A DNA stretch of 64,000 nt from a virus. A program made the position numbers and the translations under genes. Location of the stretch: positions 2,320 to 66,319 of IMG/VR virus record IMGVR_UViG_3300009537_001827. One strand, given 5' to 3'. The notes under the pieces are model-generated. The model made no database searches. It was not told where the DNA came from and saw only the letters and a list, made by a program, of their open reading frames with translations. This document shows, one piece after another, positions 1 through 64,000 of this stretch (position 1 is its first letter; every line of letters begins with the position of its first letter).

Positions 1-257
1 TACTCACCCACCCCCTCCAATTCTCTAAGGAACTCCCGCAGTCGAACGGGCGTGAGTTCCGGGTCGTCATCGAGATCCGAGAGATCGGGAAGCTCCTCGC
101 TCGCCAGCCTCGCGATCCCCAAGAACGAGATCGGTGTCACGAACGTTAGCGCCTTCCCACCATAACCCCAGAGCAATCCGATGCCGGGGAACTGGTAGAT
201 CGTGAAAGCGAGCGCCAGCACAACGATGCACCACACCATGAACCAGCTAACTCTCAT
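1..257 (-). CDS. Small membrane protein, runs to the window edge
   Basis: Manual translation from ATG 257: MRVSWFMVWCIVVLALAFTIYQFPGIGLLWGYGG...ELEGVGE; hydrophobic N-terminus; not in the ORF track. Confidence 0.6.
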   Translation of the reverse strand, partial: MRVSWFMVWCIVVLALAFTIYQFPGIGLLWGYGGKALTFVTPISFLGIARLASEELPDLSDLDDDPELTPVRLREFLRELEGVGE

Positions 258-543
258 CCTGCTCACCTCGCCTCCTGTCTGTTTTCCTTCGCCGGGGGAG
301 TGGCGCGAGGATATCCTTTCGCTCCGTGAATCGTTCGAGCCACTGCGTCGTCTTCGCCTCGTCACAGTGGCACCTTCTCCGCTCAAGAGGGGTCACCGTT
401 CGGGGAACGCTCTTCGGCGGGTAGCCACACCTTCGGCACATCTTCCACTTTCCACACGGGCACTTCTTGAGAGGCTCCCCGCATCTCAGGCAGAAACCCT
501 CCTTACCCCGGTCCTTATCCTCAGCCCTGCGACCAGTCATCAC
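247..543 (-). CDS. Cys-rich hypothetical protein
   Basis: CLRC, CPC, CRRC, CHC motifs; overlaps neighbouring genes. Confidence 0.5.
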   Translation of the reverse strand: MMTGRRAEDKDRGKEGFCLRCGEPLKKCPCGKWKMCRRCGYPPKSVPRTVTPLERRRCHCDEAKTTQWLERFTERKDILAPLPRRRKTDRRRGEQDES

Positions 544-923
544 TTCTGGCTCTCCAACATCGCCCGCGTGAGTTCTCTCGACTCATCGTTACCGACGAAG
601 AAGATGCCGAAGTGCTCTTTGTGTCCAACACCTCCGGCGATCACCGCCCACGCTGAACAAGGGCACCCACCTTCTTCCTCGATCTCTTCGATCTCCTCGT
701 TCTGCTCTTCGGCAGCTTCCCTCGACAGGAACCCGATCTGCTCCCCATCAGGCCCGAGAACTTGCACCGCGTTCGGGTCGTACTCGTTCTCCGGGTCCCG
801 CTTCAGGATCGCGAGGAACGGTTTCCTGCCAACCTGCTCGAACAGCTTGCGGATCACATCCTGTCGAAAGCTCTCACCGACGACAGGGGGAATCTGCTGC
901 CACAGAATGACCTGAGTCTCCAT
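540..923 (-). CDS. Stand-alone HIRAN domain protein
   Basis: VVGESFRQ...LKRDPENEYDPNAVQV...IGFLSRE matches HIRAN motifs (VxG, L.REP.N.YD.NAV.V, IGY/F). Confidence 0.85.
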   Translation of the reverse strand: METQVILWQQIPPVVGESFRQDVIRKLFEQVGRKPFLAILKRDPENEYDPNAVQVLGPDGEQIGFLSREAAEEQNEEIEEIEEEGGCPCSAWAVIAGGVGHKEHFGIFFVGNDESRELTRAMLESQK

Positions 924-931
924 CTCATGCC

Positions 932-1330
932 CTAACCCTTCGTACAGGCGATCAGCCCTTCCTCCGAGGTCGTGACGCTCTGCTCCTCACCAACGCGAAC
1001 TTCGCACCGGTAATCCACCGAGCTACTGGAGTAGGTGGCCGCAGCTTCGTATCCTGTCTCTGACGCACCTGTGATGCTGATCGACACGGGGACACCTCCC
1101 ACGCTGCTGTAAGTCACATCGAGCAACTCGGCCAGACTCGCGTACCGCAAATGCGTCGAGTAGAACGACTCCTGCTGAATCATCAGGTTCTTAAGGTCCG
1201 ATGTCAGCGAAGCCAGTATCGCCCGCTCCTTGTGGTTCCTCAAGCTCGGCAACGCGATGAGCGCCAGCAGTCCGATGATGACGACCGCGATCAGAAGCTC
1301 GATCAGCGTGAACCCTCTCAGCTTCTTCAT
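932..1330 (-). CDS. Type IV pilin (PilA/PilE-like)
   Basis: Class III signal MKKLRG/FTLIELLIAVVIIGLLALIALP with E5; C-terminal Cys pair; GGAGG RBS before ATG 1330. Confidence 0.92.
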   Translation of the reverse strand: MKKLRGFTLIELLIAVVIIGLLALIALPSLRNHKERAILASLTSDLKNLMIQQESFYSTHLRYASLAELLDVTYSSVGGVPVSISITGASETGYEAAATYSSSSVDYRCEVRVGEEQSVTTSEEGLIACTKG

Positions 1331-1342
1331 TCGGCCCTCCAA

Positions 1343-1675
1343 TTAACCTAGTGAGGCGGCGAGAAACTTCTCCCGAAGAGTTTTGAACTCTTCGGGTCCC
1401 GACAATACATTGAGGACAAGATCAAGTTCCTCCCTCGTCAGAGCCACCTGATAGCAGAACAGACTCACATCGAGGATCTCGACCTTCAATCCGAGATGGG
1501 CAAACGCGTGGAAGTCCGTCTGTTCGATCCACAGGTCCCACTCCCCACCGTTCCACAGATTGTCGGCCACATCCTTCGCCCACTTGAGGTCACTGTGAGT
1601 CGCCTGTCTGATCGCCTTGATCGCGTCGATCTTCCGCCCACAGATTCCCTTGGTAAGACGCACTGATCTCTTCAT
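1343..1675 (-). CDS. Ribosomal protein bL12 (L7/L12) C-terminal-domain-like protein
   Basis: KIDAIKAIRQATHSDLKWAKDVAD resembles the bL12 CTD motif KIxVIKxVRxxTGLGLKEAKDLVE. Confidence 0.7.
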   Translation of the reverse strand: MKRSVRLTKGICGRKIDAIKAIRQATHSDLKWAKDVADNLWNGGEWDLWIEQTDFHAFAHLGLKVEILDVSLFCYQVALTREELDLVLNVLSGPEEFKTLREKFLAASLG

Positions 1676-1734
1676 TCTACCCTCCAAAATGCCCAGAAAC
1701 CGGCCAAATTCGCCGCCTGAGAGCGTTTCTATCC

Positions 1735-1929
1735 CTAGACGCCTTCCTGCCCGCCAGACGGGCTCTCAGGCCCTCCAGCGCGATTCCGCTGATCGAGGGT
1801 CTCCATCCTGAAAGCCAGCGCCAACACCATGCCCGCCACGGCCAGAAGCGGCTCCCAGAACAGCCACGACAGAAAGACCGCCAACCCCGCTGCGAAAACC
1901 CACACGCCCATCATGAATGTGAACCTCAT
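1735..1929 (-). CDS. Small two-TM membrane protein
   Basis: Two hydrophobic stretches; purine-rich RBS before ATG 1929. Confidence 0.6.
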   Translation of the reverse strand: MRFTFMMGVWVFAAGLAVFLSWLFWEPLLAVAGMVLALAFRMETLDQRNRAGGPESPSGGQEGV

Positions 1930-1971
1930 CTCTCGCTCCTTCCCCTCCTGTAACGCCAACCCTTCCGAATT

Positions 1972-2056
1972 CGTAGCAGGAGCGGGCCAGCCGGTCTACA
2001 CTGGCGCTGTCGAGGGCGACCGCGATGAGCCCTCCAGACTACACGCTCCTGCCACG
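1972..2056 (-). ncRNA. Candidate structured RNA: three-way junction with kissing loops
   Basis: 13-bp closing stem CGUGGCAGGAGCG/CGCUCCUGCUACG (G-U pair only on minus strand); inner hairpins GAGGGC/GCCCUC and GCCAG/CUGGC; loops carry complementary CGGUC and GACCG. Confidence 0.5.
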
Positions 2057-2061
2057 CCCTC

Positions 2062-3822
2062 CTACCAGCCGGGCCGAAAATTTAGCTGCCGGACATACCC
2101 CACGTTCGGAGTCGCCGGAGGCAACTTCGTCGGGTCCTCGAACATCGTGTCGAAGCCCCAATCCCGATCCGGCGGACTGTAGTACGTCCCGTTCCACGTC
2201 CCGGTCGCGATCCTCGAATCGAAGAGGCTCACCAGCGAGCCACGATATCGGAACGTCACGCTCGACCAGTTTTCGAGGAACCGGGGGAAGTTCTCGATCC
2301 CGCCCGAGTACCAGTTGTTGTAGTACGAGTTCGACCCATCCGCCGCGCAATCCGCATCGTACCAGTCGCACGGAGTCGGGACCATCCCCGACATAACCGC
2401 CGCGTTCACGGTCGTCAGCGATGCCGCGCTCCTGTAGCCCGACGAACCGCTCGCTCCCCACGACACGCATCCGAACGGTCCGGACACGCCATCCCACAGA
2501 TTGCAGATGTGCCGGGCATCGACCCACGCGTTGCTCAGGAACGTCACCGCATCCGCGATGATCGCCGCAGGCTTCTTGTTCACGGAGTTGAAGTCACCCC
2601 GGATGTAGATCGGCCTGTCGGTCGCTACCGTAATCGGTCGAGGAAGCTCCGCCGCGTTGTGCAGTCGGATCACCGGGTACACGCCATCGCCACTCGGGTC
2701 CATCCCGCCAAGAACCTGAGGCACGATGAACTCGAAGTAGACGACATCGACTTCCGGATTCTCATCCATCAGCGTCTTTAGGTCGATGTCCATTACGTCC
2801 ACATATCGACGCTCGCGCCCATCGTAGAACGCCTCCCAATCGTACAGGACCGCCTCCTCGCACTTCTTCGGCTTCGCGTTCGCCACCTCGCAGACCATCT
2901 TCGAGGCAAGCTCGCTGATATCCACGAAGACGTAGAGGTCCGCTTTCCAAGCGTACTTCACCCGACGAGCCCGCTCGCTGTCCGCGTCATCCTTCGGCGC
3001 AATCACCTCGTAAGGCAATACGCCATCCGGCAACGGAACCTTGAGCGAATCCACGTCGAACGCACCAGTCATCACCCGGCAGTCGAATCGGTCGCAACTC
3101 TTCGTCTTGAACGCCTCCGCACCCGGAGTGTCCCGACTGTCGAAGTCAAGCGCGATCTCACTCCCACCCGCATCGTTGATATAGACCCCGTTGTTGACAT
3201 CGTTGAAGTCCTTCCGGTTGTGAATCAACCGGTTCGGGGTCGTCAGGATGCTCCTGTACCAAGCGTTGTCGCTCGATAGATACAGGTTCCCGTTCGAGTG
3301 AACCCGACCAATGAACTCCATCGGCGGACCGTTCGTTGCTTCGAGGTCGCCCTCGAAGAAGACTCCAAACTGGAAGATGGGGATCGCCTGAGCCTTCGCT
3401 CCCAAATACACGGCATCCCGATTCCCCATCGCATCGGACGCCTCGGAGTACACGTCCACTTTCTGCGTAAGCGCATAGAGACCCGCATACTCCCCATCGG
3501 TCAGCGTTTCGACCGTCACGCCACCGACCGGACGGACGGTGAACGAGTCGTAGTCGAAGACCTCGAACGCCGGATCGGTCGGAGGACGGATAGATGCCGC
3601 CTCAGCCGAATCGAGTGCCCCATCTTCGAGCGCCACCTCGATCTGCGCCAGAGCCGCTTCCGCTCCCGCTTCCGCCGCCAGAGCAACCCGATGCGCCTGC
3701 CTATCGAACGTCTGCGCCCGTGCCGACAGAATCGCTGCCTGCACAGCGAACACCATCAGCACAGACAACAACCCCAACGTCAGGATCGTCGCGACCAGTG
3801 CCAGCCCCTTCTCGTTCCTCAT
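2062..3822 (-). CDS. PilX-like minor pilin with large C-terminal (putative tip/adhesin) domain
   Basis: MRNEKG/LALVATILTLGLL class III signal lacking E5, then ALAAEAGAE helix typical of PilX N-termini; last gene of the minor pilin cluster. Confidence 0.85.
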   Translation of the reverse strand: MRNEKGLALVATILTLGLLSVLMVFAVQAAILSARAQTFDRQAHRVALAAEAGAEAALAQIEVALEDGALDSAEAASIRPPTDPAFEVFDYDSFTVRPVGGVTVETLTDGEYAGLYALTQKVDVYSEASDAMGNRDAVYLGAKAQAIPIFQFGVFFEGDLEATNGPPMEFIGRVHSNGNLYLSSDNAWYRSILTTPNRLIHNRKDFNDVNNGVYINDAGGSEIALDFDSRDTPGAEAFKTKSCDRFDCRVMTGAFDVDSLKVPLPDGVLPYEVIAPKDDADSERARRVKYAWKADLYVFVDISELASKMVCEVANAKPKKCEEAVLYDWEAFYDGRERRYVDVMDIDLKTLMDENPEVDVVYFEFIVPQVLGGMDPSGDGVYPVIRLHNAAELPRPITVATDRPIYIRGDFNSVNKKPAAIIADAVTFLSNAWVDARHICNLWDGVSGPFGCVSWGASGSSGYRSAASLTTVNAAVMSGMVPTPCDWYDADCAADGSNSYYNNWYSGGIENFPRFLENWSSVTFRYRGSLVSLFDSRIATGTWNGTYYSPPDRDWGFDTMFEDPTKLPPATPNVGYVRQLNFRPGW

Positions 3823-4727
3823 CGGTTCCTCGCATATCTCAGGTTACGGGGAGCCACGAACCACTCGAAGTCCCGAGCGAATAGGCTCCCGTTGCTCACT
3901 CGCTGATCCGCCCTGTCGGCGGACAACCGGACGTTGATTCTCACGCCAATCACGTCATCGTAATCGTTGAAGACATCTGCATCGTTCGGATTCGCAGCGG
4001 AAGCTTCTCTTCCATCCGCGAACACGAAGTTGACATCGAACGCCTGTACTCCAAACGCCACGATCTCTCCCGCAAGAGACCCGTCCGCGTTCAGCCTCTC
4101 TGCCCGCATCAGAGTCGAGTCCGATACGTAGTAGATGATGGGCTCGATCTCCTGCACGAACGTCTCGAACCGGTCAAGCAGCAGTCCGCCCGACAGACCC
4201 GCCGGATAACCGATTAGCGAATCCGCTGCCGTGAAGCTCAACTGTACGCTCCCCGCTGAATGCTGCACATCGCTGACGAGGATCAGCCGTCGAGTCCCCG
4301 ACACCTGCAATCGCGCCAGCGAGCCCGGCAGGATCTCGAATGTGCTGTCGCTCTTCAATAGATCGAGACACCGCGAGCCGCACGTTCCTCCCGGAGACAA
4401 CGGATTGTCGCTTCCACCCGGGGGCAGCAGATCGTAAGGCAACGCCGCAGCGGGACGATGCGGGATCTGCAAAATGACAATCGTGTCGCCTCTCAGAGAG
4501 AGGACGCCGAAGACCGGAGTGCTCTCGATGCCAACACCCGCCCGCTGGAGGTCACGCGCCAAACTCACGTTGACGTATCTCGCGTTCCGGTAGACCTCAT
4601 CACGGATCATCTGCGCCTCGACTATCCGAGTCTGGTTGATAGCGAACGCCACCGCACCCGACAGGACGACAAGCCCGACGATCATCGCGATCAGGAGTTC
4701 GACCAAAGTGAATCCCTTGTTCTTCAT
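3819..4727 (-). CDS. PilW-like minor pilin
   Basis: MKNKG/FTLVELLIAMIVGLVVL, LARDLQRAG motif, C-terminal APRN. Confidence 0.88.
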   Translation of the reverse strand: MKNKGFTLVELLIAMIVGLVVLSGAVAFAINQTRIVEAQMIRDEVYRNARYVNVSLARDLQRAGVGIESTPVFGVLSLRGDTIVILQIPHRPAAALPYDLLPPGGSDNPLSPGGTCGSRCLDLLKSDSTFEILPGSLARLQVSGTRRLILVSDVQHSAGSVQLSFTAADSLIGYPAGLSGGLLLDRFETFVQEIEPIIYYVSDSTLMRAERLNADGSLAGEIVAFGVQAFDVNFVFADGREASAANPNDADVFNDYDDVIGVRINVRLSADRADQRVSNGSLFARDFEWFVAPRNLRYARNR

Positions 4728-4740
4728 GCACTCACCCCCT

Positions 4741-5157
4741 CTATGATGTCGATGAAGCGTAGACAAGACTCACGAAACTCGACTGCCGTTCGCGGCCCCC
4801 CACGGAGTACGAGACACGCACGGTGACCCGATGGAGAAACTTCGCGTCGATCTCGTCGCCGTCCACGACACGCCTCGCCTGCTCCACGATCAGAGTCCGG
4901 ACGAATGCGCCGCTCTCCGATTCATCACCCGACTCATCGACCCGAACCGGGGACTCGCTCACGAGAGTCCTAGGGTCCCGGGTCAGGATCTCTTCCATGT
5001 ACCCACCGGCAATGACATCCGCCATCACCCGCAGATCCGTTCTGCTCTCCAACTGCTGCGCCCTGAGCAACGCCTGCGATAGGGCCAGCACTCCGAACCC
5101 CATCAGGACCATCGCCACGAGGACGGACAGTAGGGAGAAACCTTCTCGCCTTCTCAT
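4741..5157 (-). CDS. PilV-like minor pilin
   Basis: MRRREG/FSLLSVLVAMVLMGFGVLAL; C-terminal HRVTVRVSY; lies between FimT-like and PilW-like genes. Confidence 0.82.
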   Translation of the reverse strand: MRRREGFSLLSVLVAMVLMGFGVLALSQALLRAQQLESRTDLRVMADVIAGGYMEEILTRDPRTLVSESPVRVDESGDESESGAFVRTLIVEQARRVVDGDEIDAKFLHRVTVRVSYSVGGRERQSSFVSLVYASSTS

Positions 5158-5645
5158 CGCCAGCCCTCCCCTGTGAACGTCCACGCCTTGAACGACCCGG
5201 ACCCAGCGACCGTGACCGCCGAATTCGCCCCGCCATTCCCCAGATAGACCACGCCTCTCGTGCCCCTAGGCACGGGCAGTCCCCGAGCGTCAAATTTGAC
5301 CTCTGAGCCCTCGAACGTGACCGGGCCGCCTGCCGGATAGCCGGGGAGCGGAGAAACGCCGTCAGATGCGAATTCTGCCCCGTTCCCGAGGCTCATGACA
5401 CTGACCAGACTGTCAGACAGGAACGTCGAAACCCTCCCATCCGAGCCGAACGTCACGCGGACCTCCTTCTTCCTCGACATCGCCAGCGAGCGAGCCGCTT
5501 CGAGACTCCGGACGAGGACCCTCGCCTCCCCCCTGAGCTTCGCCTGCGGGCTCATCCTCAGCTTCGGAATCGCAAGCGAGGAGATCACGCCGAACAGAAC
5601 GACGACGATGACCATCTCGATCAGGGTGAATCCCTTCGTATTCAA
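5154..5645 (-). CDS. FimT/FimU (GspH-like) minor pilin
   Basis: MNTKG/FTLIEMVIVVVLFGVISSLAIP; ARSLAMSR helix and VKFDARG motif of the FimT/GspH family. Confidence 0.88.
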   Translation of the reverse strand: MNTKGFTLIEMVIVVVLFGVISSLAIPKLRMSPQAKLRGEARVLVRSLEAARSLAMSRKKEVRVTFGSDGRVSTFLSDSLVSVMSLGNGAEFASDGVSPLPGYPAGGPVTFEGSEVKFDARGLPVPRGTRGVVYLGNGGANSAVTVAGSGSFKAWTFTGEGWR

Positions 5646-5690
5646 TCTTCCACCTCCATCTTCTATATAACGGTACCCGTCAAAGATTCC

Positions 5691-5930
5691 CTACATGTCG
5701 TCCGGCACATGAGTCGCCACGCGCAATTCGCGTTTCCGCGCCCGGAAGACCGGACCGACACCATCCTCGTAAACTCTCTCGATGATCTCTCCGCGCTCCA
5801 GCTTCTCGACCTCAGTCATTGGGAAGGTGAAGATCATCGAGATGACCTTGACGAGACTGCCCCGGGTCGTCGCCTCCCATCCAGTCCCGGAATCCATCTC
5901 GTAGACATCGACATCTTCGTACTTCATCAT
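5691..5930 (-). CDS. Hypothetical protein
   Basis: GAGG RBS before ATG 5930; fills the gap between Ku and fimT-like genes. Confidence 0.55.
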   Translation of the reverse strand: MMKYEDVDVYEMDSGTGWEATTRGSLVKVISMIFTFPMTEVEKLERGEIIERVYEDGVGPVFRARKRELRVATHVPDDM

Positions 5931-5951
5931 ATCGCCTCTCAGCGAAAGGGA

Positions 5952-5997
5952 GGGAACCGCCGTCCCGGCACAATGGCCCGCCAAACGAGCGGTCCCC
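5952..5997 (-). terminator. GC-rich hairpin downstream of Ku (possible terminator or mRNA stabiliser)
   Basis: GGGGACCGC/GCGGUUCCC stem with imperfect extension; only a weak U tract. Confidence 0.4.
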
Positions 5998-6007
5998 ACC
6001 AGTGAAA

Positions 6008-6811
6008 TCACGCGGACGCGAGAGATGCCTTCAGCCTCTCGATCAGATCAGCCGTCTCCTGATCCTCGGCCTCCAACTTCGGCTCTTCGCCGCCGCTCTT
6101 CTGAGCCAGCACCGAGCGCAAACTCTTCGCGTACTCGCTCTCGTACCTGCTCGCATCGAACTCGTGGCGGTATTGCTCGATCAGCATCGCCAGCAGCGTG
6201 ACTTCATCCGTGTCAGCCACGTCCTGAAGGTCAATGCACTCCGTCTCGATGATCTCGCCGTACTCCATCACCTGCGCCACCAGCGTCCGGCCCTTCTCTC
6301 CAGAGTAAGGACGCAGGACAAGGATGTAATCCTTGCCCCGCGACACCCACGAGGCGAGAGCCACGACATCCATCTCGATCATCTTCTGCACCAACGCCGA
6401 CCACGCGAAGAGTCCGTTCCTCGCGCTCTTCTTCGGCGCGTCGAGATGCATCCAGTACGCCTGATCCGACAGGTAGATCGGATCGAGTTCGTCGGACCTC
6501 ACGAACTGCTCAATCACCAGCTTCTTCTCGTCGAGCCGAGCGCCCTTGAACTCCTCCTGAGAGAGAACGAGGTCGCCCTCCCCGTTGGCCTTCCCCTCCT
6601 CACCGTTCTCGAAAACGCGAACGAGATCGCCGTAGCTAACCTGATTCTGACACTCCGGGCAGAACCACGGACGCTCGATCTTCACGCCGCATCCCCTGTG
6701 CTCCATGTGCGAAGCCGGAGCCTCTTCGACATTCCGATGGACCTTCTCCATCCGGACCGGGCATCCGACGAGCCCGAACTCTAGCTGTCCCTTCCAAACG
6801 GTATGCGCCAC
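6008..6811 (-). CDS. ku: Ku DNA end-binding protein (prokaryotic NHEJ family)
   Basis: N-terminus TVWKGQLEFGLVGCPVRM, HxxC...CxxC insert, DPIYL, FDASRYESEY, DLIERLKASL C-terminus; GTG start with GGAGG RBS. Confidence 0.9.
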   Translation of the reverse strand: MAHTVWKGQLEFGLVGCPVRMEKVHRNVEEAPASHMEHRGCGVKIERPWFCPECQNQVSYGDLVRVFENGEEGKANGEGDLVLSQEEFKGARLDEKKLVIEQFVRSDELDPIYLSDQAYWMHLDAPKKSARNGLFAWSALVQKMIEMDVVALASWVSRGKDYILVLRPYSGEKGRTLVAQVMEYGEIIETECIDLQDVADTDEVTLLAMLIEQYRHEFDASRYESEYAKSLRSVLAQKSGGEEPKLEAEDQETADLIERLKASLASA

Positions 6812-6854
6812 TGTGAACCTCCAAGTTGAAACCGACTTTCTCGCGACTCTACAG

Positions 6855-6870
6855 AGCAATCGCCGTGCCA
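6855..6870 (-). promoter_or_regulatory. Sigma54 (-24/-12) promoter upstream of ku
   Basis: TGGCACGGCGATTGCT is an exact match to TGGCAC-N5-TTGCW, intergenic, 44 nt before the start codon. Confidence 0.75.
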
Positions 6871-7017
6871 CGAGAAATTCGGCTCTGTCGCTTGATTTTC
6901 TGCTGGCGGGGAACCACCAATTCGGTCAATCTGTTCAGCGGGCCAGAACTTTTTACCGACCGAACTGAGCGGGGCTGGACACTGGTCCTGCTCACAGTCT
7001 CTTATCTGGCCTATGGC

Positions 7018-7458
7018 TCATGGTTCCCTCCGAATCAGCCGGAGATCATCCCACCGCAGGACGTTCCACTCCGGGTCATCCGCCGACACCTGAAACGACG
7101 CCTCGATCACGTAGCTGAGATTCGGCAGGTTCACTTGTGAAGTGTGACGGATGATCGCCATCCATGTCCTGATGTCCGCCTCACACGTCAGAGACTCTAT
7201 CTCCGACCACTCGCTTCCCTCTCTTCGAATCTCGAACGCACACGTCGAGTCTTGAGCGATTTCGATATGGGCGTACACGAGTAAGCATACCTCATCAAAG
7301 CACACCTCCTGCGCCCCATCGCTGTGCCAGTAACCGAACCGGTCAGGCTCCAATGGAACCTCTTTCGGCTCGGTCATCGACTCACATCCGGACAACAACA
7401 AAGCGAAGAGGATGAAACCAAAGATGAACAGTACGAACCCCCACCTGCACTTAGTCAT
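7018..7458 (-). CDS. Lipoprotein
   Basis: Basic N-terminus, hydrophobic core, lipobox LSGC. Confidence 0.75.
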   Translation of the reverse strand: MTKCRWGFVLFIFGFILFALLLSGCESMTEPKEVPLEPDRFGYWHSDGAQEVCFDEVCLLVYAHIEIAQDSTCAFEIRREGSEWSEIESLTCEADIRTWMAIIRHTSQVNLPNLSYVIEASFQVSADDPEWNVLRWDDLRLIRREP

Positions 7459-7912
7459 CTTCGTCCTCCGGTTTAGAATTCTTATCCAACAGCTTCATCA
7501 GCTTCATCTTCATCGGCACGGGCCACCGCTCCATCGCGTCCTTGACCATCAGACGAACCTCTTCGACAGCCACGTTGTACTCCCGAGCCCGAACCCGGAA
7601 GACGATAGGAACGTCGAACTCATCCTCGCCAGTCTTCGCCTGAAGGTCCTTTCCCCGGGAGCGGTTCCTCGACCTCTGCTTCGCATCCGGGTCGGCTCTC
7701 GTAGTGATAGCGGGCTCGCATCCCGCGTGCCATACATCCTTCGTCTGCGGCGACCAGAAGATAGAGTCTTTGGGCTGAACCGACTGTCCGCACCCGGCAC
7801 ATGTGTCCGGATAAGACGCGGCTTTCGCAACCAGTCCACCGTCCCGCCTCTTCCCCTTGGGCTTCGCCGTCACTTTGCTCGGATCGAAACCGCCACCGTT
7901 CACATCGTCCAT
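7451..7912 (-). CDS. Hypothetical protein with CxxC...HxxC zinc-binding motif
   Basis: ASYPDTCAGC...WHAGC. Confidence 0.65.
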   Translation of the reverse strand: MDDVNGGGFDPSKVTAKPKGKRRDGGLVAKAASYPDTCAGCGQSVQPKDSIFWSPQTKDVWHAGCEPAITTRADPDAKQRSRNRSRGKDLQAKTGEDEFDVPIVFRVRAREYNVAVEEVRLMVKDAMERWPVPMKMKLMKLLDKNSKPEDEDD

Positions 7913-7946
7913 TGCTCACCTCCAACTGGTATAACGGCGAAAGGGG

Positions 7947-8222
7947 TTAATTCCCCAAGTACACGGTTTCGATCCGGCACGCCAGCGTCGAGTCAACCAC
8001 TGCCCAACTCGTCGCCCACTCACGAGCGTTCTCGTAAGCGTAGAAGTACATCTGCGTCTCGTCGCGGACCTGACCTTCCGAGTACGTACACTCAACATTC
8101 CACCGCTCAATCAAACGCGGCTGGATGACCTGCCCAACCACCAGCGGCAAGATCATCGCCACAACGAACAGGAACGAGGCCCTCTTCAGGACCAGCTTCT
8201 CATGCTTCGTCAGTCTCTTCAA
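7947..8222 (-). CDS. Small membrane-anchored protein
   Basis: Single N-terminal TM; GGAGG RBS. Confidence 0.55.
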   Translation of the reverse strand: MKRLTKHEKLVLKRASFLFVVAMILPLVVGQVIQPRLIERWNVECTYSEGQVRDETQMYFYAYENAREWATSWAVVDSTLACRIETVYLGN

Positions 8223-8250
8223 TTTCCAAGCCCTCCTAGTTGTGTAAATC

Positions 8251-8826
8251 TCACGAAAATGCGATCAATGCCTTGCGCTGAAGGCCCTGTCTCGCCTCTT
8301 CGGCTCTCCTCTCAGTCCAGTCGAGCACCCGACCTATGAGTGCGGCACCTATCCGATGGTCCGGCCTCTTGCGAGCGACAAGTTCATCCCGCAAGGCATC
8401 GCTGCCGTTGACGAGCATGTCGAGCAGCGCACGCTCATCCTCGTTCGCCATTGCCAGCAAGCGGGCCACGCCCTCACGAAATATGGTCGTGTCCTCGATC
8501 TCAGCATTGAAGTCCAATACCGAGTCCCGTGCCCGCAGATAGGTACAGTCTTCTACCGAATCATGATAAACCGAATCAATGTCACGGGTCTTCCGCCAGT
8601 CCCGCATCTCTCTCCCCTCTTTCCGAATCATGTCCAACAGATGATTCGGGACGCCGACGTAAATCTGCTGCGCGAGGTCGTCACCCTCGTACTTGGCCGC
8701 GAGCATCCAGACCTTGACACGCGCCTCTTGCGCCAGAATCTCGATGTCGATGACGCCCGCCATGCGAACGGCGATGCCCCGGCAGTAGTGTTCCCACGCC
8801 GAGAGAATTTCCGTAGAGTCTTTCAT
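8251..8826 (-). CDS. Sigma-70-family-like (ECF-like) phage transcription factor
   Basis: DIEILAQEARVKVWMLAAKY...NHLLDMIRKE resembles sigma region 2; C-terminal IGRVLDWTERRAEEARQGLQRK resembles the region 4 HTH. Confidence 0.6.
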   Translation of the reverse strand: MKDSTEILSAWEHYCRGIAVRMAGVIDIEILAQEARVKVWMLAAKYEGDDLAQQIYVGVPNHLLDMIRKEGREMRDWRKTRDIDSVYHDSVEDCTYLRARDSVLDFNAEIEDTTIFREGVARLLAMANEDERALLDMLVNGSDALRDELVARKRPDHRIGAALIGRVLDWTERRAEEARQGLQRKALIAFS

Positions 8827-8890
8827 GGTTATTTTCCTTGTCATTAGGCGGGAGGGTCCGAAAATTACAACCTGTCCCCGATACCCACAA

Positions 8891-8931
8891 GGGGCGCTGG
8901 CGTACTTCCACGCGAGCCGTTTCAGCGCCCC
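8891..8931 (-). other. Compact intergenic RNA structure (9-bp stem enclosing a small hairpin)
   Basis: GGGGCGCUG-AAACGGCUC-GCGU(GGAAGU)ACGC-CAGCGCCCC, 10 nt after a stop codon. Confidence 0.4.
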
Positions 8932-8941
8932 AGACTCCGAC

Positions 8942-9718
8942 CTAGTTGTTGCCCATCGCCAGTTCGAGTTGCTCCTTCTTCGCCTTCTCCCTGTCTCGCT
9001 TCGCCTTCGAGCGATAGTTCTTCGTCCGCCCAGACTTCAGGTTCTTCTGCTTCTCGCCCGCGTCCTTGCCCTCGATCCGTTCGTAGGCGTAAACCTCCTG
9101 AACCTCGGCCTCGATCTCCGCGAGCGGACCCTCGAACCCCTCGTCGTCCACGTCAGAGACGTAGAAGTAGCCCTTCACAGACGGGCAGCCCTTGCCGTCC
9201 CACGTCTGCTTCGCCTCATGCACTGCAACGAGGAACGATTCGTAATTGAAGGGCCTGATCGAACGGGTCTCCGGTCCCGACTTGATGCTCTTCAACCGAA
9301 CCTCCTCATGCTCGTGGAGCGTCCCACCGATCATCAGCTTGCCATAGTCCTTGACATCCTTCAGGACCTCGGCGATCTCTTCCAAACTGGCCTCGATGGT
9401 CAGGGTCGCACCCTCGACGTAAGAGCCACAGCCCCGGTGGACAACCCGACCGCCCTCGGCGATCATCTTCGTCGAGAACTTTTCCGACAACGCCTTGAGC
9501 GCCGTGCTCGATAGCCCGCTGATCCGCTCGATTACGTAGTAACCGAACAGGATCGGACGCTTCCCTTCCCTGATCGCCGCCATCACCCGATCACCGAAGC
9601 GGAACCGCTTCAACTGGTGCCGGGGAATCCGCCGCGTGACGCCGTACTGCTCCGACTCGTCAATGAAGCCTTGCTTCGAGTAGTGCTTCTCTCCGATGAA
9701 GTCGATCCACGTTTTCAT
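8942..9718 (-). CDS. Hypothetical protein
   Basis: 258-aa ORF with GGAGG RBS and phage-like codon usage. Confidence 0.75.
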   Translation of the reverse strand: MKTWIDFIGEKHYSKQGFIDESEQYGVTRRIPRHQLKRFRFGDRVMAAIREGKRPILFGYYVIERISGLSSTALKALSEKFSTKMIAEGGRVVHRGCGSYVEGATLTIEASLEEIAEVLKDVKDYGKLMIGGTLHEHEEVRLKSIKSGPETRSIRPFNYESFLVAVHEAKQTWDGKGCPSVKGYFYVSDVDDEGFEGPLAEIEAEVQEVYAYERIEGKDAGEKQKNLKSGRTKNYRSKAKRDREKAKKEQLELAMGNN

Positions 9719-10014
9719 AACTCACCTCCGTTGTTCACCTTCCGGTAGCCCTCCTCGATCTGCTGCACGATCTCACTCGGGAGTTTCTTCCGCTTCAGCA
9801 GTGTCCGGGCCGTAGCGCGGGCCTCGGTCTTCTTGACGAACATATAGACCTTGCCATTGATCTGAACCGGAAACTCCCGGCGGCGAGTTCTCGTCTCGGG
9901 AAGCGGAGGATACTTCTCGATCTCCACCTCCCGACAATCGAGACACCACATCGTCCCCCTGAAGAGTACCGCCTTCTTGACCTCCCCGCACTGAGCGCAC
10001 TTGTGCTTGAACAT
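9715..10014 (-). CDS. Zinc-finger hypothetical protein
   Basis: CAQC...CLDC; overlaps the next gene start. Confidence 0.65.
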   Translation of the reverse strand: MFKHKCAQCGEVKKAVLFRGTMWCLDCREVEIEKYPPLPETRTRRREFPVQINGKVYMFVKKTEARATARTLLKRKKLPSEIVQQIEEGYRKVNNGGEL

Positions 10015-10036
10015 CTCTCGTCCTTTCTTTCGTCAG

Positions 10037-10117
10037 TCACCACAGAGCGCACTCCGCCCCGCACCCCATCACAGGTGCAGGTTCCGTGCCGAACAGAAAA
10101 GCCAGTGACCACGCCAT
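10037..10117 (-). CDS. Possible 26-aa peptide
   Basis: MAWSLAFLFGTEPAPVMGCGAECALW with GGAGG RBS (manual translation). Confidence 0.3.
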   Translation of the reverse strand: MAWSLAFLFGTEPAPVMGCGAECALW

Positions 10118-10212
10118 CGCACCTCCGGATGAGCGTGAACTCTTTTCACAATCCTGTAAACTTTTCTTCACACTCGGCTTCTCCGGGCACCAGCCCTCAG
10201 CCTCGTATCGAA

Positions 10213-10293
10213 CGGAGCAGAAGGGAATCGAACCCTCCTGCCCACCGGACCCGAACGGATGCTCTTGGTTACCCCGTCACGGGCCACTGCTCC
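10213..10293 (-). tRNA. Degenerate tRNA-like element (possible CGG anticodon, Pro-like)
   Basis: 7-bp acceptor GGAGCAG/CUGCUCC, T-arm GAGGG-UUCGAUU-CCCUU; D and anticodon arms mismatched; no encoded CCA. Confidence 0.45.
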
Positions 10294-10310
10294 ATCCCCT
10301 CCGCCCCTCT

Positions 10311-10394
10311 CTACTGTCGCGCCTCGGCATGGACCGACACAACATACACGACGAACGCGACGACTGCGACAGCTATCTCGATCCAGATAAGCAT
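10311..10394 (-). CDS. 27-aa single-TM peptide
   Basis: MLIWIEIAVAVVAFVVYVVSVHAEARQ; start overlaps the upstream stop (TGATG). Confidence 0.45.
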   Translation of the reverse strand: MLIWIEIAVAVVAFVVYVVSVHAEARQ

Positions 10395-11278
10395 CAGCAG
10401 ACCCTCCCCTCTTCCAGCTTCACGAGGCTCGGCCTCTTCCCGAAAGCGAACTTCGGATCATCCTTCGAGGGCTCGACCGTCACCTTCAACGTCACCCGGC
10501 GACCGCGAAGCGTTTCGACCTCACTCAGCATGACCATCGGCACCGTCACCCACAACTTCCAACCCGCGTCGGTCTTGACCATCATCTTGAACTGTGTACC
10601 GTAGTAACCGTCCTGAACCTTCGTCGAGAGGACATCACCGCTCACCTCGACGCGACCGGTCGGAGCGGGCTCCGCCGCCTCGTTCTCCGCCTTCCGCTGC
10701 GCCTCGATCTCAGCCCGGCGCTCGATCCGATCCAGCAGCGTCCGCAGGAAGCTCTCCTGCTTCTCGCTGATCGACCCGTACTTCACGAGCTTGCTCACGA
10801 TGTCGAAGATCGTCTCCTCTTCATACTGCTGACGCTCGTGCCGGTCGCTCTCGTAAATCTCCCACGCCTTCGTCAGGCCCGCCCCAGCGAGGACCGCCTC
10901 GGCCTTCCGCTTGCCCGCACGGGCCGCGAGCACGTCTTTCACGCGAGCCGTGAACGCGTTCCACTCCAAACCGGAAGCGTCGAGCTTGTCCGCGCAGTCA
11001 CGCCCGACCCGGACGTAGCTGTTCGTCTTCTCGTGATAGAACAGCGCCGTGTAGATCGCGTTGGCGTTCCCGCAGATCATGCAGTTGCCGCCGTGAGCGT
11101 GGTGACTGTACGTCCCGCCAGTCGCCTTCATGTGCGCCTTGATCATCTCGCGCTCCGCCTGCTGAGCGGAGGCCCAGCCCATCGGGTCCTCGTTCGCGCC
11201 GGGCAGACACTCGAACGCCACGAAGATGTAGTCTTCGGGCTGGATCGCGCTCGGCCTGTGAATGTCAGTTCTCATCAT
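10394..11278 (-). CDS. Hypothetical protein with CxxC...C zinc site and OB-fold-like C-terminus
   Basis: CMICG...GRDCA; beta-rich C-terminus GRVEVSGDVLSTK...; AAAGGA RBS before ATG 11278. Confidence 0.7.
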   Translation of the reverse strand: MMRTDIHRPSAIQPEDYIFVAFECLPGANEDPMGWASAQQAEREMIKAHMKATGGTYSHHAHGGNCMICGNANAIYTALFYHEKTNSYVRVGRDCADKLDASGLEWNAFTARVKDVLAARAGKRKAEAVLAGAGLTKAWEIYESDRHERQQYEEETIFDIVSKLVKYGSISEKQESFLRTLLDRIERRAEIEAQRKAENEAAEPAPTGRVEVSGDVLSTKVQDGYYGTQFKMMVKTDAGWKLWVTVPMVMLSEVETLRGRRVTLKVTVEPSKDDPKFAFGKRPSLVKLEEGRVC

Positions 11279-11310
11279 TCCTTTCCTTTCGTCAGCATCA
11301 TTTGCGGGAG

Positions 11311-11351
11311 AGGCAGCCGGGGAATCGAACCCCGGCAACTCCACGCTGCCT
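11311..11351 (-). ncRNA. tRNA minihelix-like element (acceptor stem + T-arm, no anticodon arm)
   Basis: AGGCAGC-GUGGAGUUGC-CGGGG-UUCGAUU-CCCCG-GCUGCCU: perfect 7-bp and 5-bp stems with a canonical T-loop. Confidence 0.65.
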
Positions 11352-11529
11352 ACGCTGGGTAAATATAATCCAGCGGAATCTCCAACCGAGCAGCCGCTTC
11401 CTCGCGAGAGAGATTGCAGGAGTCCATGACCAGTTCGACCAGAGCGCGGTCGTACTCGGGATTCTCCTGATCTTCGCTCTTGAGGTTCTGAGCGGCCTCG
11501 ATAACGACCGCCTTGGAATACTCGTTCAT
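11350..11529 (-). CDS. 59-aa hypothetical protein
   Basis: MNEYSKAVVIEAAQNLKSEDQENPEYDRALVELV...; GGGAGG RBS (manual translation, below ORF track cutoff). Confidence 0.65.
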   Translation of the reverse strand: MNEYSKAVVIEAAQNLKSEDQENPEYDRALVELVMDSCNLSREEAAARLEIPLDYIYPA

Positions 11530-11633
11530 CGTCCCTCCCTTGGTTCAAGAACACACCTCGTCCTACGCGTCAGTAGTGCAGGACCCGTACCAAATGGAAA
11601 CCCTAGTGTTAGTGCGAAATCGACTACGGGAGG

Positions 11634-11668
11634 GATGCTACTTCTTGCAAGAGATGCTACTCTTTGCA
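11634..11668. repeat. Tandem imperfect 16-bp direct repeat (19-bp period), possible operator
   Basis: GATGCTACTTCTTGCA and GATGCTACTCTTTGCA in intergenic DNA after the primase. Confidence 0.5.
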
Positions 11669-11673
11669 GAAAC

Positions 11674-12747
11674 TCAAACCAGCATCCGGATGACCCGCTG
11701 ATGCCAGTTGAACTCCGGAGCATGTCGAACGAGTCCCCGGAAGAGATCCCGGGGAACACTGTCAGGATCGGCCTCTTCGGCCTCTCCGGTATCTACGCTG
11801 ACAGGACTCCAATCAACGACCCGAACGTCGCTATCCCCGCCCAACAGTCCAGCGAGCATCATCGCCTCGCTGCTCGCATTAGAGTCAAACGCGATGACGA
11901 ATTCCTTTGGTCGAAGGGAGCGAAGAAGCTTTACCTGTTCTGCCGCCACGAGCTTTCCGTAAGTTGCGACCGCCGGGGTGCCTGTCGCCTGCCGAGCAGC
12001 CATCGCACTAAACACGCCTTCGCAAATTACTACGCAGGAAGCTCCTTTGGCCTGATCGTAACCGAAAAGAGCGAAGCGTCTCGACACACCTTTGGGATTC
12101 AAGTACTTCGGTTCCTCGTTGATGTAGGTCCGTGACACCCAAAAGTCGATCAGTTCGTCACGGTAGGAGGGGATCACGAGGCGATAGCGGTCTGGCTGCT
12201 CGACAAGGCGATACTCTCGAATCTCGGACGGTCCATAACCTCTCTTCTTCAGGTAACGAGCACCGGGAGAACCCGGAGCGATCTTCACGACATCATCAGG
12301 AAGGGAAACCTCCTGCTTGAGTTCGAGCGATGGCTGGCGGGCGTCATTACTCAAAGCGCTCACGACCTCTTTGTACCAGTCCTTCGAGAGAGCGACCAGT
12401 TCATCATCATCGATGAGCTTCGAGATGTCTCCCCTCGCCCCGCAGCGATAACAGAAGAAGACACCTTTCCGCACGTTGACGGAACAGGTGGGATCCGTTC
12501 TCCCTTTACGTTGACGATGACCGCAGAATGGACAGGAGACCCGAACCTCATCCCCAATCCCCTGCACGTCATAACGATGACGAAGAGCCCTAAGCCTGCT
12601 TTTTGTTCTTGCGCCGCTGCTTGGCTTTCTTCGCATCGAAGTACGATCCCATCGAGTCATCGTCAGAAACCTTCTCTTCCTCGCTGCGTTTCGCCTTCCG
12701 CTTCTCCGACATCTCCTTCTCTCGAATGAACGACCGCTTGTAGTCAA
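11674..12747 (-). CDS. DNA primase (zinc finger + TOPRIM); true start probably near 12570-12640
   Basis: CPFCGH...CSVN...FFCYRCG zinc finger, YLKKRG, PKYLNP, VICEGVFSA, IAFD. Confidence 0.9.
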   Translation of the reverse strand: MTTSGRSFERRRCRRSGRRNAARKRRFLTMTRWDRTSMRRKPSSGARTKSRLRALRHRYDVQGIGDEVRVSCPFCGHRQRKGRTDPTCSVNVRKGVFFCYRCGARGDISKLIDDDELVALSKDWYKEVVSALSNDARQPSLELKQEVSLPDDVVKIAPGSPGARYLKKRGYGPSEIREYRLVEQPDRYRLVIPSYRDELIDFWVSRTYINEEPKYLNPKGVSRRFALFGYDQAKGASCVVICEGVFSAMAARQATGTPAVATYGKLVAAEQVKLLRSLRPKEFVIAFDSNASSEAMMLAGLLGGDSDVRVVDWSPVSVDTGEAEEADPDSVPRDLFRGLVRHAPEFNWHQRVIRMLV

Positions 12748-14047
12748 TCTCGCAGTGGATGTACCGGGTGTCCATCCCTCTCCGCTGTCCGGTCACGAAC
12801 AGGGTCAGGAGCCCGTCGATCTTCTCCTGAATCGTCTGGTTGAGACTGACCGAGATGTCGCAATCAGCCATCTTCCTCCACGACTCCGAAGCATCCGATT
12901 GACGAGTGGTATCCTTGTCCTCGGCCTGACGACCCGCCTGACTCGCGGTCCAAACCCCAGCATTGAAGTCCGCCCCGAGAGCGGTAAGCTTTTCCATCGC
13001 CGTACCACCCTCGACGTAGAGATTCGATGGATCTCGCTTCGCCATCCGATCCATGAAGTCAATGATGATAAGATCAGGTTTGACCTCATGAACGGACTGA
13101 AGGCGGGAGAGATGACTCCGAATCCACTCGACACCGACTTGGCCCGGACGCTCATAGACGATCCACGGACTCCCGTGACCGTACCACTGATTGCATCGTT
13201 TCTCAAACTTTCTGATCGCCTGCGGAGTCCTCAGGTCCAGTATTTGCTCATCAGACATCCCGGTCGCCCGGGAGGAATACTTCATGATCACGTCCGCCTT
13301 GCGAAGCTCGAAACTGTAATGGATGACCTTGAATCCCATCCGACTGGCCCATGCTCCGATGTTCACAAGAACGGTACTCTTACCACGCTTCGGAATTCCA
13401 AAGACGATCCCGACTTCTCCCCGGCCAATCCCTCCGCGCATCATCCGGTCAAGTGATGGGAAACCCGTTGGGATCACTTCCCCTTTCGCGTAGGCTTTCT
13501 TGATGTACTTCGGGAGGGTCCCGGGATTGTCTCCCATCGAAGTCCCGAGGTCGTGAACACCGTTCAGTCCGATCCTGAGAGATCGTTCTAACGTCGTCCG
13601 GATCTCCGCGAACCCGGAGGCGTTTGCCTTTCCTTTCTCGATGGCGTAAAGCATGTCCGCCGCCTTGCGGACCCCGCTCTTGAGCGCCTGCATCTGAGCG
13701 AACTCCAACGCTCGATTGCGAACGTACTCTTCGTCGGCGGGAGGACGGGTGTACGCGGCAGTGGCCTTCTTGAGCAGGAGACGTGAATCCTGCTGATCGA
13801 CGCCGTATTGCCGCGCCCACCGTTCTAACTCTAGCTGAAGAACCGGAAGCTCCGGAGGACGACCTTTGCGGTCGAGATACTGAAGGGCAATCTGTGAGAT
13901 AGTAGAGAGGTGCGGATCCTCGAAGAAGATAGGATCGAGGCTGTCTCGATAGTCGATCCCGAAGGAAGGGTCCCTGAGAACTAGACTAAGGATCGACTGC
14001 TGAAACTGTTCTCCAAAGTCGTACTTGGTCGTCACATTTTGCCCCAT
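12590..14047 (-). CDS. Replicative DnaB/T4 gp41-like helicase
   Basis: IPTGFPSLD, Walker A GIPKRGKST, SFEL, LIIIDFMD, WTASQ. Confidence 0.92.
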   Translation of the reverse strand: MGQNVTTKYDFGEQFQQSILSLVLRDPSFGIDYRDSLDPIFFEDPHLSTISQIALQYLDRKGRPPELPVLQLELERWARQYGVDQQDSRLLLKKATAAYTRPPADEEYVRNRALEFAQMQALKSGVRKAADMLYAIEKGKANASGFAEIRTTLERSLRIGLNGVHDLGTSMGDNPGTLPKYIKKAYAKGEVIPTGFPSLDRMMRGGIGRGEVGIVFGIPKRGKSTVLVNIGAWASRMGFKVIHYSFELRKADVIMKYSSRATGMSDEQILDLRTPQAIRKFEKRCNQWYGHGSPWIVYERPGQVGVEWIRSHLSRLQSVHEVKPDLIIIDFMDRMAKRDPSNLYVEGGTAMEKLTALGADFNAGVWTASQAGRQAEDKDTTRQSDASESWRKMADCDISVSLNQTIQEKIDGLLTLFVTGQRRGMDTRYIHCEIDYKRSFIREKEMSEKRKAKRSEEEKVSDDDSMGSYFDAKKAKQRRKNKKQA

Positions 14048-14078
14048 CGCCCTAAGGAAGGAATGAATAGAAGTTAAT

Positions 14079-15653
14079 CTAACTAGCCGCGCCTTCCTTG
14101 CCAAGCCTGACCAAAGCAGGGCAATCCCCTAGTACCAAAGGCTTGTCGAGGAAGCGGTCAATCTCTGCTACCCCCTCCGAGATGTTGAACCGGTGCCGTT
14201 TATACCAGTTGCGCCTCTGAACCGAGTGACGCTTCAAGACTCGATGAAACCTGTCCTCGAAGTCAAACACGAGCACTACGTTCTCTCCTTCCTTTCGGCG
14301 CAGACCGCGACCGATTCGCTGAATCGTTTTGATCGGGGACTTCCCTCCCGCCAGAATCACGAGGGCCGTGATAGCGGGGAGATCGACTCCCTCATCCATA
14401 ACCGGGCTAGCGATCCTCACCCATCGGTCTTCCTGTTCGAGGAAGGAACGAGTCTGGTCCCAATCCTCGAACCGCTCGACCACCGAATCGGTGTTCATGT
14501 GCCGAACCGCATCGCCACCCTTCAGAAACTCAACAGTGACACCTCTCCCGTGTAGCGTCTTCATCAACGAATCGCCGTGCTCAATCCGCTGCACGACCAC
14601 GAGGACTTTGTGGCCCTGTTCATATAGCTGTTGAGCGATTTGCAGCGCCTTCTCATTTCGCTCGTCGTGTTCAACGATCCCGAAGCGATAGATGCGATGC
14701 CAATCGCTCGACCATGCGAACTGACTCGCGTGAGGATTGGACTTGATTGTCACCATCGCCACGTAGGGATCCGCCAGATAGCCCCTCTCCCGAAGGAAGA
14801 AGGATGGGATCCAAACGACTCGTTCACCAGTCAGGCCCAACAAGATGATGTCTTCATAGAACTCGAATCCGTCTCCCCGGAAAGGCGTCCCGGACATTCC
14901 GAATCGGTACTGCGCCCGCGAGAGCCTGCCTGAAAGGGTCCACGTCTCGGCGCTCAGGTGATGAACCTCGTCCCAGAAGATCACTGGTCGGTCGAGCAAC
15001 TTGTTCGCCCGGTCTTTCTTGATGAGCCGTACGAGGCTCTGGATCGTACAAACCACGATGTCTCCGTGGAGATTCTTCCGACCACCGCCGAGTTGCCCAA
15101 CCGTGAAACCTGCATCTCGAAATGTCTCGACCGCCTGAGTCACAATCTTGGTCGATCCGACGATGTAGAGCGCAGGAAGTCCAATTCTCTTCATGATGGC
15201 CGCAGCACACACGGTCTTGCCGGAACCGGTTGCCATCTCAATCACGCCACGCATCTTTCGGATGGCCTTCTCAACCGATGCTTCCTGATAGTCGTACAAA
15301 CGGAACTTACCGAGATCGGTCACGCCCTCGATGCGATGAGGCCAGAGGAGACTGAGATCACCGTCGATGAGCTTCCGAAGATCCGAGCCGGAGATGACAC
15401 CTCCGTCTTCCTGAGCGACAACAAACGGGTGATCGGCTTTCTGAAGTGTCGAGAGAACGTGGGGCAGGAGCCCGGTCAGGAACGTGTCGTCCCACATGAG
15501 CCTCCAGTAACCATCCCACCGACCGGACTGATAATCCTTCGACTTGTGACGGTGCAGACTCAGGAATGTGAGGGCCTTCTCGACAGCCTCGACATCCTTC
15601 GGACCCTCGTGCGAGAAGTGAGTGAGCGTGAACTGCGGACGGAGAGTAACCAC
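14079..15653 (-). CDS. Superfamily 2 helicase (UvsW/Rad25-like)
   Basis: LYDYQ, MATGSGKT, DEVH, MSGTP, EGVDLP, QRIGRGLR. Confidence 0.92.
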   Translation of the reverse strand: MVTLRPQFTLTHFSHEGPKDVEAVEKALTFLSLHRHKSKDYQSGRWDGYWRLMWDDTFLTGLLPHVLSTLQKADHPFVVAQEDGGVISGSDLRKLIDGDLSLLWPHRIEGVTDLGKFRLYDYQEASVEKAIRKMRGVIEMATGSGKTVCAAAIMKRIGLPALYIVGSTKIVTQAVETFRDAGFTVGQLGGGRKNLHGDIVVCTIQSLVRLIKKDRANKLLDRPVIFWDEVHHLSAETWTLSGRLSRAQYRFGMSGTPFRGDGFEFYEDIILLGLTGERVVWIPSFFLRERGYLADPYVAMVTIKSNPHASQFAWSSDWHRIYRFGIVEHDERNEKALQIAQQLYEQGHKVLVVVQRIEHGDSLMKTLHGRGVTVEFLKGGDAVRHMNTDSVVERFEDWDQTRSFLEQEDRWVRIASPVMDEGVDLPAITALVILAGGKSPIKTIQRIGRGLRRKEGENVVLVFDFEDRFHRVLKRHSVQRRNWYKRHRFNISEGVAEIDRFLDKPLVLGDCPALVRLGKEGAAS

Positions 15654-15783
15654 TCCTCAACAACCCTCAACGTGGGTCGTTCCGTAGCAGTCTGAGTATG
15701 CCCTCCGGATCTTCCCACGAACCTCGGGTGCGTAATCAGCCAGAGGGAAAGCATCCCTCCTCGTCAGAATCATCTTCACCGCA

Positions 15784-16581
15784 CTACCACCTCTGAACAG
15801 GGTCGATCACCAAATCAAAGTCGTAGACATCGATGACCTGATGCTCTGCCACGGAGTCTTCGTAGACCTTCTTGGGCAGAAGCATGTACATCGCACGCCC
15901 GGGGATCAGGCACCTGCCCGGAGACGCAATTATAAGCTCTCCGCTGAATAGCCGCCAGAGTTCATGAGGATCGTTCGTGATTTTGTGGTCGAAGAGGTAA
16001 AGCGCCGCCTCGATGGAGTGGTCTTCCCTGTGCATCAGGGTCTTGAGGATCGGATCCTTCGCGGCCGAGAGAAGTCTCTCCGGGTGTCGCAGTCTCGGGT
16101 CGTGTCGCTTACCCGTGAAGATCAGGAAGTCACGCGCCTCTTCTTCACTCTTGAATTCTGAAGACAACAAGAGAGCAGCTTCTACAATCTTGGAAGAAGG
16201 CAACCTATTAAAACCAGAATTCAGAGTTCTGAGAATAACATCCTCAGTACTAGATAAAACTAGTACCGGGCTCCTATATATGTGCGCATTGAGAAACCAC
16301 TCGTGATGAATTCCAGAGGCGGGAAGGATCTTCGTCCAAGCGGAAATTGGGTCGGAGAAATAGAACTTAGCCGCTGATGCGACTTCAGTTATGAGGACGC
16401 GATGGCGGAGATGGTTGAAGTCAATTTTCGTGTTGAAGAGGCCGCGAGAGCGAGCCTCGTTCATCTTGCGTTCGACGAAGGGAGCTTTCGGAGGACGGCC
16501 CCCCGATCCATTCGGTCGGGACATCCTCTCGACGAAACGCTTCCGATCTTCTTCCTTCTGAAGGTCGTAAGTTTCGCTCAC
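15784..16581 (-). CDS. Hypothetical protein
   Basis: 265-aa ORF; locally lower GC. Confidence 0.7.
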   Translation of the reverse strand: MSETYDLQKEEDRKRFVERMSRPNGSGGRPPKAPFVERKMNEARSRGLFNTKIDFNHLRHRVLITEVASAAKFYFSDPISAWTKILPASGIHHEWFLNAHIYRSPVLVLSSTEDVILRTLNSGFNRLPSSKIVEAALLLSSEFKSEEEARDFLIFTGKRHDPRLRHPERLLSAAKDPILKTLMHREDHSIEAALYLFDHKITNDPHELWRLFSGELIIASPGRCLIPGRAMYMLLPKKVYEDSVAEHQVIDVYDFDLVIDPVQRW

Positions 16582-16596
16582 CCAGCCCCCCTCACT

Positions 16597-17427
16597 TTAG
16601 AATCGAAACGAGACGCCTGCGAAAATTGAACTCTTCTGGCTCAGCGTGGCGAGAGTCGTGGCCCGGAACTTCTCCGATCCGATGCCTATGGACGCCTGAG
16701 CGTAACCGCCTGCCGGGAATGTAGCATCGGGCGACAGGAGCAGTCCAGCCCCGACTTCCATCTGGGCGTCACAGAGCGTGGGAAGGAATCCGAACAGGCG
16801 GCTCCGACAGGGAGGCTCTCGGGCTTCGCGCAGCCAATCCACGATCTCGGGAGGCTGGTCGATCTCAACACGGAAGTTCTCATCAAATCCCTCCAGCGAG
16901 ACGATGACTTCCCAAGGCAGGCTCTTATGCGCGGCGAGCCCCACGTCCAGCACAAGCGGCTTCGGGCGGAAGAAGATATCGACCTCGGGAGGGAACTGGT
17001 TGCACTCGGCGCAGAAGACGGAGCCCGAGATCACCCCGAGCGATACGGTATCGGGGCCAAACGGGAAATCTCCACCAAGTCCAATGTCTCCAATCGTGTC
17101 GGGGGCGGTGATGATCCCTTCGAGCGCATCCACCGAATCGGTGAGGATCCGGATGCCCCGGGCCATGAAGACGAGCCTTCTCCCCGAGTCGGAGAGCGCC
17201 TTGCGCAGGTCCTCCCGGTCAGTCGTAATCTCCTCGACTTCGAGCGCCATCCGGGCCACGGTGCCTTCGGCGATCAACCGGGTCGAGTCCGAGAGGGCAA
17301 GCCTCTGCCGGAGTGTAGACGCCTCTTGAGCCGCCTCTGAGAGCTTCGACTGGAAATAGATGAAGCCGAAAATTCCGATGGCGGCCAAAAGAGCATAAGG
17401 GCCAATTTTCAAGAGCTTGACAAACAC
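16597..17427 (-). CDS. Spanin-like protein: N-terminal TM, coiled coil, C-terminal amphipathic beta-strands ending in Phe
   Basis: TM YALLAAIGIFGFIYF, heptad region, C-terminus SIFAGVSFRF; downstream of the amidase. Confidence 0.55.
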   Translation of the reverse strand: MFVKLLKIGPYALLAAIGIFGFIYFQSKLSEAAQEASTLRQRLALSDSTRLIAEGTVARMALEVEEITTDREDLRKALSDSGRRLVFMARGIRILTDSVDALEGIITAPDTIGDIGLGGDFPFGPDTVSLGVISGSVFCAECNQFPPEVDIFFRPKPLVLDVGLAAHKSLPWEVIVSLEGFDENFRVEIDQPPEIVDWLREAREPPCRSRLFGFLPTLCDAQMEVGAGLLLSPDATFPAGGYAQASIGIGSEKFRATTLATLSQKSSIFAGVSFRF

Positions 17428-17709
17428 CAGAACTCCTCCTAATTTTCGGGCCAACAGGCAGGAAATTCAGTTGCCCTCCACCCTGCCACATCGCCGAGAG
17501 TCGCCCGGTTCTGCCGGGCGATCTCTTTTTTACTCCCCCTTGTGCCTCCTGATGTAGCTGGAGTCTCTGGCCGGATTCGACACCGGCTGCGCCGATATCT
17601 GCGTATGCCCCAAGAATTGAACTCGGAATCGGTTGGGGTTTCCTCCACCGTTTTTACACGTCCCCCTTGACATTGCGTGTCCTTCCACGCCGCAGAGACT
17701 CCAAATTGA

Positions 17710-18357
17710 TCATACCTCTTCGAGATTCAGCATCCGCCTGAAGTGATCGTAACCGAAACCGGGGTGCAGATCCGTCTTGTCCGCCCGGACATGGTGATGC
17801 CCGATAATCCCCTTGAAGTCCCAGAGTTTCGTCCGGGCTTCTGCGAGATGATTGGCAGGCATTCTCCGGGGAATCCCGAACTTCTCGATCAGGTAGTCAG
17901 CGAGCTTGATCACGGACTCGATCTGCGCATCATCGTAGGCATCGAAGTACTGATAACCCCTCCAATCATCCCCGTGATCGTAGTACTTCTCCTTGTCATC
18001 CACGAGGCTGTAGAGCCGCTTCTTGCCATCGAAGGCGTAAAGCCACTCACCAACACGGGTCAGGGCTCCTTCACTGGCAAGCTCGATCCCGATGGAGCGG
18101 GCGTCCATCTCCGGGTCCCCAACCTTCAGGTGGTAGCACCAATACTCTGGATCGAAGACCTCGAAGACCTTGCCATCGCGCTCGACGATGTACGCCGTAC
18201 CAACGCGAGCAGGGTCCCTGAGCCACCATCGGTACGTCGATTCCGCCGAGCCCCCGACCGTGTGATGCAGGACGAGCAGGTCCTTGAAGTCGGCCTTCAC
18301 CTTCACGTACTGGTCATCGGGCAGTCGCAGGCTTCGGTCTATCACGAGTTCACTCAT
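17710..18357 (-). CDS. N-acetylmuramoyl-L-alanine amidase (Amidase_2), endolysin
   Basis: LVLHHT, YIVERDG, CYH, SIGIE, IIGH, KTDLHPG zinc-amidase motifs. Confidence 0.9.
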   Translation of the reverse strand: MSELVIDRSLRLPDDQYVKVKADFKDLLVLHHTVGGSAESTYRWWLRDPARVGTAYIVERDGKVFEVFDPEYWCYHLKVGDPEMDARSIGIELASEGALTRVGEWLYAFDGKKRLYSLVDDKEKYYDHGDDWRGYQYFDAYDDAQIESVIKLADYLIEKFGIPRRMPANHLAEARTKLWDFKGIIGHHHVRADKTDLHPGFGYDHFRRMLNLEEV

Positions 18358-18790
18358 GTCTCGACTCCTCTCTGGTGACCGGAATAACCCGGCCACGAAG
18401 TCCAACCACAGGCCCGTCCATTCCACTAGAAGTTCGTCTTCGCCAATCGAACTCTCGCTTCCTCCAAAGTTCGTCTCTCACGCTCTCCATGTACTTTGGA
18501 TCGTGATACTGCGCATACATCTCAAGAGCCTTGAAAGTCGCCTCCGTGTGATGGTTCCTGATCTCGTCCCACGCCACCTGAAACGGCGACTCCCGGCAGT
18601 CAAACGGCTCTACCGGGAGTGCGTAGCCATCATGGTAGCAGATAATGAACCCGAGCTTCCTGAGAAGTGTCTGGAAGCGATGTGAGCACTGACTGCACGA
18701 TGAGAGCCCGAGCCTCTTGAGAACGGACCCGGCAAGAGGCCTCAATCGACGAAGAACGAACGTGATGGCTTGAGTCATCAGATAGTGCAA
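18350..18790 (-). CDS. Hypothetical protein
   Basis: Overlaps both neighbours in operon fashion. Confidence 0.55.
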   Translation of the reverse strand: MHYLMTQAITFVLRRLRPLAGSVLKRLGLSSCSQCSHRFQTLLRKLGFIICYHDGYALPVEPFDCRESPFQVAWDEIRNHHTEATFKALEMYAQYHDPKYMESVRDELWRKREFDWRRRTSSGMDGPVVGLRGRVIPVTREESRHE

Positions 18791-19743
18791 ATCCTTCCTG
18801 AAGCAAACCCAAGAACGGAACTCTCTACGGTAGACTGCAACTGAGCATCGGTGATCCTCACCAGTTCAAACTTGTACTGATAGCTCTGCGCGGGCTGCGA
18901 CCCGGGGGGGTAATCACAGATCGCGAAGTGATCCTGAAACTGACCCTGAGCAGGCCCAAGTAAGCCATAGTTGACGAGTGGGGAACAGTCCCCGTAATCA
19001 CCAAGCACGCCGACCGTCGCCAGTAAACTATAGCCTGTAGAGACAGGCGTGACCTGTTTCCGGTAGACCTTCACCTGATGTGTCGTATTGTCCACAACCC
19101 CGCTGACAACGGACCGGACCCAGCGAACGATCAGCCTCGTTCTATCACTACAAATCGCACAGTCCCAAGAGCTCGGAGGCGACCCAACACAACCCGGAAA
19201 GAGTTGCACCTCTGTAACGACCCCAAGAGTCCCGACCCCCGCAGCGGAAGGGGCCACGAAGGTCGTGAGCGGTGTCTCAGCCGAGACGGGAGTGAGCAGC
19301 GCATTCTGCATCCGAACCCCGAGCTTCACATCAGAGGAATACACATCCGTCAGGTACGAGGTCGGCTGGAATCCGGACGGCTGCGGATTGATCGTCGCGA
19401 TGGTCGGATAACCAGTCGGCGGGGGAGCCCCGGAGACGAGGCCTCCACCAACTTCGTAATAGGCGGCAGGAGCATCGATGATGCAACTTCCATCGACCGG
19501 ATCGGGCTGCGGAGCGATCCCAAAGACCTCGACCTGAAAACTGCCACCACTGATGACCGTCGCCGTATTACTCCTGACCCGGAAGATCCGATTGTTCGCA
19601 TCCCGGAGGGCGAAACCCAGAAGCGCATTGAGGCCAATGCTCCCACCGTCATGCCCCGAAGCGACTGTAAAGATGTCCGTGACCGGGTTGTACGCTCCCG
19701 TCCCGTGGATGCCCCACTCAAGTTGAACCCTGAAGTCCACCAT
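18778..19743 (-). CDS. Putative tail fibre/baseplate-associated structural protein
   Basis: Beta-rich, Gly/Pro/Cys-rich; follows baseplate genes. Confidence 0.55.
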   Translation of the reverse strand: MVDFRVQLEWGIHGTGAYNPVTDIFTVASGHDGGSIGLNALLGFALRDANNRIFRVRSNTATVISGGSFQVEVFGIAPQPDPVDGSCIIDAPAAYYEVGGGLVSGAPPPTGYPTIATINPQPSGFQPTSYLTDVYSSDVKLGVRMQNALLTPVSAETPLTTFVAPSAAGVGTLGVVTEVQLFPGCVGSPPSSWDCAICSDRTRLIVRWVRSVVSGVVDNTTHQVKVYRKQVTPVSTGYSLLATVGVLGDYGDCSPLVNYGLLGPAQGQFQDHFAICDYPPGSQPAQSYQYKFELVRITDAQLQSTVESSVLGFASGRICTI

Positions 19744-19755
19744 CGATCTCTACTC

Positions 19756-21204
19756 CTACGAAGGAATGATAACTCCGCCAAAGTTGTTCGGCACCTGCGG
19801 CAGCGCGAAGGTCTGGATCTCGAAGTCCGTCTCGGCCGCCAGAGAAGGCACCACGTCTGATGTGATCTCCACCACGTAGCCGATGCGAACCGTGTGAGCC
19901 TGTACGCCATCCGAATTGTCCACCTGCCACGAGTACGTATCGAGAGGCAGGAATTCGATGACGCTCCCTACATTCTGGCAGAAGTTCTCGCCCGGCTGAA
20001 TCGTGCAGACCAGTTCGGTCGGATTGCCATTCTTGTAGAGCGTAATCGTCACGAAGCCTCCGACCGAGACGCTCGCAGGGAGCTTCACCGCAAGGAACTT
20101 CATCTCGCTCGCTATCGGGATGACGCCCCTCGCCTTGGACTCCACAGCCTGAGTTGCGGGAGAATCGTTGAACGGTCCCGGCGAGTAGTAGCGGGTGTCT
20201 CCATCCGGGATGTCGTGGTCCACGATGTTCTGGAAGAAGACGCGGCCCTCGAATTCGATCTCTCCTTCAAGCAGCACTCGTTTCGAGGCTGGATCGGCAG
20301 GTTCGCCGCCAACGAAGAAAGCAGATTCCTCGGTGTGCGTATCCGTATTCTGAATGTGAAGGAGAGAGGCGACGAAGCCGGGCAGGAGAGGCGTGTCGTT
20401 TTCGACCGTCGCCTCGGTCACTCCAAGGTCACCGACGATCCCGGAGCGCATCTCGATATCAGCCAGTTTGACATAGAGGGCATCGCGGATCGTCACTCCG
20501 CCGGTTGCATCGCCCTCGAATTCGCACTCCGAAATCGAGTTGGCCGTGACGATGAACGGGCCAAGCAGGTTTCCGTCAGCGTCATAGACCTCGATTTCCC
20601 GACCCACAAGTTCCCCGGCAGACCACTGTGGCAGATCCTCGGAGGCACCCCGGATGAACTTCCCATCCTGTCCGAGCCCTGAGAGAGGACCCGGCAATTC
20701 CGATCCGAGTTGAATGTCATAGACTCCCCGATACTGATTCGCCCCGGGGAGACGAAGCGTCGTACCGGGGACCGTGACACCCACGACCTCCTGCCCATCG
20801 AGCCCAAGAGGATTCGTCGATGGCTTGGAGTTGAACGTGATCCTCTGCGAGTAGACCCTCAGCCAGAGGACGTGCATCCCCGTCGCCGGAGCGGGATCGA
20901 AGACCGTGACCCCTCCCTTATTGATGTAGAAATTCTTGACGAGGATCTCGCCTGCCGACACCTGAAGCGAACCGGTTCCCGCCCCGGGAAGGTCCGGGAC
21001 ATGAGCGACTTCCCATCCGCGAATCCGGGCCAGACCAACCACCTGCTCCATCAACCGGCGCAGGAAATTGACCGTGGTCTGTGTGTTCTGATTCGCGGCG
21101 TAGTCGGTCATGATGTTCGGTTCTGCCAGCATTTCGAGCTTGAGCACCAGATCCGACTCTAGGAATTGCTCTCCTGTCGTCCGGACGGGATCTACTCTGG
21201 CCAT
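19756..21204 (-). CDS. Baseplate wedge/tail fibre attachment protein
   Basis: Follows the gpI-like gene; LQVSAGEILV motif and HIQNTDTHT fibre-type motif. Confidence 0.6.
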   Translation of the reverse strand: MARVDPVRTTGEQFLESDLVLKLEMLAEPNIMTDYAANQNTQTTVNFLRRLMEQVVGLARIRGWEVAHVPDLPGAGTGSLQVSAGEILVKNFYINKGGVTVFDPAPATGMHVLWLRVYSQRITFNSKPSTNPLGLDGQEVVGVTVPGTTLRLPGANQYRGVYDIQLGSELPGPLSGLGQDGKFIRGASEDLPQWSAGELVGREIEVYDADGNLLGPFIVTANSISECEFEGDATGGVTIRDALYVKLADIEMRSGIVGDLGVTEATVENDTPLLPGFVASLLHIQNTDTHTEESAFFVGGEPADPASKRVLLEGEIEFEGRVFFQNIVDHDIPDGDTRYYSPGPFNDSPATQAVESKARGVIPIASEMKFLAVKLPASVSVGGFVTITLYKNGNPTELVCTIQPGENFCQNVGSVIEFLPLDTYSWQVDNSDGVQAHTVRIGYVVEITSDVVPSLAAETDFEIQTFALPQVPNNFGGVIIPS

Positions 21205-21205
21205 C

Positions 21206-21877
21206 CTAAATCTCCGTGAACAAGAAGTGTATGTCCAGCAAGGACTCGATCCCCAGTACGGGGACGAAATATCTCGGAGTCTGCCGGACGAACTCTTTGA
21301 AATCGTCGGTCAGGGAAGCACTCGTACCAGTGATCGAGATGACGACCGTGACTTCGAGCGTCTCAGGACTCCAGAGGTAAGCGATGGAGTCATCAGGGGT
21401 CTGGTACGTGACGAGGATGTCCTCGTTCGGGAACATGAATCCCGGAGTGCCCCAATAGAAAATCCTCGCCGTGAACCGGTCGATGGAGATGACCGCCGTC
21501 ACGTCATCGGGACTAATCGCCGTGAGGTACTGCTCCCACCCCCGGATCGTGTTCCGAAACTTGTTGATCTCTCCCGCTTCCCGAGCGAGGTCCCTGATCT
21601 GCTCGTCAGCCGCGAAGTCCGGGACGGGAAGATCGAATTCCAGACACATCGCGATGAGTGCCTCTCGCGGGGCAGATTCGACATCCGCGAGGTCCCACAT
21701 CGAGAAATTCGCCTTCGCCGTGATGAAAGCGAACCAGTCAAGAATGCTGTAGAATTCCTCCGACAGTCTCGTGACCGTCTTGCCGGGAATCGCCCGAGAC
21801 GGGAGATAGACCTCGTTAAGCTGCTCTTGCAGGTCTTCGAGATCCGTGATCGCGAGGACTTCAGGGGAGACTGTCAT
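21206..21877 (-). CDS. Baseplate protein, P2 gpI-like
   Basis: DVESAPREALIAM...QIRDLAREAGEINKFRNTIRG resembles gpI/gp7 motif; downstream of baseplate J. Confidence 0.7.
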   Translation of the reverse strand: MTVSPEVLAITDLEDLQEQLNEVYLPSRAIPGKTVTRLSEEFYSILDWFAFITAKANFSMWDLADVESAPREALIAMCLEFDLPVPDFAADEQIRDLAREAGEINKFRNTIRGWEQYLTAISPDDVTAVISIDRFTARIFYWGTPGFMFPNEDILVTYQTPDDSIAYLWSPETLEVTVVISITGTSASLTDDFKEFVRQTPRYFVPVLGIESLLDIHFLFTEI

Positions 21878-21993
21878 TGCCTCTCAAAAACACGGCAGCA
21901 GCGATGGCAGATGAACCACCACCAACCACATACTGTCGATGTCGTTATGCAGTCTTTTTCCTGACCGCAGTAAGGGCATCTGAACACGGTCAC
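21874..21993 (-). CDS. 39-aa Cys-rich zinc-ribbon peptide
   Basis: MTVFRCPYCGQEKDCITTSTVCGWWWFICHRCCRVFERQ; stop overlaps the next ATG (manual translation). Confidence 0.45.
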   Translation of the reverse strand: MTVFRCPYCGQEKDCITTSTVCGWWWFICHRCCRVFERQ

Positions 21994-22003
21994 TTTGATA
22001 CTC

Positions 22004-23485
22004 TCATCCGCGTCTGCCCGTCATCCGGGAACTCGTGAACCCGACTTCGCTCTCGATCACAACCTCGACCACCCTCGTCGTCTCGGTGTGTTCCTTGGTC
22101 GGAAGCTGGTCCGAGGCCAATACGATGTTCTCCTCGGGAAGGAAAATCTCGTAATCGTAAATCTCGGGGATCTCCTTGAGCAGAAGTCCGAGATCGGAGA
22201 TGAGCACCACCTCTCCGAAGTCGTTCAGGTAATTCCCCTCGTCATCGGTTGCCAGAGGATCGAGCCACTCATCGATGGCGGTGTTGACCTTGTTCGTCAC
22301 CGCCTGACGGTCACTGCCCCGGACCGCGAAGACCCGGACCTGTACGTTCGTCTCTTTGAACTTCGGGGGCAAGAGTTCGATGGTGAAGCCCATTATCAGG
22401 CGGGTGAGGACATCGTTCTCGATGCTTGTCGCAAAGGCAGGAGTCAGCGAGAACCCCTGCTCCATGAGCACGTAGCACTGAATCTTCTGTCCCGGCTGGA
22501 GGAACGGTTTCGCCCGGGCGATGGAGATGAGGGATTCGAGGTACGACCTCACCGCGTCGAGCGTGTTCAACTGGCCGCCTTCCCGAATCGCGATGGGAGC
22601 GTAAATCTTGATGTGGTCCGGAGACTCCTCCTCGGCCCCTCCCGTCGCCGGATTTGGGTTCGCCACGCCCTGCACGTAAGACGGAGCGTCGAGCAGCACG
22701 TCAATCGTGTCCTGCGCGACGTTGCCGATAGCCCCTCCACCGACCCGGTAGAAGACATTGATCGCCGCCCCGCTCGGAGGAAGCTCGCCACGAGCGCCAT
22801 CGCCGAACAGGATGAAGCCCGTGCCGTCGAAATCGAGATCGAGAACGAAGACCTCATCGGACGGTCCCTTGTCCCCGAAGCCATCGACCCGGGTCCACGC
22901 GACGGCATCGACCGTCAGGATGAAGCTCTCGGGAATCTGCTCTTCGAGCATGATCGGCCGCCGCGAGAGCATGATCTTCTGAAACGGGCGTCCCGTGCTC
23001 ACAAAGCTCTCATTCACGCTTGCACCGTGCGCGAACTGGACGTTGAGGACGTTCGTAGCGTTCGCCAGAATGGTGATCTGCTGGGTGTTCTCGAAAGGTA
23101 CGGACTCCTCGGCTCCGCCCGCTGCCGTGCCGATCCTCATCTCGTAGGGATTGATCGTCCGGATGATAGGCGAGGACACGACCGAGATCGTCACATCCAC
23201 CAGAGAGGGCTGCCGCGTCTTTGGCACGTAGCCAAGACGCTTCGCGTGTGAATAGATCGAGCGACGGTCGAGCGCCGTGTCGAGGGAGAACTCCTGAGCG
23301 AGGAGATTGGCGAAGAAGCTCTCTCGATCCACTGAAGCGAGGTAAAGCTCCATCAGATAGACCGCCGGATCGTTGGGATTCGTGTAATCCCAATCCGGGA
23401 TAAGCTTCTTGGCAAGCTCACGGGCGTCGTCGAGGAGATCGTCGAACGTGAGCCCTTGGACCTTAACATCGAAAACAGGCAACAT
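22004..23485 (-). CDS. Baseplate J / T4 gp6-like wedge protein
   Basis: WDYTNPNDP, AKRLGYVP, FGDGARGELP, YRVGGGAIGNV, ATGGAEEES motifs. Confidence 0.93.
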   Translation of the reverse strand: MLPVFDVKVQGLTFDDLLDDARELAKKLIPDWDYTNPNDPAVYLMELYLASVDRESFFANLLAQEFSLDTALDRRSIYSHAKRLGYVPKTRQPSLVDVTISVVSSPIIRTINPYEMRIGTAAGGAEESVPFENTQQITILANATNVLNVQFAHGASVNESFVSTGRPFQKIMLSRRPIMLEEQIPESFILTVDAVAWTRVDGFGDKGPSDEVFVLDLDFDGTGFILFGDGARGELPPSGAAINVFYRVGGGAIGNVAQDTIDVLLDAPSYVQGVANPNPATGGAEEESPDHIKIYAPIAIREGGQLNTLDAVRSYLESLISIARAKPFLQPGQKIQCYVLMEQGFSLTPAFATSIENDVLTRLIMGFTIELLPPKFKETNVQVRVFAVRGSDRQAVTNKVNTAIDEWLDPLATDDEGNYLNDFGEVVLISDLGLLLKEIPEIYDYEIFLPEENIVLASDQLPTKEHTETTRVVEVVIESEVGFTSSRMTGRRG

Positions 23486-23489
23486 GGAA

Positions 23490-24032
23490 TTATTTCTCCA
23501 CAATCTCCCAGAGGTAGATCATCGCCCCGCCTCTCCTGCGCTCCATTGCCCGGATGCACTTCTTGAAAAGCTCCATGCAGGAGAGCGCATCCGGCAACGC
23601 CCGATGATAGGTCGGGCTCTCCACGAGCTTTGAGAGCCTGTAGCTGTCGGAAGAGAGGAAGTTCTTCGCCAAGCGCAGAGTATTGATGACCGGCAGATTC
23701 CTCATCCCCTCGGTCACGTATCTCAGATCAAACGAGGAATGATGGGCCACGAGCACAGAGCCCCGGGAGAAGTCTTCGAGCACGGGAAGGACCGATTCCA
23801 ACGTCGGAGCGTGAAAGACCATCTCGTTCGTGATCCCGTGGACATTCGTCGCATCCGGAGGGATCTTCTTCGTCGGGGGTTTGACGAGTTGGGAGAACGT
23901 CACTCGACTGTCATTCATCAAGTTGAAGCGCACCGCTCCAGCCTCAACAGCCTCGGAAGTCGCATAGACCCCCGTCGTCTCGAAGTCGATGGCACAAAAT
24001 TCGACATCGTACACGCTCGGTTCTGGATTCAT
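23490..24032 (-). CDS. DEDDh 3'-5' exonuclease (DNA pol III epsilon-like)
   Basis: IDFETTG, VHGIT, VAHHSSFD, HRALPDA. Confidence 0.92.
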   Translation of the reverse strand: MNPEPSVYDVEFCAIDFETTGVYATSEAVEAGAVRFNLMNDSRVTFSQLVKPPTKKIPPDATNVHGITNEMVFHAPTLESVLPVLEDFSRGSVLVAHHSSFDLRYVTEGMRNLPVINTLRLAKNFLSSDSYRLSKLVESPTYHRALPDALSCMELFKKCIRAMERRRGGAMIYLWEIVEK

Positions 24033-24048
24033 TGGCTCATCCAACTCT

Positions 24049-24666
24049 TCACTCCGAGACCCCACAACTGCCGCAAATGGACTCCGCATATCCGTTCTCT
24101 GGGTCCTCGCCTATCGCGAGAAGCTGGCTCACTCGATGAGGCCCACGATTATAACTCAGTAACGCCAGACGAAGATCGCCGTTGTACTCCGTGAGCAATT
24201 GTTTCAGATACCTGAACCCGAGATGAAGGTTCAGTTCCGGATCGAAGAGTTCGTCAACGGGAACTCTCCGCTCCATGAGTTCGGCTGCGGTAGAGGGCAT
24301 GACCTGCGCGTACCCTATCGCACCCACACGACTGACCGCTCTCGAATTGAAAGCGGACTCGACCTCCACGAGCCGGAAGGCAATGTCGGTATCAATGCCC
24401 TCCGCGAGAGCGATGTCATAGATCATCGCCGCCTGCCCCGCGTCGATTCTGTAGTCAGTCGAGTACTGAACGATGGCGGAGAGCCTCGTGTAATCGTGGG
24501 AGAGGATCACGTTCTCATACAGCAAACGATCCCTCTCCTGCCCGAGCGCGGACAGGCTGTCCTCGATCCGTTGTCGTTCCGCCGCTGCCGACTTCCCGGC
24601 AGAGATAGCCCACACGAAGAGCAGGCTGAGGACACACAAGGGCCATACGGACTTGAGTTGTCTCAT
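24049..24666 (-). CDS. Lytic transglycosylase (SLT) with N-terminal signal/TM
   Basis: VESAFNSRAVSRVGAIGYAQVMP, NLHLGFRYL, SYNRGP. Confidence 0.93.
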   Translation of the reverse strand: MRQLKSVWPLCVLSLLFVWAISAGKSAAAERQRIEDSLSALGQERDRLLYENVILSHDYTRLSAIVQYSTDYRIDAGQAAMIYDIALAEGIDTDIAFRLVEVESAFNSRAVSRVGAIGYAQVMPSTAAELMERRVPVDELFDPELNLHLGFRYLKQLLTEYNGDLRLALLSYNRGPHRVSQLLAIGEDPENGYAESICGSCGVSE

Positions 24667-24707
24667 TGCAACACCTCACGTCTGGCGGGACCTTGAAGAC
24701 AGCCGAT

Positions 24708-25106
24708 CTAAAGCTCCCCTGTCGGCTCGGTTATGTAAACGGGGATCCATCCCCCATCGGGAAAAGATAGCTCGGCTCCTCCGGGAAAGAAAGCTCGGAA
24801 CTCCCCCCGGAATTGACCGGCCTCATCCACGTCCTCGGATTCCCACTCGTATCTGACAGTAAATCCATCGGGCTCGACGACAGCAGGCTTTCCGTCGATC
24901 TTCACGAACGTATCTGCGATCTCATCCGCCCTCTCCTGATTCACCGGTTGCGTCTTCGGTCCGAACGCGAACCACATGTAGAAGAGAACCTGAGTCGCCT
25001 GCGAGACATCGACAGGCTGGGAGTCCACGTCCAGCATCTCCCTCCGGAGTACCGGAAGTGTGTTCCCCTTCCTGAGTCGGTGTGCCGGATTCAGAAGCGT
25101 ACCCAT
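24708..25106 (-). CDS. BppU-like baseplate upper/fibre attachment domain protein
   Basis: KGNTLP, PVDVS, VRYEW..DVD.AG.F.GEF...SFP motif set. Confidence 0.7.
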   Translation of the reverse strand: MGTLLNPAHRLRKGNTLPVLRREMLDVDSQPVDVSQATQVLFYMWFAFGPKTQPVNQERADEIADTFVKIDGKPAVVEPDGFTVRYEWESEDVDEAGQFRGEFRAFFPGGAELSFPDGGWIPVYITEPTGEL

Positions 25107-25108
25107 CG

Positions 25109-25414
25109 TCAGACCTCGATGTATGCCGCGTGACCCCGGATGAGCCCCACCGCGTTTCCCGCGATGGCGAGATAAGCTCCTTCAGCAGTCTCGAACGCCG
25201 GAGCATTGACCTTCCCGGGGAAAGACACCGGGACGTTCGCCCCGAGGTCGAGCCTGCCGATAAGTGAAGTCCCCGACCTGAACTCTACCACCATCGCGAC
25301 CGATGGCGTAACCACGTAGGACACGACCCGGATCTTCTTCCCGGTGATACCGCTCACGAGCGTCACCGGACCCGGGGTTGTCGCGTTGATCGAGACGAAT
25401 TGCGGATCAGCCAT
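25109..25414 (-). CDS. Small structural protein, paralogous to the C-terminus of the 1005-aa fibre
   Basis: GKKIRVVSYV...PAFETAEGA shared with 25417..28434. Confidence 0.65.
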   Translation of the reverse strand: MADPQFVSINATTPGPVTLVSGITGKKIRVVSYVVTPSVAMVVEFRSGTSLIGRLDLGANVPVSFPGKVNAPAFETAEGAYLAIAGNAVGLIRGHAAYIEV

Positions 25415-25416
25415 CT

Positions 25417-28400
25417 CTACACCCTCACGATTGCCATGTGAATGAAGACGTTCTGAAACGGGACCCCGCCAGCCAGACTCGCATGGAGTTCGGCTCCCGC
25501 TGCCGTCTCGAACGCCGGGAGGTCATTCGATCCAAAGAACGAAATCCCGTTTCCGAGCGGTCCGATTTCATAAATGATCGGGCCTATTGAAGCCTCCCTG
25601 AATCGGATCCTTGCACTCGGAGTCCCCGAGGCCCGTGTCGCCACATACGACAGAACCCGAATCTTCTTGCCGGGCACATCTCCGAACAGAAGCGTTCCTC
25701 CGAAGACGGAGAGTGACGCTTCGACGAATTCGAGGCTCTCGTCAATCAATTCCTCGATGCTCTCCCACGGGGTCACAAGCAAAGACGACACCGGCTGGGG
25801 AGGTCCGATAATCGCTCTCTCGGGATCGTGCAGCGCACCCGTCACCGGATCGACGGGAGAGGCTTCCGGGAACGGCAACGCCGCCCGGGTCGGACGCAGG
25901 ATCTTCCCACGCTGCAACGTCACGGTCGGGCCGACAATCGTCCCGAGCCCCGGCAACACTTCGTAAGGAACCGTGATCGTGTTCCTGACACCTAGCAGGA
26001 TCTCGTAGAGCGTCTCGACGGAGACGGTCTGCCCGGAGCCGCCCTGCAAGATTTCGTGGAGCGTCTCGACGGACTCGAAAACCGGGCCTCTCGACTCCCA
26101 GAACGGAATGACGAGATTCGCGACTCCGCTTCCCGCCTCCCACAGATGAGTCATCCCGGATTGTATCCCTAGCAACACTTCAACGAGAATGACCTCTGAG
26201 GCGCCTATCTTGCCCTTAGCCTCCCACGGGGGCGTCTTCGACCGGGAAATGCCTTGGAGCCGCTCATACAGGGGGTTGCTGGCCCTTCTGAGCGCCTGAC
26301 TCGACTCCCACGGGCAGTCAAGGACGCTCAATGACCCAAACAGACTCTCCCAAGGGGTCTGGTCTGTCTGACGAAGCGACTGCCTCGATTCCCACTCCGT
26401 ACTCCGCGCAGAGGAAGTCTCCCCTTCGGCCTCCCAGAAAACAGATCCGTCGTTGGATGCGAATCCGGCTGTCGCCCAATCGACAACCTCTTCCTGCTCA
26501 ACGTGCAGAAGAGACTCCCACGGGGCCGTCACCGATGAGGGAGACACCCTCCCTCTCGCTTCCCAGAACGGAGAGGCAGGGACACGAAGACCTCGCTCAA
26601 CCTCCCAAGGCGTCTGCTCAACCTTCACCGAACTCCCAAGAATTTCGAGAGGAACCGTGAAGTCGGGTTCGAGCCCGGTCAGCGACTCCCAACTCACCTC
26701 GCCAATCGGCGTCCCGACCGGAGCGAAACTGAACGATGCTCCGCCGTAGAAACCGCCCGGAGGAGAAAGACTCGCGACCTCGACATCCGATGCGTCGAGA
26801 ACTTTGACAGTCGTCTCCGGGAAGGCCCACTCTCTCCACGTCGAGAGAGGAATCGTCGCCGTACCCCCGGACTCAACAACCGCAGGCCTGCTGCCCACCT
26901 GCAACTTGTAGCCCGAGGGCAATCCCGTTATCATGATCGCGCCGCCAGAAGCGTTGCCCATCGCGATGTGATCGTCCCACCGGACTTCCCTGTACTTCGT
27001 GAACCCGTATCGACCGGTGTCCGACAGAGGAGAGCCATCGGTGATCTGTACCCTCTGAACGAAGTCCTCGGTCAGGTCATCGCTCGATGCCAGCGCAATG
27101 GTGAAGAGCCCGGTCAGGGCCAAACTCGGGCCACTGGCCTCGACGGACATCCGGACGCCGTACCATGTCGCGGCGAGAAATTGCTGGACGCCATCGAGGT
27201 CCTGAAGCGAGACGCCGCCGCTGACATACTTGGTAATCTCCGCGTCGTTGACGTTGCTGAAGCCGCAGTAGTAGGACGTGTCCGCACCCCCGAGCTTCCG
27301 CGTACAGATGCCACCGAAGTTCCCATTCACCGCGATCCGGATAGCCGACTGGAGCACATACCCCGTAGCGGGCAACGCCGGAGTCGAACGCCACACATCC
27401 CCATTTGACCACACTGCTTGCGTATCGAGAAGCTGTAGGGAGTCGATCTCGAAACTCGTGTCGTCTTCGGTCCAGCCGCCCCCAACCGTCGCACTGTCCG
27501 GTCGGTTGAAGTCGTCGAGGTTGATCAAACCATCCGAGATCATCGTGATCCCGGACGGACCGCCCGCCGCACCGGAGACGACCGTGAGCAGGAACTCGAC
27601 GATGATCTCCGGACCAACCGTCAACAGGCCGCGAGAGTCCCAGAACACCGAGCCCGCAGACACGGCTCCCTGCAAGCTCTCCAACGGGACTTCACTCTCC
27701 AGATGGAGGATCTGGGCACTCTCCCACTCGATCTCCTGCTCCTTCGCAAGCAACTGCCCGAGCGACTCCCAGAAGATCGTCGGGGCTGAGAAGACGCGAC
27801 CCTCTGTCTCCCAAGCGACACCGAGAGTCGGAGAGAGCCCGAGCAGAAACTCGCTCTCCGAGCCCTGCGTCTGTTGAACGCTCAGCAGCCACTCGACAGG
27901 CGTCCCCACAGAAACGGAGAGACGACCTTTCGCTTCCCAGAAAATCTCGGGGGAGGGACGAAGACCTTGAAGAACCTCGACGGTGACAGGCGGAGTATTC
28001 GATACAATCTCGGTGCGGGAGGCTTCCCACGGAATCACCAGTTCCCCGGTGACCACGCCTTTCGTCTCCCAGAAGATCCCTTCTTCCTGATAGACGCCCT
28101 GTAGAAACTCCGCTGGAGGGACGTTACTCTGGCTGACCCCAAGCAACGACTCCCACGGGGAAGAAGTGTCGTTGAAGACAGGCCCCGCCGACTCCCATGA
28201 CACCCCCGCAGCCTGATTGACGCCCCCGCCTGCATCCCAAGGGGGTACAGTCGTCTGAGAGACACCCTGCGAGAATTCGACGGGAGGGTCGTTCGTCTGC
28301 GAGATGCCCTGAACGCTCTCCCAAGAAACCGCGAGCCCCGCCGAGACGGCGACCATACTCGTCGCCGCAATGATCTTTCGGAATTGCGGTCTGCCCTCAG

Positions 28401-28434
28401 GGCGAACGAGCCGGAGGTGCGGGTAGAACCTCAT
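25417..28434 (-). CDS. Repeat-rich tail fibre-like protein (15-aa PWES repeats, central beta-sandwich insert)
   Basis: Dozens of [PF]WE[SA]/VEFL units spaced ~15 aa; central DDFNRPDS..GGGW domain. Confidence 0.7.
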   Translation of the reverse strand: MRFYPHLRLVRPEGRPQFRKIIAATSMVAVSAGLAVSWESVQGISQTNDPPVEFSQGVSQTTVPPWDAGGGVNQAAGVSWESAGPVFNDTSSPWESLLGVSQSNVPPAEFLQGVYQEEGIFWETKGVVTGELVIPWEASRTEIVSNTPPVTVEVLQGLRPSPEIFWEAKGRLSVSVGTPVEWLLSVQQTQGSESEFLLGLSPTLGVAWETEGRVFSAPTIFWESLGQLLAKEQEIEWESAQILHLESEVPLESLQGAVSAGSVFWDSRGLLTVGPEIIVEFLLTVVSGAAGGPSGITMISDGLINLDDFNRPDSATVGGGWTEDDTSFEIDSLQLLDTQAVWSNGDVWRSTPALPATGYVLQSAIRIAVNGNFGGICTRKLGGADTSYYCGFSNVNDAEITKYVSGGVSLQDLDGVQQFLAATWYGVRMSVEASGPSLALTGLFTIALASSDDLTEDFVQRVQITDGSPLSDTGRYGFTKYREVRWDDHIAMGNASGGAIMITGLPSGYKLQVGSRPAVVESGGTATIPLSTWREWAFPETTVKVLDASDVEVASLSPPGGFYGGASFSFAPVGTPIGEVSWESLTGLEPDFTVPLEILGSSVKVEQTPWEVERGLRVPASPFWEARGRVSPSSVTAPWESLLHVEQEEVVDWATAGFASNDGSVFWEAEGETSSARSTEWESRQSLRQTDQTPWESLFGSLSVLDCPWESSQALRRASNPLYERLQGISRSKTPPWEAKGKIGASEVILVEVLLGIQSGMTHLWEAGSGVANLVIPFWESRGPVFESVETLHEILQGGSGQTVSVETLYEILLGVRNTITVPYEVLPGLGTIVGPTVTLQRGKILRPTRAALPFPEASPVDPVTGALHDPERAIIGPPQPVSSLLVTPWESIEELIDESLEFVEASLSVFGGTLLFGDVPGKKIRVLSYVATRASGTPSARIRFREASIGPIIYEIGPLGNGISFFGSNDLPAFETAAGAELHASLAGGVPFQNVFIHMAIVRV

Positions 28435-28440
28435 CGACGA

Positions 28441-28887
28441 CTAACCGATAGCTCCGAAGGTCATTCCCGCCGTCATGGTCATCGATGCGAGAGGAGCAAT
28501 GTCCGACCGGAGCACGATGATCCCCGAAGGCGGAACGATGACCCTCTCCTCGGGCATCGGAACGTAGATGAATCCGTTGAGAATGTTGAAGTTCTCGTTG
28601 TTGAATGGGCTGCCTGTCAAGGTCGGCTCAGCGGTCAGGTTCACCGCCGCCGAACCTGAAAAGGCCGAGTCACCGACTTCGTGCGGCTGCGGAGTCACCG
28701 CCGTTCCCGTACCTGTCGTGCTGGCTCTCTGGATCAAAGCACGGAGCTGCTCGCTCGTCACCTTCGTTTCCTGCGTGATCCAAGCCCTCAACAGCACGAG
28801 TGCCGATGTCCCGTTCGCAGATACCCGTATCAGCGTCTTCGCTGCGGTCACCGCAGTCGGTGCCATACGGACCGTGTAGACTCTCAT
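28441..28887 (-). CDS. Putative virion structural protein
   Basis: Beta-rich, Thr/Ala-rich; within the fibre cluster. Confidence 0.6.
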   Translation of the reverse strand: MRVYTVRMAPTAVTAAKTLIRVSANGTSALVLLRAWITQETKVTSEQLRALIQRASTTGTGTAVTPQPHEVGDSAFSGSAAVNLTAEPTLTGSPFNNENFNILNGFIYVPMPEERVIVPPSGIIVLRSDIAPLASMTMTAGMTFGAIG

Positions 28888-28888
28888 C

Positions 28889-30217
28889 TTAGTGAACTCC
28901 TCCTGTTACTGCGCCTCGAATCGGAATCTCAGCGCGACGAATTCGCGGATCCCTTGATATGAAATCCTCTGCAAGAACTCCTGCGGGTCCAATGCTAACG
29001 ACGAACGCGAAGTTGCTCGCATTGTCGGCGGTGGTCATCCGGAACGTCCAGCCATCGGAGTTCCGACTGATAATGTCCATGACACCGCTCTGAGTCCCTG
29101 TCGGAGTTATCCGACTGTAAACCGCATCGATCCTCTGACATCGGTAGAACTCCGATGTTGCGACCCCATCCCTACTTATGAAGGCAGCAACATCCCTGTC
29201 GGTGGGTCCGATACCCACCCCACCCGAAACGCGACCCTGCACATGGCTGTCATTCTGAGCATCCTCTGCTGCTCCTGTCCCATAGACGAGGCAACAAGCA
29301 GGCTCGAACGCGAGTCCGCTAATCGGGATGTCCGTCACCGTATTGGTCAGCGTGGCAATCTGTGTCACAGCAACCTGCAAACCAGCACCGCCGCTGAATG
29401 CAACCCACATGAACAGGTCGTCGTCCGCCTCGATGACGTTTAGAGTGAATCCGTCAGTCACCGCTCCGGTAACGCTGTATCGAGCGTTCTCCGCCCCGGA
29501 AGTGTTGAGGCGCATGTGACACTCGGAACCGTGCAAACCAGCACCGAGATCATTCGTCGTGCCCACGCCGCCTTCATCACAGAACGTGATGAAGCCTTGA
29601 TTCGGATTGAAAGCACTCCAGCCAACCCAACAGCCACGCCACTCTGTCGCATTGAGATCGGGAGGCGCACTGTTATTGCCCATGCCCATCATCTGGACGA
29701 GAACGGTGTCGTTGAATCCGGCTCCCGTGACGTTTCTCGGGCCTGTTGTTCCATCTTCGAGAAACGATCCCATCGCGATGGAGCCGACCGAACTCCCTCC
29801 AACAGCCAGAACGTCCAACAAGAGATCGCCGCCCTGACCCGGATCGTTCTGAACATCAACGATTAGGGTGTAGCCATCACCGCCACCGGGACCTGTCATC
29901 GCATCGATGTCGATACGACCTTGATGAGCGCCGCCAGCAGTTAGGGTCCCTACGATCCCATCGTTACGGATCGCCCTAACAGCAACCGTCGTGCCGACGT
30001 TATCCTGAATCCGCCCGCAGAGAAATTGCCTCTGAGATGGTCCGGTCCCAACGCCATGCCCGAAGTTCCCATTGCCTTTGCTAATGTCGGCACCAGCAGA
30101 GAGCCCGGTCCATCGGATGTAGAGGAACTTCGGCGCAAACGGCAAACTCCGCTCGATCTTCGTACCGGCGACTGAGTTTCCAAACGAGAACCTATCCCGA
30201 GCAGCGAAGACAGACAT
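28889..30217 (-). CDS. Putative tail fibre protein with internal repeats
   Basis: Three similar segments (LPFAP/AGFND/LAFEP ... DGYTL/DGFTL/DGWTF); lower GC. Confidence 0.6.
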   Translation of the reverse strand: MSVFAARDRFSFGNSVAGTKIERSLPFAPKFLYIRWTGLSAGADISKGNGNFGHGVGTGPSQRQFLCGRIQDNVGTTVAVRAIRNDGIVGTLTAGGAHQGRIDIDAMTGPGGGDGYTLIVDVQNDPGQGGDLLLDVLAVGGSSVGSIAMGSFLEDGTTGPRNVTGAGFNDTVLVQMMGMGNNSAPPDLNATEWRGCWVGWSAFNPNQGFITFCDEGGVGTTNDLGAGLHGSECHMRLNTSGAENARYSVTGAVTDGFTLNVIEADDDLFMWVAFSGGAGLQVAVTQIATLTNTVTDIPISGLAFEPACCLVYGTGAAEDAQNDSHVQGRVSGGVGIGPTDRDVAAFISRDGVATSEFYRCQRIDAVYSRITPTGTQSGVMDIISRNSDGWTFRMTTADNASNFAFVVSIGPAGVLAEDFISRDPRIRRAEIPIRGAVTGGVH

Positions 30218-30219
30218 CG

Positions 30220-30525
30220 CTAGAGCCCTAACCTCGCAACAGTGGCGGCCTTGTCAGTCCAAATTTTCCTCGACTGGATCAAGTCGAAGACATCTGTAAC
30301 TTCCTGCTCTGAAAGATTGTTGGCGACGACCTTGGCGATCACGAGTTGAAGTTCCGTTACCGATTGGTCGGTCAACCCCAGAGCATTCTTCGCCGTGTTT
30401 CCGTTGATCACACCACGACGAACTTCCCTGACAGCAGCAGCGAGATTGTGAGAACTAACCGCAGGAATTTCGGTTACTCCGTCCTCATCAATGCCGCGAA
30501 GTTGCTCGAATAGACCATTAGCCAT
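30220..30525 (-). CDS. Hypothetical protein (possible fibre chaperone or partner)
   Basis: AGGAG RBS; coupled to the fibre gene. Confidence 0.6.
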   Translation of the reverse strand: MANGLFEQLRGIDEDGVTEIPAVSSHNLAAAVREVRRGVINGNTAKNALGLTDQSVTELQLVIAKVVANNLSEQEVTDVFDLIQSRKIWTDKAATVARLGL

Positions 30526-30622
30526 GACACACTCCTAGATCGTGAGAGGGCCTTTATCCCGGCCTGTTACCCCCTCCAGCCTGCGGGACTGCTGACCGAG
30601 CCGCACTTCGTCACGAGGGCGA

Positions 30623-30940
30623 CTACTTCTGAAAGAGAGGCTTGCCCTCGTCGTCGTAGAAGATCGGCGCACGGTATTCGCCCGTGAGTCCACACTTCGG
30701 GCACTTGTACTCGTGCGTCTCTCCGTCCCACGGACCCTTCACGATGGTATCGTTGAAGTCCGCACCGCATCCAGAACGGTTCTTCCGATCCGCCTGTCTC
30801 GCTTCCGGGAGCCTGCCCTCTTCGAGCAGGGCATTCACCGTCTTGCGAGCCGCCTCAGAAAGCGTACCCCGGCACCGACGCTTGATGGCCCGGATATGCT
30901 CCTCAGCGTCTTTCTTGGTCATCTTCGCCATGATTCTCAT
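30623..30940 (-). CDS. Zinc-ribbon protein
   Basis: CRG, CGADF, YKCPKCG. Confidence 0.65.
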   Translation of the reverse strand: MRIMAKMTKKDAEEHIRAIKRRCRGTLSEAARKTVNALLEEGRLPEARQADRKNRSGCGADFNDTIVKGPWDGETHEYKCPKCGLTGEYRAPIFYDDEGKPLFQK

Positions 30941-30962
30941 ACTCCGTTGAAAGTGTAAGCTA

Positions 30963-31706
30963 TTACACAGTGGTTCCGCTCAACTGCGAAGTGAAAGTGG
31001 TTTTCTGAGCGGCGTCATCCGCAATGAGCGACTGCTCAATCCACGTACCGATGGCTTCGGCCGCAGCGAGCACGGTGGTCGGCACCGAGATGGCCACGCC
31101 GTCATCGACGAACGAGACGCCACCCGGGGCGGTCTTCCTGTTCGCGACCGAGCCGGAGTCACCCTTCGCGGTGGCCAGACCAATCTTGATCTTCGCTGCC
31201 GGGTCAGCAGTCAACTCGACCTCGGCATCGTTGAGCGTCAGCGATGCGTTCGTGTTCTTCCAGAAGAACTTCTCGTAACGCTGCGTCGGAGACGCCTCCG
31301 AAGCCGACTTGAGGAACATCCCGTTCCGAGAAGTCTCATTCGGTCCGATAGTCGCACGGGTCGGACCCGCCGAGCCCTGTGTGACCGTGACCGTCCGGGC
31401 ACCATCGGTTCCTGACAGTACGAGCTTCAGGATGCGCTCGAAAGTCTTCGCGCCGACGACCTCTACGGCACCGGTCAAAGAGAGGACTTCGGTATCGACA
31501 GCACCGGTCGCAAGCCTGCCAGTCACGGTCAGGGTACGGACATCGGCACCATCGGACACCGCTGCGATGACGCTGTTGGCCGTCAACTGCGTCATCTCGG
31601 GACGATTCAGAAGATCAATCGCCCCTCCGGATGTGCTGACATCATCCTCCGGTCGGGCAGCCGACCCATAGGCGATGAGTTCAGCGGCGGTGATGGACAT
31701 CTGCAA
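30963..31706 (-). CDS. Putative virion structural protein
   Basis: Ala/Thr/Gly-rich with strong codon bias; AAGGAG RBS. Confidence 0.65.
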   Translation of the reverse strand: MQMSITAAELIAYGSAARPEDDVSTSGGAIDLLNRPEMTQLTANSVIAAVSDGADVRTLTVTGRLATGAVDTEVLSLTGAVEVVGAKTFERILKLVLSGTDGARTVTVTQGSAGPTRATIGPNETSRNGMFLKSASEASPTQRYEKFFWKNTNASLTLNDAEVELTADPAAKIKIGLATAKGDSGSVANRKTAPGGVSFVDDGVAISVPTTVLAAAEAIGTWIEQSLIADDAAQKTTFTSQLSGTTV

Positions 31707-31770
31707 TTCTCCTTTGAAGCAGGTGGATTTCGCGGTGATGGAACTACGAACAATCTATTTCAAACTCCGG

Positions 31771-33297
31771 TTAGTACTCAACCGGTGTGGTTCTCTCGAA
31801 AGTATGGACGTTGACGAGCCCGAAACGCAATGCGGTCTGATTCAAGTTGTCTCCATCGATGTAGAAGAGGGCCTCCCTCTCCCACGAATCCGACTTCGCC
31901 GCGCTGTCGGGCGGGAACTCCAAGACCGACGTATCGACCAGAGATCCATCGACGTAGAAGCGCGTCTCGCCAGCAATGATGACGATTTCGAGGTAGTGAG
32001 GATCGACGGGACTGATCCCGGTGTCAAAATCATCCGTGACGGCCCCGAAAGAAGCATCGTCCTGAACTCTGGCCTTCCAATTCCCGGCCCCCTCGGCAAC
32101 AAAGCCCACGATGGGCTCCTTATCCGTCCCTTTGTTACCCCGGAGAGCGAAACCAACGATGGCGAGATCAATGCTCGCCCGATTCATGTCTTCGATCCAA
32201 GCCAGAGCACCGAAGTACCAACCAATCGGAGAGGCGTCAAACCGGTTATAGAGTCCCCATCTCACGTCCTGCTGCTGCGTGTCGAGGACGAGGTACGCCG
32301 CAGCGTCATCGGGATTCCCCTGACCTATCGGGGCCAGACACCTGCCGACCCAGAACTGATCGTTGTTCGTCCAGAGTCCTTTGTTGACGAGCGAGGAATT
32401 GAAGAGAACGAAGTCTCCTTCTAGCGTGCCTCCTCGACCCCTGTAGATCCTCGCAGCACTAGGATTCTCGCCCGAGAGATTTCCATTCCAGAACGCGCCG
32501 AAAAAATAGCTCGGTCGGAAGACATTGAGACGGGCTTCGCTCAGGACCGGATCGGATTCGCTCGTCAGCCAGTAGTAATGAAAACGCTCCATCGCGATGT
32601 CCATCGAGACAGGGTTCGACCCATCACCCTTGATGTGCGCCCCGATGTATCTCAACGACTGATGGTCGGTCACCGTGAGTGCAGGGAAGAGCAACACACT
32701 GGTCCGACGCAAAAGGCCATCGACGTAAAACCTCACCGATCCCGGCTGAACGACTATCTCCAACAGGCGAGGCGTGGTCGGGCTGAGCCCGGTGTCAAAC
32801 TGGTCAACTGTCCCCGCTCCATCTTCGACTCGACAGAGCCAGTTCCCCGAGCCCTGAATGAAGAAGCCAATGACAGGCCGCACGCGAGCATTGAATCCGT
32901 TGTCGAACGTATCGGGTCTGCCGAACCCGCACAGAGCGAACTCGATGTTCGCCCGGTTCAGATCCGCGATCTTCACGAAAGCCCGGTAGTACATCCCGAC
33001 CGGAGCACCGGTCTGCTTGTTGAAAATCGCATGGAACGCACCTCCGTAATAACGATGCGCTTGAGAGGCCGCAGCCGCGCCAGCGGGAGCCGTCAGCCTC
33101 AGATTCGGCAGGCCATCATTCGTGCTGAAGACTCCTGAGATACCCGCTGTGTTCCTGTCAGCATAGACAGGAAGAGAAAAACTGGAGAGAAAGTCCACGG
33201 CCCGGAACGTGTGGGCAATCTCGTGCTCCGAGGCGTACCAGATGAGCCCTTGCGAATTGCCCTGTCGGGCGGAAGCAAGAACGGAATCGACAGCCAT
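31771..33297 (-). CDS. Tandem ConA/LamG-like beta-sandwich protein (two copies)
   Basis: Two copies of P[VI][IV]GF....GNW..RV.D....FDTG.SP..P..LEIV...G..RFYVDG. Confidence 0.7.
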   Translation of the reverse strand: MAVDSVLASARQGNSQGLIWYASEHEIAHTFRAVDFLSSFSLPVYADRNTAGISGVFSTNDGLPNLRLTAPAGAAAASQAHRYYGGAFHAIFNKQTGAPVGMYYRAFVKIADLNRANIEFALCGFGRPDTFDNGFNARVRPVIGFFIQGSGNWLCRVEDGAGTVDQFDTGLSPTTPRLLEIVVQPGSVRFYVDGLLRRTSVLLFPALTVTDHQSLRYIGAHIKGDGSNPVSMDIAMERFHYYWLTSESDPVLSEARLNVFRPSYFFGAFWNGNLSGENPSAARIYRGRGGTLEGDFVLFNSSLVNKGLWTNNDQFWVGRCLAPIGQGNPDDAAAYLVLDTQQQDVRWGLYNRFDASPIGWYFGALAWIEDMNRASIDLAIVGFALRGNKGTDKEPIVGFVAEGAGNWKARVQDDASFGAVTDDFDTGISPVDPHYLEIVIIAGETRFYVDGSLVDTSVLEFPPDSAAKSDSWEREALFYIDGDNLNQTALRFGLVNVHTFERTTPVEY

Positions 33298-34082
33298 CAG
33301 TCGAGCACCGGAAAAGAGTGTGCCGCGAACATCCCGAGTCGAGCCTCGCTCGCCGCCACGTTATCCCCACCAATGTAGACCATCGCGAAGCGAACGTACC
33401 CACCTGTCGGTTTCGCACAACTCGCCGGAGGATATTCGAGCGTGCTCGTGAACTTGTGGAGGCCATCGATGTAGAATCGCGTCTCGCCCGGCCGAATGAC
33501 CATCTCCAGCAGACTCGACACGAGAGGATCAACGCCGAGGTCCACCTCTTCAGTCGCGGGACTCGATGCATCGAGGACATCCACACGGGACTTCCAGTTG
33601 CTCAACCCGTTCGCGATGAACCCAATCAGAGGCCGCTTGTCGAACGCGAGATCCCCGAATTCTCCGAAGCCGACGAAGAGAGGGTCCATCGTGCTCTGCC
33701 CGGAGTGCAACCGAATCTGACATCGGAGGTACAGTCCGTAAGGCAGAGGAGAAGACAGACCGGATTGTTTGTTGACAACCCAGACGCCCTCACCATCTGA
33801 CCGACTATCGCCCCCGCCATTGAGCGAAGAGAAGAAGAGCGAGTACGCATCATCGGGATTCCCCTGCCCTGTCCTCGACGCAATCCGGATGCAATCCTCA
33901 CCATCTCCGGCGGTAAACAGACCGGTTGACAGAGCGACAGTCGTACCGAATGTCTGTCGGGCTCGGGCCGACCACGATCCCACCCGCCAGTCTCCGACTG
34001 TTCGGGCTCTCTCGCCGACATAGACGAAGTAGTACTGCCCCGCGAGATACCTCCGCGCCCGAACGAGGGCCGAGTCAGCCAT
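33297..34082 (-). CDS. Single-copy paralog of the ConA/LamG-like domain
   Basis: PLIGF...SNWKSRVD...DLGVDP...LLEMVIRPGETRFYIDG. Confidence 0.7.
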   Translation of the reverse strand: MADSALVRARRYLAGQYYFVYVGERARTVGDWRVGSWSARARQTFGTTVALSTGLFTAGDGEDCIRIASRTGQGNPDDAYSLFFSSLNGGGDSRSDGEGVWVVNKQSGLSSPLPYGLYLRCQIRLHSGQSTMDPLFVGFGEFGDLAFDKRPLIGFIANGLSNWKSRVDVLDASSPATEEVDLGVDPLVSSLLEMVIRPGETRFYIDGLHKFTSTLEYPPASCAKPTGGYVRFAMVYIGGDNVAASEARLGMFAAHSFPVLD

Positions 34083-35368
34083 CAGACCGGAGGATTGTCC
34101 GGGTAATCAAAGAAACCGTACCGTTGCTCAAGGGCCTTACTCGCACACCCGCCGCCACCCACGACACGCTCATACCTGAGCCCATCGCTCGAAGTAAAGA
34201 AACCAGTCGGAAACGAGGCACCGCCCCCACCCGGAGGGTCATCCCCGAAGACCGCGTGACTCACCACAAAGCGTGAGCCGAAGTGACTGTTCGGAGGGAT
34301 CGTGAAAGCGTTGTTGTGCTTCTCTTCGCCATCGACGAAGAACTTCACCGCACCGGGAATCACCACGATCTCCAGCAGGTGAGGCTCGTCGATCATGTTG
34401 ATCCCGAGATCAATCCCTTCCGTTTGCTGACCACTGGACTCACCGTCTTGCGTGACCGCCCTGAGAGTCGTGGGAACTCTTGACCCCGCGATACCGACCC
34501 CGATGACCTCGAAGTACGCGAACGCGCCATTCCCGGGATAGTTGAAGTCCTGTGCGATCCCCCACAGCGCCGCCTGCAAGTACTCTGTGTTAGCAGGATC
34601 GACAGAGACAAGACCCCGGTAATAGAGTCCCCAACCTCCCGCGTGCCGGGTGGAGAAAGGCACTGTGTCCGGCATCCGGCGGGCATACCCCGACCTTCCA
34701 GCACCGCCATACGCCGCATTGATCGAGCCTGTCGCAATCGGGATGTTCGAGGCAGAGTTCGTTCCCGCCGGAGCCGTCGCCATCGTCTCCGTCGCACCCC
34801 AACTAAGCCATCCTGCCTGATCCTGAGACGAGCGGGCCAGTGATAGGAACGGATCGACCGCAGGCGGAGGTTCGGACTCCCACGGAATCTCGACCGAATT
34901 CGAGATGAACTTGTCTCTCGGGACGATGTTCGGCTGGACCGCCCTCTGGATCAGCGTGTCATCTATCGTCACCCGGGCGATCCGATTCGTGTTGAGCGTC
35001 CGGTAGAGGAGATCGAACCGGAGGCTCCGGGTGTTCCCCTGAAGGTTCCGGGTCAGGATGATCCCGTCTATCGACACCCGGGGAACGTAGTCCTCGATAT
35101 TCTGTCGAAGCTGGAAGGAGACAACGGGCAGGAGGATGTCGAGTTCCACCCCGGCCTGCTCCAGTTGATCGAGGTCCACTCCATAATCCGGCTGCCAGAA
35201 CTTCGCACCACGGAGAAAGTCGAGCAGGAAGTGGATGTTGCTTCTCTGCGCCCCCTCCATCGACAGGAAAGCACCGGACTTCGCGACCTGCATCGGATAG
35301 ATCACGCTCCGGATGCGCTGGATGTGCTCCGGCCTGTTGAAGAGATTCGCGACTTCCCTCGGGCTCAT
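34082..35368 (-). CDS. gp25/gpW-like baseplate wedge fused to a ConA/LamG-like domain
   Basis: N-terminal IYP...RSNIHFLL...GAKFWQPDYG...IEDYVPRV (gp25 signature); C-terminal PHLLEIVVIPGAVKFFVDG. Confidence 0.75.
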   Translation of the reverse strand: MSPREVANLFNRPEHIQRIRSVIYPMQVAKSGAFLSMEGAQRSNIHFLLDFLRGAKFWQPDYGVDLDQLEQAGVELDILLPVVSFQLRQNIEDYVPRVSIDGIILTRNLQGNTRSLRFDLLYRTLNTNRIARVTIDDTLIQRAVQPNIVPRDKFISNSVEIPWESEPPPAVDPFLSLARSSQDQAGWLSWGATETMATAPAGTNSASNIPIATGSINAAYGGAGRSGYARRMPDTVPFSTRHAGGWGLYYRGLVSVDPANTEYLQAALWGIAQDFNYPGNGAFAYFEVIGVGIAGSRVPTTLRAVTQDGESSGQQTEGIDLGINMIDEPHLLEIVVIPGAVKFFVDGEEKHNNAFTIPPNSHFGSRFVVSHAVFGDDPPGGGGASFPTGFFTSSDGLRYERVVGGGGCASKALEQRYGFFDYPDNPPV

Positions 35369-35634
35369 GTCTGCGCTCCGGTCGTCACGGTCGGCAACGT
35401 CACGAACATCGAGAGATCATACTCCGCCGGGTGAAGCAGTCGGCTCGACTCAGCGATGTCCGCCCATCGTGTGTGGTCCCCGTAGACCACGGAAGCCAAC
35501 GATTGAAGAGCAAAGCCTTCCGCCCGGACGAGTGGCGGAGTGATCTCAATTCTCGGAACCACGGCAGGGAACGACCTCCGTTCGAGGAACGTCCTCTCAC
35601 CTGTATCCGCATTGATCGGATACTTGATAGCCAT
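35365..35634 (-). CDS. LysM-like baseplate protein (gp53/P2 gpX-like)
   Basis: LQSLASVVYGDHTRWADIAES. Confidence 0.75.
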   Translation of the reverse strand: MAIKYPINADTGERTFLERRSFPAVVPRIEITPPLVRAEGFALQSLASVVYGDHTRWADIAESSRLLHPAEYDLSMFVTLPTVTTGAQT

Positions 35635-35635
35635 C

Positions 35636-36349
35636 TTATATCGGAGACGCCCCGAACGCTGCGCTCGGAATGGCGAGTCCTTCCTCGGAGATCAGACCCG
35701 GCAAGAGGTCGCCGAATAGTTCCGGGATGAGGTCGATGCCCGCCGACCCGGAAGCCACGAGAGCCAGACTGTTCCGCTCCTTCGTCATGCTCCTGTAGAT
35801 CGCACCTTCCTCGATCACCCCGAGGCTGAAGTTCACGGAGATGTGCATCGGGTTGAGGTACTGGTCATGAACGACCTCACTGATCGGGGCCTGCAAGACC
35901 CGGCACTTCCAGATCCGCGTCCCGTAAACGAAGAACGCTACGGGAGGAGGCAGGTAAGCATCCGGGAGTGACATGAGATCCTTCACCGCCTGCGGGAGAT
36001 CCTTGAACGGATTCGCGTTAGTCGGCTGCTTCGGTTCAAGGAAGCTCTCGACGGTCGCTATGACATCCCGAAGCCCCACACCCGGAGTCGAAGGGACGAA
36101 GAGATTGATCCCTCCCGTGTTCCGGGACGCCGACTTGTCCCAATAGCAGGTGAACGAAATGGTCTTCTCCGCGCCACCGGTCCACCATCTCTGAGGCGCA
36201 CGCCAGCCGGGGACATCCCTCGACTCATAGTTCGGTCTCTTCGCAACGTCGATCTGTGTCGGGTTCAGCATGAACCGTAGGAACAGACCGAACTGTAGGT
36301 TCACCAGAGCACCGGGGATCCGGCGGGCAGCATCGGAATAGGTGCCCAT
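35636..36349 (-). CDS. Tail tube initiator (CIS tube / P2 gpU-like)
   Basis: FMLNPTQI, WWTGGAEKTISF, PPPVAFFVYG motifs. Confidence 0.8.
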   Translation of the reverse strand: MGTYSDAARRIPGALVNLQFGLFLRFMLNPTQIDVAKRPNYESRDVPGWRAPQRWWTGGAEKTISFTCYWDKSASRNTGGINLFVPSTPGVGLRDVIATVESFLEPKQPTNANPFKDLPQAVKDLMSLPDAYLPPPVAFFVYGTRIWKCRVLQAPISEVVHDQYLNPMHISVNFSLGVIEEGAIYRSMTKERNSLALVASGSAGIDLIPELFGDLLPGLISEEGLAIPSAAFGASPI

Positions 36350-36615
36350 CAGATGAAAGCGATCCCCGAGCCGGGGATGTTAGAAGCCGTGCCTGCACCG
36401 CCCTGCACACCGACGACCGTCACCTTGAGGTGCTGCTCCAAGAACTCCAGCGTTGCCTTGGCCTGAGACTCGAACAACTGACGCCTCCATGTTGCGATTT
36501 GCTCGGGACTGGCCACGACGGATTGCTCCGCGATCTCGCTGTAGGCGCCTTCCGTACTCGCGACTCCGCCGAGCATCGCATCGGCCAGAGCCTCAATTGC
36601 TGATTGACTCGCCAT
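36349..36615 (-). CDS. Small protein downstream of the spike (possible spike tip partner)
   Basis: Position; C-terminal VVGVQGGAG. Confidence 0.55.
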   Translation of the reverse strand: MASQSAIEALADAMLGGVASTEGAYSEIAEQSVVASPEQIATWRRQLFESQAKATLEFLEQHLKVTVVGVQGGAGTASNIPGSGIAFI

Positions 36616-36625
36616 CGTCTCCCCT

Positions 36626-37390
36626 TTACTTCGTTGCCCGAACGCTACTCGACCCGTCGATGTGATTGAAGCCCGTGTAGGGGTCGATGGACTTGGTGGT
36701 GATCAAGCCACCGGAACGGGAGCCAGCGTCAAGATTGATAAAACCTCCGGCCCTCACCTCCACGTCTCCACGGGCGTCGATACTAGCATCGTTGCCGACC
36801 ACGATCTCCGCGTCATCCCCCGTCACGATCCGGGCCTTCTCAGGGGCCTCGATCCGAATGTTGCCATCGGCGTCGAGCGTGATGACCGCACCTGTCTGGC
36901 CATGCGTGACCCGAATCTGACCGGGATCAAGCAGGATCTCATGCCTGCTGACCCCATCGAAGATGCGGATCGACTCTTCCCCGGTCGTCCGGTCGATGAG
37001 AACGACGGTCCCATCTTCGTGAGTGATCCTGTAAGTGTTCCGGCCCTCCGTGTCGTTGAAAATATACTTCCAGTTCTCGGTGAAGTACATCCGGACGTAG
37101 GGATAGTCCGCGAGCCATTCGGTAAAGGATTCATCCTCGGTCTGAGGGTTAACCAAAATGGCGACCCCACACCAGCACCAGTAACGCGGGTCGTCCTCGA
37201 ATCGCTCGATCAGCGCCCAGAGCGAATCCCCGTACTTCTCAATCCATTCGCGACTCGGGACCGCGAGCCACATCGTCTCGTTCGCCGGATACGCCCGGAT
37301 GATGTTCCCATCGAACTCAACGCCCACGAAGCCTCTCTTCGAGGCGTCGTCCTGATAGAATTCTCCACCTGCGAATCGGGCCAGCTTCAT
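36626..37390 (-). CDS. Baseplate central spike (gpV/gp5-like)
   Basis: N-terminal OB-like region then beta-helix repeats (IVTGDDAEIVVGNDASI); terminal DPYTGFNH metal-tip motif. Confidence 0.8.
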   Translation of the reverse strand: MKLARFAGGEFYQDDASKRGFVGVEFDGNIIRAYPANETMWLAVPSREWIEKYGDSLWALIERFEDDPRYWCWCGVAILVNPQTEDESFTEWLADYPYVRMYFTENWKYIFNDTEGRNTYRITHEDGTVVLIDRTTGEESIRIFDGVSRHEILLDPGQIRVTHGQTGAVITLDADGNIRIEAPEKARIVTGDDAEIVVGNDASIDARGDVEVRAGGFINLDAGSRSGGLITTKSIDPYTGFNHIDGSSSVRATK

Positions 37391-39219
37391 CCCGTGAACC
37401 TCACTCCAAGCGGCCTCTCATGGGAGGGACGAACGCCGCGAGCCACGGTGATGCTCGTCGTCCACGTACTCGTGAACGTGTGACCGACCTTCTGCACGAT
37501 CCACGTCCCGTCCATGAAGCTCGCGAGGTTGAACAATTCAACGAGATCCCCCGGGCGGACGGATCTCGTTCCGAGCGTCGTGAAGCTCAGAGGCCAATTT
37601 GGCCGCCAGTACTGGTCCCGGGCTTCCTGATCCGGGTGATCGACGTTGAGCGCCCGAACTTCCTCGGTCGTCAAAAATCCGCCAGCAAGGAGAGCTTCGT
37701 AAGTCGCCACAACGCCGAATTGCTTCATCGCCTCGAAGACCTTCTCCTCCTCAGGCGTGAACGACGAGGATTCGGCCGGACCGGTCCCACGGGCTCCCTG
37801 ATCGTTCGCAATCTCCCAAGCCCGATACCGCGCCGCCAACTTCTCAGGATCCAGCGTCTCATAACTGAGCCCCCCTCTCGGGCCTCTCGTGGACATCTGA
37901 AACCTGACCGCGCCATCCGGCGTGAGTTCGTAATAGCCGCGAGCCGCCGGAGCCGCGAACACGAGATCCATGCTCATCTGCACATCGAACATGGGCAGGA
38001 TCGTCGGCTCGTTGAGATCCACGTCCTCGGGTCCGACGAAGTGCCGACGCTTCCCGTCCCCGAACTGTGTGTTGAAGACGAAAGAGATCCTCTTCACCTG
38101 CGACTGCATCGTCTGTTCCTGACGGAAGCGGATGAAGCGGCCCGTGATCCTGTCTCCAACGATGATCGGAGCCCCCGAAACGGTCCTCGGGAGTGCCCCG
38201 GCCAGACCGACACCGACACCGCGTTGTATGCCGGTCATCGCACGCTGGTCGGGGTAGCCCGTGATAATCGTCGGCTCGGTCGATCCGGGCAGAATCACCC
38301 GGGCCTCGACCAGAGGATTATCGCTTCGAACTTCCTCGATCCAGACGTGCGCGTTGTTGTCCTTCGCGAGTTCGACGAGGAACTGCCAATCCGTCTGATT
38401 CTCCTGAACGATCTGTCGGGGCTGACCGGTCAGCAGCTTGTCCGTGAAGATGTAAGGAACCTCGAAGAACAACGGGTCAACATCCACACCCAGAAGTGGA
38501 GCGTGCGTCTTGGTCACGATGTTCGAGACGATCTCCCCAAGCGTGATGACCCTGCGAGAGCCGCCCGCTCCATCGTCTTGCTCGCGACCCTGAGCCCACG
38601 AGCGATTGTAGACCTTCGCGAGATCCGGATTGCCTGTCGCGTTCGCTGTCTCCTGTGCGGCTTTCTGCCTGTCCTGTGTCTGGATCGCCGGGTAGAAGAT
38701 CCGCCTGATGATGTTCCGGGTCAGCCTCCAGTTGACCGACTGAGCCGAGATCGTCACCCGCACGTCGCCAGAGTTGTCCAGCGAAGGACGGAGCGCCGTG
38801 ATGATCCCCTCGAAAACGTAGCTCTGCTTCCGGAACTGCTCGCTGATGTACGATGCCTCAAACTTCACGGGCCGACCGTACATCGAGGCCCACGGACGTT
38901 TTTCGGGGTCGCCTCCGAAAACCTCCTCGGGATCTTCGATCAACCCTCCCGACATGAGGACCCGGGACCGGTCATCGAGCGTGAAATTGAGCGACCAGAG
39001 TTGATCGAGTCCCGTCTCGACCGACACCGCCCCTCGGAGCTTACTCGGGGGAAACGGTTCGGTTGTATAGCCGTCATCGAATCGGACCGAAGGCCGCAAT
39101 TCGGAGATTAGCGGACCGACCACAGGCTGCAAAAAATTCGACTGAAAATCCCGGGTGAAGAGAGCCTTGCCGAACCAGATGTTCCGGCGGATCTCAAGAC
39201 CGGTAAAGATCGTAGGCAT
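37387..39219 (-). CDS. Baseplate hub (gpD/gp27-like)
   Basis: FEGIITAL, QENQTDWQFLVELAK, RPGDLVEL..DGTWIVQKVGHTF. Confidence 0.88.
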   Translation of the reverse strand: MPTIFTGLEIRRNIWFGKALFTRDFQSNFLQPVVGPLISELRPSVRFDDGYTTEPFPPSKLRGAVSVETGLDQLWSLNFTLDDRSRVLMSGGLIEDPEEVFGGDPEKRPWASMYGRPVKFEASYISEQFRKQSYVFEGIITALRPSLDNSGDVRVTISAQSVNWRLTRNIIRRIFYPAIQTQDRQKAAQETANATGNPDLAKVYNRSWAQGREQDDGAGGSRRVITLGEIVSNIVTKTHAPLLGVDVDPLFFEVPYIFTDKLLTGQPRQIVQENQTDWQFLVELAKDNNAHVWIEEVRSDNPLVEARVILPGSTEPTIITGYPDQRAMTGIQRGVGVGLAGALPRTVSGAPIIVGDRITGRFIRFRQEQTMQSQVKRISFVFNTQFGDGKRRHFVGPEDVDLNEPTILPMFDVQMSMDLVFAAPAARGYYELTPDGAVRFQMSTRGPRGGLSYETLDPEKLAARYRAWEIANDQGARGTGPAESSSFTPEEEKVFEAMKQFGVVATYEALLAGGFLTTEEVRALNVDHPDQEARDQYWRPNWPLSFTTLGTRSVRPGDLVELFNLASFMDGTWIVQKVGHTFTSTWTTSITVARGVRPSHERPLGVRFTG

Positions 39220-41099
39220 CAGCGAGACATACGGGGAATACCACCCTCAGGGACTCCGCGAGCCGCCCTGACTTTCTTTTCCCGCTCGGTATAGATATCC
39301 ACCTGTTGATCCGCATGGGCCAGAGCGAGCACGGGATCGAGGACATCGACGACAACGGTCGTCACCTGACCCTCTGCTGTCTGATACGAAACCGAAGCCT
39401 CAGTCGTCCGCCCTCGCCGACGAGCCTCCGCAGTAATGATGTTCTCGACCTGTCGTGCAAGGTTCGGATCTCCGAGCGACAGACCCCGAGCCCGAGGAAC
39501 ATCGAGAGCACGAGCCGCTGCCATCGCCTCATTTCTACGGATGTCAATGCGTTCTGAGGCTTCTCTCTCATGTGCTTCCCTGCGCGAGCCTTCAAAGAGA
39601 GACCCCGGGCCTAATAGCGCGAACTCCGCCCCGCCAGTGATAAGGCCCTGCGCCCAATCCGGAAGCGTCGTCAATCCCTTGTTGATGAGCCCCCCAAGGA
39701 TAAACGCGCCACCAATCGGGGCCAGCGGACCGGTGAGCAAAGCCATGCCCGCGAGGATAGAGAGGTTCGACCACCCTTCCTCATCGCTCGGGAGCGTGGC
39801 CCAAATATCGCTCATCAGCTTGCTGAAGTAGCTCGGGTCCGCCTCGGCATTCGCCGTGTCACTGGACGACAGCGAATGATGGATCTTGAGCAACGCGAGC
39901 CCACCGACGATGAGAGACGGACGGCGGAGCAACAGGCCAAGGACGACTCCACCCACGCCTCCGATGGCCGACATCCGCCTCTGCCACTCTTCATCTTTGA
40001 GCTTGCCAAGGAAATCCGCGATAGTACCGAAAGCCTTCTCCGCGAACAGTTCGATCCGGGTAATGAATCCAATGATCTCGGCAGTGACCGGGATGAGGAA
40101 CCGGGTCCGGAAACGGTCCCCGTGTTCCGCGATGTCCTCGAAGCTCGTGCCGAATCTTTCGAGGATGAAGTCCACGAACCGAACGACCGAGCGGAGCGTC
40201 TCCGTGAGGATCTGACTGATACTCTGCCCGAGGGCCTGAATTGTCGGCCTCGCCCGCTGGATGAACTCCACTGCCTTCTCAAGTTGCGAGCGGAAGAAGT
40301 CGAAGAGCGGAGAACCGACCCCGGCAATCGTCTCCCGAAACTGCAAGAGGAGTTCGGCGAGCGCCTGCCGGAGTCCGACGACGCTACGCTGCGAGCGTTC
40401 GAGAGTGTCGCCGTAGACTTCTCGGAACAGGGCATTCAGCGCCTCGACCCGACCCTGAAAATCCCCCGGCATCGTGGTCTGGATGATCTCCTGCAACCGC
40501 TCGAACGGCAGCGCCCGGAACGTCTCCTGTAACTGGAGCAGCGAGGAGGGATCGAGCGCGGACTGACGCAACGCGTTGACGACATTCGTGACACCGCCCG
40601 CCGCCTGACCCGCCGCGATGATGCCCGAGGGATCGAACTGTGAGGCGTTGATGCCGATCTGAGACAACCCCTCGGCAATCGAATAGAGCTCCTGTCGAGG
40701 GATCCGAAGCTGGAGCGCCCACTTGTGAGCCCATCCCACCGTCTGCTCGGCGAACTGGTCGCTGCCCGTGAGGTTCGCGAGCCTCACGAGTTGCGACTCG
40801 ACTCTGACACCCTCGTTGAATATCTCCGTAAGCTCGGTCTTCAGCTTACGAAGCGCGAGGAACCCCGTGATCGCCGCGCCCAGAGCGAGGAGTTTGTTCC
40901 GGAGTCCCTCGGATGCCTCCGCCGCCGTCCCCAGCGGTCGGGTAAGGATGTCTTTGACGACGCCCGCGCCTTTCTCCTTCATCTCCTGAAGACGGTTGAG
41001 CATTCCGGTCACGGACTTGCTGATCGTGTCGGCGACCATACTCGCCCTATCCTGCAAGAAGACCTCGTAGACGGTCTGATTCGCCACGCCATTGGGCAT
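39219..41099 (-). CDS. Tape measure protein
   Basis: Helical Ala/Leu/Gly-rich 626 aa with hydrophobic segments, between chaperones and hub. Confidence 0.82.
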   Translation of the reverse strand: MPNGVANQTVYEVFLQDRASMVADTISKSVTGMLNRLQEMKEKGAGVVKDILTRPLGTAAEASEGLRNKLLALGAAITGFLALRKLKTELTEIFNEGVRVESQLVRLANLTGSDQFAEQTVGWAHKWALQLRIPRQELYSIAEGLSQIGINASQFDPSGIIAAGQAAGGVTNVVNALRQSALDPSSLLQLQETFRALPFERLQEIIQTTMPGDFQGRVEALNALFREVYGDTLERSQRSVVGLRQALAELLLQFRETIAGVGSPLFDFFRSQLEKAVEFIQRARPTIQALGQSISQILTETLRSVVRFVDFILERFGTSFEDIAEHGDRFRTRFLIPVTAEIIGFITRIELFAEKAFGTIADFLGKLKDEEWQRRMSAIGGVGGVVLGLLLRRPSLIVGGLALLKIHHSLSSSDTANAEADPSYFSKLMSDIWATLPSDEEGWSNLSILAGMALLTGPLAPIGGAFILGGLINKGLTTLPDWAQGLITGGAEFALLGPGSLFEGSRREAHEREASERIDIRRNEAMAAARALDVPRARGLSLGDPNLARQVENIITAEARRRGRTTEASVSYQTAEGQVTTVVVDVLDPVLALAHADQQVDIYTEREKKVRAARGVPEGGIPRMSR

Positions 41100-41425
41100 C
41101 AGGTCATTTCCTCAACAGGCCAATTTTTCGGTCGCATCTCAACTATCGTCTGAGTGATGGCGTCATCGACAGTCCCGCCTTCCTCTTGAGACGGCGATGA
41201 CATCGCGCGATGGAATCCGTACTTCTGCTCTAGATGGTCCCTGTAACACCGCAAGAACAGAGCAATCCGGTCGCCTCTCGGCAACTCCGCAATCTCCTGA
41301 CGTGTCAGGTTCAGGGTCTTGAGAATGTAGAATTCCTGCTCCGCGTAAGGATACCTGTTCTCATAGGGATCAACGTGGAGCAGGCCCGGCTCTACAATCC
41401 ACGGAGCCGGAGTAAAGTAGGGTTT
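41099..41425 (-). CDS. Tail assembly chaperone C-terminal extension (gpT-like), reached by -1 frameshift
   Basis: -1 frame is open from the slippery site: PYFTPAPWIVEPGLLHVDPYENRYPYAEQEFYILKTLNLTRQEIAELPRGDR... Confidence 0.7.
   Translation of the reverse strand, partial: KPYFTPAPWIVEPGLLHVDPYENRYPYAEQEFYILKTLNLTRQEIAELPRGDRIALFLRCYRDHLEQKYGFHRAMSSPSQEEGGTVDDAITQTIVEMRPKNWPVEEMT
41374..41425 (-). promoter_or_regulatory. -1 programmed ribosomal frameshift signal
   Basis: In-frame heptamer A AAC CCU (41425-41419), 8-nt spacer, hairpin CCGGCUC/GAGCCGG; loop CGUGGA can pair with downstream UCCACG. Confidence 0.7.
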
Positions 41426-42291
41426 AGCCCCGTGAGTTCCTCCATCCCGCAGGCCGTGCAGCGCACGAGCAGATCCCTGTCGAGTCTCGGCAGGTAATCG
41501 TAGACGTATGTCTGGAGCTTCAGCACGTCCCTCGCGGTCAAGTCCTCGATGATATTGTCCCCGAGGAACGACTTCATCTCCGAGGGCATCACGACCTGTT
41601 GGTCTTCGGCGACTAATTCGACGGCCGAACGAGAGAGGACCTTGTTGTCGAACTTCTCCCGGTCACTCATCGTTACCCGTTCGGTCTGAAGCAACCCCGC
41701 CATCGTTGGCATCTCCATCGTGTAGTACTTCCAGACGACAGAGGAATACTGCGAGAAAGGCTCGGTCTTCCACGACCGTCCCCTATCGAGTTCGACCGTT
41801 ACGACAGGGCTGAATTCCTCTCCGCCGTCCGGGAACTTCAGGATCTCCATCTTCGACAGGTAGAACTCCGCCTTCTGTCGGGACTCGCACGTCGGGCACT
41901 GCCACTGAGACTCGACGACTTCTCCGTAACTGTGAATCTGCCCAGCGAGCAACAGATACTCACCGTCCGAGAGGTACAACCCTTCGAGGATCTTCGGCAC
42001 CTGCTTGAATCCGGACTCCTTGAATGGCCCGTAAATCTCGTGCTCTCCAATGCTCTCCAGACCGAGAGCGATCATCCGCAACATGAAGATGGTCGGACTG
42101 ACCTTCTTCCGGTCACGAGCGACCCGCAGATCCATCGCGGTATGCTCATGCGGCTCGAAACGACGCACCCTGCCGTTCCGGGTTTTCAGCCCGACGGGTA
42201 AGAGATTGTCGAATGTGCCTTGAACGGTCGGAGGAGGAGGAATGATGGGACTTGGTGATTCGCCCCGAGAGGTCTTTTGAGTCGCGGACAT
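41392..42291 (-). CDS. Tail assembly chaperone (T4 gp26/gp51-like with CxxC pairs)
   Basis: LPVG, LYLSDGEYLLL, CPTC, LTARD, CTACG; between tube and tape measure. Confidence 0.75.
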   Translation of the reverse strand: MSATQKTSRGESPSPIIPPPPTVQGTFDNLLPVGLKTRNGRVRRFEPHEHTAMDLRVARDRKKVSPTIFMLRMIALGLESIGEHEIYGPFKESGFKQVPKILEGLYLSDGEYLLLAGQIHSYGEVVESQWQCPTCESRQKAEFYLSKMEILKFPDGGEEFSPVVTVELDRGRSWKTEPFSQYSSVVWKYYTMEMPTMAGLLQTERVTMSDREKFDNKVLSRSAVELVAEDQQVVMPSEMKSFLGDNIIEDLTARDVLKLQTYVYDYLPRLDRDLLVRCTACGMEELTGLNPTLLRLRGL

Positions 42292-42387
42292 ACGACCCCT
42301 CCTTCTGAGGTAATGATTAAACGAGCAGCGTTAGACGTGTGTTTCCATGCTCCCCTTAAGCTACCGCCTGTACTGTGAATGGCAACC

Positions 42388-42852
42388 CTACGCGGCCTGC
42401 CCGACTTCCTCCCAATAGTCCACCGAGACATTGTAGGTGACATCGAATCCGGTCCCGGCATTCTTGTTGAGGTTCGGCGGCGTCTCCGTGTGGAAGAGAA
42501 GCCCGGTGAACCGGTAGCGGAATTCCACCACGCCACGATGGTACTTCGTCACCACGCCGGAGAACTTCGTCCCGTTCTCGATGGCCGCGTTCACGAACTC
42601 CCGAATCTGCCCGTCGTTCGGATCGAGCGGGTCTCGTTGACGGGTGAACCTCAACTCAGAGAAGCTCTTCGCATTGTTGGTGAACGTGTACTCCAGTCCC
42701 GTCCCGCCATCGGACCGGGTATTCGTTCCAACCGAGCGACCGAATCCAGTGATCTGCGAGAACGAGGCGAACGGGACGCCCTCGATCTCGACAAGCCACT
42801 GGTTGATCGCCATGTAGTCTTGCGGAGCCTGAATTGCTTCAAGCGGCGTCAT
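42388..42852 (-). CDS. Tail tube protein (T4 gp19-like)
   Basis: WLVEIEG..ASFSQITG, FSELRFTR; directly after the sheath. Confidence 0.88.
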   Translation of the reverse strand: MTPLEAIQAPQDYMAINQWLVEIEGVPFASFSQITGFGRSVGTNTRSDGGTGLEYTFTNNAKSFSELRFTRQRDPLDPNDGQIREFVNAAIENGTKFSGVVTKYHRGVVEFRYRFTGLLFHTETPPNLNKNAGTGFDVTYNVSVDYWEEVGQAA

Positions 42853-42878
42853 GCTCTCTCTCCTTCCTGATTAGGGGA

Positions 42879-42936
42879 ATCCCCCGGAGGGCCGTAGCCC
42901 TCCGGGACCAAGAGGCTCTCAACGTCCTCAAGGGAT
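42879..42936 (-). other. Strong hairpin(s) between sheath and tube genes
   Basis: CCCGGAGGGC-UACG-GCCCUCCGGG plus a GAGG/CCUC hairpin. Confidence 0.55.
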
Positions 42937-42939
42937 GAC

Positions 42940-44802
42940 TCAGACCGTCGATTCGGTGATGAGGATACCGTCCCGCGTCTGCTGAAGGTTGACCTCGATC
43001 AACTCCGCGATCTCGACGAAGCGGAGCGTGATATCCACCACAAGCTTCCGCTGATTGACCACGGAGATCGTATTGTTCTCCTCGTCGCACTTAATGGCCA
43101 CGTTGTTATCGTAACCGCCCCGAGTCTCGAACATCCCGGCGTTGTAGAGGGTCTGGAAGAACGCGCTGAGCACATCCCTCGCCCTCGTCCGGGTCGTATC
43201 GTTGTTTGGCTCCTGTTCGAGGAAGCCGAGGTTGTTAAGCAGCGAGTCTCGAATAAAGTTCAGCGACCGTCGGATGTGGACGCTGTAGTTCGGGCTCGCG
43301 CTCGAAGTCGTGCGCGATGTCCGGATCACGAAGCCACGACCCGGGACGAACATGACCGCATTGATCCCGATGTCGTGAACGAGCCGTTCAAGCTGCGTGT
43401 CGCTGAGCTTCCGGAACTCGATCTCCAGAAGATCCCGGAGAGTGATATCGAGCCCGGCAGGGGCGATGTGCGGGTAGAGACTCTTCGTCAACATCCTGCG
43501 AATGTACCCCGCACCGATAACGTGACCGACATTCGGAATCCAGACACGGCCGCCAACCTCGTTATCGACCTGAACCCATCCCCGGTAACCCGAAGCGAAA
43601 GACTTCTGTTTCACGATGAGCGGCGTCCACACATCCTCCAGAGTATCGAGCGTCAGCCCAAAATCGGTGGACCAGACCGCCACGCAATCCGCTCGGGAAG
43701 AGCAGTACTCCTCCAGAACTTTCGCGAAATCCACGCTTGTCAGGTCGGCAGTCGTGAGCATCTGAACATCCTCGCCATCGAAGGCGTAGACACCCGTTCC
43801 CGCCGACTCTGTTCCCGTGAACTCGGAGAGCCCCGGGTCGGTCCCGTCCGCTCCGCCCAGCAACGGTTCGAGCGTGACCGGATTCGGCATCCCGTTATCC
43901 GGGTCAGTGTTCTGGACCCAGATGTAGTCCGACCCAAGATCCGGAGAGTTGACAAAGGCCACGAAGTCCGACACGTTGTCGAACGTCTCGCGGACCTGAT
44001 TCTCACCGTTCACAACCTCGACGATCTCGATGTCCCGGTTGTACTCCGCCCCCGCAGATGGAGTGACGTTGAGTCGGATGTTGTTCCCCCACTCACCCGG
44101 ATCGGGTCGCCCTCTCTGACCGCCCTGAACGATAGGATCGACTGCTGCCGCACGCGGCGCGGTGACGAAGAGCGTCACCACCACCGTCTCGGTGATATTG
44201 TCGGGAAGCTGGATCCCCGCGTAGTTCACTGTGAAGAGCAACGAAGCGGCGAGCGCCACGGGAACCGCGTTCACGGTCAGGGTTACAAGACTCGTCGGAG
44301 TGGCAAGCACCCCGCGATTGACCGCATCGCACAACTCCGCAGAAGAGAGCACGTTATCGTAGACCTCGGTCCTCGTCGGAGCACCGGCATCCTTGAAGGT
44401 GAACTTCTGCCCGATGTTCGTTCCCGTCCCGATGGTCACGGTGTAGTTGTTCGGGTTCCCAATGCTCCCGGTCGCCTCGAACTGCGTGTCATCCGAAACC
44501 AGAATGGCTTCGGCTTCGTCTGAGCCCGCGCCCACCACACGACTCACGAACAATCTCGCACCGAAGGGAGCCGCGTTGCGGAACAGTCCTCGTATCGCCA
44601 GAGCCCCGTAACGTCCCTTGCTCGGCTGAGGGTCGCCAAAGCGGAGCCTTGCCTCCGAATCGGACGCGACCTCGACGGGTGTGTTCACGGGTCCGCGTTT
44701 GCTCTCAACCAGTATGCCTGTGTTCGTGATATCTGCGGGGATGATCGCAGGCCCGGTCGCAGCAGGACGCTCAATGACCCGAACGCCAATCGGTTGACTC
44801 AC
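42940..44802 (-). CDS. Tail sheath protein
   Basis: GVRVIE, RGPVNTP, PGEWGNNI, HIAPAG, GINAV, SRT, VHIRRSLNFI, EPNN, KCDEENN. Confidence 0.96.
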   Translation of the reverse strand: MSQPIGVRVIERPAATGPAIIPADITNTGILVESKRGPVNTPVEVASDSEARLRFGDPQPSKGRYGALAIRGLFRNAAPFGARLFVSRVVGAGSDEAEAILVSDDTQFEATGSIGNPNNYTVTIGTGTNIGQKFTFKDAGAPTRTEVYDNVLSSAELCDAVNRGVLATPTSLVTLTVNAVPVALAASLLFTVNYAGIQLPDNITETVVVTLFVTAPRAAAVDPIVQGGQRGRPDPGEWGNNIRLNVTPSAGAEYNRDIEIVEVVNGENQVRETFDNVSDFVAFVNSPDLGSDYIWVQNTDPDNGMPNPVTLEPLLGGADGTDPGLSEFTGTESAGTGVYAFDGEDVQMLTTADLTSVDFAKVLEEYCSSRADCVAVWSTDFGLTLDTLEDVWTPLIVKQKSFASGYRGWVQVDNEVGGRVWIPNVGHVIGAGYIRRMLTKSLYPHIAPAGLDITLRDLLEIEFRKLSDTQLERLVHDIGINAVMFVPGRGFVIRTSRTTSSASPNYSVHIRRSLNFIRDSLLNNLGFLEQEPNNDTTRTRARDVLSAFFQTLYNAGMFETRGGYDNNVAIKCDEENNTISVVNQRKLVVDITLRFVEIAELIEVNLQQTRDGILITESTV

Positions 44803-44817
44803 TTTATTCCTCCTTCA

Positions 44818-45216
44818 TTACGCTTTGACTTCCACGCGCCCCAGAAGCGCGAGATCGTTGAAGTGGGGACTGTCTAATACGTCCAGATGATCCTTCGGAA
44901 TCCGGGTCCACTTCGGAGTCACGACAAACGACTTCGGAGCGCCGCCCCCCACCCGATAGTTGATCGTAAGCGGTTGGCTCCAACACGCCCGAATGAAGAC
45001 CTCGACATCCGGTTCCTCGGGTATCTCGGGACGAACGAGCACGAAGACCTCCCTGAGCTTCTCTACTGCCTCCTCAGAGACGCCCGGGACCGAGAACGAT
45101 CCATCGATGAGAGCGCCGACAAGAGCCTCCCTGTTCGGATACACATCCTCGATCTTTTTCGCAGTCGCCATGCCGACGCCCTTGATATCGACAAGCTCCG
45201 CACGGAACTCAGGCAT
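44818..45216 (-). CDS. Helix-hairpin-helix domain protein (paralog of 46255..46707)
   Basis: LVDIKGVGMATAKKIEDVYP. Confidence 0.75.
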   Translation of the reverse strand: MPEFRAELVDIKGVGMATAKKIEDVYPNREALVGALIDGSFSVPGVSEEAVEKLREVFVLVRPEIPEEPDVEVFIRACWSQPLTINYRVGGGAPKSFVVTPKWTRIPKDHLDVLDSPHFNDLALLGRVEVKA

Positions 45217-45217
45217 C

Positions 45218-45895
45218 TCAGAACTCCTTCACCATGATTTCGCTCTGAAGCTCACCACCCAGACTCCTCCACGAGAGATTCGCGCACCAAGAGAGTATCG
45301 TCGCTTCCTTCATTGCCTCGACATCCTCTGGCTGAAGCGCCTTGCCGAAGAGTGCGATGTTCTGGATCGTGAATTGAAAATCCCTCCGATAAACTGGCTC
45401 ACTCCGGAAATGCGATGAATTGATCGTTTCGAGCAGCACCGTCCGGGTGACCTCGTTTGGAGGATCGAGGTCCATGTAACGAACGCCATTCTTCTTCGAG
45501 AAGACACCGTGCAGGATGTCCCACGCGACATCCTCGAATTGACGATCAAACTCCGAGTACAACGAGATGGTCCATGTGAAGTCGTACCACTCCGGGGCCT
45601 CCCGATAAAGGATGCTTCCATCGGACAGGACGAACTTCACCGGAACGGATCGTGTGACAAGCTGACTGGCAATCGAGTATCCGCCGAAGTAGAGCACAAT
45701 CAACGGATAATTCACGGGAGGATCATCCCGGAACGCCCGATTGAACCAGTACACCGCCACATCCGTCTCCACCGGATCGGTAGGACGTGTGATGCGACGA
45801 ATGTCTACACCGCCGCGATCACTGCCAGCGGCCGGGTGTGTGACCAGAAGGTCCCACACACGATCACTAAGCTGCCACGGAGTGTAGATCGGCAC
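45218..45895 (-). CDS. Putative tail terminator/completion protein
   Basis: YPLIVL, PEWYDFTWTISLYS, VYRRDFQFTI; upstream of the sheath. Confidence 0.65.
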   Translation of the reverse strand: MPIYTPWQLSDRVWDLLVTHPAAGSDRGGVDIRRITRPTDPVETDVAVYWFNRAFRDDPPVNYPLIVLYFGGYSIASQLVTRSVPVKFVLSDGSILYREAPEWYDFTWTISLYSEFDRQFEDVAWDILHGVFSKKNGVRYMDLDPPNEVTRTVLLETINSSHFRSEPVYRRDFQFTIQNIALFGKALQPEDVEAMKEATILSWCANLSWRSLGGELQSEIMVKEF

Positions 45896-45896
45896 T

Positions 45897-46226
45897 TCAG
45901 ACCACGGGCTCGTTCCGGGCGGCCCACAGGAAGACCAGCGTGCCACCGCTCGTGTCTGTGCCACCTGCGTTGTTGACCGTATCTGCCGCCGTGATTCCCT
46001 TGCCTGTCCCCTCGAATTCGCTCGTGATGTCCGTCAGAGCCGGACCCGCAGGAGCATGATAGAACACGGCCACCAGATCATCGTCCGCACGCACTCCGGA
46101 GACGGTGTGATCGCCCGCCGCTCCACCCGCGATGATCTTCGCCTGAAGTCCGACATCCGGAGGGAACTCCCCACCGGACCACGCACTCAGGTCACCCTTA
46201 TTCGCTGCTGCACCGGACCAAGGCAT
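45897..46226 (-). CDS. Putative virion structural protein
   Basis: Gly/Ala-rich with high-expression codon bias. Confidence 0.6.
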   Translation of the reverse strand: MPWSGAAANKGDLSAWSGGEFPPDVGLQAKIIAGGAAGDHTVSGVRADDDLVAVFYHAPAGPALTDITSEFEGTGKGITAADTVNNAGGTDTSGGTLVFLWAARNEPVV

Positions 46227-46254
46227 CTCTTTTACCCCTCTCTGTTGTGTTCGG

Positions 46255-46707
46255 TTACGAGGGCCGGATCTCCAGCCACCGACGCTGCTGAAACGTCTTG
46301 AAGTGCTTCGTCTTCGTCAGCGCCTCCGGGATCGCACGGGATCTCCCCGGAAGGAGACGCACTACGCAGTTCGGAGTACTGAGGCGGACTTCCTGCATCG
46401 AACGGTTGAAGACTGTCACCGTCGCGGCCTTCTTCTTCTTCGGCCTTGCAGCGGGAGCCTTCTTCGGCTCGGGTTTCGGGGAGGGCTCCTCCGGATCAGG
46501 AGCAACGACTTCCTCGACCGGCTCCGGGTCCGCGAAATCGGCCATCAGTTCCGTCACTTCGTCCTTGAACGCCAGATCGTACTCACCGAATGCGAGCGCG
46601 GCCTTGAGATCACTGACCTCAGGATATTTCTCCATGATCTCTTCCGCTGTCGAGGGTCCAATCCCCTTCACAGACAGCAGGGCTTCATAATAAGGCTCGT
46701 AAGACAT
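46255..46707 (-). CDS. Helix-hairpin-helix domain protein
   Basis: LLSVKGIGPSTAEEIMEKYP. Confidence 0.75.
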   Translation of the reverse strand: MSYEPYYEALLSVKGIGPSTAEEIMEKYPEVSDLKAALAFGEYDLAFKDEVTELMADFADPEPVEEVVAPDPEEPSPKPEPKKAPAARPKKKKAATVTVFNRSMQEVRLSTPNCVVRLLPGRSRAIPEALTKTKHFKTFQQRRWLEIRPS

Positions 46708-46743
46708 ATAGGTTCCTTCCGTCGCGTTGAGGTTTCTCGTCGT

Positions 46744-47106
46744 CTACACATCTCCACCGATGACAATATCGACAACCGCCGGATCTGCTGTTCCGGTGAT
46801 GAGGATGTCCGTGTAGCCCGCCTCGGGGGCCATCAGAACGAAGAGGCCGCCATCCGGGATGTCGTACAGGTTCCCGCCAGCCGAGGTCCTGAGCTTGATG
46901 TTGGACCCGTTCGGCTTGATCCACAAGAACTCAAACGTCGAAAGCTCTGTGGGCTTGTAAGATGTCTCAGGCTGCGAAGCCGCGACCGTCACGACCTTAC
47001 GGATGAAGTTCTCGACCTCAGCCTGTGTCTCGGACTTGATCGTCCCCTGCTCGCGATCATCGCGCAGGAAGACCAGCGTGTCGGTGACCTGAATTTTATT
47101 ACTCAC
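46744..47106 (-). CDS. Putative virion structural protein
   Basis: Beta-rich ORF in the neck/tail cluster. Confidence 0.55.
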   Translation of the reverse strand: MSNKIQVTDTLVFLRDDREQGTIKSETQAEVENFIRKVVTVAASQPETSYKPTELSTFEFLWIKPNGSNIKLRTSAGGNLYDIPDGGLFVLMAPEAGYTDILITGTADPAVVDIVIGGDV

Positions 47107-47736
47107 TTATGGTCCTCCTGATGATCCTCTCGATGTGGGCGGAGCTTTCTTCCTCGCTGCCGCCAGCGCCTCGACGATGGAAGGCCCGAACAGCGGACGC
47201 TTCGGAATCTGCGGCGCGGGACGCGTCGGAGGCTTCTTGGCTCTCGCGGCTTCCCTCGCCTGACGCGCCGACCGGCGAAAGATCGCCCGGGGCTCGATCC
47301 CTGTTCTCGGGGATCCGAACTCCAGCGTCTCGGCGATGACCCACGTCGGGATCTCCCCCTTACTCGGATCGAGCGGGTCTATCGGGTGCATCGACTCGGA
47401 GAAGATTCCGATGAGCCATCCTGCTCGAATCGTCGTCCCGTCCCCAAGCGTAATCTCTTGCCCCGGTCGAATCTCGATCTGGTCCCTGAGCAGCCCCGAA
47501 GCGATCCATGTGTTCTCGTTGAGCCCGTGACGTTGCTTCCATGCCTTATATTCAGGGCTCAGGGGTGCCCAAGGCAAGTCCTGCTTGTCGATGTGCGCGA
47601 TGACCCGCTTGTGGATATCATGCGCAAGATCCTCGATGAACGCCGCTGCCGCCTCATTCGCCCGGGCAGAGAGGAACGCCCCATCGAACCGAAGGCGGAT
47701 CTTGTCATCAGGGTCCCCAACCGAACGGATGTCCAC
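47107..47736 (-). CDS. Tail completion/virion morphogenesis protein (Mu gpG/HK97 gp10-like)
   Basis: WAPLSPEYKAWK, WIASGLL, LEFGSP..IEPRAIFR. Confidence 0.78.
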   Translation of the reverse strand: MDIRSVGDPDDKIRLRFDGAFLSARANEAAAAFIEDLAHDIHKRVIAHIDKQDLPWAPLSPEYKAWKQRHGLNENTWIASGLLRDQIEIRPGQEITLGDGTTIRAGWLIGIFSESMHPIDPLDPSKGEIPTWVIAETLEFGSPRTGIEPRAIFRRSARQAREAARAKKPPTRPAPQIPKRPLFGPSIVEALAAARKKAPPTSRGSSGGP

Positions 47737-49449
47737 TTAGAGGCTCAGTGTGTCGAGGATCTGCTCGACTTGCTCTGGCGTCGTCATCGGAAACATGACC
47801 GAAAGCTCTTTCCGTATCTGCTGACGGATCTGCACATTCGTCGCACCAATGGATCTCCACTTCGACACGATGTCGCGAGCGACCGCCAGAGGCCCGGCCA
47901 CGACTTCATGCTTCATCTGGGATTCAAAGGCATCTGGAGGAAGGAACTGCCACGCAATTCGAGTAATCCTCTCGACTGCATCTGCACCCAATCCCAAGCT
48001 CCAGAGAAAATCCCGGACCCCCACACGATCACCGCGAGAAACGAGGAGAGCCAGTTGTTCCGCTTCGGGCTCCGACAGGTCATCTCCACTCACGGAGTCC
48101 AATATCCTCTGAGCGACCCACGCAGGATCTTGAAACGAGAAAGCCTCATGCTTGAGGGACTCGAATCCGCCACCCATCCTGATCGCCTTCGATGCCGCGC
48201 TCTTCGGGCTCACCCCGCTGTCGTACCAATCGCGGAACGGAGCATCGGCCAGATCGTAGACCGAGAGCCCCGCCTTCGCCCAGACGGCGTTATCGACCGC
48301 CTTCATCCAGTCCTCGAAGGACATCCGGGCGAACTCGTGCTTCCGGGATTCCAGCGACCCCGCCTGAATCAGAAACTTCTGGATGAAAGGATCGAAAGTC
48401 CTTGCCTCAGAAAATCCGAAAGACGAGAGGACCCGAGGCACAGAGGCATAGAAATCGAGAGGCCTCTGCTCGTGCTTCTTTGATTCAGAGAGAGCACCTG
48501 TATCCGAAGCCACGAGGCTCAACTCGTAGCTCTGGAACTTGCGGTTGCCTCCCTCATCGAGCTTCACCGTGATCGACTCGTCATCGTTGAACCTCTCGAC
48601 CGCTCCGATCTTGCCACGAGCTTCGTTCTCGTCCGCCATCACGGCCACACGGTCGCCGATGGAAAAGCCCCGGAACTGGAAGAGCATCTCCGGATCGGGA
48701 GCTTCGCCGAGACGGTCATCCTCGACAGCGGTCTGCGACGGGAGGTAGCCACCCCGGTCAGCATCGACAGGGGGCTCGCCCTGCTCGTGACGAAGGGACT
48801 CCCCCAGAGAGTTCTCATCAGGCTCAACCTTTGGAGGCATCCCGGACCAAGCTCCCCTCATCTTGATGCGGTCAACCTCAGCCTGAGCTTCTTCTCTCGT
48901 AGGGAACCACGCGACGGAGGTGTATCTTCCGCCTCCGTAGGTCATCACGTAGAATCCCTCTTGCCGAAGAGATTCCGTGTAGTGGGGAGATTGCCTCCAA
49001 GGGGTCACGGCTCGGGCGATGTGATTCGTCCCTCCTATTCCCGGGCTCCGGGAGAAATGAAGATAAGCATCACCGTCTTCAGAGAACTCGACACAATCAG
49101 GACCGTCTTCACACAGTCTTTTGGTCCCAAACGTGCCTGCATATTTCGCGTTGAACTCTTCGAGAGCATCCTGTTGCCATCTCTCATAAGAGGCCCAGAA
49201 ATCCTCCTGCCGCAGAGCACTCTCGACCACAGACTCCGGATTCTCTCCGCGAGCGATCCGTCGAATCAGGTTCTCCATCTCTTCTTTCTCCTGAAAGGGT
49301 ACGAGAGGCCCTCCGCAGGCCGAGCACATCTGCGGGTAGCGCCCCTTGTAAACCGGGACATGAAGTCCGCACTCCTGACAGACGAGCTTCGTCCGACCGC
49401 CGTGGAAAGAGTTCGCCATGCCTCGCGTGATCGAAACCTTATTGGTCAT
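47737..49449 (-). CDS. Modular polyprotein with seven ES-x-[KR]-[HQ]-E-type linkers
   Basis: ESALRQE, ESLRQE, ESLRHE, ESKKHE, ESRKHE, ESLKHE, ESQMKHE separate small unrelated domains; N-terminal zinc ribbon. Confidence 0.75.
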   Translation of the reverse strand: MTNKVSITRGMANSFHGGRTKLVCQECGLHVPVYKGRYPQMCSACGGPLVPFQEKEEMENLIRRIARGENPESVVESALRQEDFWASYERWQQDALEEFNAKYAGTFGTKRLCEDGPDCVEFSEDGDAYLHFSRSPGIGGTNHIARAVTPWRQSPHYTESLRQEGFYVMTYGGGRYTSVAWFPTREEAQAEVDRIKMRGAWSGMPPKVEPDENSLGESLRHEQGEPPVDADRGGYLPSQTAVEDDRLGEAPDPEMLFQFRGFSIGDRVAVMADENEARGKIGAVERFNDDESITVKLDEGGNRKFQSYELSLVASDTGALSESKKHEQRPLDFYASVPRVLSSFGFSEARTFDPFIQKFLIQAGSLESRKHEFARMSFEDWMKAVDNAVWAKAGLSVYDLADAPFRDWYDSGVSPKSAASKAIRMGGGFESLKHEAFSFQDPAWVAQRILDSVSGDDLSEPEAEQLALLVSRGDRVGVRDFLWSLGLGADAVERITRIAWQFLPPDAFESQMKHEVVAGPLAVARDIVSKWRSIGATNVQIRQQIRKELSVMFPMTTPEQVEQILDTLSL

Positions 49450-49940
49450 ACTCCCTCCAGAACCCTTTTGAAGATAGCTCTGGCCTTCTCGAAATCACCG
49501 TCCCAAGTCGCACGCTCGGCCTCGGCCACCTCGGCTTCAGACGCACGGTTATAGAACCGAAACGTGTCCATCACCGAGATCCCCGGAATCGGGCCGAACT
49601 CAAGGAACCGATTCAGGCCCTCTCTCTTCTCACTCACAGGAGCATCGACCTCCGCGAATAGCAGGGTATCCGGAACGGAGAAGGTTCCTTCGATCAGCGC
49701 GTCGATGGCACGGTCGAGCCCGCTCTGATGCTTGAAGAACTGGACCTGCTTCTCTCGTTTCTCGGCCCCAGCCTTAGTGTCGTAGCAGCCAAGATTCTTG
49801 TTGCTCTTTTTCGAGAAGAGACACCACTTACTACCCTTCTTTCGGATCGTTTCCCCGAGCAGCACATCTCCCAGAAGATTCCTGTCCACCTCTACGTCAT
49901 CCGAGATTCGGGGAGGGACCAGAATAATCTCCTCGTTCAT
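49446..49940 (-). CDS. Head-region hypothetical protein
   Basis: ETIRKKGSKWCLFSKKSNKNLGCYDTKAGAEKREKQVQFFKH small basic domain; GAGGAGG RBS. Confidence 0.7.
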   Translation of the reverse strand: MNEEIILVPPRISDDVEVDRNLLGDVLLGETIRKKGSKWCLFSKKSNKNLGCYDTKAGAEKREKQVQFFKHQSGLDRAIDALIEGTFSVPDTLLFAEVDAPVSEKREGLNRFLEFGPIPGISVMDTFRFYNRASEAEVAEAERATWDGDFEKARAIFKRVLEGV

Positions 49941-49956
49941 CCGGTTGCCGGCCTCC

Positions 49957-50673
49957 TCATCTTCGCAGCCAATCGATGAGCTTCCGAGCCTCTGCGGCCC
50001 TGTTCTGTTGCGCCATACCAGAAGCCGCTGTCCGTTGAGCGAAGCCCTTAACCCCGGGAGAACCGGTATTGGCGCGACTTCTAACGTCCGTTCTATCCTC
50101 CAGATCGTTGAGCAAGCGGTATTCATCGACGCGAACAGGGTCACTGAATCTAGGGGTACGACCGACCGAATCGACGGTGAACTTGTAAACGCCATCGGAC
50201 AATGATGCCGCACGAACATAGAAATCCCGCTCTCCCGGCAGAGCACTACGCTCGTAGTCATCCAACCGATCAGCGTAGAGATTTCCCTGCGCGACACGGG
50301 CCACCTCTCCACGCCCGCCTCGGATTCTCAGGTAACCCTTCGTGACAGCCTCGGACTTTAGATGATTTGAAGAACGCCGCCCCCATTCGAGCCACGTTTT
50401 CAGCAGGCCCATGTTCTCTCGTTTTTCGACGAAAGCCCAATCGAACCCCTGTCTCACCGCAGCCTCTTTGGTCGCCACGTAATACGTTCGACTCTCACAA
50501 GGATACTCCCAGAACTCGCCCTCCCCCATCGCCCTGTACCCCCGGATTGTTTTCGCCGGTTTACCCGATAGGGTCATCGGACATTCAATAGGAAGCCACG
50601 CACGCGCTTCGGATCTGGAAGAGAAAGGACCGGCGATGACTCCCTCACCCATCGTCAGGACGAACCAGTTCAT
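49957..50673 (-). CDS. Head-region modular hypothetical protein
   Basis: GPFSSRSEA domain; internal WLEW motif. Confidence 0.65.
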   Translation of the reverse strand: MNWFVLTMGEGVIAGPFSSRSEARAWLPIECPMTLSGKPAKTIRGYRAMGEGEFWEYPCESRTYYVATKEAAVRQGFDWAFVEKRENMGLLKTWLEWGRRSSNHLKSEAVTKGYLRIRGGRGEVARVAQGNLYADRLDDYERSALPGERDFYVRAASLSDGVYKFTVDSVGRTPRFSDPVRVDEYRLLNDLEDRTDVRSRANTGSPGVKGFAQRTAASGMAQQNRAAEARKLIDWLRR

Positions 50674-51128
50674 CCGGTCGCCGGTCGCTTCATCTTCGCC
50701 CCACTGGAAGACGGAAGCACGTTGTAAGGAGTCTGTCCAAACCTGCCACTCTTCCAGATCGTTGCCAGAGTCGCCGCATCGACCTCGACGAGGATCACTG
50801 GCCTACCCGCTCCGCCAACCAGTTGATTGAGCATCACGTCCTCGCTCATGATGAACTCATCACGCGCCGCCAGCGTGGCAGTCAACTCACTGAGGAATCT
50901 CCTCGCCTGCCCCTTCGAGAACGGCCCATAGCGGTATTCCCGGCTGTACGGATCGCTCTTGTATCCCGACTTCTCGACCCCGAAGAAGTAACCCAATCCG
51001 GGGGACTGCCAGACCCAGATCGGAAATTTCGGTGCGCCCTGAACGGATTGTCCTTTCGGGTAACGATCCGAAGGCGACCAGACCCGTTCCTGCCGAAGAG
51101 CCCATTCGAGCCAGACGTTCCTCGCCAT
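50670..51128 (-). CDS. Head-region hypothetical protein with WLEWAL leader
   Basis: MARNVWLEWALRQE. Confidence 0.65.
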   Translation of the reverse strand: MARNVWLEWALRQERVWSPSDRYPKGQSVQGAPKFPIWVWQSPGLGYFFGVEKSGYKSDPYSREYRYGPFSKGQARRFLSELTATLAARDEFIMSEDVMLNQLVGGAGRPVILVEVDAATLATIWKSGRFGQTPYNVLPSSSGAKMKRPATG

Positions 51129-51141
51129 GACCCGTGATTCG

Positions 51142-51462
51142 TCACTTTTCGAAACGGGAATAGAGCGCCTGACAGAACCGCTCAGGGCTCGACCCGCCGG
51201 GGATGTCCCCGAGCTTGTCGCCGAGCTTCTCGATGCACTTCGTCCGCTTGTGCTCGACATCGCCGACGAGCGTGCGCCAGAACTTCCCCCACTTCTCCGG
51301 ATCGTCCTCGATGGCTTCCTCGATGGAGCGATGAGCGCCACTGATCCCGAGAACGGGCTCCGTCGTCATGCCGAGGAACCTCTCCACCACGGCGTCGGGC
51401 TTCATCCCCTGCTCGATCATCTCGATGGCCTTGTCGATGGCCGGGCAACCTCTGCAACTCAT
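51142..51462 (-). CDS. Small head-region protein with shared tag motif
   Basis: AIEMIEQGMKPDAVVERFL; C-terminal KCIEKL...PERFCQAL. Confidence 0.7.
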   Translation of the reverse strand: MSCRGCPAIDKAIEMIEQGMKPDAVVERFLGMTTEPVLGISGAHRSIEEAIEDDPEKWGKFWRTLVGDVEHKRTKCIEKLGDKLGDIPGGSSPERFCQALYSRFEK

Positions 51463-51478
51463 CTTCCGATCCCCTTTC

Positions 51479-52579
51479 TCATGGAATGTCCCACGCGCTT
51501 CCCGCCTTGAACGACATCACGTTATCGACGACATTCTGAGGGGCATCGGTGATGAGATACGGAGCACTCGCCTTCGCATCGTATCCCTTCGCCACGAGCT
51601 TCGAGGCGAGGCTGTCGAGTTCACTGTGACTCAACTCTGGATGGTAATGCCTCTTCATCCGCTCGTGCAGAAGACCCTCTCCCTTCTCCTCATCTTCATC
51701 TTCGTCCTCGTCACCATACTGCTCACGCTTCTGTGAACCTTCCGGGTCGAGCAGGAAGTCGATCACCGCATCCGGGTTCTCGCCCGCTTCGATGAACTCC
51801 ATCGCCGACTCAACGTACTCTCTGTCCGTATGCTCCTGTACGGGCTCGCCTCGCATCACTGCCTCCGCTGCGTGCAGGTCATGAAGGAACTTCCCGGACT
51901 TCTGAAGGCTCGGCTGCCAGAGGTCGCAGGTATGATGCTTGAACATGTCGCCCTCGACCAGTTCGCAGCGACCGACCACATCGACGCCTTCCGGGTTGTC
52001 CTTCGCCTCCTCGAACCCGGGAAGCTCCTCTTTCGGCATCATGAAGCGACAGGAGGCACAGACCTGATTGCGAAGCTCCATCCGGCCCTCCATGATCCCC
52101 GGACGATAATTCACCTGTTCTTTGGGAGCCTTGTCCACGCCGAAGTGATGAGGCCCCCAGAGCCACTGACGCTGAGCGGTCGTCAGATCGGCGATCACCG
52201 TGTTGTGCTCCTGCACCGGCAGCTTCTTTTTCACGATCTCCGCTGGCCAACCCTCTTTCAACTTCGCAACCATCCCTGCGGACAGCATATCCCGAGTGGC
52301 CACCGCCCGAGAGAGCGTTCCATCATCCCACCGAACGATGACAATCTGTTCCCTCTGCCAATCCGAGGGAAGATCCTCAATTATCCCTGTTCCAACTTCT
52401 CCGGGACTTGGCCACGCGTCACGCACCCTCATTCCCAGAGGGCTCGATACGCCCTGCTCTTGTTTCCCACAACAGGAGAGCACCTCGTCGATGCTGACCG
52501 ATTCCAGTCCGTGCCGCCTCGCCTTCTGAGCGAGTTCGGGAGCGATCAACTCAAGTTCTTCGAGACTGAGCTTCTTCAC
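51479..52579 (-). CDS. Modular protein with SH3-like and HiPIP-like (4-Cys) domains and tag motif
   Basis: VNYR...CASCRF...CELVEG...CDLW; AMEFIEAGENPDAVIDFLL. Confidence 0.7.
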   Translation of the reverse strand: MKKLSLEELELIAPELAQKARRHGLESVSIDEVLSCCGKQEQGVSSPLGMRVRDAWPSPGEVGTGIIEDLPSDWQREQIVIVRWDDGTLSRAVATRDMLSAGMVAKLKEGWPAEIVKKKLPVQEHNTVIADLTTAQRQWLWGPHHFGVDKAPKEQVNYRPGIMEGRMELRNQVCASCRFMMPKEELPGFEEAKDNPEGVDVVGRCELVEGDMFKHHTCDLWQPSLQKSGKFLHDLHAAEAVMRGEPVQEHTDREYVESAMEFIEAGENPDAVIDFLLDPEGSQKREQYGDEDEDEDEEKGEGLLHERMKRHYHPELSHSELDSLASKLVAKGYDAKASAPYLITDAPQNVVDNVMSFKAGSAWDIP

Positions 52580-52751
52580 GGTACGCCTCCTCGTACAACC
52601 GATCCAGTTCGGTCGCGATCTCACTGTCGAGATTCGTCGGGTCACAACGAGAGAGCAGGATGTCCGCCCTCTGCATCTTCGATCTCAGATTTCGGGTCTT
52701 TCCCAAACGTTCCTGAAGGACTTCGAGCGGGTCAGTCTTCGTCGTCGTCAT
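52551..52751 (-). CDS. Small helical hypothetical protein
   Basis: 66-aa ORF overlapping both neighbours. Confidence 0.5.
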   Translation of the reverse strand: MTTTKTDPLEVLQERLGKTRNLRSKMQRADILLSRCDPTNLDSEIATELDRLYEEAYREEAQSRRT

Positions 52752-54315
52752 GCTTCTTCCGCTTCTGCGGGAAGGGAGCCCGGATCACAGGTCCCATCGG
52801 CCTGTCGTATGTCGCGATCATACCGGTCGTCAGGTCCTCCTGAGTCGGGACACAGAGCCCCGTCACCTCGTCCTTCTTGTGCCCCTCAGGGCATTTCTCC
52901 CGGCTACCCGGCCCGGTGCCCGGACTGGCCGCCTTCATCGCGTCTGAGCCCGCTTTTCGCGCGAAGACGCTGCCTGCTGCATCGTGGCTGTGACGGGAAC
53001 TGTACCCCCCGGTCACGGCCTCCTCGATCTCGATGAGCATGAGTTCGGCGTCGGCGATGAGTCCTTCCAGATTCTCCATCCCTGTTTCGATGTCTTCCTC
53101 GCCGGATCCGGGCTCGTCCTCCTCGTCCTCACCTTCGTCCTCGGGCTTCTCTTCTTCCTCTTCATCCGAGGTCAGATCCACGCCATCACCGAGCAATTGA
53201 TCGACGTTGATCTCCTCGATCTCACCGGTCTCGGACCTGACGATCAGGGTATCGCTGTCCTCGTCGGTCACGGTCCCGGCCATGATATCCCCATCGTTCG
53301 TCAGGAAGCGGATCTTCTCCCCAATGAGCGAGACTTCCTCTTCGCTCTGGTCCTCGGCCCCGGGGACATCCGACGTAGAAGGATCGACCTGCGTCTCGTC
53401 CGACCCGATTTTGGGGCTCTCCTCTTCCTCATCTTCCTTGTCGTCGGCTTCTTCGGGCTCGGCCTGCTCCTGCCGGGTCACCATCTGGATGTCGATGTCG
53501 CGGACCCGGGGAGACGCTTCGAGCTTGTGCTTGATCTCGTAAGCCGAGGACGGGCGGGCGAAGAACATCAAGAAATCCACCCCGGTACTGACGCGATGCG
53601 CTCCGTACTCCCTGAGCATCATCGCGATCTCATCGAGGCTCGCGGTCCCCGAGTACGCCCTCACGTACCATCGACGCTCGTCACCCATCGCCTTGGAAGT
53701 GAGGAACGTCGAGGGCGGAGGCTCACGCAACACGACCGACCGGGGGAACGCAGGCTCGTCACGGGCTCCCACAAGGAAACTGGACGGCAACGCCTCTTCG
53801 ACCCAGCCCGAAGGATCGGCACTGTACTTCTTCTGCGCCGCCTCCCTGAAGCGCGTTGGAGGCACGTCCCTGACATCTATGGGCTCGGGGTTCCCGATCA
53901 CGTAGGCGCGAAGCTCCTCAGCCTCGCCGGAGTATTCGAGATGGCACGGCCCGAGCCAGCATTGCGCTCCCGAGTGGTGGAACAGGGATCTCGACTCCCC
54001 AATCTTCTCGACCCGGGTCGCGAGAACGTCGAGCGACGGGACGTGCTTCTCGCTCTCGGCGTAGCGCATCCACGAGGAGAGGTCCACCCGGGACCCGAAG
54101 TAACGCCGGACCTCGCGGCCATCGGAGACGACGATGTAGTGCCCCTCCAATTCGGAGAACAACGGTCCCTCAGCCACGACGTTCCCCGCTCGGATCGAGG
54201 ATGACGCACGCCCGCCGCCAAACCGGTACTCGTCGAAGAGGTCGTTCACCTTTCGGAGCCCGGCCCCCTCGAACTTCGACGCTCTCCTGAACGCCTGAAT
54301 GTCGCTATCGCTCAT
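52732..54315 (-). CDS. Acidic modular head-region protein
   Basis: Glu/Asp-rich tracts, Sm/SH3-like segment LIGEKIRFLTNDG, CPEGHKKDEVTGLCV. Confidence 0.7.
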   Translation of the reverse strand: MSDSDIQAFRRASKFEGAGLRKVNDLFDEYRFGGGRASSSIRAGNVVAEGPLFSELEGHYIVVSDGREVRRYFGSRVDLSSWMRYAESEKHVPSLDVLATRVEKIGESRSLFHHSGAQCWLGPCHLEYSGEAEELRAYVIGNPEPIDVRDVPPTRFREAAQKKYSADPSGWVEEALPSSFLVGARDEPAFPRSVVLREPPPSTFLTSKAMGDERRWYVRAYSGTASLDEIAMMLREYGAHRVSTGVDFLMFFARPSSAYEIKHKLEASPRVRDIDIQMVTRQEQAEPEEADDKEDEEEESPKIGSDETQVDPSTSDVPGAEDQSEEEVSLIGEKIRFLTNDGDIMAGTVTDEDSDTLIVRSETGEIEEINVDQLLGDGVDLTSDEEEEEKPEDEGEDEEDEPGSGEEDIETGMENLEGLIADAELMLIEIEEAVTGGYSSRHSHDAAGSVFARKAGSDAMKAASPGTGPGSREKCPEGHKKDEVTGLCVPTQEDLTTGMIATYDRPMGPVIRAPFPQKRKKHDDDED

Positions 54316-54608
54316 CTCGATACCCGGACATCATCACAACTCGGGAACTGTACGCCTCTCGCGCCCTCTACGTGGATGCAAATCAGCTTCCGGTTCAGGA
54401 GCATCTCCCTCTGAATATCTTTGTTGTCCCGCGACAGATTTTCGAGCATATCGAAGATGCTGTCCCTCGTCTGCGATCCGAAATGCAACTCAGTGCTGCT
54501 GACGTGCCCGTTCACCGTAACGTAAGCCCCGCCAGCCGCGAAGGCGATACTGACCACGAACAGAAGGCCACCACCGATCAGAAACTTTATCATCAAGCTG
54601 TTCTTCAC
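54312..54608 (-). CDS. Single-TM membrane protein (holin-like?)
   Basis: FLIGGGLLFVVSIAFAAGGAYV followed by a coiled coil. Confidence 0.55.
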   Translation of the reverse strand: MKNSLMIKFLIGGGLLFVVSIAFAAGGAYVTVNGHVSSTELHFGSQTRDSIFDMLENLSRDNKDIQREMLLNRKLICIHVEGARGVQFPSCDDVRVSR

Positions 54609-54829
54609 TCCGTCGCCTCCTCGTTTCCGACGAACGGCCGACACTCTGCAACGGCCTTATCCCAATACCACCCCTCCCGACACACCTCACGAGGGTCTTC
54701 ACCCGTGGAGGAATCCGGAGCCGGTAGTTCGACCAGATACCTAACGACCTTCTCCGGCGAAGCTCCGCTCTCAATCAGGAAGATCCCGACATCGACCCTA
54801 GAGAATAGGCGAAAATTGTGGTTCATCAT
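54605..54829 (-). CDS. Small protein with tag motif and Cys pair
   Basis: IFLIESGASPEKVVRYLVE; CREGWYWDKAVAECRP. Confidence 0.6.
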   Translation of the reverse strand: MMNHNFRLFSRVDVGIFLIESGASPEKVVRYLVELPAPDSSTGEDPREVCREGWYWDKAVAECRPFVGNEEATE

Positions 54830-55295
54830 CGAGAGGCAGATCGAGGTTCTCAGGGACCTTTTCCACCCGCTTCAGTTTCAGGATCACGTTGAGGTTGAAC
54901 GGTGACTCCTCGACGAACTCATCCTTCTGCACCCACTGCACGGTGTAGAAGATTCCCGAGACACGGATCAAGTCCCTCGGCTTCGGCGCGACCTGCGCCC
55001 GGACCAGTTGCTCGACCCCGAAAGCAATCTCGACTTCGTGCTCGGGGCCGGGAGCCTGCTCGTTCGTGCCGCGAGTCGAATAAGGCTGCCCCGGGACACG
55101 AACCTTGATGAAGCCGCTCAGCTTGATGTACTTGCGGTAACCGAAATTTTCCGTCTCTTTGGTCCTGCGGTCGAACGCGCTTGTCGCCTCATCGACCAGC
55201 CAGTAGAGCACGGGAACCCCGGCCCACCTGTCACGATCCACGCTCTGCTCGCGCAGATAACGTAGATCGTTTCCGCTGATGTTGCCTTGTGGCAC
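54798..55295 (-). CDS. Head closure/neck protein (T4 gp14-like)
   Basis: GVPVLYW, PKPRDLIRV..IFYTVQWV pattern of head-closure proteins. Confidence 0.6.
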   Translation of the reverse strand: MPQGNISGNDLRYLREQSVDRDRWAGVPVLYWLVDEATSAFDRRTKETENFGYRKYIKLSGFIKVRVPGQPYSTRGTNEQAPGPEHEVEIAFGVEQLVRAQVAPKPRDLIRVSGIFYTVQWVQKDEFVEESPFNLNVILKLKRVEKVPENLDLPLDDEPQFSPIL

Positions 55296-55316
55296 TGACC
55301 CTCCGTTGAGTTAGAG

Positions 55317-55379
55317 GGAAGGGGACTGGACACCGGACCATCCGGCTTTCCCCCTTTGAAGACACGCCAGCCCCCTTCC
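55317..55379 (-). other. Intergenic multi-stem RNA structure
   Basis: 13-bp closing stem GGAAGGGGGCUGG/CCAGUCCCCUUCC (G-U on minus strand) enclosing CCGGA/UCCGG hairpin. Confidence 0.45.
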
Positions 55380-55384
55380 ACTCC

Positions 55385-56275
55385 CTACATCTGAACGCCA
55401 ACCTCCGTCGCGGAACCGTAGTCGGTGACCTGCCGCTCGACCTCACCCTCCTCGGGATCCGTGTAGCGCAGATCAGGGATGTTCTGCGGCTTCTCCGCCG
55501 ACACATCCGACGCGGGCTTGCCGGTCAGTTCGCCCACGAACCGCGCCTGCTTGCGGGCCACGACCGTCCGCGTTCCGCTCGATGTCTCGATCAGAACATG
55601 CTGCCCATCCGCCGCGACGACCTTGCACTCCCCGAGACCGTGGATCTTCACCCGGTCGCCCTTCAGAAGCTCGACCGACCGGCGGTACGACTCCTCCTCA
55701 CCGCCCTCTTCCTCGTCCTCTTCCTCGTCGTCCATCGCTCCCCCGGGTTCCTCATCCTGCTCCCACCATTTCTTTCCCTCGATCTTCGCGCCGGACGCCA
55801 TGTTGTAATCCTGATCGGCCTTCGGCATGAAGAACGTGTCATCGATGTTCGACGCCTTCGGACCGAACTCGTCCGACTTCATCTTGACCGGAAGCGGGGG
55901 AATGGGCTTGCCCACCAACTCGGACAACAGCGGCGTGCCGATCCTCCGGCGCAACTTCGTCTCCGCCATCATCCCCGCAAGGCCGTGGACGGCCGTCACG
56001 AGTTCATCGACCGCCTTGCGAATGCCCTCGGCGTTCTTCATGTCCGGGGCCTTGTCCACCGTCGCCCGAACCTCCGCCAGAGCATCGATGACCTGCGACA
56101 GGTTCGGAGGTAGGGTCCCACCATTCCCGTTACCTTCGGGCGCGGCCTCGGCACCTCCCTCGTCACCGACCACATCCACCATCGCCTGATCGACGGCATC
56201 CTCGGCATCCTGTTCCCCGAAGGCGACCCGCTCGATCAGCGCACGAGCGTTGAATTTCTTCGACATGATCCTCAT
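55385..56275 (-). CDS. Acidic scaffold/core-like head protein with tag motif and SH3-like domain
   Basis: LIERVAFGEQDAEDAVDQAM; poly-E tract; KGDRVKIHGLGECKVV. Confidence 0.65.
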   Translation of the reverse strand: MRIMSKKFNARALIERVAFGEQDAEDAVDQAMVDVVGDEGGAEAAPEGNGNGGTLPPNLSQVIDALAEVRATVDKAPDMKNAEGIRKAVDELVTAVHGLAGMMAETKLRRRIGTPLLSELVGKPIPPLPVKMKSDEFGPKASNIDDTFFMPKADQDYNMASGAKIEGKKWWEQDEEPGGAMDDEEEDEEEGGEEESYRRSVELLKGDRVKIHGLGECKVVAADGQHVLIETSSGTRTVVARKQARFVGELTGKPASDVSAEKPQNIPDLRYTDPEEGEVERQVTDYGSATEVGVQM

Positions 56276-56301
56276 CTCTCTCTTCGTTGAAGGTTCATCA
56301 G

Positions 56302-56321
56302 AACTGAATCACATCTGATTC
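56302..56321. promoter_or_regulatory. 8-bp inverted repeat (operator or hairpin)
   Basis: CTGAATCA-CATC-TGATTCAG, intergenic. Confidence 0.45.
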
Positions 56322-56329
56322 AGAACCGA

Positions 56330-56809
56330 CTAGAACCGGTTGCCCGACGCCTCCGCCGCCCGGAAAGCGTCCCACATCGCGCCCTCGCGGAGATCGCCCT
56401 TCCAGCCGGGTGGGTAAGCGAGATCCTGCGTGAACTTGCCTGTCCCGGTGAAGTCGGCCGCCGGGGCGACATCGGCGATGGCGTCCCAATCGTCCTCGAC
56501 ATCCGTGGCGGCATGGAGAACGGTCGGGTAAATTTCGTCGGTCCCGGTCGGATCGTGCTTCAGCCTGCGGTACGTCGTACCAGCCGCCAGACGACCAACC
56601 TTCGCATCGAGGTTCCCGAGCATGTCGCTCTTCCGGGTATTGTTGCCCGGGTAGGACGGCCCGTTGCCAAAGGCACCCTCGGCATCGATGTCGTCGGCGA
56701 CCATGTTCGTGCCCCGGGAACCGATCTTGCCCTTCGGCAACAGGAACAACCGCTTGATCGCGTTCAGGTCGGTCGCCGTGCCGATGTGGCTGCGGGGATT
56801 CGGAAACAT
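56330..56809 (-). CDS. Hypothetical virion protein
   Basis: Strong codon bias; GAGG RBS. Confidence 0.7.
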   Translation of the reverse strand: MFPNPRSHIGTATDLNAIKRLFLLPKGKIGSRGTNMVADDIDAEGAFGNGPSYPGNNTRKSDMLGNLDAKVGRLAAGTTYRRLKHDPTGTDEIYPTVLHAATDVEDDWDAIADVAPAADFTGTGKFTQDLAYPPGWKGDLREGAMWDAFRAAEASGNRF

Positions 56810-56883
56810 TGTAGTTACCTCTCGTGGTTGAATGAACGCGGTTATGAAGAACGACTACACTCTCGATCTATTTCTCACCGGCA

Positions 56884-57648
56884 TCATTGCCGTGGCCCAT
56901 ACCCGTAAGCAACTGCTCGTTTCTTGATCTCCTCCGTGAGCTTCTCGACGGCATTCGTACCCTCAGTCACCATGCTTGAGCCATCCATCTTCAGACGACT
57001 CTCCCACTTCCTGCGCGTATGCCCCAATGTCACCTTTGCCAGCGCAAGGCAGAAGTCCATCACCCAATCCTCATCGGTCGAGCGCACATCCGCGAGAGCC
57101 GGTAGCTTCGCATAGCTGTACTCGATCTCGTAAGGCGGGAACGTGTCCCCGTGCCACGCCGGGCTGATGTAGAGGACTCCATGCGTCTTGATGTCCGGTG
57201 GACCTCCCGGATTTTCGTCGATCTCCTCGAAGCGGAACTCCCAATCGAAGTTCGTCGCTGTGGCCCGACGAATGTTCTCGATCTCCGCCGTCCTCGCGAG
57301 GAAGTCCGCCAGAGCATTCGCCGGTCGGGTCGGCAGGATGTTGCCCGGGATCCCGAGCAGCGTCGAGTCGATATTCCCAAACGGGATCTGCTCGACCGGA
57401 CCCCTTACGTCCACCACCCGCTGCCCGAACTCCTTCCCCTCAGCGGTGAGGTCATACCTCTGTTTGCTCGGCGCGACGTTGAACCGATTCCAGCGGATGA
57501 TCGGACGCCACCGGCTATAGACCCTGAGAGCGTGGTCGATGACCGACTCGATATTCGAGTCTTCCCCACTCGTCAATTCTGCATCCACGAGCGGACCACC
57601 GAGGAAACTCTTCAGGTGCTTCTCAACCTGCTTGTCAGTCAGCGGCAT
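56884..57648 (-). CDS. Neck/head-tail adaptor (T4 gp13-like)
   Basis: LGGPLVDAEL...IDHALRVYSRW; WVMDFCLALAKVTLG..RRKW...DGSSM..EG. Confidence 0.8.
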   Translation of the reverse strand: MPLTDKQVEKHLKSFLGGPLVDAELTSGEDSNIESVIDHALRVYSRWRPIIRWNRFNVAPSKQRYDLTAEGKEFGQRVVDVRGPVEQIPFGNIDSTLLGIPGNILPTRPANALADFLARTAEIENIRRATATNFDWEFRFEEIDENPGGPPDIKTHGVLYISPAWHGDTFPPYEIEYSYAKLPALADVRSTDEDWVMDFCLALAKVTLGHTRRKWESRLKMDGSSMVTEGTNAVEKLTEEIKKRAVAYGYGPRQ

Positions 57649-57664
57649 CTATTCTCCGAGTGCT

Positions 57665-57821
57665 GGGACCTAACTGTGAGCGCCAAGTTCTCCGCCCGAA
57701 TGGGAACTATCCGAACGGTTTATCCCCTCTCACAGCTAGGCCCTCGAAAAAGGTGCTGCCGCCACGATGGTCCCGCGACTTTGACCCAACTCACCTCGAA
57801 GGGGGAGCGGTGACGGCAGCA
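57665..57821 (-). ncRNA. Tandem structured RNA elements
   Basis: Closing stems UGCUGCCGUCAC/GUGGCGGCAGCA and GGGCCUAGCUGUGAG/CUCACAGUUAGGUCCC, each with a G-U pair on the minus strand and two inner hairpins. Confidence 0.45.
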
Positions 57822-57832
57822 TAGTAACCCGA

Positions 57833-58153
57833 TCAGACGACGACGTACAGAATTTCCCCCGCTACCGCGCCGGGAGAATCGAGAGTCAGGGCCTCGTTGT
57901 CGCCTCCATCGATGCCGATACCGGGATCTCCGTAAGGCGTCCGCGTGTCTTCGGTCGCGCCCGCCGCGAGCCCAACGACCTGAATCACCGAAGTCGCAAA
58001 CGTCAGAGCCCCCGCTCCGCTCATGTGGAAGCCGAGAATTCTGATCCGACTGCCCACTCCCGGAGCCGCGATAACGACGGTCGCAACCTGTGCCCCTCCG
58101 TAGTTGAAAGTCTCCCGGAGCGCCCCGAACTCGACTGATGCTGGAACCGGCAT
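57833..58153 (-). CDS. Small structural protein, distant paralog of 25109..25414
   Basis: VIAAPGVGSRIRILGF...EALTL...GEILYVVV. Confidence 0.6.
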   Translation of the reverse strand: MPVPASVEFGALRETFNYGGAQVATVVIAAPGVGSRIRILGFHMSGAGALTFATSVIQVVGLAAGATEDTRTPYGDPGIGIDGGDNEALTLDSPGAVAGEILYVVV

Positions 58154-58161
58154 TGATCACC

Positions 58162-58530
58162 TCACGTCAGTTGTGCCAAAATCTCCCACGTCCCGGACTC
58201 ACGTTCGTACCACGAGACGGACAGCATCGAATTCGAAATCGGAAGAGGCGAGAACGGATCCTCGATGTTCGCGTAAGCAATTCCAAAATTGTGCGGAGGG
58301 CTCGTGAACTTGAAGATGTCCGCCGCAAAGACATCGGCGGGCTCAATTCGCCGCGAAGCAAGGATCTCCGAAATCCGATTGAGCGCCTGACCAATGCTCT
58401 GAAACCGTCCGTTGCCGTCGAGACCTGCGTTCCGAAACAGTGAATTGACAAGCTGCCTCTCGCTCTCGGAGAGGGAGTATGTCCCAAGCTGCTCTCTCTT
58501 CAGTGCCCACTCAAGCCACGGCTTCTTCAC
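58162..58530 (-). CDS. Head-region protein with WLEWAL leader
   Basis: MKKPWLEWALKREQ. Confidence 0.7.
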   Translation of the reverse strand: MKKPWLEWALKREQLGTYSLSESERQLVNSLFRNAGLDGNGRFQSIGQALNRISEILASRRIEPADVFAADIFKFTSPPHNFGIAYANIEDPFSPLPISNSMLSVSWYERESGTWEILAQLT

Positions 58531-58913
58531 TTCGTTCCTCCGTTGCGAGCTTCGGCGTGCCGAATAGACTCTCCCTTTCCGTCATCGCCCATGTACGTCT
58601 CGCGCTTATGACGGAACTGTCGAACGCTGAACCCGAGCCCTCCCGCGATGAAACCGAGCCAAAGGCCCCATGCGACAGGCTCGAACACATGCTGATACTC
58701 GATCTGCGTCTCCGGCTTGATTACGAAGACGAATGCAACCTGCACCGCGAGGTAGACGACTCCGGATAGAACCGCGAGCCCCCCGAACAGGACGTACATC
58801 CAGTTCGTCGAAGGCAGATCACGGGCGTACTCCTTCGTCCATTCGAGGAAAGTTGCAGGCGACCTGATGAACTTCCAGACCGCGTTCTTGACCCTCCCAA
58901 CCCACGCAGGCAT
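58527..58913 (-). CDS. Two-TM membrane protein (holin-like)
   Basis: Two TM segments, charged C-terminus. Confidence 0.6.
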   Translation of the reverse strand: MPAWVGRVKNAVWKFIRSPATFLEWTKEYARDLPSTNWMYVLFGGLAVLSGVVYLAVQVAFVFVIKPETQIEYQHVFEPVAWGLWLGFIAGGLGFSVRQFRHKRETYMGDDGKGESIRHAEARNGGTK

Positions 58914-58915
58914 TT

Positions 58916-59407
58916 TTATGGAACCGGATCGTGGAGAAACGAGAACCCCGACCCGACATTCGGGATGAAGATGTCGTACCCCTCCGCGCTGATCACCATC
59001 CGGTGCCCCGTCTCATCGTTGACCGCGCAGACGTACTCCCGCATCGGGCCACCTCCCGCGTACTTGCAGCGACCGATCTTGTATCCCCGCCGCACGCGAG
59101 CGAGAGCGACCGTCCTCTGGATCTCCGAATCGAACGGGACATCCTCCGGGCTAAACTGCTCCCGCTTGTAGCCCTCCTGCATCACGAGATGCCGGGCCGG
59201 GACATCCATCGTCCCCTTCTCCGTCTCGATGGTGCAGAGATCGCCGTCTTCCTTGAGGGCGATCACTTTCCCAGAAATCGGAGAGGGAAGGCCCTGCACG
59301 AGGACACGGTTGCCCACGGCGAAGCTCGGGACCATGTAATTCTCGACCACGGTCTTCGGGTCTTCGCCCCGCTCGATCCGCTTGACGAGTTCTTCGATGC
59401 TGCTCAT
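58916..59407 (-). CDS. Modular protein: tag motif + SH3-like domain + EGYKRE linker
   Basis: LVKRIERGEDPKTVVENYM; FAVGNRVLV; EGYKREQF. Confidence 0.7.
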   Translation of the reverse strand: MSSIEELVKRIERGEDPKTVVENYMVPSFAVGNRVLVQGLPSPISGKVIALKEDGDLCTIETEKGTMDVPARHLVMQEGYKREQFSPEDVPFDSEIQRTVALARVRRGYKIGRCKYAGGGPMREYVCAVNDETGHRMVISAEGYDIFIPNVGSGFSFLHDPVP

Positions 59408-59428
59408 CTTTTGGCCATCTTCCCTTCC

Positions 59429-60433
59429 TCAGTAAGGCATCTCGCCGGGCTGCACCATCCCGGCGGGCACCACAAAGACCTCGTACCGCTTGTGGCTCGT
59501 CTCGGCGACGACGACAGGCTGTCCTCGATACTGGTAAACCGGCCAGAACGGGCCGTAGAAGTACGGACTCGGGATCTCCTTCGGCGTCACGATGTAGCCG
59601 ATGGTGTCACCGACCTCATCGAGGAACCGACCGTAACCGACGTGGCTCGTGATCGTCTTGACCTTTTGAAACTGCTCGTGCTTGAGCGACTCCAGATACC
59701 CGGATGAACTGAGTGCTGCGAGGATTCTCTCCTTCACATCCTCCGGAAGCCCGAGGTCTTCGAGCAGGTAATAGAGCCTCATCGAGTCCCGGCTCGTGTT
59801 GAGGAACCCGAGCACGACATCGATGGCGTACTCGCTCGCCCCCGCCCGTCTGAGCAGGGTTTGTGGCGTGACCTGCTCGTGCCTCAGTCCCCCTCCAAGC
59901 CGCTCGCGCTCCAGAGATTCTCCGATGATTCTCGCGTCCCCCGCTAGGATCTTCTTCATTCCATCAACCGTCTGGATATACAGAATGAAGTAGCCCCGAA
60001 TGGAATCGTGCTCAACTCCGGTAACAATCCCCTCGACTTCCTCTCCGTGCGGCATGGAAGGCCCGTAGACAATCTTCCCTACCGGGTCCTCGTGCATCCG
60101 TCCGTAGCTGAACTGAATCAGCCTGCCTTCCTGCTCAACCGTGGGAATTCGACGCTTGCCTTCGAGATGCTTGAACGCGAATTCGGCGAGCCTCACGATC
60201 TCACCGGCCCCCAGCATCCGGACAAACTTCTCCTTCGTCTCCGGCTTCTGAAGCGCATCGTAGACTTTGAGCAGAGCACTCGCCGTGAAGAGATCGACGG
60301 TATGCCCGGCGACCTTACCCGCCGTGCTCGTGTCCACGATCTTGCGGATCTGCTGGACAGCATCGGGCTCGCCCTGCTCGGTCATGTACCTGCGGTATCG
60401 CTCCCGAAAGATCCGGGAATTCGGCAGCACCAT
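59429..60433 (-). CDS. Modular polyprotein with LRHE/ESLKHE linkers
   Basis: VDLFTASALLKVYDAL domain; GLRHEQ, ESLKHEQ. Confidence 0.7.
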   Translation of the reverse strand: MVLPNSRIFRERYRRYMTEQGEPDAVQQIRKIVDTSTAGKVAGHTVDLFTASALLKVYDALQKPETKEKFVRMLGAGEIVRLAEFAFKHLEGKRRIPTVEQEGRLIQFSYGRMHEDPVGKIVYGPSMPHGEEVEGIVTGVEHDSIRGYFILYIQTVDGMKKILAGDARIIGESLERERLGGGLRHEQVTPQTLLRRAGASEYAIDVVLGFLNTSRDSMRLYYLLEDLGLPEDVKERILAALSSSGYLESLKHEQFQKVKTITSHVGYGRFLDEVGDTIGYIVTPKEIPSPYFYGPFWPVYQYRGQPVVVAETSHKRYEVFVVPAGMVQPGEMPY

Positions 60434-60459
60434 CTCTCTATCCTTGAGTTAGGAACGAG

Positions 60460-60759
60460 TTAGAACGGCAACGCCATCGTTGGGAAGAGGACCGACATGA
60501 TATCTCTCGCGAACTTCTCCTGATCCCGCTCGACTTCTATTCCCAGATCCCGCTCTGCGAAGCCTTCGAGCCTCGCGAACTTCCCCTCATCGTCGGAGTC
60601 CTGAAACTCGATGCTTCCCACGAAGTCGAGGAGTCGGTTCCTCTCGATTTCGCTCAGGCCCCACTCGCCCGAGACGATCCGGAGCTTCCTCACATCCACG
60701 CTGAGTTGCTCCGCTATTCTTCGCTCGCGGAGCACCAGATGTTTGATCCTACGTCGCAC
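60460..60759 (-). CDS. Hypothetical protein
   Basis: GGAAGG RBS; in operon. Confidence 0.6.
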   Translation of the reverse strand: MRRRIKHLVLRERRIAEQLSVDVRKLRIVSGEWGLSEIERNRLLDFVGSIEFQDSDDEGKFARLEGFAERDLGIEVERDQEKFARDIMSVLFPTMALPF

Positions 60760-60768
60760 GAGCCTTCC

Positions 60769-61428
60769 TTAGTAGAAAACGATGTCGGGCCAGCCGTCCC
60801 TGAGCATATCGAAGCAGCTATCTCCACTCGCAAAGAAGTCTGTGCTCGTTGGTGACCGCGAGCCCTCTGCCGCTTCCCAACTTCCATCCTCATAGAGCCT
60901 AATCCAGCGATTGCCCTTCCGCCACAACTGAATGCTCCCTACTCCGGAGGCTCCTGCCTGAGTCTCTTGATACACGTACCCCTCACGTTCAAGAGCATCG
61001 GTGCAGCCTGTCTCAAAGGGAGGAAGTGCTTCCTGTTTCGCTGTCTCTCGCTCGACGATGAGTTCGGGATCGGCTCCCTTCTCAACGGCCTCGACCAGCG
61101 CGTCGATCCTCTTCATGGACTCGGCTCCTATGTAGCTCTCGTTGCCCTTGCCTTCGTGCTCTTCGCACATCGACTCGTCATCGACGAACTGACAGGGATC
61201 GAAGTACTCGCTGATGTCCACGCTCCCGACTTCCATTTTGAAGCTCTCGTGGCCATCACCATCCCAATCGAAGCTGATCGTCCGGGACGAACCCCAATCT
61301 CCGAGGACCTTCATCGTCGCGAGGAGAGCCGTGATCTTATCGACCACACTGACCTGACCCGTGATCTCGAACGTCCGGGTCAGTTTGTCAGGCGCGTACA
61401 GTTCGTGCTTCCTCTTCACAAGTCCCAC
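60769..61428 (-). CDS. Modular protein: tag motif + HicA-like domain
   Basis: LVEAVEKGADPELIVER; DALEREGYVYQ...QLWRKG. Confidence 0.65.
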   Translation of the reverse strand: MGLVKRKHELYAPDKLTRTFEITGQVSVVDKITALLATMKVLGDWGSSRTISFDWDGDGHESFKMEVGSVDISEYFDPCQFVDDESMCEEHEGKGNESYIGAESMKRIDALVEAVEKGADPELIVERETAKQEALPPFETGCTDALEREGYVYQETQAGASGVGSIQLWRKGNRWIRLYEDGSWEAAEGSRSPTSTDFFASGDSCFDMLRDGWPDIVFY

Positions 61429-61739
61429 TCAGGCTCGGGAAGCTCAGCCTCCTTGACCTTCATCATCACGCGACCTTGAGATTCGAGCGGAGGGGTGTAA
61501 TCGAGAAAGTCCTTGAAGGAAATCGCCCCACACTCAACGAGCACATCACGGCGCTCTTCATACGACTTCGCTGCCTTCGCTTTCTCGTTCGCCTCATCCG
61601 CTTCGGGGTGACCGCAATGACCGAACTCTTCCCAACAGTCGCCGCAGAGAGGTCCGATGCAGTACCAGCAGGCTTCCTCGTTGCCGTTGTCGGTCTCTTT
61701 CTTGCAGCGACCGCAGTTCGTCGTCGTCAGCAGGACCAT
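61416..61739 (-). CDS. Zinc-finger protein
   Basis: CGRC, CWYC, CGDC, HCGH. Confidence 0.7.
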   Translation of the reverse strand: MVLLTTTNCGRCKKETDNGNEEACWYCIGPLCGDCWEEFGHCGHPEADEANEKAKAAKSYEERRDVLVECGAISFKDFLDYTPPLESQGRVMMKVKEAELPEPEWDL

Positions 61740-62071
61740 CAGTCGATCAACTCATCGTAGCGGGTGAAGTATTCGTTCAGCGAAATGCGACCGATCCCCT
61801 CAGCCAGTTTCTTCCCTGACTCGACCACCCTCCAGAACCACGAGGCCCAAACCGTCGTCCCCACCCCGACCGTCACTTCGAGATCCGCGTTGTTCGGATG
61901 ATGCCACACATCGGCCCCGGCACGAATGAATCGCGGGTTCAGTTGCGTGTAAAGCTGATCGGTCCGAACGTAGCTGAAGCCAAGGTCCGTGAGTTCCTCG
62001 GCAATGTCGAACTGTGTGATCGGAGGCGTCAATGCGATGGCCTCTGAACCCACATCTTCCTGAGCCAGCAC
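61739..62071 (-). CDS. Hypothetical protein (HicA-like fold?)
   Basis: AEELTDLGFSYVR...DVWHHP. Confidence 0.55.
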   Translation of the reverse strand: MLAQEDVGSEAIALTPPITQFDIAEELTDLGFSYVRTDQLYTQLNPRFIRAGADVWHHPNNADLEVTVGVGTTVWASWFWRVVESGKKLAEGIGRISLNEYFTRYDELID

Positions 62072-62089
62072 CAGTAGAATTGCTTCACA

Positions 62090-62737
62090 TCACCACGCCT
62101 CAGGGTCGAAACCCCATCCCAAAGTGTCCTTCGTATCGAGCCCCCACTCCGTCCAGCCGTCCCGGTGGCCGTTCCGGGCGAAGAGATCGAGCCTCGGACC
62201 CCGGCAGGCCCGCTCGACTATCGCGTAAAACGGCTGCGGCTTCACGGAATGGCCCTCAGGAGGCGCGAACAGGACGCTGGGCACGTCCCGGACCTTGAAC
62301 CGGTTGTTCTTGCCTCTGACGCCAAGTATGGCCGTTTCGTGGCTTCCCCTGAGGTAGAGCCCCAGCCCGATCCTTACGAGGTCTTCCGGGCTCATGACCG
62401 GTTTTCTGGTCCGCTTGAAGATCAGCCGGGCAATGTCCCCCGGCTCAAAATCGAACTCAGTCGCCTTCGTCTTCACCCACACCAACTGCCCGACAGGTCG
62501 GTAGCCCCACGCATCGAGGACCCGGATGTGATCCCCGGCATTGATGTGGTAGCTCGGCACCCACAACCACAGGAAGCCGTTCTTCATCGCCACCTTCGGG
62601 ACCGGGAGCTTCATCATCTGCTCCACGGTCAGCACCGGATAGTGTTCGCGGCTCCGGCTCACCTTCCTCTGCCACAGCCATCCTCGCGGAAATCCCCAAG
62701 GCGGATCGCAAACGATAGTCTTGAATTTCTTAGGCAT
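62090..62737 (-). CDS. MT-A70 family adenine methyltransferase
   Basis: FKTIVCDPPW, HYPVL, LWLWV, WGY, WVK, HE, HSVKP, LDLFAR..GW..WG. Confidence 0.92.
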   Translation of the reverse strand: MPKKFKTIVCDPPWGFPRGWLWQRKVSRSREHYPVLTVEQMMKLPVPKVAMKNGFLWLWVPSYHINAGDHIRVLDAWGYRPVGQLVWVKTKATEFDFEPGDIARLIFKRTRKPVMSPEDLVRIGLGLYLRGSHETAILGVRGKNNRFKVRDVPSVLFAPPEGHSVKPQPFYAIVERACRGPRLDLFARNGHRDGWTEWGLDTKDTLGWGFDPEAW

Positions 62738-63323
62738 CGCGCCGCCTCCCGTTAAGTTGGATGACGCGCCGCCTCATTCGTTCACGCCGGGCAACTGTTT
62801 TTCTCGCTAACCCATTAACTCCCGGATGCGACCCTGCTTGTTCATCTCGAAGAGCGAGAAGAATCTCCGCCTGTTCTCTCTTGATGATTAGGTAAGGAAT
62901 GACCGCTCGAAGAACAGGCCCAAGCGCCTTTCCTGCCAACGTCCATTTGTAGCACGGACGAAAACCTCGCTTGTCCGTGATTTTGTTGATCCAGCCACCT
63001 GCTATCTTCTGCGCCTTCTCCAACAGACGCCGATCAGTATTCGCGGCCTCCAAAACAGGCCAATGATTATCACTCTTCTGGTGCTTGCGAGCCGAGCGAC
63101 GAGCGATGGAACACGACCCCTCCCCATCTATTAGACAGGCAAACCAAGCCGCGTCAATGTCAGAGATTTCTCTCTCTTCTTCCTGTCCCGGAAGGAAGAT
63201 TGTCGGGCTCCCATGTCGCCACCACCTGTGATAGTGTCTCGCACACCAACCCCGGCAATAAGCAGGAGCACCACAATCCTTGACTTTGCACTTCTTCTTG
63301 GAGCGTTTCGTGGTCGCGGACAC
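62730..63323 (-). CDS. Free-standing LAGLIDADG homing endonuclease with N-terminal zinc finger
   Basis: AAWFACLIDGEGSCSI, PYLIIKREQA; N-terminal CxxxxC...CxxHYxRW..HG; lower GC. Confidence 0.85.
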   Translation of the reverse strand: MSATTKRSKKKCKVKDCGAPAYCRGWCARHYHRWWRHGSPTIFLPGQEEEREISDIDAAWFACLIDGEGSCSIARRSARKHQKSDNHWPVLEAANTDRRLLEKAQKIAGGWINKITDKRGFRPCYKWTLAGKALGPVLRAVIPYLIIKREQAEILLALRDEQAGSHPGVNGLARKTVARRERMRRRVIQLNGRRRDA

Positions 63324-63340
63324 GAGGCTCCTCCTTTCGA

Positions 63341-63985
63341 TCAGATGTAATCCATCAAGCTTTCCGGACCTTGGCCAGCTACCGAGGGCAGAGTCGTCAT
63401 CGATGGGCCTCCAAACTCAGCGGCGATCTTCGACACGACCCACTTGCCTTCCGGCGTCACGTAGACGGTCGTTATGTCGCCGCCGTAGCTTCCCTTCTGC
63501 CACACCTGAGAGACACCCTGCTGTCCCTTGTGAACGAAGCCTTTGAACGTGAGGAGCTTCTCGATGTCGAGAGGCCCGAGGACTTCATGTCGCAGTCGGC
63601 CCTCACCGAGGAACTGACGGAGATCGTTCTGAAGCTCGACGGCATCGCCACCAGTCGCGATCTTCTCCGGAGCATCCTCTCCCGGCGTAATGTCGTAGAG
63701 AGCCCACCGGCCATCATGCAGAACCTCGACAGCGGCCACGATCTGCCCGGCACTCCCGAGCTTGAACCAGTAATCCCAAGCCCCCAAGCGATCCCTCGTC
63801 TGGAAGCCATGAGCCCGGAGCACCCGCTCGACCTCGGGATCGGTGGACTCGCGCTTCAGGCTCTCACCGCGCAGACGGTGAGCCTCCCGGAGGACCTCGA
63901 TGACCCGGTTGCCCTCCATCTCGAAGTGCGTCCACAACGACTGCGCGATGAAAGTGTCGTCGTGGCCTTCCTCGATCATCGACAT
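63341..63985 (-). CDS. Modular protein with two HicA-like domains separated by linkers (may start upstream of the window end)
   Basis: ESLKRES, RLRHEV; VLRAHGF..., LLTFKGFVHKGQQG. Confidence 0.65.
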   Translation of the reverse strand: MSMIEEGHDDTFIAQSLWTHFEMEGNRVIEVLREAHRLRGESLKRESTDPEVERVLRAHGFQTRDRLGAWDYWFKLGSAGQIVAAVEVLHDGRWALYDITPGEDAPEKIATGGDAVELQNDLRQFLGEGRLRHEVLGPLDIEKLLTFKGFVHKGQQGVSQVWQKGSYGGDITTVYVTPEGKWVVSKIAAEFGGPSMTTLPSVAGQGPESLMDYI

Positions 63986-64000
63986 GGCGAGCGCGATGGC

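Follow-up and report, generated by a model that had tools for sequence, protein, structure and literature searches.

A putative pilus re-tipping kit in a phage of Gemmatimonadota: a minor-pilin cassette of apparent host origin with an adjoining pilin

Introduction

Phages can carry replacement parts for the type IV pili of their hosts. In Pseudomonas aeruginosa, F10-like prophages express P-FimU, a phage FimU which is reported to replace host FimU at the pilus tip and to block tip-binding phages (PMC12952977; Sztanko et al., Cell Rep 2026). The same report describes PilA-like genes (P-PilA) also in virulent phages, and proposes early lytic expression for them (PMC12952977). In these systems, whose hosts are Pseudomonas or Xylella, a phage copy of a host pilus subunit has diverged, with extra or changed loops; its insertion into pili by the host machinery has been proposed or demonstrated, and as one subunit it must fit the tip partners of the host.

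Two bacterial systems are close to the locus described here. The pseudopilins GspH-I-J-K of type II secretion and the minor pilins FimU-PilV-PilW-PilX of proteobacterial T4a pili form a tip complex on bundled N-terminal helices, as is predicted for the phage PilX-PilV pair. In Thermus thermophilus, the five genes of the pilA1-pilA2-pilA3-comZ-pilA4 locus correspond to three small minor pilins, a large tip pilin and a pilin, and this is also the make-up of the phage module; the competence-pilus locus of Thermus is chromosomal, whereas the module is phage-borne. ComZ (6QVI) is described as a pilin domain of the GspK type, interrupted ahead of its last strand by a beta-solenoid, and has been argued to sit at the pilus tip; it binds DNA and is needed in Thermus for natural transformation, not for piliation (PMC6561018). 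For cyanobacteria, a solenoid or ComZ-type PilX has been proposed to replace PilY1, which is thought to be dispensable there (PMC13759059).

The DNA analysed here (the window) is a stretch of 64,000 nt, positions 2,320 to 66,319 of the IMG/VR record IMGVR_UViG_3300009537_001827. A first-pass annotation of the window had proposed that this phage supplies a replacement tip and shaft pilin for superinfection exclusion. The idea of a phage-supplied part used in this way has already been published for the single genes P-FimU and P-PilA (PMC12952977); a full minor-pilin set in a phage was not found in the literature searched.

Results

The five pilin-type genes reported by the first-pass annotation were all confirmed (Table 1), four of the five with Pfam N_methyl matches above the gathering cut-off of 21.2 bits (FimT 28.6, PilV 24.6, PilW 33.1 and pilin 35.2 bits). 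When the entire 66-kb contig was scanned in six frames, exactly those four N_methyl matches came up, and a regex search through the six reading frames of the window gave no further credible prepilin gene. The FimT-like protein, the PilW-like protein and the pilin carry class III signals (G/FTLIE, G/FTLVE and G/FTLIE, respectively) with Gly-1, a hydrophobic +1 residue and Glu+5. The PilV signal reads G/FSLLS, without Glu5, and Glu5 is also absent from the host PilV copies. PilX, the largest member of the set, starts with MRNEKG/LALVATILTLGLL, without Phe+1 and without Glu+5, like the GspK/PilX-class proteins. This protein had no match of its own in the Pfam profile search; PF14341 PilX_N is present in many of its homologues.

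Table 1. Genes of the phage pilus module and its two flanks (positions in the window)
Feature	Position	Strand	Evidence
fimT/gspH-like minor pilin, 163 aa (MNTKG/FTLIE...)	5154-5645	-	TTG start after GGAGGTGG, GGAGG site
pilV/GspI-like minor pilin, 138 aa	4741-5157	-	N_methyl match
pilW/GspJ-like minor pilin, 302 aa	3819-4727	-	N_methyl match
pilX-like (predicted ComZ-type tip pilin), 586 aa	2062-3822	-	homologues and fold model
64-aa ORF, two hydrophobic helices, membrane	1735-1929	-	sequence reading; GGAGG site
110-aa ORF, weak L7/L12 C-terminal-domain-like stretch	1343-1675	-	Shine-Dalgarno site
T4a-type pilin, 132 aa (MKKLRG/FTLIELLIAVVIIG...)	932-1330	-	N_methyl match; C-terminal Cys pair
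Ku, upstream flank (context)	6008-6871	-	Pfam Ku 83.9 bits
HIRAN-domain protein, downstream flank (context)	540-923	-	Pfam HIRAN 33.8 bits

The order fimT-pilV-pilW-pilX and the tight coupling of these genes also held. All lie on the same strand, the start of pilV overlaps the stop of fimT as ATGA, pilW and pilX overlap likewise, and pilV and pilW are spaced by 13 nt. Judged from this arrangement, the four minor-pilin genes appear to be translationally coupled. A simple scan detected no terminator-like sites between them; the single site that it detected sits within pilX, against an average of 3.9 in shuffles.

The set resembles GspH-I-J-K and FimU-PilV-PilW-PilX in gene order, in the sizes of the first three proteins, in the methylation motifs and in having a fourth member without Glu5. 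The FimT-like protein passes PF12019 GspH (25.8 bits, cut-off 21). However, the phage proteins fall short of the family models for PilV, PilW, GspI and GspJ: the PilV-like protein scores 33 bits against TIGR02523 PilV (cut-off 52.2), the PilW-like protein 14.2 bits against Pfam PilW PF16074 (cut-off 26), and the GspI and GspJ models stay far under their cut-offs. The module also has weak NCBIfam matches to GspH, GspI, GspG and the cyanobacterial Hps pseudopilins HpsA and HpsC, all far under the cut-offs and mostly limited to the N-terminal helix.

The adjoining pilin has 224 homologues; the best non-self matches listed are mostly 38-46% identical, nearly full length and of 124-140 aa, and several homologues bear the name PilA. 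Its residues C109 and C129 are invariant in an alignment of 26 sequences, and paralogues at 36-42% identity are present in 5 of 5 Gemmatimonadota genomes. The pilin also matches ComP_DUS weakly (22.1 bits, cut-off 27.3).

The contig encodes sheath, baseplate and tail proteins, an endolysin, a primase, a DnaB-like helicase and a second helicase, has all its genes on one strand and is estimated to be 44% complete. A second contig of 19.5 kb, which encodes SSB and a UvsX-like recombinase, overlaps its end by exactly 99 nt. The source is apparently a large contractile-tailed phage of Gemmatimonadota and, since no tyrosine integrase was found in the 66.3-kb or the 19.5-kb record (the control matched in 14 of 14 genomes), it is apparently virulent. 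The pilus cassette sits inside the replication/recombination gene block, with a UDG-fused PolA-type DNA polymerase past the HIRAN gene, at the contig start. Phage genes flank it over 58 kb in one direction and over at least 3.2 kb, plus the overlapping 19-kb contig, in the other. The contig has no match to the PilB/T-type ATPase, prepilin peptidase or PilY1 families, in agreement with the first reading of the window, which had seen no PilB/T, PilD-type peptidase or PilY1. Of four host genomes, all have PilB/T-type ATPases and three have a prepilin peptidase; the T2SSE ATPase family gives 4-13 matches per genome.

An assembly chimera or a prophage boundary placing the genes in host DNA had been named as one possible objection. 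The cassette has a GC of 0.58-0.63, a GC3 of 0.71-0.79 and a coding-strand GC skew of +0.13 to +0.21, compared with 0.589, 0.725 and +0.10 for the other 47 phage ORFs and with 0.64, 0.86 and about 0 for host pilX genes. In tetranucleotide composition the cassette correlates with the remaining phage sequence at r = 0.899; the corresponding values are 0.902 +/- 0.023 for 27 phage windows and 0.64-0.74 for host cassettes. Thus, the composition of the cassette is indistinguishable from that of the phage and differs from that of its host homologues. With replication genes on both sides as well, the genes are phage-borne and no prophage edge is seen.

The relatives of the cassette are found in Gemmatimonadota. 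PilX has 522 homologues, with 45-58% identity in this phylum, and relatives at 374 genome loci, 77 of the 78 among those listed being titled as Gemmatimonadota lineages. Chromosomal Gemmatimonadota cassettes (loci L003-L080) hold homologues of all four phage minor pilins, at 30-57% identity: the FimT-like protein is 30-40% identical to the product of the first cassette gene, and the PilW-like protein up to 57% identical to the cassette PilW. Among the 82 phage ORFs, matches to these genome loci and to the metagenome loci are limited to the four minor pilins. Host cassettes have either the order pilX-fimT-pilV-pilW or the order fimT-pilV-pilW-pilX of the phage ('pilX-last', which includes Ca. 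Kutchimonas denitrificans). In the trees, the 30 'pilX-last' host rows of PilX all fall with phage PilX (support 84), and the 33 of PilW all fall with phage PilW (support 98). By the two trees and the gene order, the phage cassette is placed with the 'pilX-last' host lineage. Hence the proteobacterial T4a set working with PilY1, as which the module had first been taken, has to be corrected to a Gemmatimonadota cassette with a ComZ/solenoid-type PilX, and the sequence relationships argue for a capture from the host phylum.

The host copies differ from those of the phage in their higher GC3, in having no GC skew, in their longer leaders and in their PilX inserts. Moreover, a pilin match lies near the host cassette in only 2 of the 78 genome loci listed (L029 and L048), whereas the phage has its pilin adjoining. 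Tandem duplication is frequent among host cassettes, and two of the genomes have 3-4 PilX genes each.

No relatives of the cassette were found in 50,697 GenBank phages or in IMG/VR, in line with the earlier view that a full minor-pilin operon is unusual in a phage, and no close relatives of the phage were found in IMG/VR, the GenBank phages or the metagenome collection. The closest PilX homologues are 81% and 77% identical. The latter and a Ku homologue (69%) are each on a contig of 32,701 bp, so that Ku and PilX probably occur together on one related phage contig. Because no close phage relative was found, conservation of the cassette across phages rests on this single 32,701-bp coincidence. 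For two other Ku-bearing contigs (7,087 and 22,525 bp), no PilX homologue was present on contigs of equal size, and therefore the cassette may be variable. The nearest located copy in bacteria or metagenome contigs is 49% identical to phage PilX (three homologues at 52-56% fall outside that comparison), which therefore argues against a recent transfer. The module ORFs are full length against the host proteins and the cassette genes are intact; together with the PilX homologues at 77-81% identity, this suggests that the cassette is kept in phages.

The AlphaFold model of PilX (pLDDT 83, pTM 0.80) comprises an N-terminal helix (residues 4-64), three pilin strands (90-148), a beta-solenoid body and a last strand (573-584), a layout like that of ComZ. 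It matches ComZ 6qvi (Foldseek E 7e-8; VIA Z 13.1 over 347 residues, rmsd 10.2) and also ice-binding solenoids (Z 9.3), the ones to which ComZ itself is similar. Sequence identity between PilX and ComZ is only 10-13%, and phmmer gave no match of PilX to PDB sequences. The 'PilX' protein is therefore modelled as a ComZ-type tip pilin, with a pilin domain and a beta-solenoid. In contrast to GspK, which has a helical insert, the fourth phage protein has a solenoid of about 400 residues, and no PilY1 or PilE partner accompanies it. The place of PilX at the tip, where the first-pass annotation had put it as an adhesin, is thus plausible from the model.

Modelling of the tip complex, for the PilX-PilV pair, gave an ipSAE of 0.67, a score that may echo resemblance to solved GspI-J-K complexes, versus 0.02 for the best control; among solved complexes 58 of 80 attain the mark, among mismatched pairs 2 of 110. 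The runs share at least 84% of their contacts, with a partner pLDDT of at least 80, and the predicted contacts lie along the N-terminal helices of the two proteins and the sheet of PilV. PilV is accordingly predicted to bind PilX in the tip complex.

PilX keeps 130 of 130 invariant columns in a family alignment of 22 sequences, of which the phage copy is one row. At residues 301-330 its identity is 17% to the hosts but 87% to the two closest relatives; in most hosts this region contains 21 inserted residues, which the phage copy lacks. The PilV-like protein has an 8-residue insertion seen in 0 of 10 host PilV-position proteins, to which it is 35-43% identical. Both PilX 301-330 and the PilV insert look like phage-specific surface changes.

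Discussion

The reading that we favour, to which we give an even chance, is that the phage captured a host minor-pilin cassette and a pilin and re-tips pili with them, superinfection exclusion being the most likely role. The kit probably re-tips host type IV pili, as a fuller version of the single-gene trick. The phage would have captured the whole 'core minor pilin' cassette of a host and kept it with a T4a pilin in its replication block. We infer that during infection the five proteins are expressed, enter the inner membrane and are processed by the host prepilin peptidase, and that the type IV pilus machine of the host then incorporates them. The four minor pilins would prime assembly and form the tip, capped by the solenoid PilX, and the shaft would continue with the phage pilin. 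With a full set of its own whose members are compatible with one another, the phage would not depend on the very divergent tip proteins of the host, nor need to fit them. In new pili the tip (and shaft) would be specified by the phage, and phages that bind pili, be they competitors or progeny of the phage itself, could not use it. The most likely benefit would be receptor remodelling, an exclusion of the P-FimU type in which the whole tip is exchanged and not just one subunit.

Published phage replacements of pilus parts are one subunit that fits its host partners; here a four-protein tip set and a pilin come together. The module also differs from P-FimU and P-PilA in its Gemmatimonadota host, its predicted ComZ/solenoid-type tip, its seemingly virulent phage and its location in the replication block. 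A phage with a whole kit would show that a receptor-bearing module can be swapped as a unit, independently of host compatibility. It would also tie phage pressure to the divergence and tandem duplication of the Gemmatimonadota cassettes, give a first functional handle on the phages and pili of this widespread, poorly studied phylum, and provide a natural test of whether ComZ-type solenoid pilins are interchangeable pilus caps.

In Thermus the ComZ-type set is needed for DNA uptake and not for piliation (PMC6561018), which suggests a gain of pilus function no less than masking.

Since a single subunit suffices in P-FimU, a five-gene kit may serve another purpose. One such purpose, which we regard as unlikely, is that the kit gives the cell extra or different pili for DNA uptake (nucleotide scavenging), adhesion or twitching. 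The ComZ fold of the PilX model speaks for this, and so do the position within the replication and recombination block, the supply of the pilin along with the primers and the weak ComP_DUS match of that pilin; overexpression of minor pilins is reported to raise pilus dynamics sharply in Vibrio cholerae (PMC13249403). A specific version, which we consider quite improbable, would have the kit reprogramme the pilus machine into competence-type pili, the ComZ-like tip capturing extracellular DNA that would be taken in and turned into nucleotides for phage replication. It would explain the place of the kit in the replication/recombination block and, if true, the kit would be the first virus-driven DNA-uptake organelle. 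However, DNA-binding FimT proteins have a GRxR-type motif at their end, and the C-terminus of the phage FimT-like protein lacks one. DNA uptake also needs ComEA/ComEC-type proteins, and a lytic cycle would give little time to profit from motility or adhesion.

There is little chance that the module acts as a dominant-negative block, in which phage subunits stall host filaments and the pilus-less cell is protected through receptor loss. Disabling type IV pili to keep out competitors is common among phages, with Aqs1, Tip, Zip and PfsE as examples. An inhibitory effect on assembly has been suggested for truncated PilA-like phage proteins (PMC12952977), and the missing inserts of phage PilX and the small two-helix membrane ORF of the module would suit such a block. 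For this purpose, however, one small inhibitor would suffice, and five full-length, conserved structural genes with an intact predicted interface, and a PilX that keeps every invariant family column, look built to assemble.

We see only a slim prospect that the set serves, in place of a surface pilus, a pseudopilus like that of type II secretion or some other type IV filament, and that the phage thereby alters secretion. The GspH-I-J-K order, the Pfam GspH match of the first protein, the weak NCBIfam matches and the many T2SSE ATPase matches of the host genomes fit this, but the NCBIfam matches hardly extend beyond the N-terminal helix, and the pilin has the T4a C-terminal Cys pair and relatives named PilA. 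Moreover, solenoid-type PilX and ComZ are tied to type IVa pili in the reports on Thermus and cyanobacteria (PMC6561018, PMC13759059), and the host cassette lies away from secretion genes in the one locus read through (L003).

That the cassette is an artefact or a passenger (a misassembly, a prophage edge or a recent functionless pick-up) is hardly credible, even for a cassette clearly of bacterial origin on a single metagenomic contig, given the phage genes on both sides, the strand and tight spacing shared with its neighbours, its phage-like composition, the distance of PilX from its nearest located copy and the PilX homologues at 77-81% identity, one of them probably beside a phage Ku.

Finally, the pilin lies 0.7 kb downstream of the cassette, as first described, but the gap is not empty, since it holds the 64-aa and 110-aa ORFs. 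Neither of these was seen beside the cassette in any of the 78 genome loci listed. The 64-aa ORF has no PHROG or PADLOC match. The 110-aa ORF reaches 18.4 bits with Pfam Ribosomal_L12, under the cut-off, and matches phrog_26927, a family with no function annotated, at E 1.5e-5.

A set of pilin-type genes on the phage contig

The first-pass annotation had placed five pilin-type genes at 932-5645, and all five were located there on the minus strand. The Pfam N-terminal methylation motif scored above cut-off in four of the five proteins, as did GspH in the FimT/GspH-like protein, and scanning the entire contig in six frames returned the same four methylation motifs and no others. The N-terminus of the 586-aa protein has neither Glu5 nor Phe1, which is typical of GspK/PilX, and many of its homologues carry PilX_N. 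ATGA overlaps link fimT to pilV and pilW to pilX, and a Shine-Dalgarno site is present at each of the five genes; a promoter and terminator scan of 400-7000 gave a site count not above that of shuffled sequence. The PHROGs pilin families matched FimT and the pilin, in both cases over the N-terminal helix only, no PHROGs family matched PilV, PilW or PilX, and PADLOC found no defence-family match for any protein of the module. The pilin belongs to a PilA-like family (124-140 aa, with a conserved Cys pair) that has several paralogues in each of five Gemmatimonadota genomes.

Pilin-type genes of the phage and the ORFs around them (window positions)
Feature	Position	Strand	Remarks
Ku protein	6008-6871	minus	Pfam Ku 83.9 bits; CxxC...CxxC stretch; directly upstream of the cassette
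FimT/GspH-like	5154-5645	minus	163 aa; start site refined
PilV-like	4741-5157	minus	138 aa; start site refined
PilW-like	3819-4727	minus	302 aa; start site refined
PilX-like	2062-3822	minus	586 aa; start site refined
64-aa protein	1735-1929	minus	two hydrophobic helices; good ribosome site
110-aa protein	1343-1675	minus	weak L7/L12 C-terminal-domain-like stretch; good ribosome site
Pilin	932-1330	minus	132 aa; start site refined
Small HIRAN-domain protein	540-923	minus	right after the pilin; weak PADLOC matches to candidate defence family PDC-M03B, E 1e-4

The pilin had been described as lying 0.7 kb downstream of the operon; the distance is right, but the stretch holds two further ORFs, neither of which was found adjoining host cassettes. 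Other phages have small membrane proteins that act as inhibitors of pilus machines, and by analogy the 64-aa ORF may be part of the pilus module.

The cassette lies in phage DNA

The phage record is linear and 66,319 bp long, the window taking in its bases 2320-66319, with a completeness of 44% as estimated by CheckV, and every sizeable gene in the window is on the minus strand. Upstream of the cassette are Ku, a primase, a DnaB-like helicase and a second helicase, followed farther upstream by an amidase endolysin, baseplate wedge and hub proteins, tail proteins and a tail sheath. Downstream, the HIRAN protein is followed by a UDG-fused PolA-type polymerase running off the contig start. A second IMG/VR contig, L081, overlaps that end by exactly 99 nt and continues with the polymerase, SSB and a UvsX-like recombinase. 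Only three non-self homologues of Ku (61-69% identity) were found in a search of 5.8 billion proteins. There is no tyrosine integrase in either record; no scanned ORF had a PHROG or Pfam match named as capsid, portal or terminase, and an Atlas look-up of a 334-aa capsid candidate (59429-60433) gave no usable match.

An assembly chimera or a prophage boundary could have placed the pilin genes in host DNA. Phage genes are present on both sides, and the GC, GC3 and coding-strand GC skew of the cassette agree with those of the other 47 phage ORFs but not with those of host pilX genes. The tetranucleotide correlation of the cassette with the rest of the phage was r = 0.899, compared with 0.902 +/- 0.023 for 27 ordinary phage windows and only 0.64-0.74 for host cassettes. 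Because the base composition and tetranucleotide profile of the cassette are those of the phage and not of host cassettes, a chimera or prophage edge at the cassette is unlikely.

Several minor observations were made on the rest of the phage. GC skew is strong and steady (-0.02 to -0.21 on the plus strand), with no switch anywhere in the 64 kb. The DNA polymerase (L002:1-1500, minus; L081:1-2238, plus) fuses a UDG-superfamily domain, a 3'-5' exonuclease and PolA; its continuation on L081 has mid-protein matches to HNH endonuclease families, which may represent an intein or an inserted homing endonuclease. ARAGORN called a 91-nt tRNA-Ile (anticodon TAT; 11307-11397, minus) inside a 386-aa ORF (10394-11554); this unusually long call may be false.

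The minor pilins are related to Gemmatimonadota cassettes

Among 8,000 candidates scored, 522 PilX homologues reached E <= 0.001, and PilX relatives were present at 374 loci in one-genome-per-species contigs. Of the 78 loci listed, 77 carry titles of Gemmatimonadota lineages; the remaining one is an 'uncultured bacterium' by title. All four minor pilins are co-located at these loci, as seen by tblastn of the phage proteins. The order is pilX-fimT-pilV-pilW (pilX-first) in 42 of the 78 listed loci, and the phage order, fimT-pilV-pilW-pilX (pilX-last), occurs in a smaller host lineage in which the cassette is often tandemly duplicated. When 157 loci (bacterial, metagenome and viral) were searched with the 82 phage ORFs, the four minor pilins alone gave matches; therefore these loci are not phages, and the other phage genes are not host-like.

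In phylogenies against the host pilins, the 30 pilX-last host copies of PilX all fell with the phage PilX (support 84), and the 33 of PilW all fell with the phage PilW (support 98). The branches in these FastTree trees are long, so the placements are indicative only. The cassette might have been a mosaic, as the best PilW identities are to pilX-first loci, but this was rejected on the PilW tree, which puts the phage with pilX-last. The nearest PilX located on a bacterial or metagenome contig is 49% identical, a figure that leaves out three closer protein homologues (P0004-P0006, 52-56%), and the metagenome scan returned bacterial-type loci only, at no more than 49% identity. At these identities the capture of the cassette is judged to be old.

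Note that host loci vary in the number of PilX genes. Tandem PilX paralogues precede a single fimT-pilV-pilW in some (five in L020:1800-11398; two or three in L017, L026, L011 and L028), and these runs give the impression of a stock of exchangeable tip proteins. In the pilX-last lineage, the whole four-gene cassette is often tandemly duplicated (L006, L009, L013, L019, L022 and L023). PilX gene counts were 3 and 4 in two duplicated pilX-last genomes, whereas three pilX-first genomes had a single PilX gene each.

Relatives of the cassette among phages

Assembly contigs encode PilX homologues that are 81% and 77% identical. The longest contig of the 77% homologue measures 32,701 bp, as does that of the 69% Ku homologue; from these equal lengths, Ku and PilX very probably occur side by side in the genome of a related phage. 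Two further Ku-bearing contigs come without a matching PilX entry, and the cassette may thus be variable among relatives.

The same cluster was sought in related phage contigs and did not appear in the two collections searched. The 50,697 GenBank phage records contained no relatives of PilX, PilW or the pilin, and blastn with the region as query had no match among GenBank phages. In IMG/VR, single-protein and alignment scans with PilX and with Ku, among them two pattern scans for PilX, found no relative, and a polymerase scan returned the overlapping contig L081 only.

PilX resembles the tip protein ComZ

The AlphaFold model of PilX (pLDDT 83, pTM 0.80) consists, in order, of a long N-terminal helix, three pilin strands, a large beta-solenoid and a final strand that rejoins the pilin sheet. 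Its sole significant PDB match was ComZ of Thermus thermophilus (Foldseek E 7e-8), with Z 13.1 over 347 aligned residues (rmsd 10.2) by VIA; ice-binding solenoids came next (Z 9.3). These are the two likenesses reported for ComZ itself in PMC6561018, where ComZ, from a locus of five genes (pilA1-3, comZ and pilA4), is argued to cap the pilus and to bind PilA2 and DNA. By sequence, PilX gave chance-level matches only against PDB chains (E 0.8 or higher). For cyanobacteria, solenoid PilX proteins were proposed in 2026 to assume the PilY1 cap role (PMC13759059), from which the lack of PilY1 with the cassette would follow. The PilY1 profile PF05567 had no match in the phage contig and four host genomes, but the control likewise matched 0 of 14 genomes, which makes this negative uninformative.

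Complex modelling of the tip was in line with pairing of the phage PilX and PilV, which passed the mark (score 0.67, best control 0.02) that 58 of 80 solved pairs reached, as did 2 of 110 mismatched ones. Contact agreement between runs was at least 84%, and partner pLDDT at least 80. This pass may reflect likeness to the solved GspI-J-K complexes.

Possible roles of the phage pilins

PilB/T-type ATPases are encoded in all four host genomes and a prepilin peptidase in three of them; the phage contig encodes neither, as the first-pass annotation had stated. Because this machinery is host-encoded, the phage pilins would have to rely on it. The closest precedent is the FimU of F10-like Pseudomonas aeruginosa prophages, which is incorporated into Pseudomonas pili, where it blocks phages that bind the tip; virulent phages with PilA-like genes are also noted there (PMC12952977). 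A single prophage subunit acts in that case, whereas here a whole tip set and a pilin are present. Since these would be supplied together, the phage would not need to match the highly divergent tip partners of its host.

The literature search, which did not extend to the supplements of the prophage FimU paper, turned up no report of a complete minor-pilin operon in a phage. Together with the lack of relatives in GenBank phages and IMG/VR, this agrees with the earlier view that such an operon is unusual. The mechanism class is already published; what would be new here is whole-module replacement, in a new phylum and with a ComZ-type tip.

By analogy, replacement of tip and shaft for exclusion has roughly an even chance of being the role of the cassette. 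That the cassette instead adds to what the pili can do, DNA uptake for instance, is unlikely, a dominant-negative block is distinctly improbable, and use in another type IV filament is slightly more so. That the cassette is an artefact or a passenger is very improbable.

The phage proteins also differ locally from their host counterparts. PilX residues 301-330 are 17% identical to hosts and 87% to the two closest relatives, PilX is without a 21-residue insert present in most hosts, and PilV has an 8-residue insertion relative to host copies; all three differences may be on the surface.

Follow-up and report, generated by a model that had tools for sequence, protein, structure and literature searches.

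A recurrent 22-residue acidic tag, modelled as a helix-turn-helix, on modular phage proteins and its possible part in head assembly

Internal proteins of bacteriophage T4 have a capsid targeting sequence that the gp21 prohead protease removes; it is described as a propeptide at the N-terminus, about 10-20 residues long, which is cleaved away (PMC9958956, PMC5694885), and the head proteases of the T4 family are reported to cleave after Glu (PMC5694885). In the P22 scaffolding protein gp8, the C-terminal residues 271-300 are described as a helix-turn-helix docking to the procapsid's inner face (PMC9965877), and this helix-turn-helix has been reused for loading foreign cargo into P22 particles (PMC9962691). 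The polyvalent proteins of phages and conjugative elements are presented as multidomain proteins of shuffled small modules thought to be delivered with DNA (PMC5512222).

The tag described here is real, selected at the protein level, restricted to one lineage and modelled as a helix-turn-helix, and in a relative it adjoins T4-type head genes. It recurs as an acidic module of 22 residues in six ORFs of the window, a 64,000-nucleotide stretch taken from a phage contig of 66 kb with a completeness of about 44%. The carriers all lie on the minus strand at 47.7-61.4 kb, each polypeptide has one tag, and the six tags are confined to a 14-kb stretch (Table 1). Profiles built from five copies were used in a leave-one-out search of 1261 six-frame segments covering the whole 66-kb contig. 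The left-out copy was the top non-training match in all six cases (E 1.3e-6 to 0.061), with scores of 8.0-22.7 bits against a shuffled maximum of 5.5-7.9 bits. For each of the six tags, including the weakest one in the 74-aa ORF, none of 8400 residue-shuffled region proteins reached the left-out score. All 11 copies aligned from the window and the relative have the same Gly and the same Pro; every one of 11 copies examined is net acidic (-1 to -7), and hydrophobic residues occupy 8-12 of the 22 positions. When the six copies are aligned as DNA, the invariant columns are first and second codon positions and the Gly/Pro codons differ at the third base, so selection acts on the protein and not on the DNA. 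The initial annotation had listed eight instances, and six of them hold; ORFs 55385-56275 and 63341-63985 are unsupported as carriers. The N-terminus of the latter, a 214-aa ORF, does not align with its ortholog, the alignment beginning at residue 46.

Table 1. Positions of the tag cores, linkers and leaders, and of two candidates rejected as tags
Feature	Position (strand)	ORF and location	Left-out E or remark
Tag core	49213-49278 (-)	570-aa modular ORF 47737-49449, residues 58-79	5.7e-4
Tag core	51373-51438 (-)	106-aa ORF 51142-51462, residues 9-30, directly after CxxC	3.8e-6
Tag core	51749-51814 (-)	388-aa ORF 51479-52645, residues 278-299, internal	0.0012
Tag core	54731-54796 (-)	74-aa ORF 54605-54829, residues 12-33	0.061, still top non-training match
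Tag core	59333-59398 (-)	163-aa ORF 58916-59407, residues 4-25, N-terminal	1.3e-6; 0/8400 shuffles
Tag core	61042-61107 (-)	219-aa ORF 60769-61428, residues 108-129, internal	4.4e-4
Five inter-module linkers, E-S-x-K/R-H-E type	47902-48801 (-)	570-aa ORF	Starts 48795, 48480, 48345, 48156, 47916
Two linkers	59672-59887 (-)	334-aa ORF 59429-60433	Starts 59887 and 59686
Linker-like motif	59156-59170 (-)	163-aa ORF, after tag and SH3-like module	
Leader, W-L-E-W-A type	58489-58530 (-)	122-aa ORF 58162-58530, N-terminal	Ends in linker-like motif
Leader, W-L-E-W-A type	51087-51128 (-)	ORF 50670-51341, at internal Met	
Rejected as tag	56180-56245 (-)	296-aa ORF 55385-56275, N-terminal helix	Profile E 6.8; ortholog without Gly and Pro
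Rejected as tag	63935-63979 (-)	214-aa ORF 63341-63985, N-terminus	Profile E 6

All-against-all BLASTP of the carriers gave no similarity beyond the tag, apart from weak SH3-like segments and linkers, and similarity ends abruptly after 20-25 residues. The carriers had been called unrelated proteins, which is mostly borne out, with these shared segments and linkers as the exception. The tag had also been called often N-terminal; this is so in three of six carriers (the 163-, 106- and 74-aa ORFs) and not in the other three. Gly/acidic runs or linker motifs flank the tag in the 219-, 388- and 570-aa carriers. In the 570-aa ORF it follows a double-CxxC zinc-ribbon-like segment and runs straight into a linker-like motif, and a relative of this ORF (P0023) keeps zinc ribbon and tag and has a different domain thereafter. 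In the 388-aa ORF a linker-like motif lies 5 residues past the tag and is followed by an acidic run, and in the 219-aa ORF the tag has an acidic/Gly-rich stretch on one side and a linker-like motif on the other. Only three of the six carriers have such a motif at most 6 residues past the tag. In the 163-aa ORF an SH3/KOW-like barrel follows.

AlphaFold models of the tag give a helix, a Gly-x-x-Pro turn and a second helix. In the AF2 model of the 163-aa carrier, helices at residues 4-12 and 17-22 are separated by a turn and followed by strands at 34-76; in the 106-aa carrier, the helices are placed at 7-17 and 22-34 with low confidence. As modelled, the module opens with an amphipathic helix, passes through a Gly-x-(Asp/Asn/Ser)-Pro turn and closes with a second, short helix whose last residues are two aliphatic and one acidic. 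A profile search of the PDB found the same local pattern, over 14-16 residues, at helix-turn-helix junctions of solved structures; the P22 scaffolding protein was absent from the 25 matches up to E = 10, and no sequence relationship to the tag was detected. At about 22 residues the module is too small for stable folding alone, and it looks free-standing because of its Gly/acidic or linker flanks, its occurrence in mini-ORFs consisting of tag and charged tail, and a composition that is always acidic with 8-12 hydrophobic residues.

A syntenic relative that is 40-65% identical retains the tag and adds two tag-only mini-ORFs. Locus scans with a profile built solely from the six window copies found five ORFs at E <= 8.2e-4 in one relative locus (L001) and one further ORF in another (L004). 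Carrier families across the lineage number at least eight: besides the six of the window, relatives alone have a 55-aa ORF and a family of 83-aa ORFs. The mini-ORFs of relatives (52-83 aa) contain scarcely more than the tag and a charged tail, and one lies directly after the capsid gene. The tag of the 163-aa ORF is conserved in four relatives (P0002-P0005), the ortholog of the 106-aa ORF (P0012) retains it, and the L001 ortholog of the 219-aa ORF scores E 8.2e-4; the L001 ortholog of the 74-aa ORF has kept the Gly and lost the Pro (E 0.38). In six of eight ortholog pairs the tag is conserved at least as well as the remaining alignment, as in the 388-aa ORF (86% and 82% identity against 64% and 59%), whereas in two pairs it is less conserved (50% against 80%, 36% against 51%). 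A profile search of 1.84e9 representative proteins gave 23 matches at E <= 1e-3. The 14 single-stretch matches all come from the tag's own clade, with none outside the lineage at this threshold; the other nine are multi-stretch matches to ankyrin, HEAT/NACHT and other tandem-repeat proteins, some without a Pfam match. The initial annotation would have taken mostly non-virion or cellular matches in such a search as a refutation; what was returned was 14 lineage proteins, all of unknown function, and nine cellular repeat proteins that match only through summed weak stretches. Only two of 11 tag copies have a Pfam match, one each (E 0.18 and 0.22). NCBIfam gave no family for any of 13 proteins, and Pfam none for any of 11 relatives and neighbours.

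The carriers are built of modules, with a recurrent E-S-x-K-H-E linker between them. The 28 region ORFs contain nine instances of [KR]-H-E, whereas 2000 shuffles gave 1.16 +/- 1.08 and at most 7, and seven of the 28 ORFs have a linker match, including four of the six tag carriers (hypergeometric P = 0.02). Five linkers divide the 570-aa ORF into small modules, and the domains past the linker-like motif of the 163-aa ORF are swapped in relatives. Since a regex scan of the relative revealed no linker-type motif in its capsid gene (L001:1132-2598), the translation of which was also read, the linkers are only putative protease sites. The region also contains a W-L-E-W-A-type leader in two ORFs; the internal Met at which it lies in ORF 50670-51341 is probably the true gene start.

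The only sizeable relative, itself 25% complete (G001), encodes a T4 gp21-type prohead protease (Pfam Peptidase_S77 E 4e-11, phrog_207 1.2e-27) with a helical C-terminal extension of roughly 310 residues; the major capsid protein that it encodes is of the gp23 type (Pfam Gp23 E 1.6e-57). Its tag-bearing genes start immediately downstream of these two genes. Neck and tail genes (tail-completion, sheath, baseplate) follow the tag genes, which thus stand between the capsid gene and the neck/tail genes on the same strand. As no capsid or protease gene was found in the window's own contig, the head context of the tag rests on one relative record. The region also encodes an MT-A70 methyltransferase and an HNH endonuclease; by eye, two further ORFs resemble membrane proteins, so the region is not purely structural.

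We tentatively read the tag as a docking handle in head assembly of an uncultured myovirus with a T4-type head, a role made plausible by the capsid and protease genes just upstream in the relative and by modular carriers with a recurrent linker. The initial annotation had proposed capsid targeting or docking, and the head-gene setting, the single tag on each carrier and the linkers in four of six carriers lend that proposal partial support. From these features we infer binding, a partner, packaging and cleavage as follows. In the assembling prohead core, the hairpins would all use their exposed hydrophobic face to bind one and the same partner, the prime candidate being the protease-scaffold fusion protein and the second the capsid protein's inner face. 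Once docked, a carrier would be taken into the head together with every module that trails behind its E-S-x-K-H-E linkers, and inside the head the gp21-type protease could cut after Glu. Because a linker-like motif lies within 6 residues in only three of six carriers, the handle would mostly stay on one of the products, unlike the T4 targeting sequence.

It is possible, though rather unlikely, that the tag is an inherited structural hairpin, the best-conserved remnant of one small helical domain that spread through neighbouring genes of the lineage by duplication and shuffling; it would then pack on each carrier's own fold, with no shared partner and no common addressing role. The region is rich in shuffled small modules (SH3-like segments common to three ORFs, linker-swapped C-terminal domains, a DUF5419 module), the same local pattern occurs within ordinary folds and helical repeats, and the tag is not clearly better conserved than its surroundings. 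In the 106-aa carrier, conserved C3, C6, H71 and C76 flank the hairpin together with later helices, which suggests that this hairpin may belong to a compact zinc-held bundle and not be a free handle. However, such a remnant fits poorly with the abrupt end of similarity between carriers, the often acidic, Gly-rich or linker flanks, and a single copy per protein within 14 kb. The mini-ORFs of 52-55 aa, being only tag and charged tail, offer nothing of their own for the tag to pack against.

The docking handle also has to be weighed against two readings that we consider improbable. The tags could bind one another, the hairpins of different carriers forming helical bundles that keep the modular proteins in a single complex, within the capsid or outside it. 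Such bundling would suit the occurrence of a single tag on each of several proteins encoded together, and also an amphipathic helix-turn-helix with more hydrophobic residues than a lone hairpin can bury; yet the net acidity of all 11 copies disfavours bundles without counter-charges, and no positive evidence favours this reading. Equally doubtful is a handle for a target other than the capsid, either a host protein acted on after infection or another phage machine. The modules have no known family in NCBIfam (13/13) or Pfam (11/11) and are shuffled, as is often the case in counter-defence and takeover proteins, and the methyltransferase and HNH nuclease belong to the same gene run; against this stand the same-strand position between capsid and neck/tail genes and the fact that linker motif and leader occur along with the tag genes. 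That a common helix-capping pattern merely recurs by chance is extremely improbable: a helix that ends in Gly, with Asp/Ser-Pro opening the next one, is a generic arrangement and is seen locally in unrelated solved proteins, but every copy ranked first when left out, no shuffle reached its score, single-stretch matches are confined to the lineage among 1.84e9 proteins at E <= 1e-3, and the motif is conserved in orthologs.

Among known systems, ankyrin and HEAT repeats resemble the tag in their local pattern of a hydrophobic helix and Gly-x-Asp/Asn-Pro, and tandem-repeat proteins are the sole matches outside the lineage; they match only through summed weak tandem-repeat stretches, whereas the tag is single-copy. 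Polyvalent proteins, as described, are likewise multidomain proteins of shuffled small modules, and to our knowledge neither a shared helix-turn-helix handle nor an E-S-x-K-H-E linker has been reported in them. The P22 docking domain is, like the tag, a helix-turn-helix no longer than about 30 residues. It is basic and forms the C-terminal end of a single, dedicated scaffolding protein in a different head-assembly system, whereas the tag is acidic and occurs on many proteins at varied positions. The T4 capsid targeting sequence, to which the initial annotation had likened the tag, is also a short peptide common to otherwise different proteins of a phage with gp23-type capsid and gp21-type protease, and the proposed role, an address for loading the prohead core, would be the same; motifs with a terminal Glu, the residue after which T4-family proteases are reported to cut (PMC5694885), accompany the tag in this lineage. 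Compared by architecture, not sequence, the tag is a 22-residue helix-turn-helix and, being internal in three of six carriers and having no cut-like motif nearby in three of six, is unlike the single targeting peptide that experiments have defined for T4-type heads. As a positional analogue of the T4 targeting sequence, the N-terminal W-L-E-W-A leader fits better than the tag.

The tag is real in six ORFs of the window. A pattern scan followed by a profile placed this 22-residue acidic unit, modelled as a helix joined through a Gly-x-x-Pro turn to a second helix, at residues 58-79 of the 570-aa ORF, 9-30 of the 106-aa ORF, 278-299 of the 388-aa ORF, 12-33 of the 74-aa ORF, 4-25 of the 163-aa ORF and 108-129 of the 219-aa ORF. 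Training members score in their own profile by construction, so each copy was left out in turn. In all six cases the left-out copy was the top non-training match among 1261 six-frame segments of the contig (E of 1.3e-6, 3.8e-6, 4.4e-4, 5.7e-4, 1.2e-3 and 0.061), and the next matches had E of at least 1.3. For each of the six copies, the left-out score was reached by none of 8400 residue-shuffled proteins of the region. The initial annotation is upheld for these ORFs but not for two others that it had listed: the instance in the 296-aa ORF has a profile E of 6.8 and an ortholog with neither the Gly nor the Pro, and that in the 214-aa ORF has an E of 6 and an ortholog that does not share its N-terminus. 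The tag had also been described as often N-terminal, which suits the three carriers where it starts within 12 residues of the N-terminus but not the three where it is internal (starting at residues 58, 108 and 278).

The first part of the consensus reads hydrophobic, x, x, hydrophobic, hydrophobic, x, x, Ile/Val, Glu, x, Gly, and the rest reads x, Asp/Asn/Ser, Pro, x, x, Val/Ile, Val/Ile, Glu/Asp, x, hydrophobic, hydrophobic. None of the 11 aligned copies departs from its Gly and Pro. When the DNA of the six window copies is aligned, invariance is confined to codon positions 1 and 2, and the third bases of the Gly and Pro codons vary. This places selection on the peptide rather than on a nucleic-acid element, and rules out a repeat at the DNA or RNA level.

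The window covers bases 2320-66319 of a 66,319-base virus record that is 44% complete by CheckV and has no terminal repeats. Nearly all of its long ORFs lie on the minus strand, and the features located in the window and in its relative are collected in the table. Next to the pilin-like genes near the low end of the window lies a gene for a Ku-like DNA-end-binding protein (phrog_4873, E 7e-30). Among the 28 ORFs between 46.7 and 64 kb, a Pfam family was assigned at E <= 0.01 to 5 and a PHROG to 6, leaving 23 and 22 ORFs, respectively, without one; none of the Pfam or PHROGs families found for ORFs of this region covers a tag. NCBIfam families matched none of 13 proteins. The sheath protein matches 272 phage records, every one at less than 60% identity. 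Against isolated phages, sheath and capsid proteins reach at most 36% identity, and there is no close isolated phage among these sheath and capsid matches.

Features located in the window and in the syntenic relative G001 (loci L001, L004, L005 and L007)
Feature	Location	Strand	Basis or detail
Type IV pilin-like N-termini, several proteins, next to the Ku-like protein	window 932-5645 and 6008-6871	minus	phrog_3433, phrog_11596, phrog_27437
Two helicases	window 12.6-15.7 kb		PHROGs/Pfam
Baseplate and hub proteins	window, between 22 and 42 kb		PHROGs/Pfam
Contractile-tail sheath gene	window 42940-44802		PHROGs/Pfam
Tail-completion, weak match	window 47107-47736		PHROGs/Pfam
MT-A70 methyltransferase	window 62090-62737		PHROGs/Pfam
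HNH endonuclease	window 62730-63323		PHROGs/Pfam
Linker E-S-x-K/R-H-E	window 47902-48801	minus	570-aa ORF, five copies
Linker E-S-x-K/R-H-E	window 59672-59887	minus	334-aa ORF, two copies
Linker E-S-x-K/R-H-E	window 63581-63595	minus	214-aa ORF, one copy
Linker E-S-x-K/R-H-E	L001 4051, 4907, 7466, 10232		
Leader	window 58489-58530; 51087-51128; about 50370-50418	minus	
Leader	L001 3727, 4679, 11390, 18646; L004 17389; L005 1215, 2674, 7388		
Prohead core protease, 504 aa	L007:2220-3734	minus	Peptidase_S77 E 4e-11; phrog_207 1.2e-27
gp23-type major capsid protein, 488 aa	L001:1132-2598		Pfam Gp23 E 1.6e-57; phrog_138 1.3e-55

Searches of IMG/VR and JGI metagenomes returned one sizeable relative, the 36.5-kb record G001 (loci L001, L003 and L004; 25% complete), and a further 2.4-kb contig. 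These two were also the only hits for a conserved 254-aa protein among metagenome and viral contigs, and genome contigs gave nothing for it. No relative was found in GTDB genomes, the 570-aa ORF has no relatives among viral contigs, and the 163-aa family again led to the 36.5-kb record there. G001 is syntenic with the window between 51 and 64 kb, with 40-65% protein identity, and the tag is kept in its orthologs of the 388-, 163-, 106- and 219-aa ORFs. For the 74-aa ORF, the ortholog retains the Gly and has lost the Pro (E 0.38). Two small ORFs of G001 that are absent from the window also carry the tag: one is a 55-aa ORF consisting of the tag and a charged tail, and the other, whose relatives are 83 aa long, has it at the N-terminus. 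Compared with the remainder of the local alignment, the tag is more conserved in six of eight ortholog pairs (e.g. 86% vs 64%) and less so in the other two (50% vs 80% and 36% vs 51%). Other sources also yielded relatives of the 163-aa ORF, which preserve the tag and the barrel that follows it nearly unchanged; they vary in N-terminal extensions and in C-terminal domains beyond a conserved linker.

Searching 1.84 billion representative proteins with a profile built from the 11 tags gave 23 matches at E <= 1e-3, and these fall into two kinds. Fourteen are single-stretch matches within the lineage, to proteins of the window, to proteins of the relative and to a small number of close homologs. 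Nine reach their score only by summing several weak stretches; ankyrin, HEAT/NACHT and other tandem-repeat proteins make up this group, and part of them lack a Pfam match. Against PDB sequences the same profile gave local matches only, of 14-16 residues at E of 5e-4 to 0.05, including diaminopimelate dehydrogenase, designed helical repeat proteins and the archaeal RNA polymerase subunit Rpo10. No Pfam or PHROGs family could be assigned to the 11 tag segments: in Pfam, up to E = 10, only 2 of the 11 matched anything, one DUF2802 and one SapB_2 (E 0.18 and 0.22), and in PHROGs three unnamed families were each matched by a single segment (E 0.019-0.28). Judged by all these matches, the sequence pattern is a generic way of joining two helices, but the single-copy unit at this level of similarity is, across the proteins searched, private to one phage lineage. 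Separately, the representative library holds an unrelated giant protein of 2236 aa without a Pfam family (P0007), in which about ten repeats spaced some 175 residues apart each contain a similar helix, Gly-x-Asn-Pro, helix segment.

Glycine closing one helix and Asp/Ser-Pro opening the next are standard helix caps. The two AlphaFold2 models have low overall confidence (mean pLDDT 52.7 and 50.4), and only the helices and turn modelled at the tag, together with the barrel, were taken from them. The underlying alignments are very shallow (5 sequences for the 163-aa family and 2 for the 106-aa protein). For the 163-aa family the model has a helix at residues 4-12, a four-residue turn, a helix at 17-22 and a five-stranded barrel at 34-76, with block pLDDT of 63-85 across tag and barrel, 65-73 on the tag helices, and an unconfident remainder. 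For the 106-aa protein the tag is modelled as helices 7-17 and 22-34 around a turn (block pLDDT 47-67). Foldseek found no PDB match to the 163-aa model at E <= 1e-3; its weak matches, the best at E 2.5e-3, liken the barrel to SH3, Tudor and KOW domains and are uninformative on the tag. In the ESM Atlas the 106-aa carrier reached a best feature score of 0.81 with a structure TM below 0.5 and no family. Such SH3/KOW/Tudor-like barrels recur at residues 32-76 of the 163-aa ORF (window 59180-59314), 206-241 of the 296-aa ORF and about 262-300 of the 570-aa ORF; BLASTP between the barrel segments gave E of 0.016 and 0.11, and similar Gly-Asp/Asn-Arg-Val segments can be seen by eye in the 527-, 388- and 334-aa ORFs.

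Every one of the 11 tag cores carries a net negative charge (-1 to -7). Of its 22 residues, 8-12 are hydrophobic, too many for a hairpin to bury by itself. Three carriers have Gly/acidic runs or linker motifs on the flanks of the tag, and the mini-ORFs hold little besides it. Together with the hydrophobic excess, these surroundings point to a unit needing a partner. The 106-aa protein (51142-51462, minus strand) may be an exception, with Cys3, Cys6, His71 and Cys76, conserved between it and its ortholog P0012, forming a putative zinc site that would tie the hairpin to later helices.

Two further motifs recur among these genes. Besides the copies listed in the table, the linker E-S-x-K/R-H-E has looser versions in three more ORFs (163, 388 and 219 aa) and many copies in G001, and its [KR]-H-E core is found 9 times in the 28 ORFs, compared with 1.16 +/- 1.08 in 2000 shuffles (maximum 7). 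Whole modules are exchanged between relatives exactly at linker joints. The linker is probably a cut site of the lineage's gp21-type protease; caution on predicted cleavage is called for because a regex scan found no linker-type motif within the G001 capsid gene. Four of the six tag carriers are among the 7 linker-matching ORFs (P = 0.02), an association to be read with the fact that long proteins favour both. Three carriers have a Glu-ending linker-like motif 0-6 residues after the tag, and the remaining three lack one within 50 residues of the tag or altogether. The leader (W-L-E-W-A and variants) consists of Met, one or two basic residues, W/F/Y-L/M/Q-E-W-A/G and then a linker-like K/R-x-E, and looks like the linker placed at the N-terminus. 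It starts 3 ORFs of the window and 8 of G001; nine of these 11 have a Met 3-6 residues upstream, and the other two have a Val codon there. Its occurrence at an internal Met suggests the true start of the overlapping ORFs 50670-51341 and 49957-50673. The linker-rich 570-aa ORF (47737-49449) also has a DUF5419/phrog_519 module at residues 377-423 (E 2.6e-6, below the Pfam gathering score), which its relative P0023 carries at residues 266-314 above the Pfam cut-off (E 1.4e-8). The tag itself is not DUF5419 (PF17441), as it lies at residues 58-79 of that ORF. A full-text literature search returned no paper mentioning DUF5419.

Two head genes of G001 lie directly upstream, in the direction of transcription, of its tag-bearing genes. 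One encodes the gp21-type prohead core protease, with a protease domain at about residues 18-193 followed by a Lys/Glu-rich helical extension of about 310 residues, and looks like a protease-scaffold fusion. The other encodes the gp23-type capsid protein, which has at most 36% identity to isolated phages, and the next gene after it is the 55-aa tag-only ORF. The sheath and tube genes come after the last tag gene. No Gp23 match was obtained in the contig of the window itself, which stops 15 bases upstream of the 214-aa ORF; given the synteny and the 44% completeness, its head genes presumably lie just past the contig end. Going by the gene order in G001 and this synteny, the tag genes belong to a phage with a T4-type head and fill the interval from its capsid gene to its neck and tail genes. 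Within this region, the C-terminal 27 residues of the very acidic 527-aa ORF 52732-54315 (residues 491-517, window 52765-52845, minus strand) resemble residues 77-102 of the G001 capsid protein, where the Pfam Gp23 match starts (65% identity over 26 aa), and a leader-bearing 121-aa ORF at L001:18637-19002 (78% identity over 27 aa). This C-terminus may be a mimic of the capsid N-arm on a scaffold-like protein.

The best-supported reading, which we hold tentatively, is that the tag would act as a docking handle in head assembly, carried once per polypeptide and binding a common partner in the prohead core; we give it rather less than an even chance. It rests on the sequence and gene order of two incomplete records. 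The protease-scaffold fusion would be an attractive docking partner: a chain bound to it would be loaded and would at once have its joints exposed to the protease. A shuffled structural hairpin that has no common partner is a somewhat less likely alternative. Tag-to-tag bundling seems improbable; the predicted pairing of two copies of residues 1-80 (tag and SH3-like barrel) of the 163-aa carrier (score 0.01, mark 0.42, without controls) speaks neither for nor against binding. Just as improbable is that the tag serves as a handle for something other than the capsid, in the host or elsewhere. Chance recurrence of the pattern is practically excluded by the shuffled proteins.

The docking reading can be extended to two-signal cargo loading, a more doubtful proposal. 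Here a retained, position-independent acidic handle would dock modular proteins on the protease-scaffold core, and the W-L-E-W-A leader and E-S-x-K-H-E joints would be cut by the head protease, releasing small proteins. The handle would then be a new, transplantable loading class, P22-like in shape, of independent origin and shared by many cargo proteins. For very few phages is it understood how proteins that are neither shell nor scaffold are chosen to enter the head. If the proposal is true, a short foldable handle usable anywhere in a protein would represent a second cargo-loading route and, as a fusion tag, a practical means of putting chosen proteins into T4-type capsids. Should the tag turn out to address something other than the capsid, it would remain a clean case of a selected, lineage-specific 22-residue module on many shuffled proteins.

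Several known systems can be compared with the tag. Ankyrin or HEAT repeats do not describe it, as each protein has a single copy and Pfam repeat models are unmatched, and neither does a DNA-binding HTH domain, as there is no match to a Pfam HTH family and the cores are uniformly acidic. Within T4-type heads, the T4 capsid targeting sequence is closest in role. T4 targeting sequences are described as N-terminal propeptides of 10-20 residues (PMC9958956, PMC5694885), and head proteases of the T4 family as cutting after Glu (PMC5694885). The analogy to this sequence drawn in the initial annotation gains from the gp23-type capsid and gp21-type protease genes that G001 has in common with T4, but the tag is not an N-terminal propeptide; it has 22 residues in two helices and is internal in half of its carriers. 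Because the T4 sequence is N-terminal and its protease cuts after Glu, its positional counterpart, by analogy, is the W-L-E-W-A leader and not the helix-turn-helix tag. In shape, the closest working analogue is the P22 scaffolding protein, whose C-terminal helix-turn-helix is described as anchoring it to the inner procapsid surface (PMC9965877). The AF2 tag models match such a helix-turn-helix of about 30 residues. Unlike P22, where it is C-terminal on a dedicated scaffolding protein, none of the six tags is C-terminal and they are spread over six different carriers. The tag thus belongs to neither the T4 targeting-sequence family nor the P22 family, from which it differs in position, charge, length and predicted fate after processing.
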